A stretch of DNA of 64,000 bases from Neoconidiobolus thromboides FSU 785 (taxonomy: Eukaryota; Fungi; Entomophthoromycota). The stretch spans positions 248,001-312,000 of the forward strand of contig MU626259.1 of NCBI GenBank assembly GCA_025603075.1. Direction: 5' to 3'. Positions 1-64,000 of this stretch are shown in pieces. Position 1 is the stretch's first letter. Each line of letters begins with the position of its first letter. A program made the translations under genes and the position numbers. The notes beneath the pieces were generated by a model that saw only the letters and a program-made list of their open reading frames with translations, was not told the origin of the DNA and ran no database searches.

Positions 1-983
1 TATCTTCTGGATTTTGAAACTTTTCTTCTGTAATTCTTTCTTTCTAATGAACAATAGTTTGTATTTATTAAAAATTATTATAATAACTAGTATTGATTTT
101 CTTTACTTACCATAATAACAAACAAGGTAGGACAGTTAGCTATTATAACAAAATAATCCTCCGTATACTTAGAATACTCCGAGATATAAAGATAATTAAA
201 ATCTATAAATTTTTAACATTAAACTATAGAAAAATAAAATTAAAACAAAATCTTATTACCCATAGAAAACATCATCTCTTTCAATAAACTTCGATAACTC
301 TCTACATTTTCCCAATATTTTTTTAATAACCAATGAGGCTTTATAGTATTATATTCCGTTATCATATCTATCTAAAAAAATAGGTTGATTAATAATTGTT
401 TTAATATTTGATTTTTAATATTACTTACAATAACAATTAAATCCATTTTGTTCAATCTCGCAATACATCTCTCATCCCCAACAAATAAAAACTCCATCAT
501 ACTTAGCAGTCTATTTACAGCGTCTTCTAAATCCAATTCCAAGTCCATTGTGTTCTCAAAACTCTGTATCATTTCAAAACATCTTCCCGCCAACCATTTT
601 GCCTCTTGATAGCCTAACTGTGATAAACTCAAACTCGGTATAAAATAATATAAAAATCTTGAACAGCCAATAAATAATTCCTTTTCCTCAATATCCATCA
701 GTTTAATGACTTTTTTGATAAGTACCAGGACAGATTCCCGTGTAGGTGGAGTTGAGATTTCATGTTTGGATAATTTTTTTTGATTACAAAAATTTTGTAG
801 TTCCGCTGTTAAGGATCCAAGACTGTAATGATATGTTGGTAAGGTCTCTAATATTGACTGAATAATGTAATAACAATCCATTATTGAATCTAGAATTTCA
901 ATTAGAAAAGTGAAATAGCATATAATTTTTGACTTTTTTTTTGAAAATTTTATTTGCTTAATTTCTAGCTGGAATTTTTTCAT
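1..983 (-). CDS. Multi-exon protein of unknown function, running off the left window edge
   Basis: The 203-aa ORF (likely ATG at 881, MDCYYIIQ) splices at GTAAGT (~428) to further in-frame exons (IDMITEYNTIKPHWLLKKYWEN..., DFNYLYISEYSKYTEDYF..., KERITEEKFQ...) bounded by GT/AG. No family recognised. Confidence 0.65.
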
Positions 984-1495
984 GATTTTTCAGACGGAGC
1001 TTCCAAGGAATTGATAGAATTCTGATAATCCAAATGAACCATAATAATATTCAAGTAATTATATTAATAGAAATAATAAAGTATTATTATAATTATTATC
1101 TTAATTAGCGACAATAAGTGAATTAATTACGTCGATATTTGGATTTATAAGTAGAAATTAGTGTATAAATTAAATGACTAACCGATTCAATTGTAACGTC
1201 ATAATTTGAAACATTAACTCAAGTGTTCACATTATTTAAAATTTATACCCAATTTTATTCTTATCAATTAAAATAAGTTGATATCATTTGCATAAATTGT
1301 AAAAGATAAGGTTAAATCAAATTGACTCTACTTATCAATTACACATATGATTAAAAAATTTACTAAATTTAACCATCACTCAACCACACTAAATATTAAT
1401 ATTACATAAAAACACATAAAAACACATAATAATTTCAATTCCATTTTTTTTCTTTAAAACAAATTATTTTTCAAAAAGTGAGAAATATAAAAAAC

Positions 1496-4400
1496 ATGAA
1501 TAATCAACGAAAAGAAGACCAATTGCACAGTGGAACTAGTTCGATCTCAATCCTAAACCCAAATACAGCTCACGTTACTGCCCCAGCTAATGAATATTAT
1601 TCAAGAGCTAACAATTCACCTACTATTGCAAGAAACCGTACATTATCTATGGTAAGTTGATGTCTTTCGATTTTATTTTACTTTATCTCTTTAAGGCTGA
1701 TAAAAATTGTTAAAAAGTAATTGAATACTTGAATTAATCTTGATTTTTTGATTCTAGTCCAATAGCTACACTTCATTATCACGTCCTGGCTTTCACAATG
1801 ATTATACTGAAAATAAATTTCGTCGTCAAAGGAGAGGTTCTATTGGTATTATTTTAATTCTATTTTATTTAAAAATAGTTTTATTTACTAATATTTTTAC
1901 TTATTTTAGATGATAAAACATTAAAACCCATGAAATTTTTACTAGATGTAGAAGAAACGAGTCGGTTAATTTTAGCACAAGAAGATACAGATGGAGATTT
2001 TCAAATTACAATTAATGATAGCGGACCTAAAGTCTTAAAGGTAGGAACGGCTAATTCTGGTGGGTTTAAAAAATATGATATCCGTGGAACTTATATGTTA
2101 TCAAATTTATTACAAGAATTAGCTTTGGCTAGAGATTTGGGAAGAAAACATATTGTATTAGATGAAGCAAGATTAAATGAAAATCCAGTAGATCGATTAA
2201 ATAGAATGATTAAATTTAATTTTTGGGATGGATTAACGCGTGCTATTGATGAAAAAACGTTAGAAGTAATTTGTAATGATCCTAAAGATCGTAGTAAAAA
2301 TCCAATACCAAGAGTTTATGTACCTTATGATGATATTGATGCGTTTAATTATTATTCCAAGATTGCTAATAAGAAACCAGAATTAAATTTATTAGTTGAA
2401 AAATTACCTAAAGATATTACACCTACTTATGTTAAAAGCATTAATCATCAACCTGGTATATTAAGCTTAGGATTACGTAAAATTAAAAATTCCATTACTG
2501 GAGAAGATGAATATAAAGGAATACCATTTGTTGTTCCTGGTGGTCGGTTTAATGAAATGTATGGATGGGATTCTTATTTCGAGTCTTTAGGTTTAATAAT
2601 TGATGGTAAATATGAGCTAGCTAAAGATATGGTAGATAATTTTGTTTATCAAATAAGACATTATGGAAAAATATTAAATGCAAATCGAAGTTATTATTTA
2701 ACTAGATCTCAACCTCCATTTTTAACTGATATGGCATTAAGGGTTTATGAATGTTTAGACAAAACTAATCCAGAGAGTAAAAAATGGTTAGCAACTGTAA
2801 TGAGAGCTGCAATTAAAGAATATTATACTGTTTGGATGAGTTCACCTAGATTTGATCCAAAATCAGGTTTATCTAGATTCTATCCAACTGGTATTGGAAT
2901 GCCACCAGAAACAGAATCTACTCATTTTAATCATTTAATGGAACCTTTTGCAAAACAATTAAATATGGAAGTTGAAGAATATAAAATATTATATGATAAT
3001 GGTACAATTAAATGTCCTAAATTAGATCATTATTTTATACATGATAGAGCAGTAAGAGAATCAGGTCATGATACTACTTATCGATTAGAAAAGAAATGTG
3101 CCGATATTGCTACGATTGATTTAAACTGTCTGCTATATAAATATGAAATTGATATTGAGAAAACAATTAGAGAAATATTTGAAAATCATTTACCAATGCA
3201 TTCTGAAGATGGCTTAGAATTTGATAACATGATTGCTGTAGAAACAAGTGAAGCTTGGAAAGAAAGAGCAGAATATCGTCATTATTTAATAGATAAATAT
3301 TGCTGGAATGAAGAAAAAGGCATGTATTTTGATTATAATACAGAAAGAGAACAGCAATCTGTTTATGAATCAGTTACTGCTTTATGGACACTTTGGGCTG
3401 GCTGTATTGATGAAGATAAAGCTGAAGTGTTAATTGAAACTTGTTTAAATAAATTTGAGGTAACTGGTGGTTTAGTTTGTGGTACAGAAGAATCTAGAGG
3501 TATGATTTCATTGGAACGTCCAAATCGTCAATGGGATTATCCTTTTGGTTGGGCCCCTCATCAGATTATGGCTTGGCAAGGTTTAGAAAACTATGGTTAT
3601 TCAGATATTGCTAAAAGATTAGCTTATCGTTGGTTATATACGTAAGTATTGTTTATTTATTATTTTATCTTTTATACTTATATTAATTATATTATTATCA
3701 TTTATTATTAGTATTGTAAAATCATTTGTTGATTTTAATGGAGTAGTACCTGAAAAATTTGATATTGTTTCAATGACTCATCAAGTAAAAGTAGAATATG
3801 GTAATGTTGGTGTTGATTTTAAATTCGTACCAAGAGAAGGTTTTGGTTGGATGAATGCTTCTTTTCAAACTGGTTTAGAATATTTAAACTCTCATATGCG
3901 ACGTGCATTGGGTACTTTGACCCCACCAGATCAATTTTTTCATCATTTAAACAAAAGATTTGATTCCAATCTTTATCGTACTTTATCTCATTCTGCTAAA
4001 GTTATTCGTAATAATAGACCAACATCTACAACAAATGATAGTTTAAATGAAACTATATCAAATGAACCACAAGACACTTTAGCAACTTCACCTTATGTAA
4101 CTCCATATAATGGTTCATCATTAGCTAGTATTTCTGAAGCTTTTGGAGATTTGGAATTAAATGAAGATTATTCTAACAATAAAGAAACTTTCTTACCTGA
4201 TGAAAGTAATAGTTCTTTACCAAAAGCATCTCAATTAGTCAAAGTATTTGCAGAGATATCGCATATCTCATCCCCATCAAGAGAAACGTCTCCATTTAAT
4301 ACACCACGTATGAATGAATATGATAGATTAACTCAAATATCATTAGATGAAATACCAGAAGATATTGATGAAGAGCTTTGGTTAGAATTAAATGAGCCAT

Positions 4401-4672
4401 CTGAAATTGTTAATCCATCTTCATTGGTTAATAAAACACATGCAGTAGGTAGTCCAAGCAGTGAAAATAGTAGTGAGAATGGTATTTCTATTGGTAGTCT
4501 TAAAAGAAATAAATTGAATAGAAACAGTTCTAATCCATTAAGTGTGGAAACTAAATTTATTTCAGTTCAAGATGGAGAAGTTATTTGTTCACCTCAACCA
4601 ACGGATCCAATGACGTCTGAGTTTCATACTCATCATAGGCAACTTAGAAGAACTCCATCTCATAACCAGTAA
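1496..4672 (+). CDS. NTH1: Neutral (cytosolic) trehalase, GH37, 4 exons
   Basis: Joins ORFs 1478, 1930 and 3773 across three GT-AG introns. N-terminal RNRTLS and RRQRRGS PKA-type sites; Ca-binding [12 protein letters not shown]; catalytic motifs [62 protein letters not shown]. Confidence 0.97.
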
Positions 4673-5090
4673 ATGAAAGGAAGGTTTAAATGTTTGGAGA
4701 AATACTTGAATTGATTTTGAAGAATTATTGTATCAATAAAATGAAACAAAATCTTATTTTTTTAAATGAAACATTTATTGAGTGACTTTTTCTTGGTTTA
4801 ATATTGGTTTAAGAATTTGGTTAAATAGTAAAGTATATCATGCGTTTTTATTATATTGAGTAGTTTTTAAGTAATGTTAATCTTTTAAAATTGTTTAAAC
4901 TTGGAATTTTAAAAAAAGAATATTTTAAAGATTGAAATAAATGAAATCATAATAATAATAAAAAATAACTTGTTTTAATAAATAATACAGTAACATTTGT
5001 AACCTTTTCAAAACTTTCTATTATCCCCTCTCATTCATACAATCTTTATCGTATATTTCATTTTTTTCAGAGTCCTTTTATCCCATAAAC

Positions 5091-5618
5091 TTATTCTTCT
5101 CCCTCTTCATTTTTCTTTTAGTCTTTTTTCCATCATCATAAAAGCATCCATACCTGGATCTCCTTTTTCTTCTACTTTTAAATCTTCTGGTATTGACATT
5201 CCCCTTTCTTTTAACTGGTTGATATATTTTTTTTTCAATTCATTATAAGCATCTAAATCTTGTTGATAAACATCTAATACACTAAAAAGAAAAAGTCAAG
5301 CTTAGTTTTGATTTCTTTTAAAATATAGATAATTGAATGCAAATCAAAACTTACCATATGGCACAACCACTATTTTATAAATTGGGATAAGATGAATATA
5401 AACAGAATGATTAATAAATTCTCTTATATTAAGATTTATTTATAATATTCTTACCTCATACAACATAGTTCTGGTGGTGGTGGTTCTGGTTTTGAAGGTA
5501 ATTTTATTAAAGGCTCGAAATCTAGTTTAATAGCTTCTCTTAATAACATTCTACTTGAATGATAACTAACTTGTTGAATTTTTAATGTTCTATTTATTAA
5601 ATGTAACACTTGGCGCAT
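5091..5618 (-). CDS. Oxidoreductase-like domain protein (OXLD1 / Oxidored-like family), 3 exons, absent from the ORF track
   Basis: Spliced reading MRQVLHLINRTLK...PSKPEPPPPELCCMS|GCAIC|VLDVYQQDLDAY...DAFMMMEKRLKENEEGEE*. It matches the P-x-P-P-x-x-x-x-CC-x-SGC-x-x-CV-x-D-x-Y family motif. The N-terminus is basic and presequence-like. Contains a 15-nt micro-exon at 5355-5369. Confidence 0.85.
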
Positions 5619-5915
5619 GTTTTGTGAGTTTTTTCTAATGAGGATGTGATGTTTGGTTTAATAAAAAAGATAACCTTTTTTTTTGAGTTTTGATATTTAT
5701 GTAATTTTCGAAGTTTAAACACCAATGATTTTTAATCAAAAAATTACTAATCCAACAAAAAATCTTGCTTCTTTAAAACTTTTGTTCGTTTTCTAAACAA
5801 ATTTAAAATTTAAAAAAATTCAGTCAAATAACTGAAACAAAAACATTCTCAAAATCAACATTCAAAAATCAAAGAATTTATTAACAAAAACAACAAGAAA
5901 ATTAGAAATCAATTA

Positions 5916-6926
5916 TTAAACAACTGGATCATCCATAGTGTCATCAGTGGATAATTTAGGCATCTCATTATCATCCCTAGGATGTTCACCCGAATTAGGT
6001 CTTGTAGGAAAGTATTTAAATTTTACATTTAATATAGCAAATGCGCCAAAGAAGACTAAAAACAAACCAATGATAAATAAGATAGCTTTAGTACCTCTAT
6101 TAGCTCTTAGCTGATCTAATGCAGCACCAACAGTATATTTTCCAACATCAATGTCGTCCGAAGAAGCTTTAAACATCAGTATAGCTACCATTAAAAACAC
6201 ACCTGCTCGTCCCAAAAAACCAATATGACCCAAAGTCAATACAGTATACTTAATATAATTGGGGTACAGATGCACTTTTAAATCTTTATGAAAAGTAGTA
6301 GAAAAAGCAGGAATTAATTGAGTAATTGTGGCAATCAAAAAAGCAATACCAATAATAATAATACCTGCTCTACCATAAGGAGTTGTATTCCAACAATTTG
6401 GAAAGCAATTATCAGAGGTAGAAACTTCCTGGTTATTTTTATGATAAATATGTAATTTGACCATTACTTGAATAATGTAGCTTAAATAAGACAAATAAAC
6501 TGCTCCGGATACAAAGGGTGATAACCGATATTTAAAAAAGTTTTTTTTTCGACTAAATGTTTTATCGGAGCCTTGTCCTGTAGCTGCTTCCCAAAATCGC
6601 CATGTAGAATAAAATAATAAGCCCACACTCATTACAACCAGTAATGGGATACCAATTTGTTGTGCTCCTGCCAATAATATAAACACTGCTTGAGGTGATT
6701 CGTTCGATCCAGTACCTTCAGGCGTGGGCTCATCTAATGCAGAGGCACAACATAAACCTCCCAAAATAGAATAGATCACCCCTTTAGCTGTAAATCCAAT
6801 TCGACCTAATAATGTGACTATCCATCGATGTTTTCTTTTAGTACCTGAAGGCAATAAAAATCGTTTCTTTTTGCTCGCTTCTTCATTAGTATCAATAGTC
6901 ACTGTAGCAGTATCAGAATCTGGCAT
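5916..6926 (-). CDS. DUF1206-like multi-pass membrane protein
   Basis: Intronless 336-aa ORF. Repeated G-x-x-G-F-x-(A/G)-(K/R)-(G/A)-(V/G) helical units (LGRIGFTAKGVIYSILG; LGHIGFLGRAGVFLMVA), and YRLSPFVSGAVYLSY, resemble DUF1206 repeats. About 6 hydrophobic segments. Confidence 0.7.
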   Translation of the reverse strand: MPDSDTATVTIDTNEEASKKKRFLLPSGTKRKHRWIVTLLGRIGFTAKGVIYSILGGLCCASALDEPTPEGTGSNESPQAVFILLAGAQQIGIPLLVVMSVGLLFYSTWRFWEAATGQGSDKTFSRKKNFFKYRLSPFVSGAVYLSYLSYIIQVMVKLHIYHKNNQEVSTSDNCFPNCWNTTPYGRAGIIIIGIAFLIATITQLIPAFSTTFHKDLKVHLYPNYIKYTVLTLGHIGFLGRAGVFLMVAILMFKASSDDIDVGKYTVGAALDQLRANRGTKAILFIIGLFLVFFGAFAILNVKFKYFPTRPNSGEHPRDDNEMPKLSTDDTMDDPVV

Positions 6927-7347
6927 TATTAATATTTATTCAAAATTAAATGTATAATTTAATAATCAAAACTGATTATATTGACTGTTATTTTATATTA
7001 AAATCAATGTTTGGTTATTTTTTATTTAGTAAATGACTCCACAATTACTTCATTTTTATTTGATTTTTAAGGTTAAAAGGGTCTTTTTTAAAAATGATTT
7101 CACTGTTTGCTCACTATTTTTCATGCAAGATCAGCATTATGGGGAGCAAGAATTACTTAATTTAGTAGCTTAGTGGAATTTCAAAAGATTTTAAGTTTAG
7201 CTTTAATTTGATAATTGAAGCTAAAATCAAGTTAATTTAAATTGATTAATATATAAAGTAAAACATCATTTTGGCATCATTTGAAGATATAAACTTATAA
7301 AAGGAAACGATTCGGCTATTTTAGCTTTTGATAGTTTCTTTATAAAA

Positions 7348-8676
7348 ATGGTGCATCTAAAAGATATTCAAACTTATATATTTTTATTTGTTAATCCATT
7401 AAGTGGAGATCAAAAAGGGGAAGAGTTAACAGAGTTAAAAATTCAACACTTTCGATTAAAAGAAGACCAAAGTGTTCAAGTCCAAATTTATAGTATTATT
7501 AAAGAAGATTGTAAACAAGAAGGGATTGATTATTTAAAACAACTATTAAAAGTTCGAAAAGAAGGAGATCACAATTTTGTAGTACAAGTTTGGAGTGGTG
7601 GAGGTGATGGTACTATTATTGGTATTGTGGAAGATTTGTGTAAGAATGAAATCGATTTAAATCAATTAGTATTCTCTTGTTTACCATTTGGTACCGGTAA
7701 TGATTTTTCACAAGCTTTAGGATGGGGTAAAACAATCGAAGAAGATAATCTAGTGGGTAGTGATTTAAGTAGTTTAAGTGATTTGATATTGGAAAGAGTA
7801 AGGGAAGATAGTAGTAATCAAATTACCCTAGATTTATGGAATACGGAAGTTAAAGTGGCTGAAGGAGGTTATATTGAAAAAGTAGTCAAGAGTGGCAAAG
7901 AAAGTGAGAAGATGCAACAATTCGATCGTAATTTTGTAGTTTATTTTGCTTTAGGTGTTCAAGGGTTTGTTGGTTCTGGATTCGAAAAGAATCGTAAGAA
8001 ATCTCGCTTTTACAACTTTTTTGTTTATTTTTTTGAATCTTTAAAATGGGTTGCATTCAGGAAATTTCCATCTATCACTAACATCTTAAAATCAATCACT
8101 ATTAATGATAAAGAAGTACTTGTCTGTGAAGACAATAAGAATAATACACCTGTACTAAAGAAGGATATGATTGAAATTATTATACAAAACATACCAAGAG
8201 TTTGGTCTATGGATATTGATCTTTGGAAAGATGCTGAAAATAGTAAAGATAAGGCTAGAGTAATTCAAAATCCAAGTGGTCCAGTTGATTCTAATAATTG
8301 GAGTAATCAAACTTGTAGTGATAATAAAATTGAAGTGATGGCAATTCGATCTATGAGACATTATATCAAATTAGTAAGTAACAAAAGTAAAGAAAAAGTA
8401 ATGCGGCTTGGTCAATTTGAAAATGAAGTAGTATTTAACTTTCATGATCCTTGTGATGCTAAGATGCCTGAAAGAAACTCATTTCGTAAATTCTTTAGGA
8501 AAGATGTGTTTTCAAAAGAGGAATGGTTGACTTACTGTATGATTGATGGCGAGTTTTATAAGTTATTTAAACCACTTGAAATTAAATTCAAACCTTTTAT
8601 TAAGTTAAACATTATTGGATCAACTTACGAAAAATCAAGAGTTGTTAGGGATGGATTGAATAAGAGTAAACGTTAA
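7348..8676 (+). CDS. ATP-dependent diacylglycerol kinase (DAGK catalytic + accessory domains only)
   Basis: Motifs FVNPLSG, GGGDGT, LPFGTGNDFSQALGWG, YFALG, IIIQNIP, IEV and terminal DGE. No C1 or EF-hand domain. Intronless. Confidence 0.88.
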   Translation: MVHLKDIQTYIFLFVNPLSGDQKGEELTELKIQHFRLKEDQSVQVQIYSIIKEDCKQEGIDYLKQLLKVRKEGDHNFVVQVWSGGGDGTIIGIVEDLCKNEIDLNQLVFSCLPFGTGNDFSQALGWGKTIEEDNLVGSDLSSLSDLILERVREDSSNQITLDLWNTEVKVAEGGYIEKVVKSGKESEKMQQFDRNFVVYFALGVQGFVGSGFEKNRKKSRFYNFFVYFFESLKWVAFRKFPSITNILKSITINDKEVLVCEDNKNNTPVLKKDMIEIIIQNIPRVWSMDIDLWKDAENSKDKARVIQNPSGPVDSNNWSNQTCSDNKIEVMAIRSMRHYIKLVSNKSKEKVMRLGQFENEVVFNFHDPCDAKMPERNSFRKFFRKDVFSKEEWLTYCMIDGEFYKLFKPLEIKFKPFIKLNIIGSTYEKSRVVRDGLNKSKR

Positions 8677-8980
8677 TTGTTGGTTGTTGATTTGTTATAT
8701 ATCTTATACATGAATTCTATGTATATGTTATGATTATGCTATTTTATAAAGATTAATTAAATAAATATATATTGCTTTTTTTTTGAATATTGTTATAATT
8801 TATTTTTGGTTTATTTTAACTTATTTAAATATAATGAATGATAAGAAAAGAACTTGATAATGTTTATATAATGTTTTATTAAATAATGTTTATTTATATT
8901 ATATCAGAATAATAATCTATAGATTAAGTTGTTAAATTAAATAGTATAATGAGTATTGAGTATAAATTGAAAATGAAAAT

Positions 8981-11497
8981 TTAGTTTTTAAATTCTTTAG
9001 ATAAAAATTGATTAATAGAGATATCTGTAGCTTTACGAATAGGTGGTAATACTGGTATTGGTTCTAATAGTTGATTTTTATGACTCTTATCATTACTACT
9101 TCCTGATTCTTTATTCGATGTCCCAGTAGTAGTGGATGTTGTTGTATTATTTGAAGTATTATATTTATCACCAATAATATTATCAAAGCCTTCTAGTAAT
9201 AGTTGAGAACTTAAAGAAGTACCAATTCCTTTTTTCATTCCTTTCTTTTTCATTCTGTACTTTTTGACACTTCCTTCTTTAATACTATTCTTTTTCTTAT
9301 GAGTTCCATTGTTTAATTCCATTTTCTTTTTAATACTTTTTAAATGTCTTCTTCTATACGGTATAAAATCCTTTAATTCATTTTCATAATTAATGGCTAC
9401 TGGTTTAACATTCCCTACACTTAATGAAATTGTTTCTTTACTTACTCCAATATCCCTTCTCCCCTCTTTTTGTGTCTCAGTATCATGAACTTTAATTGAA
9501 GGTAATTTATCCATAGTAACACCTTCTTTACTAATTTTTTGATTTAATACTGCTTTTTCTGGTGGAATAAATTGAACTACTACATCACCTTGACATCTAT
9601 CTTTTGGAGAAACAGATTTAGTTAAATAAGAATGAGCTGTTTGAGGAGAAGAATTAGGTAATGAAGCTTTATCTTCGGATAAATTAGTAGTAATATTAGT
9701 ATTTAAATAATGAGAGTGATTTAAATTTTTAAAATCAGTAACTTGACTGGATGGACTGGTATTTTTAGTATCAAATTTGGACTGTAGGTTACTACTATTA
9801 TTAGAAATGTTAAATATACTTCCTTTGGATTTATAATTCACTGGAACTGAATTACTAGTGGTTGTTCGCTGATCACTTTTATTACTTTTATTACTGGAAT
9901 TCGTACTATTACTGGGTCGACTAGTCATAGATTGACTTTCAATAAATTTAGTAAAATAAGGGAATTTATTAAATTGAAATTGATGAATTGTAGTTGGTTG
10001 CAATTGTTGTGATGGTGCTGAATAATGAGTATGATGTGTAGTTGCAGCGCTATTATTCATTGTATTCGTTGTTGTTGTAGGTAATATCATTGTGCCATGA
10101 TCTAAAGTAGATAAATGTAATGATTTTTTAATATCATTAGATTTTAATATGGGATCAGAGTTTGTTATAGATAATTTTAATTCATGTTGACTTGTTGTAT
10201 CACACCAGATAGGCTGAGTTAATACTGAAACTGGTTTAAAAAATGAATATTTAGAAGAATTATTACTTCCTGGATCATCACTAATTAATCTCTCTCGATT
10301 TAAATATTTATGTAATTTATATAATATCAAGGCTAATAATAATAAAAATAACAATATCCCCAACATTAGACAGAAGCCTATAATTACTTTTAAAGTATTA
10401 CTGATATCAGAATGTTTAAGCGGAACTGTATTATAAATATATTCTTTTGTTAATTTCAATTGATTTAAATTTACTAGATTAGTAATTGAATAATTGAAGG
10501 AAGTAAATTGATTTTGACCAAAAGAGTATAATAAATAATTATTAAATAGTACAGCACAACCTCTAAAAGAACCAATAAAATCTTCCATAATTAAAGATTC
10601 ATATTCAAATGTCATCAAATTTAATATTAATATTTCTTTAGAATATTCAATATCTTTTAAATTAGTGCCGTTAATTCCAGTACTTCCACCTACAATTAAA
10701 ATAGTACTATTATCGTAAACTAAGCTACGATGACCATATCGAATAGTGGGTATTTTACCTGATAACGTTACATTATACCATAATTTATTATTTAAATCAT
10801 AAACACGCACATTATCCCAGGGATAAGGTATTAACGTAATTGGATTAATACCACCAATAACATACATTTTATTATCAATTATATTCGATGTATGTAAAAA
10901 AGAAGGTAAACCTGGCATCATATTGTCAACCATCCATTCTTTATCATTATATTTATAGACGTTCGGATTGGAATAAATTGTGTTGTTAGAATATTGAGTC
11001 ATACCGCCATATAACAAATAATCATTGGAAGCTGTAGTTACTAAAGTACCATATGCCAAAGAATGATTTAATATGGGCAAATCAATATCATTATTATTTA
11101 TATCATTATTATTAATTATTGTAGTAAAATTATTTGTTTTTGTATCAAATACTTTAAATTGATTATTTGTGGATTGATTTAAACCACCTAATAAATAAAT
11201 AAAATCTTCATTGACAGTAGATTGAGGATATAATATTGGTTCTGCAGTAATAAAATTAGATTGTATTTGTTTCCATGGAGCTTTGTTTAATAAAGTCAAA
11301 TTAAAAGATTCATTTAAATCTAAATATCTTATAGCTATACTTTGAGAAGAATGTTCCCCTTCTCCTAAAGTCATATCTTTTCCACCTAAATAATATAATC
11401 GAGAACCTATCAAATTACACTCACCTCCATAAATATTGGTGTTAATGATATCGCTAGCTAAAAGACAATGATAAAATAATAAAAAATAAAAAATCAT
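8981..11497 (-). CDS. Kelch-repeat type I membrane protein
   Basis: N-terminal signal peptide, several GG-containing kelch repeats (LYYLGG, IYLLGG, YLLYGG, MYVIGG, ILIVGG), one TM helix (VIIGFCLMLGILLFLLLLALILY) and a long S/T/N-rich low-complexity cytoplasmic tail. Confidence 0.8.
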   Translation of the reverse strand: MIFYFLLFYHCLLASDIINTNIYGGECNLIGSRLYYLGGKDMTLGEGEHSSQSIAIRYLDLNESFNLTLLNKAPWKQIQSNFITAEPILYPQSTVNEDFIYLLGGLNQSTNNQFKVFDTKTNNFTTIINNNDINNNDIDLPILNHSLAYGTLVTTASNDYLLYGGMTQYSNNTIYSNPNVYKYNDKEWMVDNMMPGLPSFLHTSNIIDNKMYVIGGINPITLIPYPWDNVRVYDLNNKLWYNVTLSGKIPTIRYGHRSLVYDNSTILIVGGSTGINGTNLKDIEYSKEILILNLMTFEYESLIMEDFIGSFRGCAVLFNNYLLYSFGQNQFTSFNYSITNLVNLNQLKLTKEYIYNTVPLKHSDISNTLKVIIGFCLMLGILLFLLLLALILYKLHKYLNRERLISDDPGSNNSSKYSFFKPVSVLTQPIWCDTTSQHELKLSITNSDPILKSNDIKKSLHLSTLDHGTMILPTTTTNTMNNSAATTHHTHYSAPSQQLQPTTIHQFQFNKFPYFTKFIESQSMTSRPSNSTNSSNKSNKSDQRTTTSNSVPVNYKSKGSIFNISNNSSNLQSKFDTKNTSPSSQVTDFKNLNHSHYLNTNITTNLSEDKASLPNSSPQTAHSYLTKSVSPKDRCQGDVVVQFIPPEKAVLNQKISKEGVTMDKLPSIKVHDTETQKEGRRDIGVSKETISLSVGNVKPVAINYENELKDFIPYRRRHLKSIKKKMELNNGTHKKKNSIKEGSVKKYRMKKKGMKKGIGTSLSSQLLLEGFDNIIGDKYNTSNNTTTSTTTGTSNKESGSSNDKSHKNQLLEPIPVLPPIRKATDISINQFLSKEFKN

Positions 11498-12526
11498 GAA
11501 AGGTAATGAAACATAGATAATGATTTTTTGATTTTTTTTTGTAAAATAATAATTGTTTTATTTAATAGCCCCCGTTTACATTACTCTCTCTTAAACACTC
11601 TTTTACTTAACTCTCTCTTTTTTTTTGAGTTTTTGTTAAATCTTGTTTTTGAAAAAAAATCAGACTTGCTGATTCGCTCGTTGATGTGATGAAACTACCT
11701 TGGTGGAAATTTTTATGATGATTTTGTCAAATTAGAATCAGAGCAGAAATTTCCGAAATTTATAGAGGTTGTGTTCAATTTCTTTAAAATGTTGAGAATT
11801 TATAGAAATTTCGGTAAAAATTACTTAATTTTAGTGTTTTCATTTATTAATTACTAATACAAATACCCAAACTATCTATAGCTCAATTAATATTAATATA
11901 TTGGTAGAATAACTAATAAAATTCAAACAATAGGAGTCCTAAAATTTCTTAATATCAATGTCTATACTAGTTCTTTTCATAAATAGTCTTAAATTGCTCT
12001 TTTTTAAAATAGGGAGGGTTACTAGCTACAACCATAATTTTAACTTTTCTAGCACATATTTTTTTTGATCAGAAATTATTTTAATAAAGAGTCTAATATT
12101 TTATTCCAGTTTTTTTACTATTGCAATTATATACCCCTACCAATATTTCTAAATGAGAATTCAGATAATTATTAAAATATCTAATAATAGGTTAATACAC
12201 AAATTCATGACTAATAATATGAACATTGAATTTTCAAGCTTGATGAGATAATAGCCTGAATAGCATCAAAAAATCATGGAATTTTTTTATGAATCATGCT
12301 TCATCATGCTAGAAAGCATATTATCATTGATTTAAATTAAACGTGAATAAATTTCAAAAATTGTAATTATAATCATTTAATAGTTTGAATAATGGGGCTA
12401 GAAATAAATAAGCAAAAGCTTAAAATAAGAATGGTAACAAAATCAAAATTTTTATTCCCGTTTAGTTAGATCCAGCAACAAAAACCATGCTAAAACTAGT
12501 AACATTTTAAAATTTTAGAATCAACT

Positions 12527-12534
12527 TGAGTCAT
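12527..12534. promoter_or_regulatory. Gcn4/CpcA-type AP-1 site (TGAGTCAT) upstream of homocitrate synthase
   Basis: Exact TGA(C/G)TCA core about 350 bp upstream of the ATG at 12881 of an amino-acid biosynthesis gene. Confidence 0.5.
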
Positions 12535-12880
12535 CTTTTATCGACCCAAAGATAGATAATCAATATCAATCAAAATCATCTAATTGGTCACTGTAGCACC
12601 AAATCATTGACAAATTAATTTCAACACATTGAGTTATAGTCAATTGTCTATATTTAGTTACTAGCACATTAATTTTGTATAATGTAGTATAGTAAATGAG
12701 GGGGTAAACATTGGAGTAGCTTGTGGATAAAAAGTATAAATAGCTGGTTTATTTTATTTATGGTTTATTGAATTTTTTTTAAAAAAGTTTTTATATTTTT
12801 TTAATATCTATATATTATTACTCTATATTTCTATATATTACAATTTATCATCTCCTTATAAATTAAACTAAATAAAAAAA

Positions 12881-14320
<1,440 letters not shown>

Positions 14321-15339
14321 AGGAAGTGAAGTAGAGTCAATGTTATAATAAATATCTATATATTTATTGGGTGTTTTAGTTATTTTAATTTTACTATATT
14401 TAGTTAAAGTTAACTACTTTTTTGGTTTAAATTGTTCTTGAAGTTAAAAATAGGTAGTTAATAAAGGTTTTTTAGTTATTCTTGAAATATGTTTCTATCA
14501 ATTTGTAAAATCGATTCAAAAATCCATATTTTAGTAAACGAGCGACAAATAATCCTTCTTTTTTATGAAAATTAAAGCCTTAAAACAGAGTATGTATATC
14601 CAAATGGCAACACAATAAAGCACTTGAAGTTATAACAATAAGCTGTAGTCAAAAAGATGCAAAACAATGTCCTTAAGGGACCTATGTAAGGTATAGAATA
14701 AAACTAAAGTCAACAAACAACAATGATAATTTATATTTTTTGTTAAATCAATCATTTCACTTTTATTTGAGGTCGATTTAAAATTAATAAGATACATGGC
14801 CGTCAAGTACAATGAAATAAATTGAATCTTTTATAAAATTTGTAATGTTAGCTCTAAAATGTAGAGTTTTGTTTTTAAAAATACATACTAAACTAGAGGG
14901 CTAATAATGGGTTTATTTGTGAAGAAACATTCTTGAATTGAAACAATATCTATAAACGAGTAAGAACATTAAAAATAAGAAATATTTATTGATAAGAACC
15001 TGAGGTCCAAGAAATATTTGACAATCTGATTTCAAGTCATTGATGGCCCCTTTTAGTCCTTAAAAATGGTCAAACTCTGGTGAATTATTGTCTCATTATG
15101 GAACTAAATTAATAAAGGGAAATTTAAAAGAGCAATGTTGGAACTGAGATGAGAATACATAAAAAGAATAAAAATAAAGCTATAAGTTTATTTTTATTTA
15201 AACAATGGTATAAATAAGCGATCAGGTCTCTTCAACACCTACATGTAATTTAATACTCTATTTTTCAACCTGTTTCCAAGCTTTAATTATATATTTATAA
15301 AACTTTACCTACTTTGATGATTAGCAATTTTAGGTATTA

Positions 15340-15444
15340 ATATGTGGATATATTTTTTTATTTAATAATTTTTCGAATAATTTTTCCATTCAAATAGCAC
15401 TTAAGAAATGGAAAAAGTGATGAAACCAAAAAAACATCCATATG
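15340..15444 (+). mobile_element. ~105-bp MITE-like repeat (family A), degenerate copy
   Basis: Matches consensus ATATGGGGATGTATTTTTGTGTTTAAGAATTTTACTAACAAATTTTCCACTCAAATAGTGCTTAAAAAATGGAAAAAGTAATGAAGCCAAAAAAAACATCCCCATAT. Confidence 0.75.
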
Positions 15445-16592
15445 ATTCCCTTTTTTGTCAATATACAAAAAGTAGAAACTTTACTATTAATGTATCTTAT
15501 CTGTCTTGTTTTGTAACAGTCTGTATATATTAGTGTTTATTAGGATTCATTTATGAAGAAATTAAATCAGACACACTTTACGCTCTTTTTATTTTTATGG
15601 TATATATGTATAACTTTATGATCATGGTATTACTGTACATGGACTCAGATCCCCCTTCTCCCGAAAATGAACAACGTTCATCAAATGTGTATTTAATTGC
15701 TTTTTTTGTTGTTTTGGATTTTATTCTTCTAATCTTCCCTTTTGTTCTTATCTTTTCATATATTATACTGTTATTTGATAGTACTTTATCAAAAAAAGTC
15801 ACAGATAATTGAAAACCCTTCATAACATCAATTTAAGAACGTTAACAAATATAGTTAGTTTTAAGTTAAGATTTACTTTTTTCTAATTTTAATTAATCAA
15901 AAGAAAGAGGTATATAATAAATACTACGAAATCTATTATTTCAGACACATCTTATAAATGATCACAAGAAGCTTATGATACTAAAGCTAACCTAAAAAGC
16001 GATATTTAACCAGCATAAATACAAAGGAAAGTCTCTAGATGAGGAGTACTATGGTTAATATACGATAGTTACTGCTGATAGTTTTTATTTTATAGTCTTC
16101 CAGTTCATATACTTCTTTCCCGATCAAAATCTTCTTGATAGTTGTTGATTATAGTAAACTCTGCTTTAGGCACGTATGTTTAAAAATAGATCGAAAAAAT
16201 AAATGGTAGCTTGGTTTAACTATTTAAGTATATCTTTTGGGCACTCATAGGCGACCAAACCTTAATAAATCATCATTTGATTATTTATGAGAATGTTAGG
16301 AAAAAGTATATAAAAAGATGCAAAAATAGATAAAGATAATTAGCCTCAATATATATATATATTTGATAAATATATATTTGACTCCGTTTCTTCGGTTCCT
16401 ATATATGGTTTTAATCTCAACTTATTTTAATTATTTCTAAATTTTTGTCTAAACCTTTATAAAAACTACAGCTATTCTGATAGTCCAATAATTCTAAGCC
16501 TTAGTACTCTTGTCGTTCTTCTATATTTATGTAGGAAGATGGATAATTTTAAAATGTTTAAAGTTTACACCTATTTCAATGGTGAACTCTCT

Positions 16593-16700
16593 ATATGGGA
16601 ATATATTTTTGTGTTTAAGAATTTTATTAACGATCTTTCTGCTCAAATAGCGCTTAAAAGATAGAAAAAGTGATGAAGTCAAAAAAACATACTCACACCA
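16593..16700 (+). mobile_element. MITE-like family A copy
   Basis: Contains gtgtttaagaattttattaacgatctttctgctcaaatagcgcttaaaagatagaaaaagtgatgaagtcaaaaaaacat. Confidence 0.8.
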
Positions 16701-17302
16701 TACCTTGAAGCAGCTGTTTTAGTTGTTTTATATGTGGTACTTCATAATATTTTACTATGCCTGTTTATTATAACTTAACCAATACTATTTTTGAATCTAG
16801 TTTATTAATGGATGCTAGAAATATTGAGCCTTTTTTCAAAACGATCGAGTCACGTATAACCCTTTTTTGGATCATACATTCCAGAAAAATTTTGCAAAAA
16901 GGTGTATGACTCTACTTATAGTTTTATTTTTTATTATGTATAAAACCTTGTGAATATTTATAAGTAACCTATTCTTTTAAATCAAATAGTATGCGTTAAG
17001 ATCAGGATCAACTTCTATCATCAAAAAATAAGAGCTTATAAATATTGATAAATTCAAAATGCTATCTGATATCCCATTTAATACTAGTTGCTATATTTAT
17101 ATAAATAAATATTATTTAATATGATTCGAGGTCTTAAAATAAGAATTTAGTAAAAAATCAGTTTCAAAATAAATTTGAAAAAATTGCAAATTTTAAAGCT
17201 AATTTGTTACAATTATACAAAGGAATTTCAAGCTAATAATTAAAACATCAAAAATCAAATTTTCTTAATTTTATCTTTTTATAAGAAAATATACTGAGCA
17301 AG

Positions 17303-18612
17303 ATGGGTGACGCAGGATTTTTTAGAGTAAAATAGACCAAGAGAATACAATAAAACATTAACAAATAATAGGGTACGAGTACAACACAAGACTCACGATT
17401 TTCAGATAAAGAGAAGCGATTATTAAAAACCATGAAGTTTCCAAAATGTTTTGAAAAAAAGGTAAAATTTAAATTAAACTGATCACGTTTAATACTATTA
17501 TGAACTTGAATTTTCAATACAAATTGAATATTTAATATTCAATCAAAATGGCCATATGAAACTTTAACTAAAACACTCAGTTTTTATATGTAATTTTATA
17601 ATACACTCACTTACAAATACTTTGGACAACTATTCAGGTGGAAATGAAAAAGGTGGAGATGACAGTAATAAAATCATGGATCTCTAAAAGAGTAACTGAA
17701 ATTCTTGGTTTTGAAGATGAAGTGGTTATTGGTTTTATCTTTGGTTTATTAGAAGAAGAAGTAAGCTTTTGATTTTTTAGTTTTAAATAATACTAATCGA
17801 GATAATTTGAATCAATAAAGAAAGTTGATCCAAAACGTAGTCAAATTAATATTACTGGTTTTTTGGAACAAAATGCAGCCACTTTTATGAAAGAGTTATG
17901 GGAACTTCTATTAAGTGCTCAAGAATCTCCAAATGGTATTCCACAAAAGTTTATTGAAGAGAAAAAACAAGAGATTTTAAATAAAAAGGTAAATAGTGAG
18001 TTGAAGTTGGATAAAGTTTTTAATAGTCTATATTTATGATAGAAAGAAGAAGAAGAAATGTTAAAAAGAGTTCATAAAGAAATGGAAAAAGAAAAAGATT
18101 ATGTTAGAGAATCTTTAGAACATTATCATCATAGAGTAAGTTCAAAACAAACCCTCATTATTTTGATTTCAGGAATAACATCCTAATTTCAATAGGATCC
18201 CGAAAACTATCGTAGAGAAAACCATCGAGAGCGAGAAAGAGTCCATGATAGCAGCTCTAGATATTCAAGAACCGATCGCTATCGTCGACAAATTTCAAGA
18301 TCGCCATCGCCACATAATCGTTCAAAAGAAAGGAACACTAGAAGATCCCCATCACCTAAACGTTATCGTTCAAAAGAAAGAAGTTCTAGAAGATCCCCTT
18401 CCCCTTATTCGAATCGTCGTTCTAGACGTGATGATTACTATGCTTCAAATAGACGTCGCGAGAGAGATAATGGTAGAGATGGTGAGAGAAGTAAAGAGCG
18501 TTATGAACGTCGTGAGAGAGATGGGGAGAAAAGTAAAGAAGGTTACGAACGCCGTGGTGATAGAGAGAGTGGAAAAAATAAGGAGGATCATGAACATGAG
18601 TCTAAGGATTAA
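17303..18612 (+). CDS. SRRM1: PWI-domain SR-related splicing coactivator (SRRM1/SRm160-like), about 6 exons
   Basis: Spliced MGDAGFFR|GTSTTQDSRFSDKEKRLLKTMKFP...WISKRVTEILGFEDEVVIGF...QINITGFL...FMKELWELLLSAQESPNGIP, followed by an RS/RD-rich tail with RSPSP repeats. Confidence 0.93.
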
Positions 18613-18790
18613 AGATTGAGTAATTTTCTTGATTATTTTTTGTTTTAATATTTAGATTTTTATATCGAATAATAACAGTAAAATAAAAAACAAAAAAGAA
18701 TAAAAAGTAAATAGAATGAACTTTAATCTTATGAAAAATAAAAATAAATTGTAATAAAACTGTGGAGTTATCACTCAAAGATAAATTCCT

Positions 18791-19642
18791 TTAAACTGCT
18801 TTCAATAATTTATAATGCTCTAAACCACAGCTTAATTTTTTTGTTTTTGGATCACAATATTTTTTAGGTAAATTACAATCTTTAACTTCACACTTTAATT
18901 TTTCTTTTACTACTGGAGTTTCCTTAAACCTATCAAGTAATCCCACTTGTTCTTCCGGAAATGATAAAGTTTTATTACCTTCTTTATCAATTCTAAATGA
19001 AATACAATCTTTATTCACTTTATCTTCTACTTTCTCATTAACTTCTTTATTATCACTTTTTGATTTTTTATTCGCTTGTTTCTTTAACAATCTATTGATT
19101 GTATCTAATTTATCTCTCTCTTGTTTTTGTTGAGATTGATGTTTTCTTTTTCGTGCCGTTTCATATCTTTTGAGTGCTGCTTCTTCTACTGATAATACTT
19201 TTTTTTTATTTTCTGGTTTTAATTCCAATAATTCTTCGTCATATTCATCTAAATATTTTGCTTTTTGTCGACGAGTTAGTTGATTTTTATTCATAGACAC
19301 ACTAGCTTCCATAAATTCTTCTTCCTCTTCTTCTTCAGACAAAGGTTCGACTATTTTTGGTTTACTTCGGCGACTACTACTTGGCCGAATCACTTCTTCT
19401 TCACTCTCATCTTCACTTTCAGGTATTACTTCTTTTTTCTTTTTACTTGGTTTGCTACGTTTCGATTTACTGTTATTAGATTTGGTAGTCTTAGATTTCG
19501 ATTTTGAGCGTGTAGTCATCTGTTTTTCTTCGTAGTAATCTTCATTGTCTTCTTGCTCCATGGGTGGCGAACTATAAAATTCATCATCTTGAGCATTGGA
19601 TTTGGTTTCTACTTCAGTCAATGAGGAAGGAGAGCTGGACAT
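18791..19642 (-). CDS. IES2: INO80 complex subunit B (Ies2; PAPA-1 domain + zf-HIT-like C-terminus)
   Basis: Acidic N-terminus, LTRRQ, EEAALKR-x-E-x-ARKRK...DTINRLLKKQA, C-terminal CEVKDC...YCDPKTKKLSCGLEHYK. Confidence 0.88.
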   Translation of the reverse strand: MSSSPSSLTEVETKSNAQDDEFYSSPPMEQEDNEDYYEEKQMTTRSKSKSKTTKSNNSKSKRSKPSKKKKEVIPESEDESEEEVIRPSSSRRSKPKIVEPLSEEEEEEEFMEASVSMNKNQLTRRQKAKYLDEYDEELLELKPENKKKVLSVEEAALKRYETARKRKHQSQQKQERDKLDTINRLLKKQANKKSKSDNKEVNEKVEDKVNKDCISFRIDKEGNKTLSFPEEQVGLLDRFKETPVVKEKLKCEVKDCNLPKKYCDPKTKKLSCGLEHYKLLKAV

Positions 19643-19843
19643 TGCGTTTGGTATTTTTTTATAATGATTGGAGTTTGCTTTTGATTTTATTTTGCTGCTG
19701 TTTCGTTAAAGTGCAATAAAGAGAATAAAAAATTTTGAAAGTTATTTTAATTCAAGTAACAATTTATCGTTGGATTCTATTCCTTATTATCCTTTTGCTC
19801 CCATATTTACCCACCTGAGGTTGGATGGTTATTAACCTTCTAT

Positions 19844-20087
19844 CCAATCATTCAACTCCCTTCTATTGGAGACTGAGTTTAAGCTTGTGCATAGTCACTA
19901 CTTAAAAAACTTGAAAAAAATTCTTTGAAGAACGCATCTGCTGGTTCCAGCCAATAAAATTTGTTTTTAACATACTTTAAATTCTTGATTTGTTGATATT
20001 CAATTTTTATCTACTTCATCCAATGGCTTTGAGTTCCTTTCCACCAATCATTATCTAAAATGTATCAGAAACCAAAGGAACCAATCA
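19844..20087. promoter_or_regulatory. CCAAT-box cluster in the divergent IES2/SND1 promoter
   Basis: Six CCAAT/ATTGG pentamers in about 245 bp, three of them as CCAATCA. Confidence 0.45.
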
Positions 20088-20264
20088 CTCGAGGTATAGA
20101 TTCCACCATCAATATAAAAATCAAAAAAGCAAAAGCATATCTACAAACACATTCATAATAACACTTTTATTTTTACAACAAAATAGAAATATTTGCATAA
20201 CAATCAACAATTGACGCTCAATAGCAGTAATACTATCAAAAAGAAGAAAAATAGCGATACAAAA

Positions 20265-23256
20265 ATGAATCAAGCTAAACTTATGCATGGAATAGTGAAA
20301 TCCGTTGTTTCAGGGGATACCGTAATTTTACGTGGTAGTCCAAAAAACAATCAACCACCACCGGAAAGGATGTTAACATTAAATTTTGTAACGGCTCCTA
20401 GATTACCTAATTTTAAAAAAGGCATTGAGGAAGAGGTAGGCTCTAGAGGTTATTAATAATATAATAAATGAATTACTTATTTCTTTCATATATAGAGGTA
20501 CTCCTTTGAATCCCGAAATTTCCTTCGAAAACTTGTGGCTGGTAAATCTGTTCAATTTAAAGTCACCTTTGTGTCCACTGGGGGGCGAGAATATGGTAGC
20601 ATATTCCTTGGGGATGAAGATATATCCATTAAAATGGTAGAATTTGGTTGGTGTTATATTAAAGAAAATACCAAATTTAATGAAGAAGATACTAAATTAA
20701 TGGAAATATTAACTTCAAAACAACAAAATGCTAAAGACCAGCAGTTAGGAAAATGGAATACTGAAGGAAAGGTAAAAATATTTTAAATAAAATGTAAAAG
20801 AGGAAGTACTAATAAAAGTTTGTTTTTTAGTCTGTTACAGTTAATACTAACTTCCCAGAAGATAGTCGTGTATTGTTAAATAAATTCAAAGGGAAGAAGC
20901 TAAAGGGTAAAAATATCATTATTTGTCTAAATAATGATAAAAATTAATACTTGATTTTTAGCTTTTATTGAACAAACTTTTGATGCTACTTTATTAAAAT
21001 TATACGTTACTTTACCAGATGAAGAAAATTCTAATGAATTTATTCAACAAGCATTATTGTTTCAAATTTCTGGTATTAAGGCACCAGCTATTCGCAAAGG
21101 TACCAATGGTCAACCAGATACTATTGAGCCTTTTGCTGAAGAAGTAAGTTCATTATTGTTAATCAAATGAAACAATTTAATTTGATAATTATTATAATTT
21201 TAAAGGCAAAATTTTTTATTGAGTCTCGTTTACTTCAAAAAGATATTGAAGTGATATTAGAAGGATTAAATAATAATACTTTATGTGGTACCATCTTACA
21301 TCCAGCTGGTAATATTGCTGAAGCTTTAGTATCCAGCGGGTTGGCTAAAGTAGTAGATTGGACTATAACTATGGTAACCGGGGGGCCAAGTAATTTAAGA
21401 AAATGTGAAAAATTAGCTAAAGAAAAACGACTAAAATTATGGAAATCACATGTAATTAATGAAACTAGTAAAAAAGAAGGCAATAATTTTGAGGGTATTG
21501 TTAGTTTTATTGCTAATGGGGATAGTATTCATGTGATTAGTAAGGATACTAATATTGAAAAAAAAATTCAATTTTCTAGTATTAGAGCACCTAAGGTTAA
21601 GGATTCAAAAGAAGCTGGCTATGCTTATCAAGCTAAAGAATATTTAAGAAAATTGTTAATTGGTAAGCAAGTTAAAGTTAAAATTGATTATATTAAACCG
21701 GCTTCGGATGGTTTTGAAGAAAAAGCATGTGCTTCAGTTCAATTTAATAATAAAAACCTCGGTGTTCAGTTATTAGAAAAAGGGCTCGCCTTTATCATTC
21801 GACATAAAAAAGAAGATGATAATCGAGCAAGCAATTATGATGATTTAATGGTAGCCGAAGAAAAAGCCAAAGAAGCACAAATTGGCGTTTATAGTAATAA
21901 AGAGCCACCCACAGTAAGATTTACCGATGCTTCGGAATCTTTAGCAAAAGCAAAGCAATTTCTATCCTTTTTTCAACGTTCTGGAAAGATCTCTGCCGTG
22001 GTTGAACATATCGCTAATGCCTCGCGATTCCGCTTATTTGTTCCATCACAAAATTGTAAAATTGCCTTTATTTTAAGTGGTATCAAAGTACCTAAAGTAG
22101 CACGTAATGAGAATGAAAAATCAGAGCCATTTGGTGAAGAAGGTTTGAAATTTGCACAAAATTTAGCGTTACAAAGAGATGTGGAATTGGAAATTGAAGG
22201 GACAGATAAAAATGGAGCATTTATTGGCAGTTTGTTTATTAATAAAACAAATCTTGCGGTCAGGTTATTAGAGAATGGTTTGGCAACGATTTTTGAAGTG
22301 TCAGCTGATCAATCTGCATATTCTAATCAATTATATGCAGCTGAAACTAATGCAAGAAATAAAAAATTAAAAATTTGGACTACTATTAAGGAGGAGGACT
22401 ATGAAGAAGAAGATGATGATATTGAAAAACTTAAATCTCAAAAAATTGAAAGAGTGAAATTAGTAGTATCCGAAATCGTTGATGGGAATAAATTTTATGT
22501 ACAGATAGTGAATCAAGAAATTGAATTATTAGAAAAAATGATGGCTGAATTTTCAATCCATCATTCAACACCTATTTCTAATAATAACTTCAGTCCTAAA
22601 GTGAATTTGATTTGTTCTGCTAAATTTTCCTTAGATAATCAATGGTATAGAGCCAAGGTTAAGAGAATTTCAGGGGGTAAAGCAGAAGTTTTATATATTG
22701 ATTATGGCAATTCGGAATTAGTACCTTTGAGTAATTTACGTCCAATTCCAGATAAGTTTACTAAGCTTAAATCACAAGCTATTGAAGCTAAATTAGCTTA
22801 TTTGAAAGTACCTACTTTAGATAAAGATTATGGTAATGAAGCATTAAATGTATTTAGAGAATTAGTAGAGGTAAGGATAATAAAATAAAAAACAGTTTAA
22901 TTAATACTTATTTATTTTAAATTGAACTAAATTAGGGTAAACAATTGAATGCAACAATTGAAGCTAGAACATCAGGAGTAACTCATCTTTGTTTATATAT
23001 GGGAGATCATTATAATTTTCCAAAGAGTATTAATGCGGAAATGTTACGTAGTGGTTATGCTATTATTGAAAAGAAGGAAAAATTGCCAATGAACTTAAGA
23101 GTACGTGAAAATGAAATTGGATTTTTAAATAACATTCAGGAACATGTGAAAAAAGAAAGGGTAAATTTATATTATTTTTATTTATTTATTTATTTATTGT
23201 TTTTTATTTAGTTGGGTATGTGGGAATTTGGTGAAGTTGCTGATGATGATGAATAG
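20265..23256 (+). CDS. SND1: Tudor staphylococcal nuclease (4 SN domains + Tudor), multi-exon
   Basis: GIVKSVVSGDTVILRG, GNIAEALVSSGLAKVVDW, AKEYLRKLLIGKQV, AKFSLDNQWYRA, YIDYGNSE, C-terminal G-M-W-E-F-G-E-V-A-DDDE. ORFs 20193, 20535, 21167 and 22945 are joined by GT-AG introns. Confidence 0.96.
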
Positions 23257-23453
23257 TATTAAATTTAATATTAATAAAAGAAAGATACTTTATATTTTTA
23301 TTAAGCTTATTAGGATTTATTTTTAATTATGCATTTTATAGCTCAATCTTACTTGAATTTAATGATATCAGTTATGGTCAACTGTGGGTAGGAAATTGTA
23401 CAATTACAACCAGCCTAATTAAAGGTTAATACGAATATACCATAATGCTGTTA

Positions 23454-25413
23454 TTAGATTACTTCAATAATAAAATTGAATTCTTCAAATAATAAATTCG
23501 ACTGTTAATTTATTTGATTATTATTGTTATTATACTGTTACTATTATCTTACTTTTAATTGATATCTATCTTTAATCCCCATTGATACATAATCTGATGC
23601 CTAATATTATATTTTTATTATATTATTAAATACATTTAATAGTATATTATTCTTACAGTGCAGCTTAATAATTTTATTGCTGCTTCATTAGTGATATCTA
23701 GTTTATTTAACATACCACTCTCATCAATTAAACTACATACATTATTCAACCAAAAATAGATATTATTGGATTTGAATGGGATTTTACATTTATGACAAAC
23801 TATTGTTTCAAATTTAAATAATTCACTGTTTTTACAACTATCACTAATAAAAATAATAAATAAATATTAATATTATATTAGTAATATTATTTATATTACC
23901 ATTTAAAATAAACAATTTTATTACTATCTTGATCAATATTCAAACAACACAATATACTCTTTATATTAAATTTAGCAATTTCTATTAAGCTGTTAATATT
24001 GTTTTATACTATTCAAATATATTTTTATTACGATGAGCTTCAAGGGTTATTAATTGATATTTTAAATCTTTTATGTTTTTTATTTGTCCTAATTCTAAAT
24101 TAAATAATGATCAATATCAAGCTTGATAATAAAATTAAATTAAATTAAATTAATATTTACCAATATAAATCATTGGTAATTTAGATTGGTTATTATTAAT
24201 ATGATTCATTTGATCACGAATCCACTATTAGTATAATAGTTAATAAATATAACATAATATTATTATATTTGTATTTTACTTGATTATTAATACAACTTGG
24301 ATTAATTTCAATAAATGAATTAAATCCAATACTAATTTGAATATTTCCTCTAAATACATCTACATTTGGTTGAGTAATCAATAAAGCTAACAAAATAATG
24401 TTATTCATATCATTCATGTTATTTCGTATTGTTTATGTTATCTATGTTATCTTATTTATATTACCTGTTTCAAATACGACCCAATCGTTGGCCATTAAAG
24501 TTAAATCCCCCCATAATGTTATTTCAGCAGTAGATAATTCTTGATCAACTACTTTTATTGTTCGTTTATTACTACTTCCATATTTTGTTTTTATAATTTG
24601 AGTTTCCATGATCTATGATAAAATTAAAATCAATTATATTAATCTTATTATAATCTTATTATTTAATTAATACATTTACAACCCCAAGTAATATTTTACC
24701 ATCAAAATATTGTTTTTGATTTCCGATTTGACTTCTTACTGATTTTAAATAATTAATTTTAAATAATTTATTATCATAACCAATTGGTTTTTTAAATAAT
24801 TTATTGTTATTATTATCTTCAATTAATATCTTTATATTTCCAATCATGAATAATATTTGATCAATTTCTAGCCATTTACTTAATCCAAAGGGATGATTAA
24901 TACTTGGATTGTATAATACCATTTCATCCATTTCTACTCCTTTGCATTTCGCTTGAATTACTCCTACTAAATCATCTAACTTAAATATAAATATTAAATA
25001 AACTAGTTAAAATAATATAATAAAATATTATACTACCTTTATAGTTGACTTAACTTTAGAGTATATTTTAATAGGTATAATATCAATATCATCTTTGATT
25101 AAAATTAATTGATAATATCCATATGTATTTTCTAAGTTATCAATATCAGTAATGTTATCAATACTATTTTATTTATCTACTATCTTTTGTAGTATGCGGT
25201 TTACAATCATTTATATTTATAACTCTTCCTAATATAATATTTAATTTAGCATTATGATTATTAAACACGTTCATACCTTTAAGATTCTAAAAGATATTAC
25301 TTAATCATTGTATCTATATACTATAAACTTACAATATTTGAACTCCCCACTTTAACGTCTTTTATAGTTAACACCTTAATATTATTTTTATTGATATCAT
25401 TTCGATGATTCAT
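23454..25413 (-). CDS. MEIOB: MEIOB-like / RPA1-related three-OB-fold ssDNA-binding protein with C4 zinc finger, about 13 exons
   Basis: Manual splicing gives an open frame: ...NLKGRVININD...KRTIKVVDQELSTAEITLWGDLTLMANDWVVFETALLIT...FIEINP...LNIDQDSNKIVYFKCDSC-x12-CHKC...LIDESGMLNKLDITNEAAIKLLSCTASDYVSMGIKDRYQLKSNLLFEEF. It is collinear with remembered MEIOB motifs (W-x-x-x-ET, LNID...K-x-V-x-x-x-C-x-x-C, D-x-x-G-x-L...LGCT...M...LK...L-x-E). The ORF track shows only fragments 24214 and 24659. Confidence 0.75.
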
Positions 25414-26027
25414 TTTTATTTAATTATCAGTTCTCTATTCTATATTCTCCATTCTCTTTTTATACTTTTGTAATTGACTATCCCAAAGCTTATAACATAT
25501 ACATATTATTCTACCTATAATAGTTTGATAAAATGCATTAATTTTATTTATACATTATTATTAAAACCAGTACTTTTTTATACTAAGCTTTTGAATAAAA
25601 TTAATAAGCTATTACTATTAAATTAAGTTTTCGTTATATTTTAATTATTATTGAAACTTGGATTAATACGATTAAAAATTAGGTCCAAATAATGAAGTAG
25701 TTGAATGCATTTTTTAATAAAATATTAGTATCTATTTTCAATAAGCATAAATCAAAGTGATAAGTGGTATAATAATCAATATTAAGCTAAAAGGTGTATT
25801 ATAAATATATAAAGGTAATAAACATTTTAAAATAGTTTAATGAAATAAAAGTAAGTGATATTGTTTAATATTATAAACTAAGTGCATATTAAATTATTAA
25901 TGAATTTATTATCTGAGAATTTAAAATGACTAGAATACAAGGACAAATGTATAATCACACAAAAAACAATAATAAAAATGTTTTAAAAATAAGTTATCTT
26001 TAATAATAATAAATTAACAAAATTTGC

Positions 26028-26669
26028 TTAATTTTGTTTAACACAATAGCACTTAGGGCAAACATTAGGGGTGTTTTTTATATCCGAATTATAACGTTTA
26101 TAATTCGATTTCTTACCAACCAAAACTTTAACATTCTCTTTATTTAAAGTCCAAACACGTTTATTAGCATAGCCTGAGATAACTAACCAAGCCAAATAAG
26201 GGACCATTAAATAACCAGCATATTGATTAATTCTATAAAACTTAGATGTGGTAATGATGGCAGTAATCAAATTGACAGTAATAATATATAAAGAGACCTT
26301 ATAATTTCTATAACGAAAGAAGAGGGCTGGCCAGCAAAGATTGAATAATAATTGAATAGAATAGAAAGCTAAAGCACTGGCTACTTTGATATTTTTCATC
26401 ATATAAGATTGAAAAATTAAATAGGAAGCTAATCCCATACAAAGATAAAGGACAGTCCAAATGGGCTTGAATAATATTTTTGGTGGTAAAAAGCTAGGCT
26501 TAATAGTTAAATTATTAAAGATTCCCTTGAAATTACGTACATGAGAACCAGCCAATCGCCCCAATAAAGTTGGTGTAGCTAAGGCAATAGCTAAAGAGAG
26601 GAAACTGCCTGTAGTTAAATCACAGATAGTCAAGACATTTGATGAGTTGTTTTGTTCACTTGGGTTCAT
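26028..26669 (-). CDS. TSPO: TspO/MBR family translocator protein, paralog 1
   Basis: KPSFLPPKILFKPIWTVLYLCMGLASY, YSIQLLFNLCWPALFF, LMVPYLAWL; five hydrophobic helices. Confidence 0.88.
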   Translation of the reverse strand: MNPSEQNNSSNVLTICDLTTGSFLSLAIALATPTLLGRLAGSHVRNFKGIFNNLTIKPSFLPPKILFKPIWTVLYLCMGLASYLIFQSYMMKNIKVASALAFYSIQLLFNLCWPALFFRYRNYKVSLYIITVNLITAIITTSKFYRINQYAGYLMVPYLAWLVISGYANKRVWTLNKENVKVLVGKKSNYKRYNSDIKNTPNVCPKCYCVKQN

Positions 26670-27879
26670 TTTTATTTTTTTGTTTTATCAATTATCCTCT
26701 GTCTTAGGGTATTTATACTTATTTAATTTGCTTTTATTCATTCTTTATGTTAGCGTTAATATCAATAAGAGTTTGGGGATGAAATTAAGGGGTATTATAA
26801 TAGAATAATAAAACGATAACGAATAGTAAAAAGCTTTATTATAAGAATGTTACTCATAATTGACATTTTACATCATTTACAATGTTAATTTGAGGGTGGT
26901 AAGTTAAATTTTAGGTTAAGTGACAATTAACCAAATATAGTTAAGTTTTATTAAAAGTTGTTAAAGTTACAATATTGATTTGAACAGTTAAAACTTAGTT
27001 GGCAGGAAATTGAAATTATAAGGGATTAAGATTATTGTTATGGGGTAAATTAAACTTTGTATTTTATAAATCACAAAATAAGTTTATGCTCTTTATGGGG
27101 TTATTAGCCTTTCCCAGTTCTATTTGGCAGACAAACCCTTAATATATTGTTTAATTTGTTTCTTTTAGTTTAATTAAGCTGTTTTATCTTTCCTTAATCA
27201 CTTTTTAATAATGTTATACTAAACTTGATTACATGGATAAATCCAAAATCCCATTTACCTTACAACATAGTTGAAAGTGAATCTTAGGATATAACGCATT
27301 TGAAAGTAGTAATATTATTATTTTAAATGAATTAAATTGTAAAAAATTAATTTATTTACAAACAATAACTATAACTCAACTTAACTGTTCATAATAAGAA
27401 TTGATGAAATCCTTGTTCTCTCTTTAAGTACTATAATCTTGCGGTTATGTTATTAAAATAATATTATATCTCCTTTTTAATCAATCTTTTTCAATCAGCT
27501 ATAGATAAGATAATCGAAAGAATAATTATTTCCTAAGCCACTATAATCTTATGATTTTATATTAAAAAGTACACTATCCCCTTTATAGTGACCTTTTTTA
27601 CATTTATAAATAATATTCTATCCTTTTTATAATACCCTTTTTCATAGTGCCTTTTAATCTTTGACCTTAATAAATAATAAGTATAATTACAATTATAATA
27701 TTTACAAAAGGTATTTATAACTTGATAACTAAGCCTTCTGTCGATATAGTTTGTCTACAAGCATTATATTGATATAAATGATCTATAAGTGTTTTCTATC
27801 TGGACGATTAAAATAAACAAACACTGTAAAAATAAAAGTATGTAATATAAAAAAGATTTTAAAATAATTTAAATTTTAT

Positions 27880-28509
27880 TTAATTTTCCTTTTGTTTCAT
27901 ACAATTCTCACACAAATTATTAGCTTGGATATCGAGCGGATTACTAACGATAAACTTATTATAGCCTGAATTATTGATAGCTCTTAATTTCTTATTATCT
28001 TCATTTAATCTCCAAATACGCTTATTAACATAACCAGAGAAAGCTAACCAAGCGATATAAGGGGTTAAGAGTACTGCTGCAAATGAATTGATGTAATAAA
28101 ACTTATAAGCCGTGGTAATAGCAGCAAATAAATTTAATGTAATGACATAAAGCGATACCTTATAATTTCTATAGCGGAAGAAAAGCGCTGGCCAACATAA
28201 ATTTAATAATAATTGAGTGGCATAATAAGCTAAGGCACTAACAGTAAACCCAGCTAATTTAGAGTCTGTTTGATAAACGAGATAAGAGGAGAGACCCATG
28301 GTAAGGTAAAATACAGTCCATATAGGACGAAATAGCCAATTTGGTGGGATAAAGGAGGGCTTAACAGTGTAATTATGGTAGACATCTTTAAATAATCTTA
28401 CATGCCAACCAGCTAATCGACCAAGTAAAGTAGGTGTAGCTAAACATACAGCTAAAGATAAAAAGGAATCAGTAGTGAAATTGCAAACAGAAAATTGAGT
28501 AGTCGACAT
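27880..28509 (-). CDS. TSPO: TspO/MBR family translocator protein, paralog 2
   Basis: KPSFIPPNWLFRPIWTVFYLTMGLSSY, YATQLLLNLCWPALFF, LLTPYIAWLAF. Confidence 0.9.
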   Translation of the reverse strand: MSTTQFSVCNFTTDSFLSLAVCLATPTLLGRLAGWHVRLFKDVYHNYTVKPSFIPPNWLFRPIWTVFYLTMGLSSYLVYQTDSKLAGFTVSALAYYATQLLLNLCWPALFFRYRNYKVSLYVITLNLFAAITTAYKFYYINSFAAVLLTPYIAWLAFSGYVNKRIWRLNEDNKKLRAINNSGYNKFIVSNPLDIQANNLCENCMKQKEN

Positions 28510-29261
28510 TTTTAATTACAATAAGTTTGTAGATTCAACAACTTTTACTTGGACTTTTATATTAATTCATTTGTTTTTATGATTAATTTAACTCCTGAGG
28601 ATTTAAGGAGTATTAGAATGTCATTTTATGGGGGGTTTAAGGAACGTTATTTAAAAATTGCTTTTTATTATGCCTTTTTTAACTATTGAATTAGATGGGT
28701 AGTAAAAAAAATCAGGTTTGATTTCAGTTCGCTATTTCTCGTTTATGAAATTTTTTACAAAATTTTATCTATTCGGTTAACTATTTTTATTTATAATTAA
28801 CTTGGTTTAAACTATGATAAATAAAAGTTTTACTATTGCCATTTGACTAATACCGCTACTCCTTTTATTTTATTAAGCTTCTCATATTATTGTACTCTTC
28901 TGTCTATTTCTTTAATTTTTAATTTTTAATTTTTAATTTTTACTCCTTTTATGATTTTAAAACTGAGTTTAAATTTAAACTATAAATTGTAAAGATAATT
29001 TCTAGTAAGATGTGAGAATTACAACTTATAGCAAATCACAAAAGGATAATTAAAAATAATCTAAAAAAGTAAGAAATATTTGTTACAAAAATTACTATAA
29101 AATAATGCAGTACAATATAACTGTATAAGTGTACAAACAATAACTTAAAAATATAGCGTAATTAATACTTAATAAATAAAATAATAAATAAAGCAATATA
29201 TGAATCCGCGCCTATTTTATTATCAAAAAAACAGGAATAATAAAAGTCAATACAAATATAC

Positions 29262-29912
29262 TTATTCAGTTTTAGCAGTGATGCAGTTGCTACACAAATT
29301 TTGTTGTTCACCTTCAGATTTTTTAGCTTGAAGGAAAGCTTGTAAACCAGTCTTATTAATAGCAACTAACTTTTGATTACTTTCATTTAATCTCCAAATA
29401 CGCTTATTAATATAACCAGAAATGACTAACCAACCTAAATAAGGAGTAAGAAGATAACCAGCGAGTTGATTAATAGCATAAAATTTGGAAGCAGTGACAG
29501 CAGCAAAGGCTAAATTAGCAGTGATAATATAAAGGGAAACTTTATAATTACGATAACGGAAAAAAAGTGCTGGCCAACACAAATTAAAAGATAATTGAAG
29601 GATATAATAAGTCAGAGCAGAAGTTATTGGTACTTTAAATTCTCTTCCAGTTTCATAAACTAAGAAAGAAGCATAGCCCATAGCTACATAAAGTAAAATC
29701 CAAATTGGTTTAAAAGCTGATCTTGGTGGGATAAAACTTGGTTTGGCAACAAAGGAATGATAAATATCTTTAAATAAACGTACATGGGAGCCGGATAACA
29801 TACCTAATACTGTTGGTACAGTAATAGCCATAAGTAAAGAAGCAACATATTCTATAGATAAGTTGCAGAATGATTGTACAGGTAAAGAGTTGGTAGCAAC
29901 TTGAGCAGACAT
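29262..29912 (-). CDS. TSPO: TspO/MBR family translocator protein, paralog 3
   Basis: KPSFIPPRSAFKPIWILLYVAMGYASF, YILQLSFNLCWPALFF, LLTPYLGWL. Confidence 0.88.
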   Translation of the reverse strand: MSAQVATNSLPVQSFCNLSIEYVASLLMAITVPTVLGMLSGSHVRLFKDIYHSFVAKPSFIPPRSAFKPIWILLYVAMGYASFLVYETGREFKVPITSALTYYILQLSFNLCWPALFFRYRNYKVSLYIITANLAFAAVTASKFYAINQLAGYLLTPYLGWLVISGYINKRIWRLNESNQKLVAINKTGLQAFLQAKKSEGEQQNLCSNCITAKTE

Positions 29913-32084
29913 TTTTTTAATTTAAAATCAAAATTGAATGAATTTTATATTAAAAAAAGGTCTGATTTAGCGTTTATATACCTCGTAATTTGTCAACTTA
30001 AACTTAAAGTTGTAACATGTAAAAAAATAACGTTGATTTAAGATATTGTTAGGAGTAAGGATTATCATTAAGGGGGGTTGGGTAGTATTTTCTATTTTAT
30101 TAATGTTGAACTTTTTTCAATTCATTTTATCAAATGAAATCCATTCTAAGTGTTAATTTACTTTCCCTTTTTTAATAAAAAATTGTAACTAAGTGGGGTG
30201 GACAGTGTAAATTTATTCAACTGTTAAAAAAGCGCTAGTTCTAGATAATTATAGTAAGGGTACAAGATCATCAAATAGATACCGTTTTTATTATTATTAA
30301 CTTGTAGTTAAACACGCAACTTTATTAACCGATTACTATGTTTCTTAATCGTTTTATTAACTAATAAAAATATAAAAGGGAACTTAAACTATGTTTCAAA
30401 ATTAAGCATTTTAAAACAATTAATAATCCTAACAGTGTGATTACAAAGTATGGAAATTTTGGAGTTAATAAAAATTGTAAAATTAACAACTGAAAGAAAG
30501 TTTGTTTTAATTTTATTCATTAAAAGTCATCACGATTTATTTAAACACAGTTGTTTAATTTTACTATAATTGTTTAAGTAAAAGGGGTTAGTTATGCCCA
30601 CTTAATGCTGGTTTTTGCTATCTTTAATGATCTCCACTTTATTTATTTTAATCTTATGCGCCCTATATAATTTTTGTATAATTAAACTATTTGTACAGTC
30701 TTAAATGGAAAGATGATTTTATAATATATCGCTATTAAAGCTTAATTTTCCATCTTTAATGTGATAATATAGCCTTTGACTGTAGTTTGAGTCAATATAT
30801 ATTATAATAATAGTTTAATATTTATTTGAGTATTGATTATGTCTATAAAACTTACTAAAATTTATATTCATTTAATAGTCAATAAATAGCAAAGTAATTC
30901 TGAAATTTACTTAAATCGTCTGTGTGCAAAGTTGGGTAAATATCAAAATGCAAAATTTGTGCATTTTTCAGTCAATTTTATAAACCTTATAAAAAATATA
31001 GTTGAAAATGCTACTAGTTTAATATAAAGATAAATACATATAAGATTGTTTAAAGTGGCGGAGGTTTCTACTATGATAGTAGAAGCGAAAGGGGGTTGAG
31101 CTTATTCATAAGCTCTCATTTATATAGATTTTTACCCCATATATATATATAATCAATGCTTTATATAGATATTAGGCTTTTCAGCATAGAATTATAATCA
31201 GATATATGTTATGGAAGGCTATGTGGATAAAATACCATACAAAATAATCCCATGGATAAGAATATAGCCTTACAACACATATTTAATCTGGTTCTATTAC
31301 CTCTTATTTAATAAGTTAAAACTTAATGAATTAGGGTCTTAAAAACGTTACTTGGGTAATTATTTTTTATAATTTTATTTAAATTCTTTATGATACTATT
31401 TATATGAACACTATTTATTCTTGTAAAGTAAAGAATGATTCTTGTTTAATAATATTTACAATTTATTTATCTAGTATTATAGATTGATTAATTTTCATAA
31501 CAAAATGAAACGATACAAGTGATATTTATAATAAAGATCTATCTATTTATAAGTTTTATTATTTTCAAATATCTAAACTTTAAAAAAGTTGTAATATTAA
31601 TAGCATTGCTAGTTCATTGTTTTTTATGTTCTTATATAAAATCGATTTTAAATATTATATTTTATTATCGAAATAATCATAATATAAGTCAAAACATCAA
31701 CACACATTAACTTAGAATAATAAACATACATTAAATATCGTCATAAATAAATGTAAAAAAACTCTTTTGTATCGCTTAAAATATAATAGTAATAAAAATG
31801 AAAGGGATAAGTTAAAAAAACTGCTGCTTTTTAAGGATCAATCCTTAAATTTAGGTTAATTAGTTATTTAATTAAATAGTCACCTTGCCACCATGACTAT
31901 TTATAAATACAGAGAGCTTATTAAGGCTATAATACCACAAAATGCAAATATTTTTAAGAAACTTCTAGATATTGCTAATTTTATGTTTAAGGGGAGACAA
32001 ACTGAGTTCAAAAAAATTATAAGGGATAAAAGTAAGCAATAAAAAAGTCAATGAAATTTAAGATAATCTTTTTTATAAAAGATA

Positions 32085-32818
32085 ATGGCTGAAAAAACTA
32101 AAAGTTGGGAATTTTCTGATGGTAAATCATAATCAATTAGATAGAGTAACAAAAATATAACAATTGTTATAGGCCCAGGATATAAATGGAGACAAACATT
32201 AAAAGAAGTTGAGGTCGTCATACCATTAGAAAAAGGAAAGAGAGCAAGGGACTTAAATGTACAAATAAAGTTAAAGGGTATTAAAATTAGTTATAAACAA
32301 GGAGATCAAGTATTAGTAGAGGTAACTATAATACAAAGCAGATAAACAATTATTTAAACAAATAGGGTGAATTATTTAATAAATTAAATATGGAGGAAAG
32401 TACGTGGAGTATAGAAGATTCTGATTTAGTGTTATCTTTAGAAAAATTTAACCCTATTGAGTGGTGGGAATCAGTTATAATTGGACACCCTAAAATTGAT
32501 GTAAGTAAAATTGAACCAGAAAATTCAAAACTTGCGGATTTGGATGGTGAAACTAGAGGCTTGGTTGAAAAGATGATGATGGAAAACAGACAAAGAGAAC
32601 AAGCTGAAAGCAATTCGGACGCTAAAAAGAAGATGGAGATCTTCAAAAAATTCAAGAAAGAGGTAATTCACCTTTTCGTATTTTTGACCTTTTTATCTAA
32701 CTTATATAATTTCATTTTATTTAGCATCCCGAAATGGATGTAAGTTTTATTTATACTTTTAGTTCTTCATTTATTTATCTATTTTTAGTTCTCTAAAGTC
32801 GATATGTCCAAAGTTTAG
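32085..32818 (+). CDS. nudC: NudC (CS/p23 domain) nuclear distribution co-chaperone, 5 exons
   Basis: Spliced GPGYKWRQTLKEVEV...EESTWSIED...WWESVIIGHPKIDVSKIEPENSKLADLDGETRGLVEKMM...FKKE|HPEMD|FSKVDMSKV*. Contains a 15-nt micro-exon at 32725-32739. Confidence 0.92.
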
Positions 32819-33051
32819 TTAACTTTCTCTAGCATAACTAGCAATTTTATGAATAAATGCCTTTTAAATTTAAAATAACATAATTCTCTACCTTTGAGCA
32901 AAGCATATTAAATTTATTGACATTCTAAATATCTTTTATTCAAAAAGACCTTTGATAAGAATTAATTTTGTAAAAATCGTTATAAAATTGTTAAAAAGAA
33001 AAAAGAAACATGTAAATTGCTTAACCATTCTGATAAATTTATAACTAAAGT

Positions 33052-33455
33052 TTAATCTCTTCCTTGATAAAATTTGTCCAAAAAGGTTTGAGGAGGGGCA
33101 GGACTTTCTTCTTTCATGAAGTAAAATAAAAGTTGATCCACTTGTTTCCATAAATTCATAGTTTCTTCATATTCACTTTGACCCTTAAATAAAAGGATAT
33201 CAATTGCTCTTAAATCTTTGACATAACGATTTTTTTCATATTCTTCACGCACTTTTTGTTTGATTATGCTCGATGGGAAATCTAATGTATATAATTGTAC
33301 TATCTCTGGTGCCTATTTTTAATTATTAATTTTAGCATAGTTTAAAGATTTAATGATTTTACTGAACGTAACCATTGACGATATTGTGAAAAGACACGCT
33401 TACGTGCTAACGAAAGTGAGCCTGAAGTAGTTGTTTTAACAGCAAGTGATGACAT
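33052..33455 (-). CDS. NDUFA6: Complex I subunit NDUFA6/B14 (LYR family), 2 exons
   Basis: MSSLAVKTTTSGSLSLARKRVFSQYRQWLRS|APEIVQLYTLD...IKQKVREEYEKNRYVKDLRAIDILLFKGQSEYEETMNLWKQ...FLDKFYQGRD. Confidence 0.92.
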
Positions 33456-33678
33456 CTATATGAGTAGAGAATATTTAGACTTCAGTTCATATATTATGTT
33501 ATAAAATTTAATTAATATTGTAGCTAAAATTACCTTATAAACCTAAAAAACTGATTCTGAGCTTTGAATGACTACAATTTTTAGTAAGAACTGTAACTAA
33601 AAATCCCATAAGTTTCACCTAAAATAAGTAAGCAATCAAACACTAAAACAAACAGTTTAATTTTTTTAGAAAGAAAAA

Positions 33679-34074
33679 ATGACCATTAAAAGTATACTAA
33701 GAGGAGTAAGATATGCAAGCACAAAAACTGAAGCAGTGAAACTGCCACATAGAGCACCCCAAAACTTTCAACAAACAGTAGTATTGACAAATGGAGCCAC
33801 ATTTAAACTTCGTACAACTTCACCAAAAGGAATATTGATATTGACAAAAGACACTAGAAATCATAGATTATGGAACCCACATTTAACTACCGAAGCTGAT
33901 TTAGATTCTAACACATTGGCTAAATTCTCAAAGAAGTTCTCAGGATTAGAAGACTTCGGTTTAGAAGAAGATGGTGACTCTATTTTCGAAACAATGACAG
34001 AAGCTTCCGAAAAATTAGAAGTTACTTCTAAGGATCTTAGCTTTTTATCTACCAAAAAGAGTGGCAAAAAATAG
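33679..34074 (+). CDS. MRPL36: Mitochondrial ribosomal protein bL31m (yeast MrpL36-like)
   Basis: Presequence-like N-terminus, QTVVLTNGATF-x-x-RTTSP, L-T-K-D-T-R-N-H-x-LWNP. Confidence 0.88.
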   Translation: MTIKSILRGVRYASTKTEAVKLPHRAPQNFQQTVVLTNGATFKLRTTSPKGILILTKDTRNHRLWNPHLTTEADLDSNTLAKFSKKFSGLEDFGLEEDGDSIFETMTEASEKLEVTSKDLSFLSTKKSGKK

Positions 34075-34426
34075 AGTTCGGGTTAATTTTAAGTGATATA
34101 TAAATAAAAGGAGTAATGAATTAATTACAGACAAATTTAATTTATTAATAAATAGTAGACCTTATATGATACAATAGGTAAATAATTGTAAAACTTTCTG
34201 ATTTATTCTTTTTTTTGAATTATGTATTGTGAATTTGAAATCAAGATAATAAGAATTTGATATCTTTAAATATAAAAGCTTATTTTTATTTAAATGTATT
34301 TCCATAAAATAGAGCCTATGTTAGCTGTATATAATAAATGTCATTTTTAAAGTCACATAGTTTTATGGCAACTGTTTTAGCTTAATACCACTCTTGTAAA
34401 ACAACAAACTTGATAAGTGCTCTTTA

Positions 34427-34693
34427 CTATCCACTATCAGCACATGTATCCCTACAAGTAGCATATTTATCAGGCTCGACACCACACACGAGTCCTTCTA
34501 GAAAGAAGCTGTTCTTACAGCAGCACTTGATAGTACAATAGGACATGTTTAACTCTTGGCAACCCTTACCTTCAGTAACACAAACTGTTCTTTTTTGTAG
34601 ATAATATTTATCATGGAAGTAAGGAAGTAAAATAAATGAAATAGGAAAGATTAAAAGAAGTAATAAAAATAGTTTCCTAGTTTTGAATGACAT
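34427..34693 (-). CDS. Small secreted cysteine-rich prepropeptide
   Basis: MSFKTRK + hydrophobic stretch, dibasic QKR site, then a 53-aa region with 9 Cys (C-x6-C-x7-C-x3-CCC-x10-C-x9-C-x3-C). Confidence 0.6.
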   Translation of the reverse strand: MSFKTRKLFLLLLLIFPISFILLPYFHDKYYLQKRTVCVTEGKGCQELNMSYCTIKCCCKNSFFLEGLVCGVEPDKYATCRDTCADSG

Positions 34694-36277
34694 AGTGGAC
34701 AATTTTGGTATTTTCAAAATTAACAAAGTTGTAGAAAAACAATAAGACTTTCTTGTATATAGTAAAGATTTTATTGTTAAAATTGGAAAACAAAAACAAA
34801 GTTACTGGTTACAAGGAAAAAACAGGTCTTTGGTCAATCACATAGTGGCTAAAAGACAATAGTTTTGCATTCTAATTTAGAAAATAGAACATTAAGTATT
34901 ATTAAGTTGGCTCTATAAAAATACATTGTTTTATTATTTTAACTATATTTATAAATTAGGCAAACTATTGTATTTTCAATACCAACCTTAATTCTTACCG
35001 AAGTTTTATTTAGTGTGCCTTAGAATATACAGATGTACTAATGGGCCAGATGCTTTATAAGTTATTTAGTTATTTTAGATTAAAACGATGTTAGTACTTT
35101 TTTAAAGTAGAAAAGGTGTATTAGGCGGTTTTTGTACAAATTTATCCCTATTTTTGATCAAAATGAACATTAATTTTTGACAGTATCCAATATAATTTGA
35201 TTCGCATATTCAATTAGCTCTATTTATCACTGTGATTGCCTATAAAAATTTGACTCTTTCTCTATGAGCATTATATTGAGGTACTTTGAGAAGTAGACCT
35301 TACAAAAAAGTATTAGATGGTAAGTATTGACATCTCCCATTTATTAAAAAGACAAGCGCTCTCGTTAGATTCATAAGTTATTTTATAATATCTATTTTTA
35401 TAATATCATTTAATAATTATTTTAAATAAGATATCAATTGTTTTTGTTGGATAATTACTCAATTCGATTATAGCAATTTCCTCAGCTCTTGTAGCAACTG
35501 TTACATAGTGATAAGGGTGTATCTTTTTCCGATACATGTTATTTTATTTTAAAGTCTGTGTTATTTATAAATAGTCTGATATTTCAAATTTTACAAAACA
35601 TAATGAACTGAAACTATAAAAATAAATTAAAAATAGCTCCTTTAAACTCCTTTTTTAAAATAAACATTTGGCATAATATTTATTGAGCTATTTTAATAAT
35701 GAACAGTTGTTCAAAGTGTGAAATAAGAATAAGTTGATCAAATAATATAAATAGATTCCACGTATACAATATGAAACAATTTTTATTGATATAAACAACA
35801 CTATCTAAAATTTATTTTTAACACTCAACTATAATTGAATATTAAAAATCTAGAATCAAGCAAATAAACATTAAAGTAAAAACTTTAGAATTGAAGGGAT
35901 GGGGGTTTAAAACAAAAGCAACCATTATAACTTAAAGCAACTTTCAAATCCCCTCACTCTTAATCATGTACATTATGATTTTCTTTTGACTTTCTGAAAT
36001 TACCTAATTTTCAAAATATTATTTTATTATCAAAGCTAATAATAAATCATAAACTACTTCAATTAATATTTTATTAATAAAAATAACTTCATTTCTCTTG
36101 TGATATTCTCAATCAAAAACACTATAATAAAAAAACAACACTCTAAATACAAAATTCCAAAATTTAATTAAATGTTCAAAGACATTAAAAGCATTATTAT
36201 TATTTAAAAAAATTAATTTACTCACACCTTAAAGTATGTATATATATCCAATATCTCAATTCTAAAAAAGCAACCGT

Positions 36278-37597
36278 TTAAACTTCCACTTGAAAATAAA
36301 ATCGTAACAAGTCTGCTCCAATTTTAAAGTTTGACAAACTTCGATCTGAAACTGTTGGTGCAAACTCGAGCGAAAGTGTATAGAAAGTTGTAAAATGATC
36401 GTGTATAAACCCATCCTTAGATGTAGACGCTGCTACCGCACACATACAATACACCATAAACTTCAAACTGTTATCATTCTCTATATTTTCCAGTTGACTT
36501 AACAATGTTTCAAAAGGTATTATAGGTAGGGCTGGATGAACGTTGGAATAATATAATGAAATAAGGTAAGTTTCTTTTTCTGTCAAATGAGAAATTGGAA
36601 TAGATTCTAAACCTTCATTTAAATCCATTTGAAATAAAGCTTCACTCTGACCATTCATATTAGAATATTCACTATCACTTTTAATTGCTAAGCTTTGGTT
36701 TGAATCAATATTAGCATTACTTGTTAAATTTTTTGATAAGCCTTGATTTATTGACATATCATTGCTTAAGGACATATTAAATAGGTCTTGACTTACTCCT
36801 CCATCATTACTAGATATAGTTCCATTAAATAACCCTTGATTCGTTACCTCATTGTTATTATTATTAAAATAAAATAAATCATGTATCCCACTTTTATAGC
36901 TACTACTTAAGTCTTGGGCTGAGGCATTAATAGGTTGATATATTTCTTGACTTAAAGGTTGAACTTGAGAGACATATTCACTTTGATGAAAATGAGTTCT
37001 GATTGTATCTTGATTTGATTCTACCCAATTATACATCACATTGTTTTCAGGGGATATAATTTGATTTAAATCAAAGGGGTCTGGGTTATAAAATAATGAA
37101 TCTGAGGGCATAAAGGTAGGTGAGTTATCGTGACTTAAACTATGTACAAAGGAACTTGGGGTACTTAAATTCATGTCCTGAAATCTTAAATTTAAACTAG
37201 AGTTTGAAGAGTTGCTGAATCCCATCCCATAATCAAACATGGATACATTACTTGGTGAAAAATTTTCACCATTTATATTAAACATGATATCGTCTTGATT
37301 GCCTTGATTCTCTGCTAATGATACCTTTATAGGTATAGGTATAGATTTGCTGTTCATAAATTCTGGTGATATGTCATTTTCTCTAGGATCCAACTCTGCA
37401 TTCGTTGCTTTAGGCTTCGGCCCTCTTTTTTTAACTGGATCATTATAGGTACATACTTTATTCCTTCTATCACAAGTAGAACATTGGGGCTTACCAAAAT
37501 TACAACGAATTTTTCTTTGACGACATTGATCGCATGATCTACCATTGCTAGCATTAGCATCTTCGGGTTTTAGTAGACTTGGTCCATTAGACAACAT
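36278..37597 (-). CDS. Zn(II)2Cys6 transcription factor
   Basis: SCDQCRQRKIRCNFGKPQCSTCDRRNKVCTY + KKRGPK. The C-terminal LYYSNVHPALPII...YCMCAVAA resembles the start of the fungal TF middle homology region. Confidence 0.93.
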   Translation of the reverse strand: MLSNGPSLLKPEDANASNGRSCDQCRQRKIRCNFGKPQCSTCDRRNKVCTYNDPVKKRGPKPKATNAELDPRENDISPEFMNSKSIPIPIKVSLAENQGNQDDIMFNINGENFSPSNVSMFDYGMGFSNSSNSSLNLRFQDMNLSTPSSFVHSLSHDNSPTFMPSDSLFYNPDPFDLNQIISPENNVMYNWVESNQDTIRTHFHQSEYVSQVQPLSQEIYQPINASAQDLSSSYKSGIHDLFYFNNNNNEVTNQGLFNGTISSNDGGVSQDLFNMSLSNDMSINQGLSKNLTSNANIDSNQSLAIKSDSEYSNMNGQSEALFQMDLNEGLESIPISHLTEKETYLISLYYSNVHPALPIIPFETLLSQLENIENDNSLKFMVYCMCAVAASTSKDGFIHDHFTTFYTLSLEFAPTVSDRSLSNFKIGADLLRFYFQVEV

Positions 37598-39376
37598 TAT
37601 TAATCAATTAACAAAAATTAAAACTCCCATTTCTTAAGTTCAATTTATATAATTTTATGAACAAAGTGTTATGTTTTACCTAATTTAGCAATAGTTATAG
37701 GATTACTCACAGCCAATCATTAAGTCGTAGGGGTAATAGGAATTCATTCATTTTTATTGGATCAGAATCAACCTTTGAAGTCAAAATTATTTATTAACTT
37801 ATAAAATTTATTAAGTTAAAGCGCAAGGATAGGGGGCTACTACAACCAAATCAAGATTGAAACTTTAATTCTATAAATAAATTGCTACAGAATTGACCCG
37901 ATCAACTTACTTCTATATAGAAGTTAAACTCTTCGATCCTACCTTTAAATATAAAAAGTTAACTATTTAACTGCAATTTATCATGAAAAGCATATTAAAT
38001 GTTACTATTAAATGCTAGTAATTAAAGGATGACCACAATTAAATATAAAACTATTTAATATATCTCCGGGTGCTAATTTTAGTTTATGAATAATATTAAA
38101 TCATCACTATAAACTAATAAAGTTCGCTAAATGTTTTAGATTCCTTACAGCCATTAAAAGTCAATCTTATTCTATATCATTAATATATGAAATTATTTAA
38201 TAATCTAGACTACAGTATTGTTATACCTCGTCTATTTAATTTAAACAACAGATATAATTCTTATAGTGATATAATATGATAATATTAATACTTATTTGAA
38301 CCATCATAGATTATAACATATTACTTAGCGCTAAAGGGGGATGTCACTATAAATGGTAATGTAAGATAATACTTATGATTTTAATCGCTTGGTATTTAGC
38401 AATATAAAAGAATATATATTAAAATTCACTGCTACAACTAGCTTTTGTATTAATTGTTTCTATTCTGTAAATCATAGTTATATCCTATAACAAATATGAT
38501 TATAATAAGTAAATTCACTAAAAAGCATTATAACTCGGGTTACTTTTTTCATATTCTTAATAATTTCAGAGAATCCTTCAACAATTCTTTAATAGACTCA
38601 AATTAAACTTAAATTAAATTTAATAAATTTAATATTTGAAATACTAATAATACAACCTTGTTTGCTAATATTTGCGTTTTTAGTGCTTTTACTAGTTTAG
38701 TTCGAAATAGAAGTTACTTTAACTTGATTAGGTTAATAGAGATTTCCATAATTACTTCACGTAAAAGTAACTTTTATTTCGCATTAAATTTAAAGAGTCA
38801 ACCATAAAATCCAAAGATCAACAAGCAAGACTATAGTAGTTGTATTCACGAGATTACTGAGCTATTTGTCGGAAAATAAAACTACTGATTTTGTTCATTT
38901 TAGTTTTAAACTCAATTTTCAATTTCAGCAAATTGAAATCCTGTTTACTCTCATTTAAATTTCAAAAATTCGCGTTTATCCTTAGAGCCTAAATTATTTT
39001 AAAAGGTAAATACTTAATTAATAGTACCATCTTTTATATATCTTAAAGCCTTTTGACATAACTCTTCTTTGTAGCTTTTTCAATTCATCTATAAAACCTT
39101 TCCACCAGTCATTAACTACTCCTCCCAAAGAAGAGTGTGGATACTAAAAATACGCGTTTAGTTTTAGCCAATAGCTTTATGGCTAGTAATTTGGAGAACC
39201 AAAAATAGCAACTTTTAGTTTGTTTTTCTAAAGTTTTCATCAATATTTATATAAAAACGTTCCTGTCTTTCTATATAGTACTTTAACATGATATATAGAA
39301 CATAAATGTATTTTTATCAAACATTTCAATTAAATACAAATAAATAATTTTATTAAAAAGTAATATAAAATAATAG

Positions 39377-40204
39377 TCAATTAAGTGATTGTAAGCTTAA
39401 AAGCATATTTGACCAATTATAACATTGATTAAGTAAGGTATAACCTAAATCAACCAATTCACTTGGCCAAGTTGAATCAATCCTTGGAATCATCATAGTT
39501 GCATCACAATAATGATTAATGCTACTTTCCAAATTGTTTTGACTCTCACTGTTATCAGTACCAAAATGAATAACAATAAAGAAGCCTAGAGTTCCATTTA
39601 AACAATCAAAATACCAATCAGCTTGTCGCTCATTTAGCGAACCAATGTTTAAAAGGATATTCTTATGATTATAGTACTCAGATGGTATAAAATAATACAT
39701 GTTTGCTAATAAATTCTTTTGCCAGTTTAAATAAAAACCACAATGTCCTGCTTGTTTGAATAAGCTATCTTCGTTACAATTCATATTTAATTTATAATAA
39801 TTTACTTCCCGGCATTGTTTTAAACTGGTTGGGAATTGAGGACATGTTGAAAGAGGCACTAATTGTTTAATTTCATTTTCAACGCTTGGTGTAGGAGAAT
39901 TACTAGTGGTATTAGAATCGGAAGTACATTTAATTTGATTTCGTTTCATTTTATTATTAAAAGTACATTCATAATTTTTTTTAGTACAAGCTGAACATTT
40001 ACCTTGATAAGATTCATTATCACAGCGTATCTTTCTCCTTTGACAATAGTCACAGGCTCTTTTAGCACATCTTTTAGTTCTAGTTCTGGGTGGCTTTAGC
40101 TCTTGTAATACCAGGGTTGGGGTTTTTATTTCTTTTTTAATTTTAGTAAACGTCTTGTTAACTTTAACTTCCATTTGTCTTATTGTACAAAAATAAATAA
40201 TCAT
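39377..40204 (-). CDS. Zn(II)2Cys6 transcription factor (short)
   Basis: ACDYCQRRKIRCDNESYQGKCSACTKKNYECTF. True start uncertain (possibly MEVKV). Confidence 0.88.
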   Translation of the reverse strand: MIIYFCTIRQMEVKVNKTFTKIKKEIKTPTLVLQELKPPRTRTKRCAKRACDYCQRRKIRCDNESYQGKCSACTKKNYECTFNNKMKRNQIKCTSDSNTTSNSPTPSVENEIKQLVPLSTCPQFPTSLKQCREVNYYKLNMNCNEDSLFKQAGHCGFYLNWQKNLLANMYYFIPSEYYNHKNILLNIGSLNERQADWYFDCLNGTLGFFIVIHFGTDNSESQNNLESSINHYCDATMMIPRIDSTWPSELVDLGYTLLNQCYNWSNMLLSLQSLN

Positions 40205-41761
40205 ATTTAATACTATTGAAGTATATTTATATGTTTTGCTTTAAGGATATTCTTTAAAGGGTGAACTATGATTCAAATCGGCTCCTCTGTTAGTCAACCT
40301 CCTTTTATTGACATAATTACCTTTTTTTATCAGATTCCTGTTAATATCTTTTGTGACGTTTTATAATGATAAAATATTAACCAATTATGAGGGTTGCTTT
40401 ACCAGCTATTTGATTATCCATTGGATATTAAAGGTTCATTGCTAGCTATTTCTAATAATCCCAAAAAGGAGAGCAAATTATGTTTTAATTCAATATCAAG
40501 GATAAATATGATTATTTAATCTATTCTTAGTCTTTTAAAATAAGTTATACGCTTTAATCATTTTATGGATTTTTTTGGTTTTAATTAAATGCTAAAAATA
40601 ATTTTTAAAGCATTTACTCCGTTAAACTTATAATTCCACCGTTTACAATTTTATGCAACTTAAACTCTTATCAATAAATAGTTGTTATTTATTTTTAACA
40701 TTTAATAGATATAATATTTGTAAAAAACAATGAATGTTATATTATATTATTGAAAGCTATTAAAGGATTTAATAAAAAAACTTTTTTGTATTCAATAAGG
40801 GTTCATTCCTAATTATTTATATGGTTAACTTTACCTTGTTTATTCTTGAATTAGATCATACTTTATAAAATATTATTTTCCTATTTTAGCCTTTTATAGT
40901 CTTGAGATTACTAGTAATTATATGTATTATACAATTGCTTACGTCGAATACCAAGTAAGCTACTATCAAACATAAATTTAAAAGTACCACTTAGTTTAAG
41001 GAGTATATATATAAAAATCTAGAATATGATTATAATAACCCAATATAATACATAATGACAGATACTATTAATATTGTTATAGCTTACATAATGTTTTAAC
41101 TATATACTTTCTTTATCTCTGTTGCTCTAATAAGTCTCCAACTTCACCTCTATTCGAGTAGTAACATTATTATTCTATTCTATATCTCAAAGTGATTTGT
41201 ACCTTAAATTCGCGAGTTTAAAAAAGGCTTAAAATAGTAAATCAAGCTTGATATCGATCACAAGATAAAAATGGAGTTGATAAATTTCAATGAGTTAAAT
41301 TTTTATTTTGAACAATAAAATAGATGATGGGTATTGTAATAACTCCTATCTAATTGTTCTTCTAAACTATAAATAAATCATATAGTAAAAAGTTAATCTA
41401 TTCTTGTTCTTAAGATTTAATTTAAACAAGCTGCATCTTCCAAAATAGGTCAAAAGGAGTTATAAAATGATTGCAACTGTCTAATGATAATATAAAATTT
41501 TATATTAATTCCTACATGAACAGATAGACACAAAAAGCTTCCTTATAAAATTCCTTAGGAAACCTTTTTTCTATGAAATCCATATTAAACTGCCTATTTT
41601 ATATACAATTCAAGGATGCCCCTTATTTAAAAAAAGGAATATATACCAATTCCCCTCCATAATTGTATTTACATTGACTCTTTTACTATGGTACAAACCC
41701 TATAATACCTTTGAAATTACACTGTATTTGTAGAGCTATTTTATTTCTATCTCAAAACACT

Positions 41762-41866
41762 ATATCGGAATGTATTTTTTTGTTTAAGAATTGTCCTAAC
41801 AATCTTTTCACTCAAATAGTGCTTAAAAAATAGAAAAGTAATAAAACTAAAAAAATATCCTCATAT
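41762..41866 (+). mobile_element. MITE-like family A copy
   Basis: tgtattttttgtttaagaattgtcctaacaatcttttcactcaaatagtgcttaaaaaatagaaaagtaataaaactaaaaaaatatcctcatat. Confidence 0.8.
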
Positions 41867-42202
41867 TTTGGATCTTCATAGATCGAAAGATATCTAAGTA
41901 GAAACTATATACAAGTGTTACGCTATAAGCAGTATTTTCTCAAATTTCATACTTAAACGCGGCCACTAAATTCTATGTCAGTATGTGTAAATCTATATGG
42001 AGGAAATCTCTTTTGGTTTAATGATTTTTACATTTTCTAAACACTACTAAACTGAAAAAATAACAAATTTCTTAAAAGAACATTCCTGTATTAAATATTA
42101 TAAAAGTTTTATTTACAGTTTATATAAATAGAACAAATTACTTATGGTGCAAAATTGTTGAATTTATGTTTGAAGTTAACTATTGATAATAACAATAACT
42201 CC

Positions 42203-42308
42203 ATATGGGAGTGTTTTTTTTGGTTTCATTACTTTTCCACTTTTTAAGCGCTATTTGAGCAGAAAGATTGTTAGTAAAATTCTTAAACAAAAAAATACAT
42301 CCCCATAT
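42203..42308 (-). mobile_element. MITE-like family A copy (well preserved)
   Basis: atatgggagtgttttttt...aaaaatacatccccatat; both termini intact. Confidence 0.88.
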
Positions 42309-42561
42309 GCTAATTAAAGTATTAAACATATATTGCTTTTGTAAAAAAATAAAATTAAAACTCGTAATTATCTTTAAGCTTTAGCTTTTGATAAAATGAT
42401 GTTATTGGTTGTAATAGTAAATATTTTTTATAGTAAAAAATAAAAGCTACATAAAAATAAAAAAGATAATATTAAAATTTTTACTATTGTTATCTTTTTT
42501 CGAAAAACATTTATTTACAAAATGATTTAATATTTCTATATATTTTCAAATTCAAAATTAA

Positions 42562-42667
42562 ATATGGACGATATATATTTTTATTTAAGGATTTTGCTAA
42601 CAAATTTTCCACACAAATAGCACTTACAAGATGGAAAAAGTGAAGTCAAGAAAAATACTCCTATATG
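42562..42667 (+). mobile_element. MITE-like family A copy
   Basis: atatggacgatatattttt...ttttccacacaaatagcacttacaagatggaaaaagtgaagtcaagaaaaatactcctatat. Confidence 0.75.
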
Positions 42668-42744
42668 TAATTGTGAAAAGTATAAATATCTAGTTTATTA
42701 TTAGCAAAATTTTGGTTAATCTTAGAATAATAGACAAGTTCAAT

Positions 42745-42843
42745 ATATGGGGATGTTTTTTTGGTTTCATTACTTTTTCCATTTTTTAGCACTATTTAAG
42801 CGGAAAAATTGTTAGTAAAAATTCAAAAACACAAAAATACATG
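42745..42843 (-). mobile_element. MITE-like family A copy, about 30 bp upstream of tRNA-Gln
   Basis: atatggggatgtttttttggtttcattactttttccattttttagcactatttaagcggaaaaattgttagtaaaa...aaaaatacat. Confidence 0.85.
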
Positions 42844-42875
42844 ATGATATTTTAAATTGGATTTCCCTCGCAAAC

Positions 42876-42947
42876 GGATTCATGGTGTAATGGTTAGCAC
42901 CCAAGGTTTTGATCCTTGTAATCCGAGTTCGATTCTCGGTGGGTCCT
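42876..42947 (+). tRNA. tRNA-Gln(TTG)
   Basis: Cloverleaf: acceptor GGATTCA/TGGGTCC, A box TGGTGTAATGG, anticodon arm CAAGG-TTTTGAT-CCTTG, T arm CCGAG-TTCGATT-CTCGG, followed by a T-run terminator. Confidence 0.95.
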
Positions 42948-43117
42948 TTTTTTACTTGATCTAATAACTGCACTTTAAATTATTATCATATTTAAAAATA
43001 CTTATTTAAATGGTTTTAAATATACAATCTTTTAATAAAAGCTAAAGTCTCTTAGCTTTACCAAAAATAATTCAAATATCTAGTTTTAATTTGATACTTT
43101 AAAATATCAAATTTAAT

Positions 43118-43270
43118 AGAAATTCCCAGATTAACAAGGCTTTTACTAATATAACCTATATATTTATATTAATCAGAGTTGTAGTATATAAATATGTATT
43201 TTTATAAAATTTTATTAAAAATGTTCATTACTAATTGCTTTGTATCCAACACTGAAAGCCTTCTATTAAA
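43118..43270 (+). repeat. Dispersed repeat family B, partial copy
   Basis: aaggcttttactaatataacctatatatttatattaatcagagttgtagtatataa aligns with 54540-54600 and with the reverse complement of 44565-44625. Confidence 0.7.
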
Positions 43271-43296
43271 TAAATAGCTGCATAAAAGTGTAAAAT

Positions 43297-43655
43297 ATCA
43301 CTTTGTCAGCCCTATGATTGATTATAACATAAAAATCAATCTCAAGCTTCTATTTTGATTTAATATGAGAATTCCTACTATGTAATTCTAAAGGACATTA
43401 TCTCCCCATTTTGATATCGATACTTGTTGGTGTATAAAAGAGATTTCAGAACATAGTAACTCAAGGCTTTTTAATAGTAATTATGGAGATTTCATAGTAG
43501 TATTGTCTACTTTATTTGCCTTACATAGTCCGTAGCCTATTACGTGCTATTCTTCACAATTCAAGTCTATCTTAGCTACACAAACTAAGACCTTTTGACT
43601 TACGGCTAGTCAATCAACTGAAAACTCCTTTCAACTCCAGCCACTGAGCACCAGA
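43297..43655. repeat. Degenerate relic of the family C element seen intact at 63316-63990
   Basis: Shares aaatatcactttgtcag, atgagaatt, cattttgatat, aggctttttaa and cctattacgtgctattcttca...caagtctatcttag...aaactaagacc with the reverse complement of 63316-63800. Confidence 0.8.
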
Positions 43656-44454
43656 TTTCATGAAAGCTTTTGTTTAAAAAGTTTATAAAAATTGACATAT
43701 AGGCAGATACAAAAAACTATTTTAAATCTCAAAAGTTTTTATATTATATGTGTAAAAAAAACTTACAAAATAAATAATATTTTAAAAATTGACTTTAATT
43801 TTTTTGTTGAACATTATAAAAAAATATAGTCAATAAGCATCTTACAAATCTTTTATAGTAGAAAAGTAGTTTTGAAGCATTAAATAAAATAAAAAATAAC
43901 AATTAACTAGTTTCAAAATTTGGGATTTTATTTTTGAGAATAGTAAAGTTAAGAACTTAACTATTAATAACAAAAAATAGATACAATTTTAAAGATACAA
44001 AAAAAACATAAAAATATAAACATAAAAAACGATAAAGATACAAAGTATTAAAAAATAGTTACATTTTATTAAACATAATAATAAACTATATTACTATTAA
44101 ATATCTGATTGATAGAAAGATTCTAATTAAAGTTATAAAGTCTATAAAAGTATAGAAAAATTAAAAGATTAACCCCAGTTTACCTTACAAAAATGAGATA
44201 ATTTAAAAGTTTCAACATTTAATAAACAAGTGAATAGTTTATTAAATAATATAAACTAATTATTGTATACTAACACCATTTAAGTTACCAATAGCCAAGT
44301 TAATGAATAATGAAAAATAAATAGTTACAGTAACAAATAAAAATTACTATTATTATATTGCTTGTATCATATAAGGATGGTTAAGTATAGTTTTGGGACT
44401 AATCACTTCCTCCTATCCAGCTATTCATTAATTCAGTAATATATTAATAATGTA

Positions 44455-44773
44455 ATTATAAAATTAAAATTGTTTATTTATTTGATAGTAAATCTGCGAT
44501 GTTGGGTATAAAGTAGTCAATAATAAACATCTCACAATAAAGTTTTATAGGAATGTATATTTATACACTACAACTTTGATTAATATGAATATATAGGTTA
44601 TATTAGTAAAAGCCTTATTAATCCTAGAATTTCGGCTAACTTATGATATAAATTATAATAAAGTAATTTAAAACTATGTCGAACACTTTTGGTTTTTAAT
44701 AAAGGATTTGTTAAGTCTTAAAACTTAGAATATTTAAAAATTGGGTAGAAATGAAACCAATTTGGACATCCCC
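44455..44773 (-). repeat. Dispersed repeat family B copy
   Basis: Near-identical reverse complement of 54401-54708 over about 300 bp; ends in ggacatcccc, the same terminal word as family A. Confidence 0.85.
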
Positions 44774-44859
44774 TAATAAAAGTTTTTTCATTTCAGTATC
44801 TTATGATTTCTTTCGATTTTATGTTGAATAAAAAGCGAAAAAATAGTAAAAAAAAGCTA

Positions 44860-44975
44860 TAGAGATATATTTTCTTGTTTGAATTTTACTAACAATCTTT
44901 CCATTTTTTAAGCGCTATTTGAGTGGAAAGATTGTTAATAAAATTCTTAAATAAAGAAATACATCCCCTTATATA
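44860..44975. mobile_element. Rearranged fold-back copy of MITE family A
   Basis: Two left halves in inverted orientation; arms 44881-44903 and 44924-44946 pair at 22 of 23 positions. Confidence 0.75.
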
Positions 44976-45430
44976 GTATCTTTTAAACTTCTTAATTATT
45001 AAAATTTTTATATCACTTACTCAGTTTTGTTTACAACTGTATTAAATCATAAAGCACAAGAATAAGATTTTATCTAATTTTTAGTTAATGAGGAGAAACG
45101 AAAACTTCACAACCAATCTAAAAGAGTTTAAAAGTAAAATTACATTACTTTCTAAGTCATGCAACAGCTTTGAATGCATTACCTCAACAAGCTGACCTTG
45201 GATTAAATCTAAACCTCGGCATATATGTAATAAACCCCATCAATCATTTACTAAATAAATTTAATTACTGTATTTTAATCTTGTAATCAGGAAGAAACTA
45301 GTAACCAAATGACTTAACTTGACTTAGGTCAGATCGTATTACATGCGTCATCAGCGTATAAAAAAACTAAAATAAGCTAATTATTAAGATATAAAAGCCA
45401 AAAAAAAGTTCACAGTCTTTAGTTTAAAAT

Positions 45431-47826
45431 ATGCTCAACTTAAAACTAATTACTCAGCCTTTAAACAGTTACCAACCGATGGCTGGCAACGATGGAGATG
45501 ATATTCCCAACAAAGTTGAAAGGAAAACTTTATCGCCCTTTTCACAAGCTAAACTCCCATTTGTTTTAAGTCAAAAGTTCCTTCATATTTTACCATCACT
45601 GGCCATAGCTTTTGTACTACTTTGTTCCTCAGCAGCTATGAATGCCTCAATAATTGATAGTACACCACATCAATCTCAAGCTCAAGCTCTCGGCCAATAT
45701 ATAGACCCGCTTAAAGGCTTTGATAGCATACCGAATTCTGACTCCCTTCGCTCACATTTGAAGTACATCACTCAAAGCGTACATATTGCTGGTAAAGGCA
45801 AGTCACTTGCTGAGTGGTACGCCAAAAAACTACAGTCTTACGGCCTTAAAACCGAGATCGTCAAATATTATCCTTACTTAAACTACCCTTCCAAACGTCG
45901 ATTAGCAATCGTTTCCCCACCAGCCTTAAAATATGAAGCCAAACTAGTTGAAGACGTAATAGATGAAGATCCCACCTCCCTTGACCCAAATGCAGTACCA
46001 ACTTTTCATGGGTTATCAGCAAATGGTAATGTAACTGCTGAATTAGTGTATGCTAATTATGGTACATGGGAGGATTTTAAAGTACTCAAATCAAACAATG
46101 TAACTGTAAAAGGGAAGATCGCTTTGGTTCGATATGGTAAATGCTTTCGTGGCCTCAAATTACGCGCTGCTGAGCTCAATGGTGCGGTTGGTGTGCTCAT
46201 ATACTCAGATCCTTTGGATGATGGTGAAAACTTAGGTGATGTGTATCCAAAGGGGCCTTACCGCCCAAGCAGTGGGGTACAAAGGGGTACTGTAAGTTAC
46301 CTTAGCTTATCACCTGGAGACCCGCTGACACCTGGAGTTGCTGCTACGAAGGATGCCAAGCGTATTTCATTAGAAAAATCCAAAATTCTACCCAAAATCC
46401 CATCTTTACCAATCTCATATGGAGATGCTTTACCTTTATTAAAAGCTTTAGTAAGTGAGGGTAAACAAGTTGATAAATTGGGGTCTGATTGGACAGGTGG
46501 TTTAAAGGTTAGTTATTGGACTGGACCATCTAGAGCTAAGGTTAATTTAATCAATATTGTAGATGGCGGTATACAAACTATATACAACGTAATTGCTACC
46601 ATTCCGGGAGAGAAAGAAAGAAATAAACAAATAATTGTAGGCAACCACCGAGATGGTTGGGTATATGGAGCTAATGATCCAGGATCTGGCAGTAGTATGA
46701 TGTTAGAAGTAGCACGTACACTTGGTTCATTATTAAAAGGTGGGTGGCGACCAAAAAGAACTATTAAACTGTGTAGCTGGGATGCAGAGGAGTATGGATT
46801 GATTGGATCAACCGAATGGGTAGAAGACTTCTCTAAAAAATTAAGTAAAGAAGCCATTGTTTATATCAATGTCGATGCTTTTGAAGGTACTCAGTTTTCT
46901 CCTAGTGGTACCCCTAGTTTACTGAAATTAGTTAAAAATATTACTGCACAAGTCAAAGATCCTCATGGTAATGGTACTATCTATGACTCTTGGTATAAGG
47001 ACACTAAAGGGAAAACAGAATTACAAGGATTGGGATCAGGTAGTGATTACACTCCATTTTACCAGCATCTCGGTATCTCCTCTTTGGACCTTAAATTTTA
47101 TTCAAAAATCGGCTCCGGGGTGTATCATTCTAACTACGATTCGTTTCATTTTGTAGATAAGTTTGGTGACCCAGGGTTCAAAATATATCTTGCAATGACT
47201 CAAATTGTAGGAAAATTATTGATCACTTTGGCTGATAAGCCACTCGTTTCCTTTCACCTCGCTCATTATGGATCAAAATTAACGGAGTATATTGATAAGG
47301 TGGACCAAAGCCTTAAGGAAGAAGCAAAAAATAAACTTAATTTACTTGCTTTTCGTAAGGCAGTATCTGAGTTTACTACTGAGTGCAAAAAGATTGATGA
47401 TAAAGCAGCTTTATTAAATAATAAATTAAGTACCGATAAAAAAGAAGGATGTCAAAAAGATAATAACATATGCATTAATGAATTAAATTGGGTCAATAAT
47501 AAGATGATTTATTTGGAACGCAAAATGCTTGATCAAAAAGGTAACATGAATATAAATAAAAGATCATTTGTTAATTCAGTTACCAAGGTATCGAGGGAAG
47601 AGAATTCTATAAGCACTTTGTCTATGCGCCAGGACTTTGGGCTGGGTAAATTAAATTTTTATTATCGGACCTTTATTTAATACTTTATAGGTATGGTTCA
47701 CAAGTATTTCCTTCTTTAAATGAAGCTTTGGAGGCCAACGATTTTAAAAAAACTAACGAAGTGGTATGTAAGTATACGGATCTCATAAATGAAGCAACAG
47801 CTTTTCTTAAATCGGAAAGTTTATGA
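45431..47826 (+). CDS. Glutamate carboxypeptidase II-like M28B peptidase (PA + M28 + TfR dimer domains; Vps70/Tre-like), 3 exons
   Basis: N-terminal signal anchor, PTFHGLSANGNVTAELVYANYG, SGVQRG, GNHRDGW...GANDPGSG, SWDAEEYGLIGSTEWVE, GSGSDYTPF, YHSNYDSF. Introns 47541-47587 and 47646-47690 give YKHFVYAPGLWAGYGSQVFP and a stop at 47826. Confidence 0.95.
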
Positions 47827-48053
47827 GTATCAAAGTTGATTTATTTGAATTCAAACAAAATAAATTTTTTAGTTCTTAAATTATACCTATTTTTCAAATA
47901 ATATTGATAATAATAAGTATGTTATATAAATGCGTTTTTAATCCGCCATAGGACATTACTGTTTATTACATATTTAAACAGACAGAGGTTTATTGAAACC
48001 AGTTGTTTTTTAAAACATCTCGTTCATTTATAAAAAGCAATAAATTAAAAACC

Positions 48054-48159
48054 ATATGGGGCTGTTTTTTTTGATTTCATTATTTTTCCGTTTTTTAAGC
48101 ACTATTTGAGTGGAAAATTTGTTAGTAAAATTCTTAAACACAAAAATACATGCTCATAT
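48054..48159 (-). mobile_element. MITE-like family A copy
   Basis: atatggggctgttttttttg...gcactatttgagtggaaaatttgttagtaaaattcttaaacacaaaaatacatgctcatat. Confidence 0.88.
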
Positions 48160-48313
48160 TAAAATCATCAAACTTCTATTGAATATACATATACTTTAGT
48201 TTAAAGCGATAATAAAACTTTAGCTTCTAATAATAAAATTTATTTTATCAAAAAAAACTATCAATTTAATTTATATATTAATTAGAGTTTATTTGACTTA
48301 ACTGTAAGCTCAA

Positions 48314-50050
48314 TTAGGTACATTTAAAAGGTTTAAAAGCGCCACACCAATATGTAGAAGTTGTATGTTCATAATGTAATACAGCGTTATTATTGTTATC
48401 ATTATTTGTATCACTAATAGTATTATTGAGCGGGTTATTAATCTCATTTACAGCATTAAAATTATCAAGGTAATTATTGGCATAACTCATGGTATAACGA
48501 TTGAAGCGTGGTAAGGCAACTGAATTATTACTAGTTATTGATAAATCACTAAAAAAAGAATCCCTTATTTTATAATTATTTTTTGGACTATCCTGGGGAT
48601 AAAAATGGCTAGAAATAGTATATATATTTCTATGCTGTCTTAATCTATGATTATAAATGATATTATCACTGTCAGTTCTTTGTCTCATGTCAATATTATT
48701 GCTAGTGGTACATTCAATATTATTAGTATTATTTAATATACTATTATCATTGACATTTAATTTGTATTTCTTGGCTCGGTTTAAATAAGAATCAGTAGTT
48801 GGATCAGAGGTCCTTGGTTTATCCAGTTTTAATAAATTTTTGTTGATGAAATTATTAAATGTCGAGTTGAAAGCTGGCAATGGTAGATTAAAGTTAAATA
48901 AAGCCTTATTATCATCGACGGTATCATCTTCGTTAATAAGATTATTTCCTACAGCTACATTCGTGTCATTGGTACCAGTACTGTTACTTGTACTATCACT
49001 GTTGCTATCGAATACTGGTTCAATAGTATGGTTCAATATTATACTTTTCAATAAAAAATAATAGAATTGAAGGGCTGTAAATAAATAATTGTGGTGATTG
49101 AAATAAACTAAATTAACTAGTAAGAACAATATCTTCAACCAATAATCATATAAATAAACGAAATGAAATTCACTTGTTAGTAAATAAATTGAAGAATTAT
49201 TTAGTATGATTCTGAGTGTGTTATTGAACATGAAATAAATGATTAACAAAGTAGATAACGTTATTAGTATTATCAATTGTATCCTTCTTAATAAAATAAT
49301 TGTCTTCCTATTCATATTCATATTATTAACTTCGTTCTTATCTATTTTGTTATTATTGATATCTACTTTAATAAAATTACTCTCATTTAAAAACTCATTA
49401 CTTAAATTATTTAGTGAATATCTCTGCCATCTTTTGGGTGGATCGGGGAATTGATGAAAAAGTATTGTAGTACGATTGCTATGGATATTACTATTGTATT
49501 TCTTATTAAATATCCTTAGTACTTTTTTAAATAAATTATATACAAATACGACTAAATAGATAGATAAAGTTAATAAATTTAAGCTATAAATCCCATATTT
49601 GAATCTCTTTAATATATCATTGTCATTGTTCACATGATTAATATTACAATAGTAATATTGATTATTAAAGTTGTAATAAGAGTTAAAGTTGCGAGTGTTA
49701 TTAGTATTAAATAACAGGGATGAAATATTGACTATAAAGTGGGACAATAATAATAGCAAAAATAATAATTTATATATAGCACTCTTAGTCATATAGATTA
49801 AGTTTACTACTAAAATCAATTCAAATATTATACTATTCAAAAATTGGTTTAACTCACATATTCCTATTTCCTTATAATTTAAATATTGGAATGTTATATT
49901 ACTAAGAATATAACTGATACTTAATACTATTACTCCTATCGCTATTTTGCTGTAGTTATTATTTATATTGCTTATACTGTTATATAAAATTGGGATTGAA
50001 ATAAAAAAAGACAGAATCAAGGAAACCCAAAGTAAAATAGCGATATCCAT
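48314..50050 (-). CDS. Seven-transmembrane GPCR-like protein with Asn-rich loop and tail
   Basis: Seven hydrophobic segments by eye, Cys at the start of TM3 (GICELNQFL) and in the TM4-TM5 loop (YYYCNIN), long TM5-TM6 loop, long N/S/T-rich C-terminus. Confidence 0.6.
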   Translation of the reverse strand: MDIAILLWVSLILSFFISIPILYNSISNINNNYSKIAIGVIVLSISYILSNITFQYLNYKEIGICELNQFLNSIIFELILVVNLIYMTKSAIYKLLFLLLLLSHFIVNISSLLFNTNNTRNFNSYYNFNNQYYYCNINHVNNDNDILKRFKYGIYSLNLLTLSIYLVVFVYNLFKKVLRIFNKKYNSNIHSNRTTILFHQFPDPPKRWQRYSLNNLSNEFLNESNFIKVDINNNKIDKNEVNNMNMNRKTIILLRRIQLIILITLSTLLIIYFMFNNTLRIILNNSSIYLLTSEFHFVYLYDYWLKILFLLVNLVYFNHHNYLFTALQFYYFLLKSIILNHTIEPVFDSNSDSTSNSTGTNDTNVAVGNNLINEDDTVDDNKALFNFNLPLPAFNSTFNNFINKNLLKLDKPRTSDPTTDSYLNRAKKYKLNVNDNSILNNTNNIECTTSNNIDMRQRTDSDNIIYNHRLRQHRNIYTISSHFYPQDSPKNNYKIRDSFFSDLSITSNNSVALPRFNRYTMSYANNYLDNFNAVNEINNPLNNTISDTNNDNNNNAVLHYEHTTSTYWCGAFKPFKCT

Positions 50051-50383
50051 ACTTCGTTAATATTTTAAAAAAAAGAAAAGGATAAAAATAAAAAGTTTAT
50101 TTTTATAACTATTTGTTTATTTAATATATTTATACTTATTCTTTTTTTTGTTTTTAAATATAAACATAGTAATATATTGATAAACTTCAAGCCTTGAAAT
50201 TTATAATAAAATAAAGCTTATATGCTGCCTTTCTTACTTAATAAAACATGGCATAAAAGTGTCTGTGCTTGAGTCGTCTCAAACTACCAATCAATATTAT
50301 AGAATAAAAATAACTTATGTTTGATTCACTTAGTCCAATTCCAAGGTTCAATGGCCCAATTGATGAGTATTTTAAGTTAGTAT

Positions 50384-50557
50384 CCTCTATTAGATCACTA
50401 TCTATGTTTTAGACGCTTTCATTTAATTTTGTTATTAATGTCTTTTACCTGAATCTAAAAATATAGTATTGTACGTAACCTATATATTCAAGTAAAAGAC
50501 ATTAATAACAAAATTAAATGAAAGCGTCTAAAACATAGATAGTGATCTAAATATAGG
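50384..50557. repeat. Fold-back element with 58-bp perfect inverted arms
   Basis: 50391-50448 is the exact reverse complement of 50492-50549. Imperfect pairing continues inward and outward. Confidence 0.92.
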
Positions 50558-51240
50558 TTTCACATAAATAATTTTGATTATTTATTAAAAGGATGCAAAG
50601 TTATTAGCTGCAAGGGTGAAATTTTATTGTGTACAAAATTAGAGTTTATTTTCGAGTACAGAAACTTTCATGTTGCAGTTCTACACCTTCAGAAATTATT
50701 TTTCGTTAAATTAACTAAAACTATTCGAAAACCTTCGACTAAGCTAGTGTTTAATTTAAGAATATGCTAAGTTGCATGCATTTGCCATTAACTTTTATAG
50801 CTTATTAGACTAACTCAAAGCAAGTAATTGATAAGTCTGGATTGAGTGAGGTCAAACTTAATATAACTAATCTAAGAGTAATGTCGAATTTCTTTGGGTA
50901 AAACAATGCAACTGCAACTGATGATATCAAGACTAATCCAACCTAACCAAACAGCTATTTGTAATACTTAATAAAAATGGAAAATAACTTAATAAATAAA
51001 TTCAGCTTTAATATCGCTTACATAATACTCATTTAAATTCATAAGGATTAAAATGCTTTAATCTATATTTTAAATGACTAATTGCTTCGAATGAAATATT
51101 TATTTAATCTGTTAAACGCCTTGGCATTAATACTAAAGAATGTGAAGCTCCAATAAGCTATCTTATTTTCTTTGGCCACTACATCTATACCAACAAACTG
51201 TCACTCGAAAATATTCAAGCTTTTTTTACAAAAATTTAGG

Positions 51241-51347
51241 ATATGGGAGTGTTTTTTTTGACTTCATTATTTTTTCCATTTTTTAAGCACTATTTGAGTG
51301 GAAAATTTGTTGGTAAAATTCTTAAATACAAAAATACATCCCCATAT
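51241..51347 (-). mobile_element. MITE-like family A copy (well preserved)
   Basis: atatgggagtgttttttttg...aaatacaaaaatacatccccatat. Confidence 0.9.
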
Positions 51348-53717
51348 GAAAGTTTTGTAAACAATATATAGATAACTGCAAATAAACAGAGTAAAAATAA
51401 GTTTGAAATGCTTTATTTAAAATAAATTACTAGGTACGTTTATATCTAGTACGTGAAATAGATGTTAGCCCAAACAAGTTGGAATAAAGTGATGATTTAT
51501 AGTACAAATGCTAAAAAATAAGGTCAGGATAATCAATATCAAATAACTATACGAAGGAGAAGTTGCTGTTACGAGAGTAAAGCAATGAATAAGAATAATA
51601 GAACAAGTTTAATGAAGATTCAATTATCTTAACTGAATGGGAGTAAGAGAGACGGTGATAGTTGAGTAATGTTTACCATTCATTGAATATCCTTTATTTA
51701 GTAAATCTTCGAAGTGGATATCTCTTAATTTTTGATCAATTACTTTTTCAACCTTTTTTTCCTTAAGCAATATCACCTCACTACCACTCAGTTGACTAAA
51801 CTTCTTTATACTATTCATTTTGCTATTTACTTTCCAGCTTATCCTTTTGTTGTCTTTGTCCTGAAATATAACGTAACCCTGTACTTGTTGCATGATTTGA
51901 AATTTTAAAATATAGATTGGTATTAAATTTCGAGTTTACTTTCTTTATATACTTTTATCTTGAAAAAATCACACGGTATTAGAGATGTGAATTGTGATAA
52001 ATAGAATAAAGGAGTTATAAATATCTTTTTATCTCATCTCACAGAGACTTTTATAGTAACAATCGTAAGAAACCTTATTTTCTACAAAATTCTATTCTTA
52101 CCTTACAAAATTAATTTCTTATTTTAGCTGTTTACTTATGATTTAATAACCTTGGTTTTAATCAGTTTTCTGTATAACTTGTTTTTATTTTATAATCATT
52201 ATAATATTTATATATTATATATTATATTACATTATATTATAAATACTACATCTTTATATACCATTTCTTCCGTATTATGTCTCAAATATTATATTGCCGG
52301 AGTTTATATAAAGCAATATTAATACTATTGTCCCAAAGAATGATTTGAACAATAACTCAACTTAATTAATAATGATAAAGTCAAATAAACCCGACAAGCC
52401 AGCTAAAATAGGTAATGCAATTAAAGTTACTAAATCTTTATCAATGGTTTTCAATTGGTTCACTATTAATTTTATAATGTATTAATCTAGAACTTCCTAC
52501 TTCGAATTTTTTTTGTAATTCATTTGATTATCCTATGATATGAATTTGGCCAATTAAAATCGTTGCTTCTTACTATTAATTTTTTTTATAAATTAAAACT
52601 TGCTAATTCGAGCTTAACAAAGTATAAAACGGGATGTTGGTGTTAACATACCCTTACATCCTACCTTTGATTACAAACTTCTATTTCGATTCATTTTTTG
52701 TTGTTTGTGTTATATTACTTTTGATTATTTTATATAATTTATTTCTGTTTAATTTATTTTCTATATGGCTTTTCAAAATTCATTCAAAATATAAGCTGAT
52801 ATAATTTTAAAACACTAGACAAGTCATTTAAACTTAACTATCCCTTAAAGATAACAAATATAAGTAGCTCAAAAATAATAACTATATATAGGGAATATGT
52901 TTTTAAAATTTATATTATTTTAAATAAATTTAGTTTCAACTTTATTAAAGAAATTTATTAGTAATTCATTCTTTAAGCCATACACCATTACTATTAATCA
53001 TTATTTCTCATATTACCGTGTTATCAGGATGGATCATCTACCTTTATTAATAAATTATGGTGATTCACCGTAATGGCCGTTTGGTCATTATTATGTTATA
53101 ATTTATGTTATTAATTGGCGATGATATCAAGACAAGAGAATGAAAGGGAAAAACCTTTGTAAAATATAGGAATTGGCATACTAAGGTTAGAAAAAAATCC
53201 AATTACTATATATAATTAGAAGCTAAATCCTAAAGGTTGATGTTTGATTTATTAATACATTATTAATTTAATTATTATTCATATCTTATTATTAATCCGT
53301 ATAATTTGCCAAGTCATTACCAACTGAGTTTAAGCTTATAAAAGATATGACTTTCAAAGCTATCACCTCAATCCCTTGGATGTAATGTGGGAGGATCTAA
53401 TTAAAACAAAATATGGTTCATGAGAAAAAGTAAGCCGACAACTAATTACAAGGAATAGGAGATTATTTACTAGATCCCTGTTAAAAATAAATCGGCTATA
53501 GTTAATTTAACATAATAGAAGTTAAGCTGTTTACTTCCAAATGCAAAACCCATCTACTCTAAGCCTATTCTAACATCTTTATTTTGCCAATTCCAAAGCT
53601 AACCCAGATCTAAATTATAAGGGTTCAATGTTGACATTAAATTAAAAGTTATGTAATCACTTAGGTAAAGTTTGAATTAAATTTATGACTAAATAAAATC
53701 CGAAGGCGAAAAATAAT

Positions 53718-53790
53718 TGGAGTAGCAGGGTTTCGATCCCCGTGCCCCTCGCATGCAAAGCGAGTACTCTACCGATTGAGCTACTACCCC
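53718..53790 (-). tRNA. tRNA-Ala(TGC)
   Basis: GGGGTAGTAGCTCAATCGGTAGAGTACTCGCTTTGCATGCGAGGGGCACGGGGATCGAAACCCTGCTACTCCA; anticodon arm CTCGC-TTTGCAT-GCGAG; G3:U70 alanine identity pair. Confidence 0.95.
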
Positions 53791-53929
53791 AACTTAGTAT
53801 GAGAAAATAAGCAAAAAATAGTATTTAATATTTTAAATTATTGCAGCTAATGTTAAAAATGTCTTATACTTGTTTTTAGTATATTGGCTAAGATTTAAAA
53901 CTAAGTTACATTTAAATAGAAATATGAGG

Positions 53930-54034
53930 ATATGGCGATGCTTTTTTTTCTTCATTACTTTCTTCATCTTTAGGTGCTGTTTGAGCGGAAAGATTGTTAA
54001 CAAAATTCTTAAACGAAAAAATACATTCCCATAT
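53930..54034 (-). mobile_element. MITE-like family A copy, about 140 bp upstream of tRNA-Ala
   Basis: atatggcgatgctttttttt...gtgctgtttgagcggaaagattgttaacaaaattcttaaacgaaaaaatacattcccatat. Confidence 0.82.
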
Positions 54035-54400
54035 TCAAATTGGTTTCAAAATTTACTTAAATTTGGATTAAGTCCTTAATGGATAATCTGGTCAAATTTA
54101 AAAAGCTTAGTAAAATAAAAAAAATATTAAATTTTGCTATTAATAATAAATTTAATCAAATAATATATAAAGTTTAATATTTTTCTAATAAATATAAGAG
54201 TCTTAAATTTGATATAAGCAAAATTTAGTATGCTTATTTAAAGACAATTAATAATAACGAAATAATAATATTACAACTTATCATAGAAAATATATAAGAA
54301 ATGAAATAAAAATAAGAAGATCTTTTAATAAAAAAAAGTTATAAATTTAGACCATTATAACAAATAAGCTACATTAATATTAAAGTTCAGTGTTTTATAT

Positions 54401-54708
54401 ATATGTTTGAATTGATTTCATTTTTAAATATTCTAAATTTTAAGGACTTAACAAATTCTTTATTAAAAACCGAAAGTATTTGACAGTTTTAAATTACTTT
54501 ATCATAATTTATATAATAAGTTAGCCGAAATTCTAGGATTAATAAGGCTTTTACTAATATAACTTATATGTTGATATTAATCAAAGTTGTAGTGTATAAG
54601 TAAATATACATTCCTATAAAACTTCATTGCGAGATGTTTATTATTGACTACTTTATACCCAACATCGCAGATTTACTATCAAATAAATAAACAATTTTAA
54701 TTTTATAA
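54401..54708 (+). repeat. Dispersed repeat family B copy
   Basis: About 300-bp match to the reverse complement of 44455-44773 (for example gccgaaattctaggattaataaggcttttactaatataac; acccaacatcgcagatttactatcaaataaataaacaattttaatttt). Confidence 0.85.
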
Positions 54709-54718
54709 TACATCATTA

Positions 54719-54817
54719 ATATGAGGATGTTTAGTTTTATTACTTTTTCCATATTTTAAGCACTATTTGAGTGGAAATTTCATTAGTAAATTCTTGAACC
54801 TAAAAATACATCACCAT
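54719..54817 (-). mobile_element. MITE-like family A copy abutting family B
   Basis: atatgaggatgt...tttttccatattttaagcactatttgagtggaaatttcattagtaaattcttgaacctaaaaatacatcacca. Confidence 0.8.
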
Positions 54818-55476
54818 TTCTTTTTTCATTATTAAAAATCCCATAAACTTTGGGTTATTATAAATAGTCGTTGAAATTAATATAAATGAATAACAATTTC
54901 ATATGATATACTTTTCTTTATTGTATTAAAATTTTCAAAAATTTCACTTTGAAGTTTAGTTATAAAAGTTTATATTTTGTTCTTATTTTAATAAAAGGTA
55001 AAGACAAATATTTATATATTTATTAAATATCTGATGAAAATAATACAAAATACATAAAAAAATAAATAAATCAAAATAAGTTTTTTGAGTTAACTAATAC
55101 AAATTTAAAAAGCTTAAAATTAAATAAAAAATTAAGTAAATTCTGAAACTAATTTGGACATCTCCATTATATCAAAAATAGTTTTTATTAAAATGTAGGT
55201 TACAAGCTGTTTTTAATTTTTAGTAAAAGTATTAAAATTAAATCAGGCTCAAATTGATCTATACTATCAATTGCAGTATTTCAATAACCCTTAAAGATAT
55301 AGTGAGTTGTTATAATTAACCTTCAAGGAAACATGTAAAAAAATAAAATCTGAACCTTTGATAAAAATAAAAGTCAATTATTCTAAAATAAGTATAAAGA
55401 GAATATTATGGGAAGTTAACAATCGTCTATACATAACTATTAGATACTATTTATATTTAATTTTTTATTAGCTATA

Positions 55477-56163
55477 TTACAATTTAATTTCAAATAAGGA
55501 GATAATTTTCCTATCTTCAAAATGTAAGGTATTATCAATTGGACATTCCAACAAGTAGCTTGATGTTGTCAAGCCAAAAGTCTCTTGAAGTGAATGGGGT
55601 AAAGGAGAGTTCGAATTACTTGATGAGTTTATATTGCCATCTTTTTTATATGTTGATGAAGCACTACTAGCTTCATTATCGCTAGTAAACCTCTTAATCT
55701 CTAATACATCTTTCTTGAAATAATAATGTTCAGGGATATCAAGTTGCTTTAAGGAGGAATTTCTAGGCCTTAAAAGGTCACAATGTTTTGACTTATCATT
55801 GTATACATAGTTTACTAACTGGAATTTTCTATCATCGATCCCTTGAATTGTATATGTCCTCTTTATTAGATTTGAATATTCATTATTATTCTTATTTTTA
55901 TTTGTTCTCTCATAATAGCTAAAAAAGCCTTTATAATACCTTGATTTTGACCATGATTTACCATCTGTCCAGCGACACATACTAGAACTACTTTCTTCCC
56001 ATACAAAACAAGCCCCTGAATTAATCAATTTCTTTTCATTAGAGTCTAATCTTCGTTTAATTAAACTTAAGTAGCCTAAACGGGATGCCTCGATGATAAT
56101 CAAGGCATCTTTGTAATCTTCAATATAGCCATGAAATAGAGATAATTTTGGGTTAGTTAGCAT
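55477..56163 (-). CDS. Gti1/Pac2 (WOPR) family transcription factor
   Basis: FHGYIEDYKDALIIIEASRLG...RRL...INSGACFVWEE...RWTDGKSWSKSR...Y-x-E and LIKRT...QLVNY...L-x-RP. Confidence 0.92.
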   Translation of the reverse strand: MLTNPKLSLFHGYIEDYKDALIIIEASRLGYLSLIKRRLDSNEKKLINSGACFVWEESSSSMCRWTDGKSWSKSRYYKGFFSYYERTNKNKNNNEYSNLIKRTYTIQGIDDRKFQLVNYVYNDKSKHCDLLRPRNSSLKQLDIPEHYYFKKDVLEIKRFTSDNEASSASSTYKKDGNINSSSNSNSPLPHSLQETFGLTTSSYLLECPIDNTLHFEDRKIISLFEIKL

Positions 56164-58153
56164 TTTTGTATATAATATAATTCTATTAAAGTTTACCGTT
56201 CCTTCTTTTTATAGTTTTTATATTTACCCTAAATAATGTTCGCTGAAACTCAATAGTAACTTTATAATGGCATTACAAGGAATCTAATTGAGTCGAAATA
56301 TGATTTAATAAAATTAACTTAGAAATTCAAAAAATTAAGCTTGTGGAGGTTTTGGTTTAATTATTTATGCAAATTCTTGAACCAGTTCGTTCTGTAAAGC
56401 CTGGATTCTGTATATATTTCTATATGGCTAATTGATATTAGAATAGATAAAATAAAATTAATAATATATGAAACAAAAATTTATTTATTTATTCACTTTT
56501 ATTTGTTTATATTCTCAAGTATACAACAGTAATCAAGTTATAACATTGTATCCTTGTTTAAAATCCAAAAACCTTAATACTCAACAATATTAATAACAAA
56601 ATTGAGCTATTTTTAAACTGCAAACTTAACACTTTGTTATTAATATAAAACCTATTAATTTAAATTTAAATTTAAAATAAAAAATAATCTAAGGCATAGT
56701 TTTAATAAACTATCCGATTGTATGTCAATTATTTTTTAGTTCATAAAAGTCCAAATTCGGAGACGATCTTTAATTAAAAATAGCTGCATTTTTTTTGTTA
56801 AAACAATTTAGTAAAAAATTCTAAAAGTTATATCACCTTATAAAAATTTCCTTGTTTTCGGGATTTTTTAATTAAACTCAATTATTTGCTTAAAGTTAAT
56901 AGTTTATTTTAAAGCCAAGTGATCGAATTTTCCACCTTTTTATTCAATCTTTCATTGTAATGCTAATAATAAATACCGCCGACCATTTCAAATAAATCAT
57001 ATAATTCTTTATAAATATAATTAACCTTAAACGTGTGAAGCCTGGTTTTTAGATTATTTACTTCTATAAGCTATGGTACTATACAAATTAAAGAATAGCC
57101 ACCTAAATAATTTTAATGATATCTATACTTGAAAATATTTTGATATTCAGAGAAATAGCTTTCCATTTGATCTTTTAGTAAAAACAAGAATACTCAAATT
57201 AAACTACTATTTGCCTTAAATAGTAATTTAATCTTTCGTTTTTTTATGCACTATACCTTTTTAACTATTATAAGAGTAATGAATGTAAATACTTCCAAGG
57301 GTTTTATTAACAAAAATTAATCAAATTAAATTATAAAAAATATTTGTATACTCTATCTTAATTGCTTAAAATTTTTATTAGGGTTTAGCTATAACTTGGA
57401 TTGAAGACCAAAAAACTTCAGTTTTGGCATCTAATTTCCATTTACTATCATAGTTTTAGAACTACATTATTTAAACTTTCAACTTTAATTATCCTCTGAG
57501 GCGAATAATTCGAATATATCTATCATGGCCATTATGATACAGTTAACGGATAAAGCTCGAAAGTATTAGCTAATTGAATTAATTTATAATGAAATATATA
57601 GATCAGAAACTCATTTGTTAGCTAAAATTTTACAGCTTTAGCCGTTAACAGCGGGTTTTGGTCATCAAAAATATACTCATATTATTCGATCAAGAGGATA
57701 GTGTTGATATTTTGTAACTACTTTATTATCAGCCCAACTCTAAGGCTATTTTTATTTGATATTTTATTTTCGTATCAAAAGTAGCATAAAATTCGATTCT
57801 AATATTAGCTTATTTTGTTAGTATCTAATACTTCGAATTACTTTACAGGATAGAAAACAAATAAAAATGTTGAAAATTGTCATAAATCCAGATTATATAA
57901 CGGCTTATTATTAATTAGCATTAATTAAAATATAAGCCTTGTATAAGATTTATTAAATAATCATTAACTTTTATAGTAAGATGTCGCATTATCCAAAAAA
58001 ACAAAAACTTACTTACATTCTTAAGAAACTATTTTAGTTAAATCAAATGATTAAACTCCTTCAAGTACTAAAACGACAAAACAATCAAGTTGACGTTTAA
58101 ATAAGCTGTTTTTATTTATTAATTCATTCAATTGTAAAATCCTATCAACTATA

Positions 58154-60272
58154 TCAATTATTCTCCTTTTTTTCAGTATGAGGTTGTTGGATATAACTTT
58201 TCCTTTCCTCCGTTAATTTCCAAGTCTTAGGATACTGCCATTCTAAATTAGACATAGGGAATTCATTAAAACCTAATAACAAAGTTGGAACATTTGTAAC
58301 ATCGCTTTGTATTAAATGGAGCTTGTTTATTTCTGAATCCAGATTAATTTCCATATCCTTGATTTCTTTAATAAATTGATTAATTTTTTGTAATCTTCCA
58401 ATCTCTTTTATTTTTTCATTCTCAGCACCTTTCTGATAACTAAATGCTCCCTCTCTCACTTGACTAAATGCTCTTTTTAACTTATCATTCATATTTAATA
58501 CATCTTCAAGCCTTTCTTCATTATTTTCTACGCTCAAAATACCACTTCCACTAATATATTCTCTGATTGACTCGACTTTATTCTTAATACATTCCAACGA
58601 TGCCCTTTGTTCATCAATATGACTATCCACTTCCTTATTCCCAAATTTACAATAATTCAAAGCATGCTCGGTGAGTTCTAATCCTTTTGTTATTATTTGC
58701 TGCTTAAACTCCGCATGTGCTTTTTTCATTTCATCATACTCACTTAATTCGGATAGATTCATTATTTCTATACCATTTATTCTAGAAATTTTATTCTTTA
58801 TCGCTCTTTCTAAGCTATGAGACATTTCTAATGCCTTTTGTTTTAACTCTTCACTTTGTTTTCTATACTCATCTAAACTTTGATCGTTCATTTCTTCTAC
58901 CTTTTTAAAAACTACTTCCAATTGAGTTTGGGTTCTATAAATTTCTTTTCTAAACTCTTCAACCTTTACTTTTGTAATTTCCCTTTGTTTTAGATTTTCC
59001 TCTTTTATCTTCGCCCTCACCTCTTCCAATTTAGTAATATTCAAACCTATGCCACTCACAATATTATTATCCATCCTATTTAATTTAGAACTCATAACTT
59101 CCCTTTGCCATTTTACCTAATAAAGTTAAGTTTTTTAATTAAAATAAACTTAGTTTGTTACCATATCTCTATATGCTTTGTTCTCCACCTCTTTCTTCCT
59201 CGTAAGATCTAAAACCTTTTCCAACTGATCTTTCATATGGTTTAACAAATCGCCACTCTTATTTTTAATTTCAGAGTTCATCTCGCTCATATACCTATTT
59301 ACTTGTCCATTATGAAATTCAATATCGGCCTCTAAATCTTTGATCTCTTTTAATATACCATCATCATTATTTCTTCCATCCTTTTCTTCGATACCTTGGC
59401 ACTAAAATGTTATTAATTGACTCTTTAATAAGGTTAATTAAACTTACCATTTCCAATCCATACTCAATTTCAGCTACTTTAGATTCAAAGAAACTCATCT
59501 GATTACAATAAGTTTCTTGATAATCATTCATACTATTTATGATCTTTTCAATTTCTTGTTTCCGATTACCTTTAGTCTCTTTTTGGCCTAAGCTCCTATT
59601 TTTAGTAGAATCTCCTTTAAATAAATTAAATTATTAAAATATTAATAACTAGATATTTTACCCAAATATTTTTTAATAGCTTTTATCCTTTCATCCCTGT
59701 CCTTCACTTCTTTTGCTAGACTGTCTGCTATCGAATGCAACTCTGATTCATTTTTCTTATATTGTTCAATAATCTTTTGAGAAGCGAACAGTTTTGTTGT
59801 TAGCTTTTTAATCTCTTCATTCTTTACTTTCAGTATGCGTTCTTCTTTTAGGAATAATTTTTGAGCATGCTCGTATTCTTGCTTCAAATGATCATAACTC
59901 TGTTTCAACCTATTATCTGAAACACCACTCAATTCTTTGGCAACTAAATTATCATTTGAGTAGTTGGACTTATTTCTACTTACTGCTTTGTTTTCGCTTT
60001 TGAGTTTCTAGATTAAATTGATACTGAATTCTAATTATGCATAAATCTTCTTACTTTTAATTCTTGTTTTAGTTGACTGTTCTCCTCATTTAACATTTTG
60101 TTCTCTTCTCTTGCAAGTTCTCTTTCATTTTTGAGTTTCTAGATTAAATTAATTTTATTTTCTAATCATGTATATATTTGCTTACATTGTAATCTTGTTT
60201 CAGAATATTATTTTCCTTTTCCAAGACTAAAAGCCTAGAGCTTTCATCCTTTTGTGAATTCGTGCCATCCAT
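58154..60272 (-). CDS. Multi-exon long coiled-coil protein
   Basis: ATG at 60272 (MDGTNSQKDESSRLLVLEKENNILKQDYN|). ORFs 59642 and 58154 are linked by exons flanked by GT/AG. E/K/L-rich heptads throughout. Exact exon count not fully resolved. Confidence 0.75.
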
Positions 60273-60627
60273 ATTTCTCCTTATGTTGATTAGTATTATA
60301 TTATTTTAAAAATAAAAGTAATCACTTCAAAAAATAAATCAAACCCTTTGTTTATTTTCAACTTTGAAGTATTCGATTTTTAGCAAATTAAACTCCATAA
60401 TCATTGAATGAAATTTTCATCATTATAAAATAGGCTAAAATAATCACTAAAATAAACGATATATAAAATAATGATAAATATACAACAAAATATTTCATTT
60501 TTATTAAAATAAATTAAATCTAAAGATTCCTATTAACATCTGCTAGTTCATTGGTTAGTTAACTCCAGAACAAAAGCTGTCAAAGACACTGCTTAACTAA
60601 ATAATACACTAAAATTAGATAATAAAA

Positions 60628-62000
60628 CTAGAGCCAATGGCTTAGTTTTTCACATAATAACTCATACGTCAGTAAAGTTAAGGTGGTACTTGGTACCGTC
60701 CTTAATAAATTAGTAGGAAACCCTTTATAAAAAGCAGAAGCTCCTTCTTCTTTAAATATAGTGAGACAGGCATGTCTCACCCCGAGATATTTGTACGGTG
60801 GTTTCGTCTGATTTTGTAATCGAGTTCGAACCACTTCATGAGGATATGTACATAGAGAAGCGGCCATAATGGAAATAGATGAGGCCATTAATATCGTTCC
60901 TTTAGCTATTTTTCCATCATTGTTATCATTAGGAGCTTGAAATGGGTTATTAAATTTTAGAATCTCTTAAATATCATTAATTTTACCAAATTTCACTTTC
61001 AGTCTTTCGTAAAGTGGAAATTGAACAATGACATGAGATACACCTATTAAAGAAGGTACTAACCCTCTATAAAATCCAGAAATTCCTTCTTGTAACCATA
61101 TTTTTTTAAAGGCATCTATGGTGCCATTATAACAATAAACGGTTGTTTTTGATTGTGTCTTTTAAATGGTTAATATAAACAAATTTTATTTAAGTTCATT
61201 ACCATAATTCGAGTTTTTATAACCCATAATGGTGTTGTTGCTATGGTCGAAACACAACCTGCTATCATGGCAGAAATCATATGTACAAATGAACTATTGA
61301 CTTCTTTGCCTAAAGTTAAAAATTAACTAATAAAAATTACAATTAGATAAGGTTACTAACCAAGTAAATTAGTCGACCAAGGTTTTAAGGCATGATAGCA
61401 TGAAAAATAGATTGCCCAAGATGGTAAATACCCTAATATTGTTGGATTTAATCCTCTATATAATCCATTGATTCCTTCTTCTTTAAATATAACCCTTAAT
61501 GGCGCTAAAAAAGATCAATACTAATTTAGAATCCATTTTGAAAAAAGTACCTATAGCACCTTTATAGTAGGTGGAACCGGGTATAACTTTACTTTGATTT
61601 TGTAATCGAGTTTTAACTACATCTAATGGACAAGTTACTATGGATGCTACTAAACCAGCACCGGCTCCAGCTAACGTATGTTTGATTTGTTCACCCCTAT
61701 ATCTATTTTAATTAACTAACTAGGCTAATAATTATTTATAACTAACTACTTTAGAATTCCTTCTGTATTTGGGGGATTGACTTTCATCTCAATATTAAGA
61801 TCTTTTTTTTCTAAACTTTAGTTCATTTAATTGGATTAATTGGATTAGTTTTAAGTCCTTCTTACCAATTTCTACACCCTAGCATATACCATGCCATATC
61901 CTTATCCTTTTATACACCTTCTTTTTTACCTCTCTATTATTTACTTGTTTAACTTTTTTATTTCTATTACTTTCAACCAATTCTTCGTCACTTTTAAAAA
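60628..62000 (-). CDS. Mitochondrial carrier, NAD+/folate subfamily (Ndt1/Yia6, SLC25A32-like), multi-exon; 5' end unresolved
   Basis: Three carrier repeats: AGAGAGLVASIVTCPLDVVKTRLQ, GLYRGLNPTILGYLPSWAIYF, TTPLWVIKTRIM, LIGVSHVIVQFPLYE, TYPHEVVRTRLQ, YKGFPTNLLRTVPS. Confidence 0.9.
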
Positions 62001-62265
62001 TCTAAATTTAAAATTTGTTAACCTTTATGCTAATCATAGGAATGTTGGATCTTAAATAGTCCAAGCCATTGGCTTAAAATAGAAAATTCAAGCTAATTAG
62101 ACCAATCATTACCTCATTTTAATTCTACTTTTAAAAACAATTTAACACAACACAGCAGTCACAAGCTTCAATTTGTTCTAAGGACAAAATTTTACAATAA
62201 ATAATGTGTCCAATGATTTGAACTTGATTTTTTAGTTAATAAAAAATGTGAAATTTAAAATAATT

Positions 62266-62347
62266 TGTCAACTGTGGGGTTCGAACCCACGCCTCTCTCG
62301 AGATTGCATCTTAAGTGCAACGCCTTAGACCGCTCGGCCAAATTGAC
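62266..62347 (-). tRNA. tRNA-Leu(TAA)
   Basis: GTCAATTTGGCCGAGCGGTCTAAGGCGTTGCACTTAAGATGCAATCTCGAGAGAGGCGTGGGTTCGAACCCCACAGTTGACA; long variable arm; anticodon arm TTGCA-CTTAAGA-TGCAA. Confidence 0.96.
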
Positions 62348-62531
62348 TTTATTACATATAAGAAACCAAAAATTACTAATAAATGTATTAAAATTTCTGG
62401 AACATTTTTAAATAGATTGAGCATTTGAATCTTAAGCTAAGAAAGGAAAAAAAATTCACTAATTAGATAATTAAATTTTTGATACAGCTGCTAAAGTGAA
62501 GAGTGAAAAGCTTAGAGTTATTTGGACGAGT

Positions 62532-62636
62532 ATATAGGAGTTTTTTTGGCTTCATTACTTTTTCCATTTTTAAGCACTATTTGAGCAGAAAATTCGTTAG
62601 TAAAACTCTTAAGCGCAAAAAAACATCCCTCTATAT
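62532..62636 (-). mobile_element. MITE-like family A copy, about 185 bp upstream of tRNA-Leu
   Basis: atataggagtttttttggcttcattactttttccatttttaagcactatttgagcagaaaattcgttagtaaaactcttaagcgcaaaaaaacatccctctatat. Confidence 0.85.
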
Positions 62637-62659
62637 TTTTTAATTATATAATATAAAAT

Positions 62660-62766
62660 ATATGGGGATGTATTTTTGTATTTGAGGATTTTACTAACAA
62701 ATTTTCCATTTAAATAGCGCTTAAAAGACGGAAAAAATAATGAAGCCAAAAAAAACATACCCATAT
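62660..62766 (+). mobile_element. MITE-like family A copy (inverted partner of the preceding copy)
   Basis: atatggggatgtatttttgtatttgaggattttactaacaaattttcc...gaagccaaaaaaaacatacccatat. Confidence 0.9.
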
Positions 62767-63209
62767 GTTTCCTAAAAAATTTACTAACTTTTTTTATTTA
62801 GTAAAATATAAAGTTACGTTCATAATGATAAAATAACAAAACTGATGGTTGATAATCTTTATATTACATATAGTAACTATTTTTATTTAAGAACATAGCT
62901 TTTTATGACATAACTAACTTTTAAATATTATACCTATCCTTAGTTTTTTATTATTTTATTATTTTATTATTATGAATGTAACTTTATATTCTGTTAGATA
63001 GGTTTTATTTTTGTTTTTTATACACTTCTTTAATATAGTTGTTATAAACTTTTTCTCAAACTTTTGGCTTTTTATAGTATAAACCAATTAATTTTTAAGT
63101 GTAAAGTTTTATAAAAATTTAAATATTGTTGTTATTTTTTATTATTGTTTTTTATTTTGAAAAGTTTGTAAAAATGAAGTTTTAAATATATAAAATAAAG
63201 TAAATAGTA

Positions 63210-63315
63210 ATATAGGGGTGTTTTTTTTGGCTTCGTTATTTTTCCACCTTTTAAGCGCTATTTGAGTGGAAAAATTGTTAGTAAAATTGTTAAACACAAA
63301 AATACATCCCCATAT
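63210..63315 (-). mobile_element. MITE-like family A copy
   Basis: atataggggtgttttttttggcttcg...aaacacaaaaatacatccccatat. Confidence 0.9.
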
Positions 63316-64000
63316 GATATCTGTGGAATCTGACACTGAGTGATTGGAGTCAATAACAGCTATTACCTAGTTGACTATAGTATAAGCTGAGAGGTCTTAG
63401 TTTATGTGACTAAGATAGACTTGGATTATGAAGAATAGCACGTAATAGGTTACAAGCTATATAAAACAAATAGAATAGACAATACTAATGTAAACCTACG
63501 TAAAATACTATTAAGAAAACTTAGTGGCTTTATTAAATGTTCGAGATATCAGGGAATAATTCAGTTAAAAAGCCTCGAACTATACCCTGTAAACTCTTTT
63601 ATACTCTGAAAAGTATAAATATCAAAATGAGAAGATAATATTTTTTGGGATGGAGCTAGAAATTCTCATAGCAAATCAAACTAAGAACGTAGGATTGATT
63701 TTCTCTGAGCTCAAGAACACAACAGCTTAGGCGATTGTTATGCTATAATTAACCATGGGACTGACAAAGTGATATTTCACACTACAGACTATGTAAGACA
63801 AATATAATAGATTTTACATTAGTATTGTCTATTCTATTTGTTTTATATAGCTTGTAACCTATTACGTGCTATTCTTCATAATCCAAGTCTATCTTAGTCA
63901 CATAAACTAAGACCTCTCAGCTTATACTATAGTCAACTAGGTAATAGCTGTTATTGACTCCAATCACTCAGTGTCAGATTCCACAGATATCATATGGGGA
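63307..64000. mobile_element. Large fold-back element (family C core) with perfect inverted repeats of at least 188 bp, cut by the window edge
   Basis: 63307-63494 is the exact reverse complement of 63813-64000 (checked base by base). The 318-bp spacer has no ORF in the track. The last 10 nt begin another family A copy. Confidence 0.93.

Follow-up and report, generated by a model that had tools for sequence, protein, structure and literature searches.

MITE Copies and tRNA Genes in the Window

The window (the whole 64-kb stretch of DNA analysed) contains exactly three tRNA genes, each found by both ARAGORN and Rfam. ARAGORN places a fourth tRNA gene shortly beyond its end.

42876-42947, + strand: tRNA-Gln(UUG) (ARAGORN; Rfam RF00005, 58.7 bits)
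53717-53791, - strand: tRNA-Ala(UGC) (ARAGORN; Rfam, 58.5 bits)
62266-62347, - strand: tRNA-Leu(UAA) (ARAGORN; Rfam, 59.1 bits)
Window-equivalent 65018-65099, - strand: second tRNA-Leu(UAA), ~1 kb beyond the window end (ARAGORN)

In scans of the window, an HMM derived from the repeat detects 15 copies of a MITE; with a refined HMM there are 16, and the final one crosses the window end. These copies, with their nhmmer scores, and the relic of a transposon protein are as follows.

15338-15443, - strand: MITE remote from tRNA genes (75.4 bits)
16590-16697, - strand: MITE remote from tRNA genes (88.2 bits)
41759-41870, - strand: MITE, 1005 bp 5' of tRNA-Gln (81.9 bits; found in 4/4 sequencing runs)
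41994-42092, + strand: decayed MITE, 783 bp 5' of tRNA-Gln (30.8 bits; E=0.0025 with the first HMM)
42203-42308, + strand: youngest MITE, 563 bp 5' of tRNA-Gln, polymorphic between isolates (112 bits)
42562-42669, - strand: MITE, 206 bp 5' of tRNA-Gln (72.7 bits)
42741-42852, + strand: MITE, 23 bp 5' of tRNA-Gln, proximal end degraded (78.9 bits; sequence inspected)
43652-43894, + strand: decayed transposon-protein relic with 9 stops, 0.7-0.95 kb 3' of tRNA-Gln (tblastn; 51% identity match)
44859-44975, + strand: MITE, 1.9 kb 3' of tRNA-Gln (75.3 bits)
48050-48161, + strand: MITE flanked by two ORFs, no tRNA nearby (102.4 bits)
51238-51350, + strand: MITE, 2.4 kb 3' of tRNA-Ala (102 bits)
53926-54038, + strand: MITE, 134 bp 5' of tRNA-Ala (84.1 bits)
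54717-54817, + strand: MITE, 925 bp 5' of tRNA-Ala (66.7 bits)
62529-62637, + strand: MITE, 181 bp 5' of tRNA-Leu (85.7 bits)
62657-62771, - strand: MITE, 309 bp 5' of tRNA-Leu (98.4 bits)
63207-63319, + strand: MITE, 859 bp 5' of tRNA-Leu, left arm of an inverted duplication (109.9 bits; blastn)
63988-64000, - strand: start of a MITE, ~1.64 kb 5' of tRNA-Leu, extending to window-equivalent 64100 (102.1 bits in the extended segment)

In the HMM scans, 10-11 of the 15-16 copies lie within 1.7 kb 5' of a tRNA gene, in agreement with the 10 of 15 counted in the initial annotation, which assigned only four copies to the 5' flank of tRNA-Gln because the copy at 783 bp is weak and decayed. The one-sidedness described there is also evident. 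The pile-up changes sides with the strand of the tRNA gene, occupying the 5' flank of Gln(+), Ala(-) and Leu(-), and the first 1.7 kb on the 3' side are free of copies; the nearest are at 1924 bp for Gln and 2369 bp for Ala, with none for Leu. With sites resampled from the window's non-ORF positions, its AT-only 4-mers or its ATAT sites, 1.8-2.0 insertions were expected within 1 kb upstream, compared with 10 observed after intervening copies had been excised (P<0.0002). The pile-up inside the window far exceeds chance.

Anatomy and Mobility of the Element

The MITE is 98 bp long, and its termini, GGGGRTGT...ACAYCCCC, are conserved in the alignment of 69-98 copies and form short TIRs. The target duplications are direct 4-bp repeats composed only of A and T, mostly ATAT, with ATTT, TTAT and TATT at single copies, and the copies lie in AT-rich non-coding DNA. 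A core pattern with 78% sensitivity yields 5,609 genome matches and none in the reversed control; a palindromic core with 46% sensitivity yields 3,850 genome sites, compared with 150 for its control. The family comprises about 7,000-8,000 copies, or ~3% of the 24.6-Mb genome.

The MITE was mobile until recently. The youngest copy consists of an element at 42207-42304 bracketed by ATAT at 42203-42206 and 42305-42308, and two further genomic copies are 100% identical to it. In the contigs from runs X2, X3 and X4, position 42200 directly adjoins 42303; precisely 102 bp (98 + 4) are missing at 42201-42302, and the empty site is clean. All four runs share five of the six copies around tRNA-Gln.

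By the signature of its TIRs and 4-bp AT-only duplication, the MITE appears to be a non-autonomous cut-and-paste element of Sola2 type. Short TIRs, AT-only 4-bp duplications and a clean empty site are features it shares with Sola2 transposons and MITEs (Bao, Jurka and Kapitonov 2009; Bao and Jurka 2013, PMC3627910), whose AT-rich AWWT duplications of 4 bp include ATAT and ATTT (PMC3627910). We infer that a Sola2 transposase is its partner. A literature search found no tRNA-flank bias of Sola elements. The genome also contains a high-copy transposon ORF with no Pfam match and no link to the MITE ends; used as a query, L019:7861-8235 gives at least 162 genome matches, including the relic at 43652-43894.

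Distribution around Other tRNA Genes

The independent sample consists of 40 other tRNA genes in 235 kb of sequence, and the sequence read in all amounts to 1.2% of the genome. Neither the strict 5' specificity nor the kilobase-scale upstream pile-up that had been proposed from the window recurs at these genes. Copies are found within 120 bp upstream of 9 tRNA genes and downstream of 8, and within 1 kb upstream of 16 and downstream of 18; this is a symmetric distribution. Between 300 and 1000 bp upstream there are 8 copies, where ~13 are expected. Orientation relative to the tRNA is random (9 same, 11 opposite; 6:6 in genome-wide hits), and none of the 44 tRNA genes examined is interrupted by a MITE copy.

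With ~290 tRNA genes and ~1.35 copies within 1 kb of each, the vicinity of tRNA genes accounts for ~5% of the family. For about 95% of copies the closest tRNA gene is more than 1 kb away, copies above the local null near tRNA genes make up only ~1% of the family, and the MITE is a generalist.

The association that persists is short-range. At 60-120 bp upstream of the 40 tRNA genes, 9 copies are observed and 1.6-2.1 expected (P<=0.0002), an excess that persists whichever null is used (all non-ORF positions, AT-only 4-mers or ATAT sites) and whether ORFs are masked at 60, 100 or 150 aa. At 0-60 bp downstream there are 5 copies, located at 16-54 bp, compared with 1.3-1.7 expected (P 0.008-0.03). 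Spacer sequences are unlike between loci, and the copies therefore represent separate insertions rather than copied flanks. In a genome-wide replicate, a pattern of MITE core, gap and B-box (GGTTCRANNCC) was counted in 61-nt bins; successive bins hold 3, 12, 7 and 7 matches upstream and 6, 6, 3 and 8 downstream, with ~4.4-5.3 expected per bin. Eleven of the 12 loci in the peak bin fall outside the sequence sample. The distance bins were set once the first sample had been inspected. The significance of this replicate is only ~0.002-0.02, and the effect is ~5-fold in the sample versus ~2.3-2.7-fold in the genome-wide pattern counts.

It is very improbable that no real association exists; on that view the window would be extreme by chance, and post-hoc binning in a small sample would have produced the short-range excess as an artefact. 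Such a reading would draw on the selection of bins after inspection of the data, on the symmetry of presence per tRNA gene, and on genome-wide totals at 0-240 bp of only 29 upstream and 23 downstream versus ~18-21 expected, or 1.1-1.6 times expectation. It would also draw on the tendency of copies to cluster everywhere, since those more than 1.5 kb from tRNA genes still have a neighbour within 500 bp in 14 cases versus 6.7 expected (P=0.01). However, the count within 120 bp on either side of the sampled genes is 18 versus ~6.3 expected (P<0.0002 with three ORF masks, for a statistic likewise fixed after data inspection), and the peak bin defined in the sample contains 11-12 matches at other loci versus 4.4-5.3. 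The tRNA association put forward earlier is real in independent data and appears position-specific; in extent it is modest, two-sided and confined to ~120 bp. On present evidence the effect is small and acts on both sides, and the window's striking arrangement exaggerates it.

The suggestion that the repeats are selected as tDNA-flanking chromatin elements finds no support: orientation is random, only ~10-25% of tRNA genes have a hot-zone copy, and one of the copies upstream of tRNA-Gln is polymorphic.

The Tethering Hypothesis and Known tRNA-Associated Elements

Retrotransposons targeted to Pol III genes include Ty1 and Ty3 of yeast and TRE5-A, TRE3, DGLT-A and Skipper-2 of Dictyostelium (PMC5911963, PMC5006619, PMC6101501). 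The MITE appears to resemble these retroelements in accumulating at typical short distances from tRNA genes, it too resides in a compact genome, and its upstream and downstream zones are reminiscent of TRE5 and TRE3. Nearly every copy of the retroelements, however, is found beside Pol III genes, with each element keeping to one defined side through protein tethering. The MITE is a TIR DNA element with ~95% of its copies elsewhere, and a single family populates both flanks with a 2-5-fold excess.

The initial annotation had proposed a Pol III-targeted transposon system, but one-sided and kilobase-scale effects are absent elsewhere and most copies are far from tRNA genes. Because strict 5' specificity and the kilobase-scale pile-up fail, a dedicated Pol III-tethered system like that of Ty3 or TRE5 is not supported. 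Active tethering would require the transposase to bind TFIIIB, TFIIIC or a Pol III subunit, so that a fraction of insertions falls at fixed distances from tRNA genes, as with Ty1, Ty3, TRE5-A and DGLT-A. In its favor is a sharp upstream peak: the proximal end lies 71-96 bp upstream at 7 of the 40 independent tRNA genes. When the sample and genome-wide hits are pooled, 12 of 42 upstream distances are 60-80 bp; the distances dip to a trough at 120-180 bp, and a second group spans 180-220 bp. The excess persists under the ATAT-only null, and many tRNA families take part. Tethering is nevertheless decidedly unlikely. Most of the family lies more than 1 kb from tRNA genes, unlike tethered retroelements, and both sides are affected within 120 bp. 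The sole demonstrably recent insertion, at 42203-42308, is 563 bp from its tRNA gene and thus beyond the hot zone, and the group at ~185-205 bp arises in part from a copy sitting behind another that is nearer the tRNA gene (C332, C391).

It also seems quite unlikely that a Sola2-type transposase reads the Pol III complex, or positioned nucleosomes flanking the tDNA, as a partial preference atop general AT-rich integration, with Ty1-like peaks at -60 to -120 and -180 to -220 and a trough between them. If true, this would be the first DNA-transposon counterpart of retroelement targeting to tRNA genes. The reviews consulted describe position-specific integration beside tRNA genes only for retroelements of compact genomes, and the DNA transposons in the literature found either insert sequence-specifically into small-RNA genes, as Dada does, or favor open chromatin in general. 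A MITE this abundant and still mobile, with a measurable hot spot at the edges of tDNA, would offer a tractable natural system for testing whether Pol III complexes influence where DNA transposons integrate, and whether targeting or retention generates "safe-haven" patterns.

Dada transposons generate target-site duplications of 6-7 bp. Like the MITE, Dada is a DNA transposon associated with tRNA genes, but its target is a specific sequence within the tRNA or snRNA gene itself (Kojima and Jurka 2013, PMC3706591; PMC8869645), whereas the MITE never interrupts a tRNA gene and has a 4-bp duplication. The earlier statement that such targeting of small-RNA genes has no known case among TIR DNA elements had overlooked Dada (PMC3706591), though its behavior differs from that of the MITE.

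Proposed Accessibility and Tolerance at the Edges of tRNA Genes

Retention alone could in principle concentrate copies beside tRNA genes. Insertion would be unbiased at AT-rich sites, copies adjacent to tRNA genes would be the least harmful, and those in Pol II promoters, UTRs and introns would be purged from the compact genome. The null counts all non-ORF DNA as neutral and therefore overstates the neutral space. The excess is two-sided and lies just beyond the functional tDNA unit, the copies around tRNA-Gln are largely shared among the runs, and tRNA targeting in compact genomes is conventionally explained as a "safe haven" (PMC5006619). Retention as the only cause is unlikely, since it predicts a broad plateau, but what is found is a narrow peak and a deficit at 300-1000 bp upstream. 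Nor are hot-zone copies older than the remaining copies, as retention would have it, or younger (median identity to consensus, 85.4% in the hot zone versus 86.3%); because they have aged like the rest, age does not distinguish insertion bias from differential retention.

We lean, with modest confidence, toward a generalist Sola2-type MITE with a local hot spot at both edges of the Pol III unit, produced by accessibility and tolerance and not by tethering. The hot edges would lie beyond the presumed TFIIIB/promoter zone (proximal ends ~60-120 bp upstream) and past the terminator (~16-54 bp downstream). Stably occupied, nucleosome-depleted tDNA would expose AT-rich DNA to the transposase. Insertions in the first ~60 bp upstream would then be purged, because tRNA transcription would be disturbed; we infer such selective clearing. 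Insertions at the edges would be harmless and would persist, and later copies would land alongside them.

Chromatin accessibility is only conjecturally the cause. In work cited in PMC3364938 and PMC13273895, the hAT transposon Hermes is described as integrating in nucleosome-free regions, and the mechanism proposed for the MITE, for which accessibility is presumed, would resemble that of Hermes in yeast, with integration into accessible DNA beside stably bound factors (Gangadharan et al. 2010, cited in PMC3364938). No excess at tRNA genes is seen for Mu and P, two elements that also favor open promoters (PMC7337890); therefore, a preference for open chromatin need not predict a tDNA hot spot.

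The one-sided stacks of two to five copies in the window, singled out because they are striking, may represent the extreme tail of the same process of accessibility and tolerance. Around the second tRNA-Leu gene, on the - strand at 65018-65099, there is no copy in the 1.4 kb available on the 5' side, and three copies lie 294-917 bp to its 3' side.

MITE Copies at the tRNA Genes of the Window

The window is AT-rich, with a G+C content of about 26%, and carries three tRNA genes.

tRNA genes of the window (coordinates, strand, gene)
42876-42947, +, tRNA-Gln(UUG)
53717-53791, -, tRNA-Ala(UGC)
62266-62347, -, tRNA-Leu(UAA)

Repeat finding, followed by an HMM of the copies it returned, places 15 members of family A, the MITE considered here, in the window; a refined HMM adds a sixteenth, which extends past the window end. 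Five copies lie on the 5′ side of tRNA-Gln, at 23, 206, 563, 783 (a decayed copy) and 1005 bp, two on the 5′ side of tRNA-Ala, at 134 and 925 bp, and four on that of tRNA-Leu, at 181, 309, 859 and about 1640 bp. The closest copies on the 3′ side of the window tRNAs are 1.9 and 2.4 kb away. The upstream counts of the initial annotation are thus correct when distances are re-measured with the HMM on both sides. With intervening copies excised, ten insertions fall within 1 kb upstream of the tRNAs; random placement on non-ORF positions, AT-only 4-mers or ATAT sites would give 1.8–2.0. The upstream pattern inside the window is far from chance, and HMM counts and null together confirm the reported pile-up 5′ of these genes. 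Copies at 44872, 48054 and 51241 are separated by gaps of 3,187 and 3,188 bp; no tandem repeat underlies them, and the regular spacing appears to be coincidence.

A second tRNA-Leu(UAA) gene lies just past the window end, at window-equivalent 65018-65099, on the same strand as the first and 2.75 kb from it. Three copies flank it on the 3′ side; its 5′ side, over the available 1.4 kb, has none. Comparison of the two tRNA-Leu loci yielded no empty site; their upstream flanks have only about 35 bp in common.

The Element and Its Mobility

Across aligned copies the termini read GGGGRTGT...ACAYCCCC, and the core is near-palindromic. The four bases beyond the termini are direct repeats, mostly ATAT, with ATTT, TTAT or TATT on both sides of single copies, which suggests a target duplication of 4 bp. 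The copy at 42203-42308 supplies direct proof. This copy is present in X1, the likely source sequencing run; in each of three other runs, X2–X4, one contig connects window position 42200 to 42303, exactly 102 bp (the 98-bp element plus one ATAT) is missing, and a clean ATAT empty site is seen. The copy is therefore an insertion polymorphism, usable as a presence/absence marker, and the family has been recently mobile. Elsewhere in the genome two copies match it at 100% identity, and the remaining five copies around tRNA-Gln are found in all four runs. X2–X4 are public DNA runs that carry two other organism labels.

Sola2 transposons are marked by AT-rich 4-bp AWWT duplications (PMC3627910), which makes the MITE, with its mostly ATAT flanks, a probable Sola2-type element. 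In the 24.6-Mb assembly (799 contigs), two independent core patterns give copy numbers of about 7,200 and 8,000, or about 3% of the genome. Terminal patterns such as CCCCATAT catch just about 25% of MITE ends and were dropped.

An Independent Sample of tRNA Genes

The association was examined in 301 kb of genome sequence, including 20 stretches and 30 short loci around top-scoring tRNAs, with 44 tRNAs and 98 MITE copies in all; leaving out the window segment gives 40 tRNAs and 77–80 copies. In the null, insertion sites were redrawn per locus among non-ORF sites, with intervening copies excised.

MITE copies near 40 tRNAs (zone, observed, expected, significance)
60-120 bp upstream, 9, 1.6-2.1, P <=0.0002
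0-300 bp upstream, 19, ~8, P <=0.001
300-1000 bp upstream, 8, ~13, not enriched
0-60 bp downstream, 5, 1.3-1.7, P 0.008-0.03
0-300 bp downstream, 9, ~7, not significant
Either side, <=120 bp, 18, ~6.3, P <0.0002

These results are robust to ATAT-only, AT-4-mer and any-site nulls and to three ORF masks. The spacers between MITE and tRNA show no sequence kinship between loci and thus reflect separate insertions rather than duplicated flanks. Within the first 20 bp or so upstream of the tRNA there are almost no insertions, and they stay sparse to about 60 bp.

The strand-oriented, 5′-only enrichment suggested by the window does not carry over to this sample, in which the two sides are equal per tRNA: a copy lies within 120 bp upstream of nine tRNAs and downstream of eight, and within 1 kb upstream of 16 and downstream of 18 (within 300 bp, the figures are 14 and nine). 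Orientation of the MITE relative to the tRNA is random (6:6 among genome-wide pattern matches).

A Genome-Wide Replicate

The palindromic MITE core, which is 46% sensitive with four false matches in 301 kb, was counted in 61-nt bins at fixed distances from the B-box GGTTCRANNCC, a motif present in 27 of 30 first-sample tRNAs. This B-box occurs at 438 places in the genome, about 264 of them judged true by means of reversed-pattern controls. Some matches proved spurious or redundant: two were not MITEs (one in each of two pattern counts), two "downstream" matches were artefacts of the palindromic tRNA-Leu B-box, and two others were one locus on duplicate contigs. Non-MITE matches, the antisense Leu B-box artefacts and one duplicate contig were taken out or flagged. 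Identical tRNA-plus-flank sequence at G000:C187:64-313 and G000:C236:28908-29157 suggests duplicated contigs or haplotigs, which would slightly inflate genome-wide counts.

Successive bins hold 3, 12, 7 and 7 matches upstream and 6, 6, 3 and 8 downstream, where the non-ORF density of the core predicts about 4.4–5.3 per bin. The bin at about 50–120 bp upstream, picked from the first sample, stands out (P ~0.002–0.02, the lower value being our own Poisson estimate at a mean of 4.4). Of its 12 loci, 11 are new, lying outside the first sample, and 15 of the 22 upstream matches within 0–170 bp sit at 59–118 bp. Downstream matches are flat with distance, and over 0–240 bp the upstream bins sum to 29 and the downstream bins to 23. 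The replicate confirms the upstream peak, at about 2.3–2.7-fold rather than 5-fold.

The scale of the effect is small. The genome has about 290 tRNAs, with about 1.35 copies each at up to 1 kb to either side; the local expectation is about 1.05. Neighbourhoods of tRNAs thus hold about 5% of the family, and copies in excess of expectation make up about 1% of the total. MITE copies also cluster together in general: 46 have a neighbour within 300 bp (28 expected), and away from tRNAs 14 have one within 500 bp (6.7 expected). Given the zone statistics and the recurrence of the upstream peak at new loci, it is very improbable that there is no real association between MITE and tRNA genes.

Insertion, Retention and Targeting

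The results are consistent with a generalist MITE of Sola2 type, inserting at AWWT sites in non-coding DNA, with a local hot spot at both edges of the tDNA transcription unit. The favored explanation, which we consider somewhat better than an even bet, is that DNA at these edges would be accessible and insertions there tolerated. Retention alone might account for the excess and is a distinctly weaker candidate. No age difference was found between copies in the hot zone (60–120 bp upstream, 16–54 bp downstream) and other copies, and the sole proven recent insertion, 42203-42308, lies 563 bp from tRNA-Gln within an older stack; neither the ordinary age of hot-zone copies nor this position tells insertion bias from retention.

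The initial annotation had proposed Pol III targeting or selection, a reading that finds partial support. A transposase tethered to the Pol III machinery would suit the upstream peak, but in view of the equal sides it seems unlikely. What stands of the tRNA association is a hot spot, modest in size, short in range and present on both sides, of an otherwise ordinary, very abundant, recently mobile MITE; the idea of a DNA transposon dedicated to Pol III genes is not supported.

Pooled upstream distances appear bimodal, at about 60–120 and 180–220 bp with a trough between, although numbers are small. The pattern recalls the nucleosome-patterned integration of Ty1, but the 180–220 bp group is partly a second copy stacked behind the first.

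Reviews of tRNA-gene targeting name retroelements only (PMC5911963, PMC5006619). The earlier statement that no such case exists for a TIR DNA element needs qualification, since Dada DNA transposons integrate within tRNA and snRNA genes (PMC3706591); their behavior is unlike that of the MITE, whose hot spot lies at tDNA edges. For Mu and P, tRNA genes show no excess (PMC7337890), and Hermes, in work cited in PMC3364938, favors nucleosome-free DNA. The literature searched yielded no account of a TIR element whose insertions form a distance-specific hot spot at the edges of tDNAs.

Other Repeats Near the tRNA Genes

Another repeat family, about 300 bp long (43104-43276, 44441-44741 and 54420-54722; identity up to 93%) is placed 3′ of tRNA-Gln and 5′ of tRNA-Ala; tRNA flanks thus gather other repeats, on both sides. 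At 43652-43894 lies a decayed transposon-protein relic with nine stops, related to L019:7861-8235 in a sampled locus. The latter protein has at least 162 genome matches, some with open frames up to 566 aa, and DDD/DDE-like motifs discerned by eye. It may be a Sola2-like transposase, but has no Pfam match; DUF7869, a language-model lead, has no match in the genome, and no MITE-like terminus was found near this ORF in L019. At 34537-36253, a 1.7-kb candidate bounded by TIRs proved to be a chance match, and repeated ORFs in the sampled loci, considered as transposases, belong instead to host UDP-glycosyltransferase and tyrosinase families.

A near-perfect inverted duplication, 63207-63494 and 63813-64000 (continuing to about 64100), is 97–100% identical over 188–287 bp and unites a family A MITE with about 180 bp of another repeat; the resulting foldback, about 890 bp in size, lies 5′ of tRNA-Leu. 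In another sampled locus, at L002:4965-5108 (G000:C50:111915-112058), tRNA-Gly(UCC) comes directly after tRNA-Lys(UUU), with zero spacer, and the two may form a dicistronic tRNA pair.
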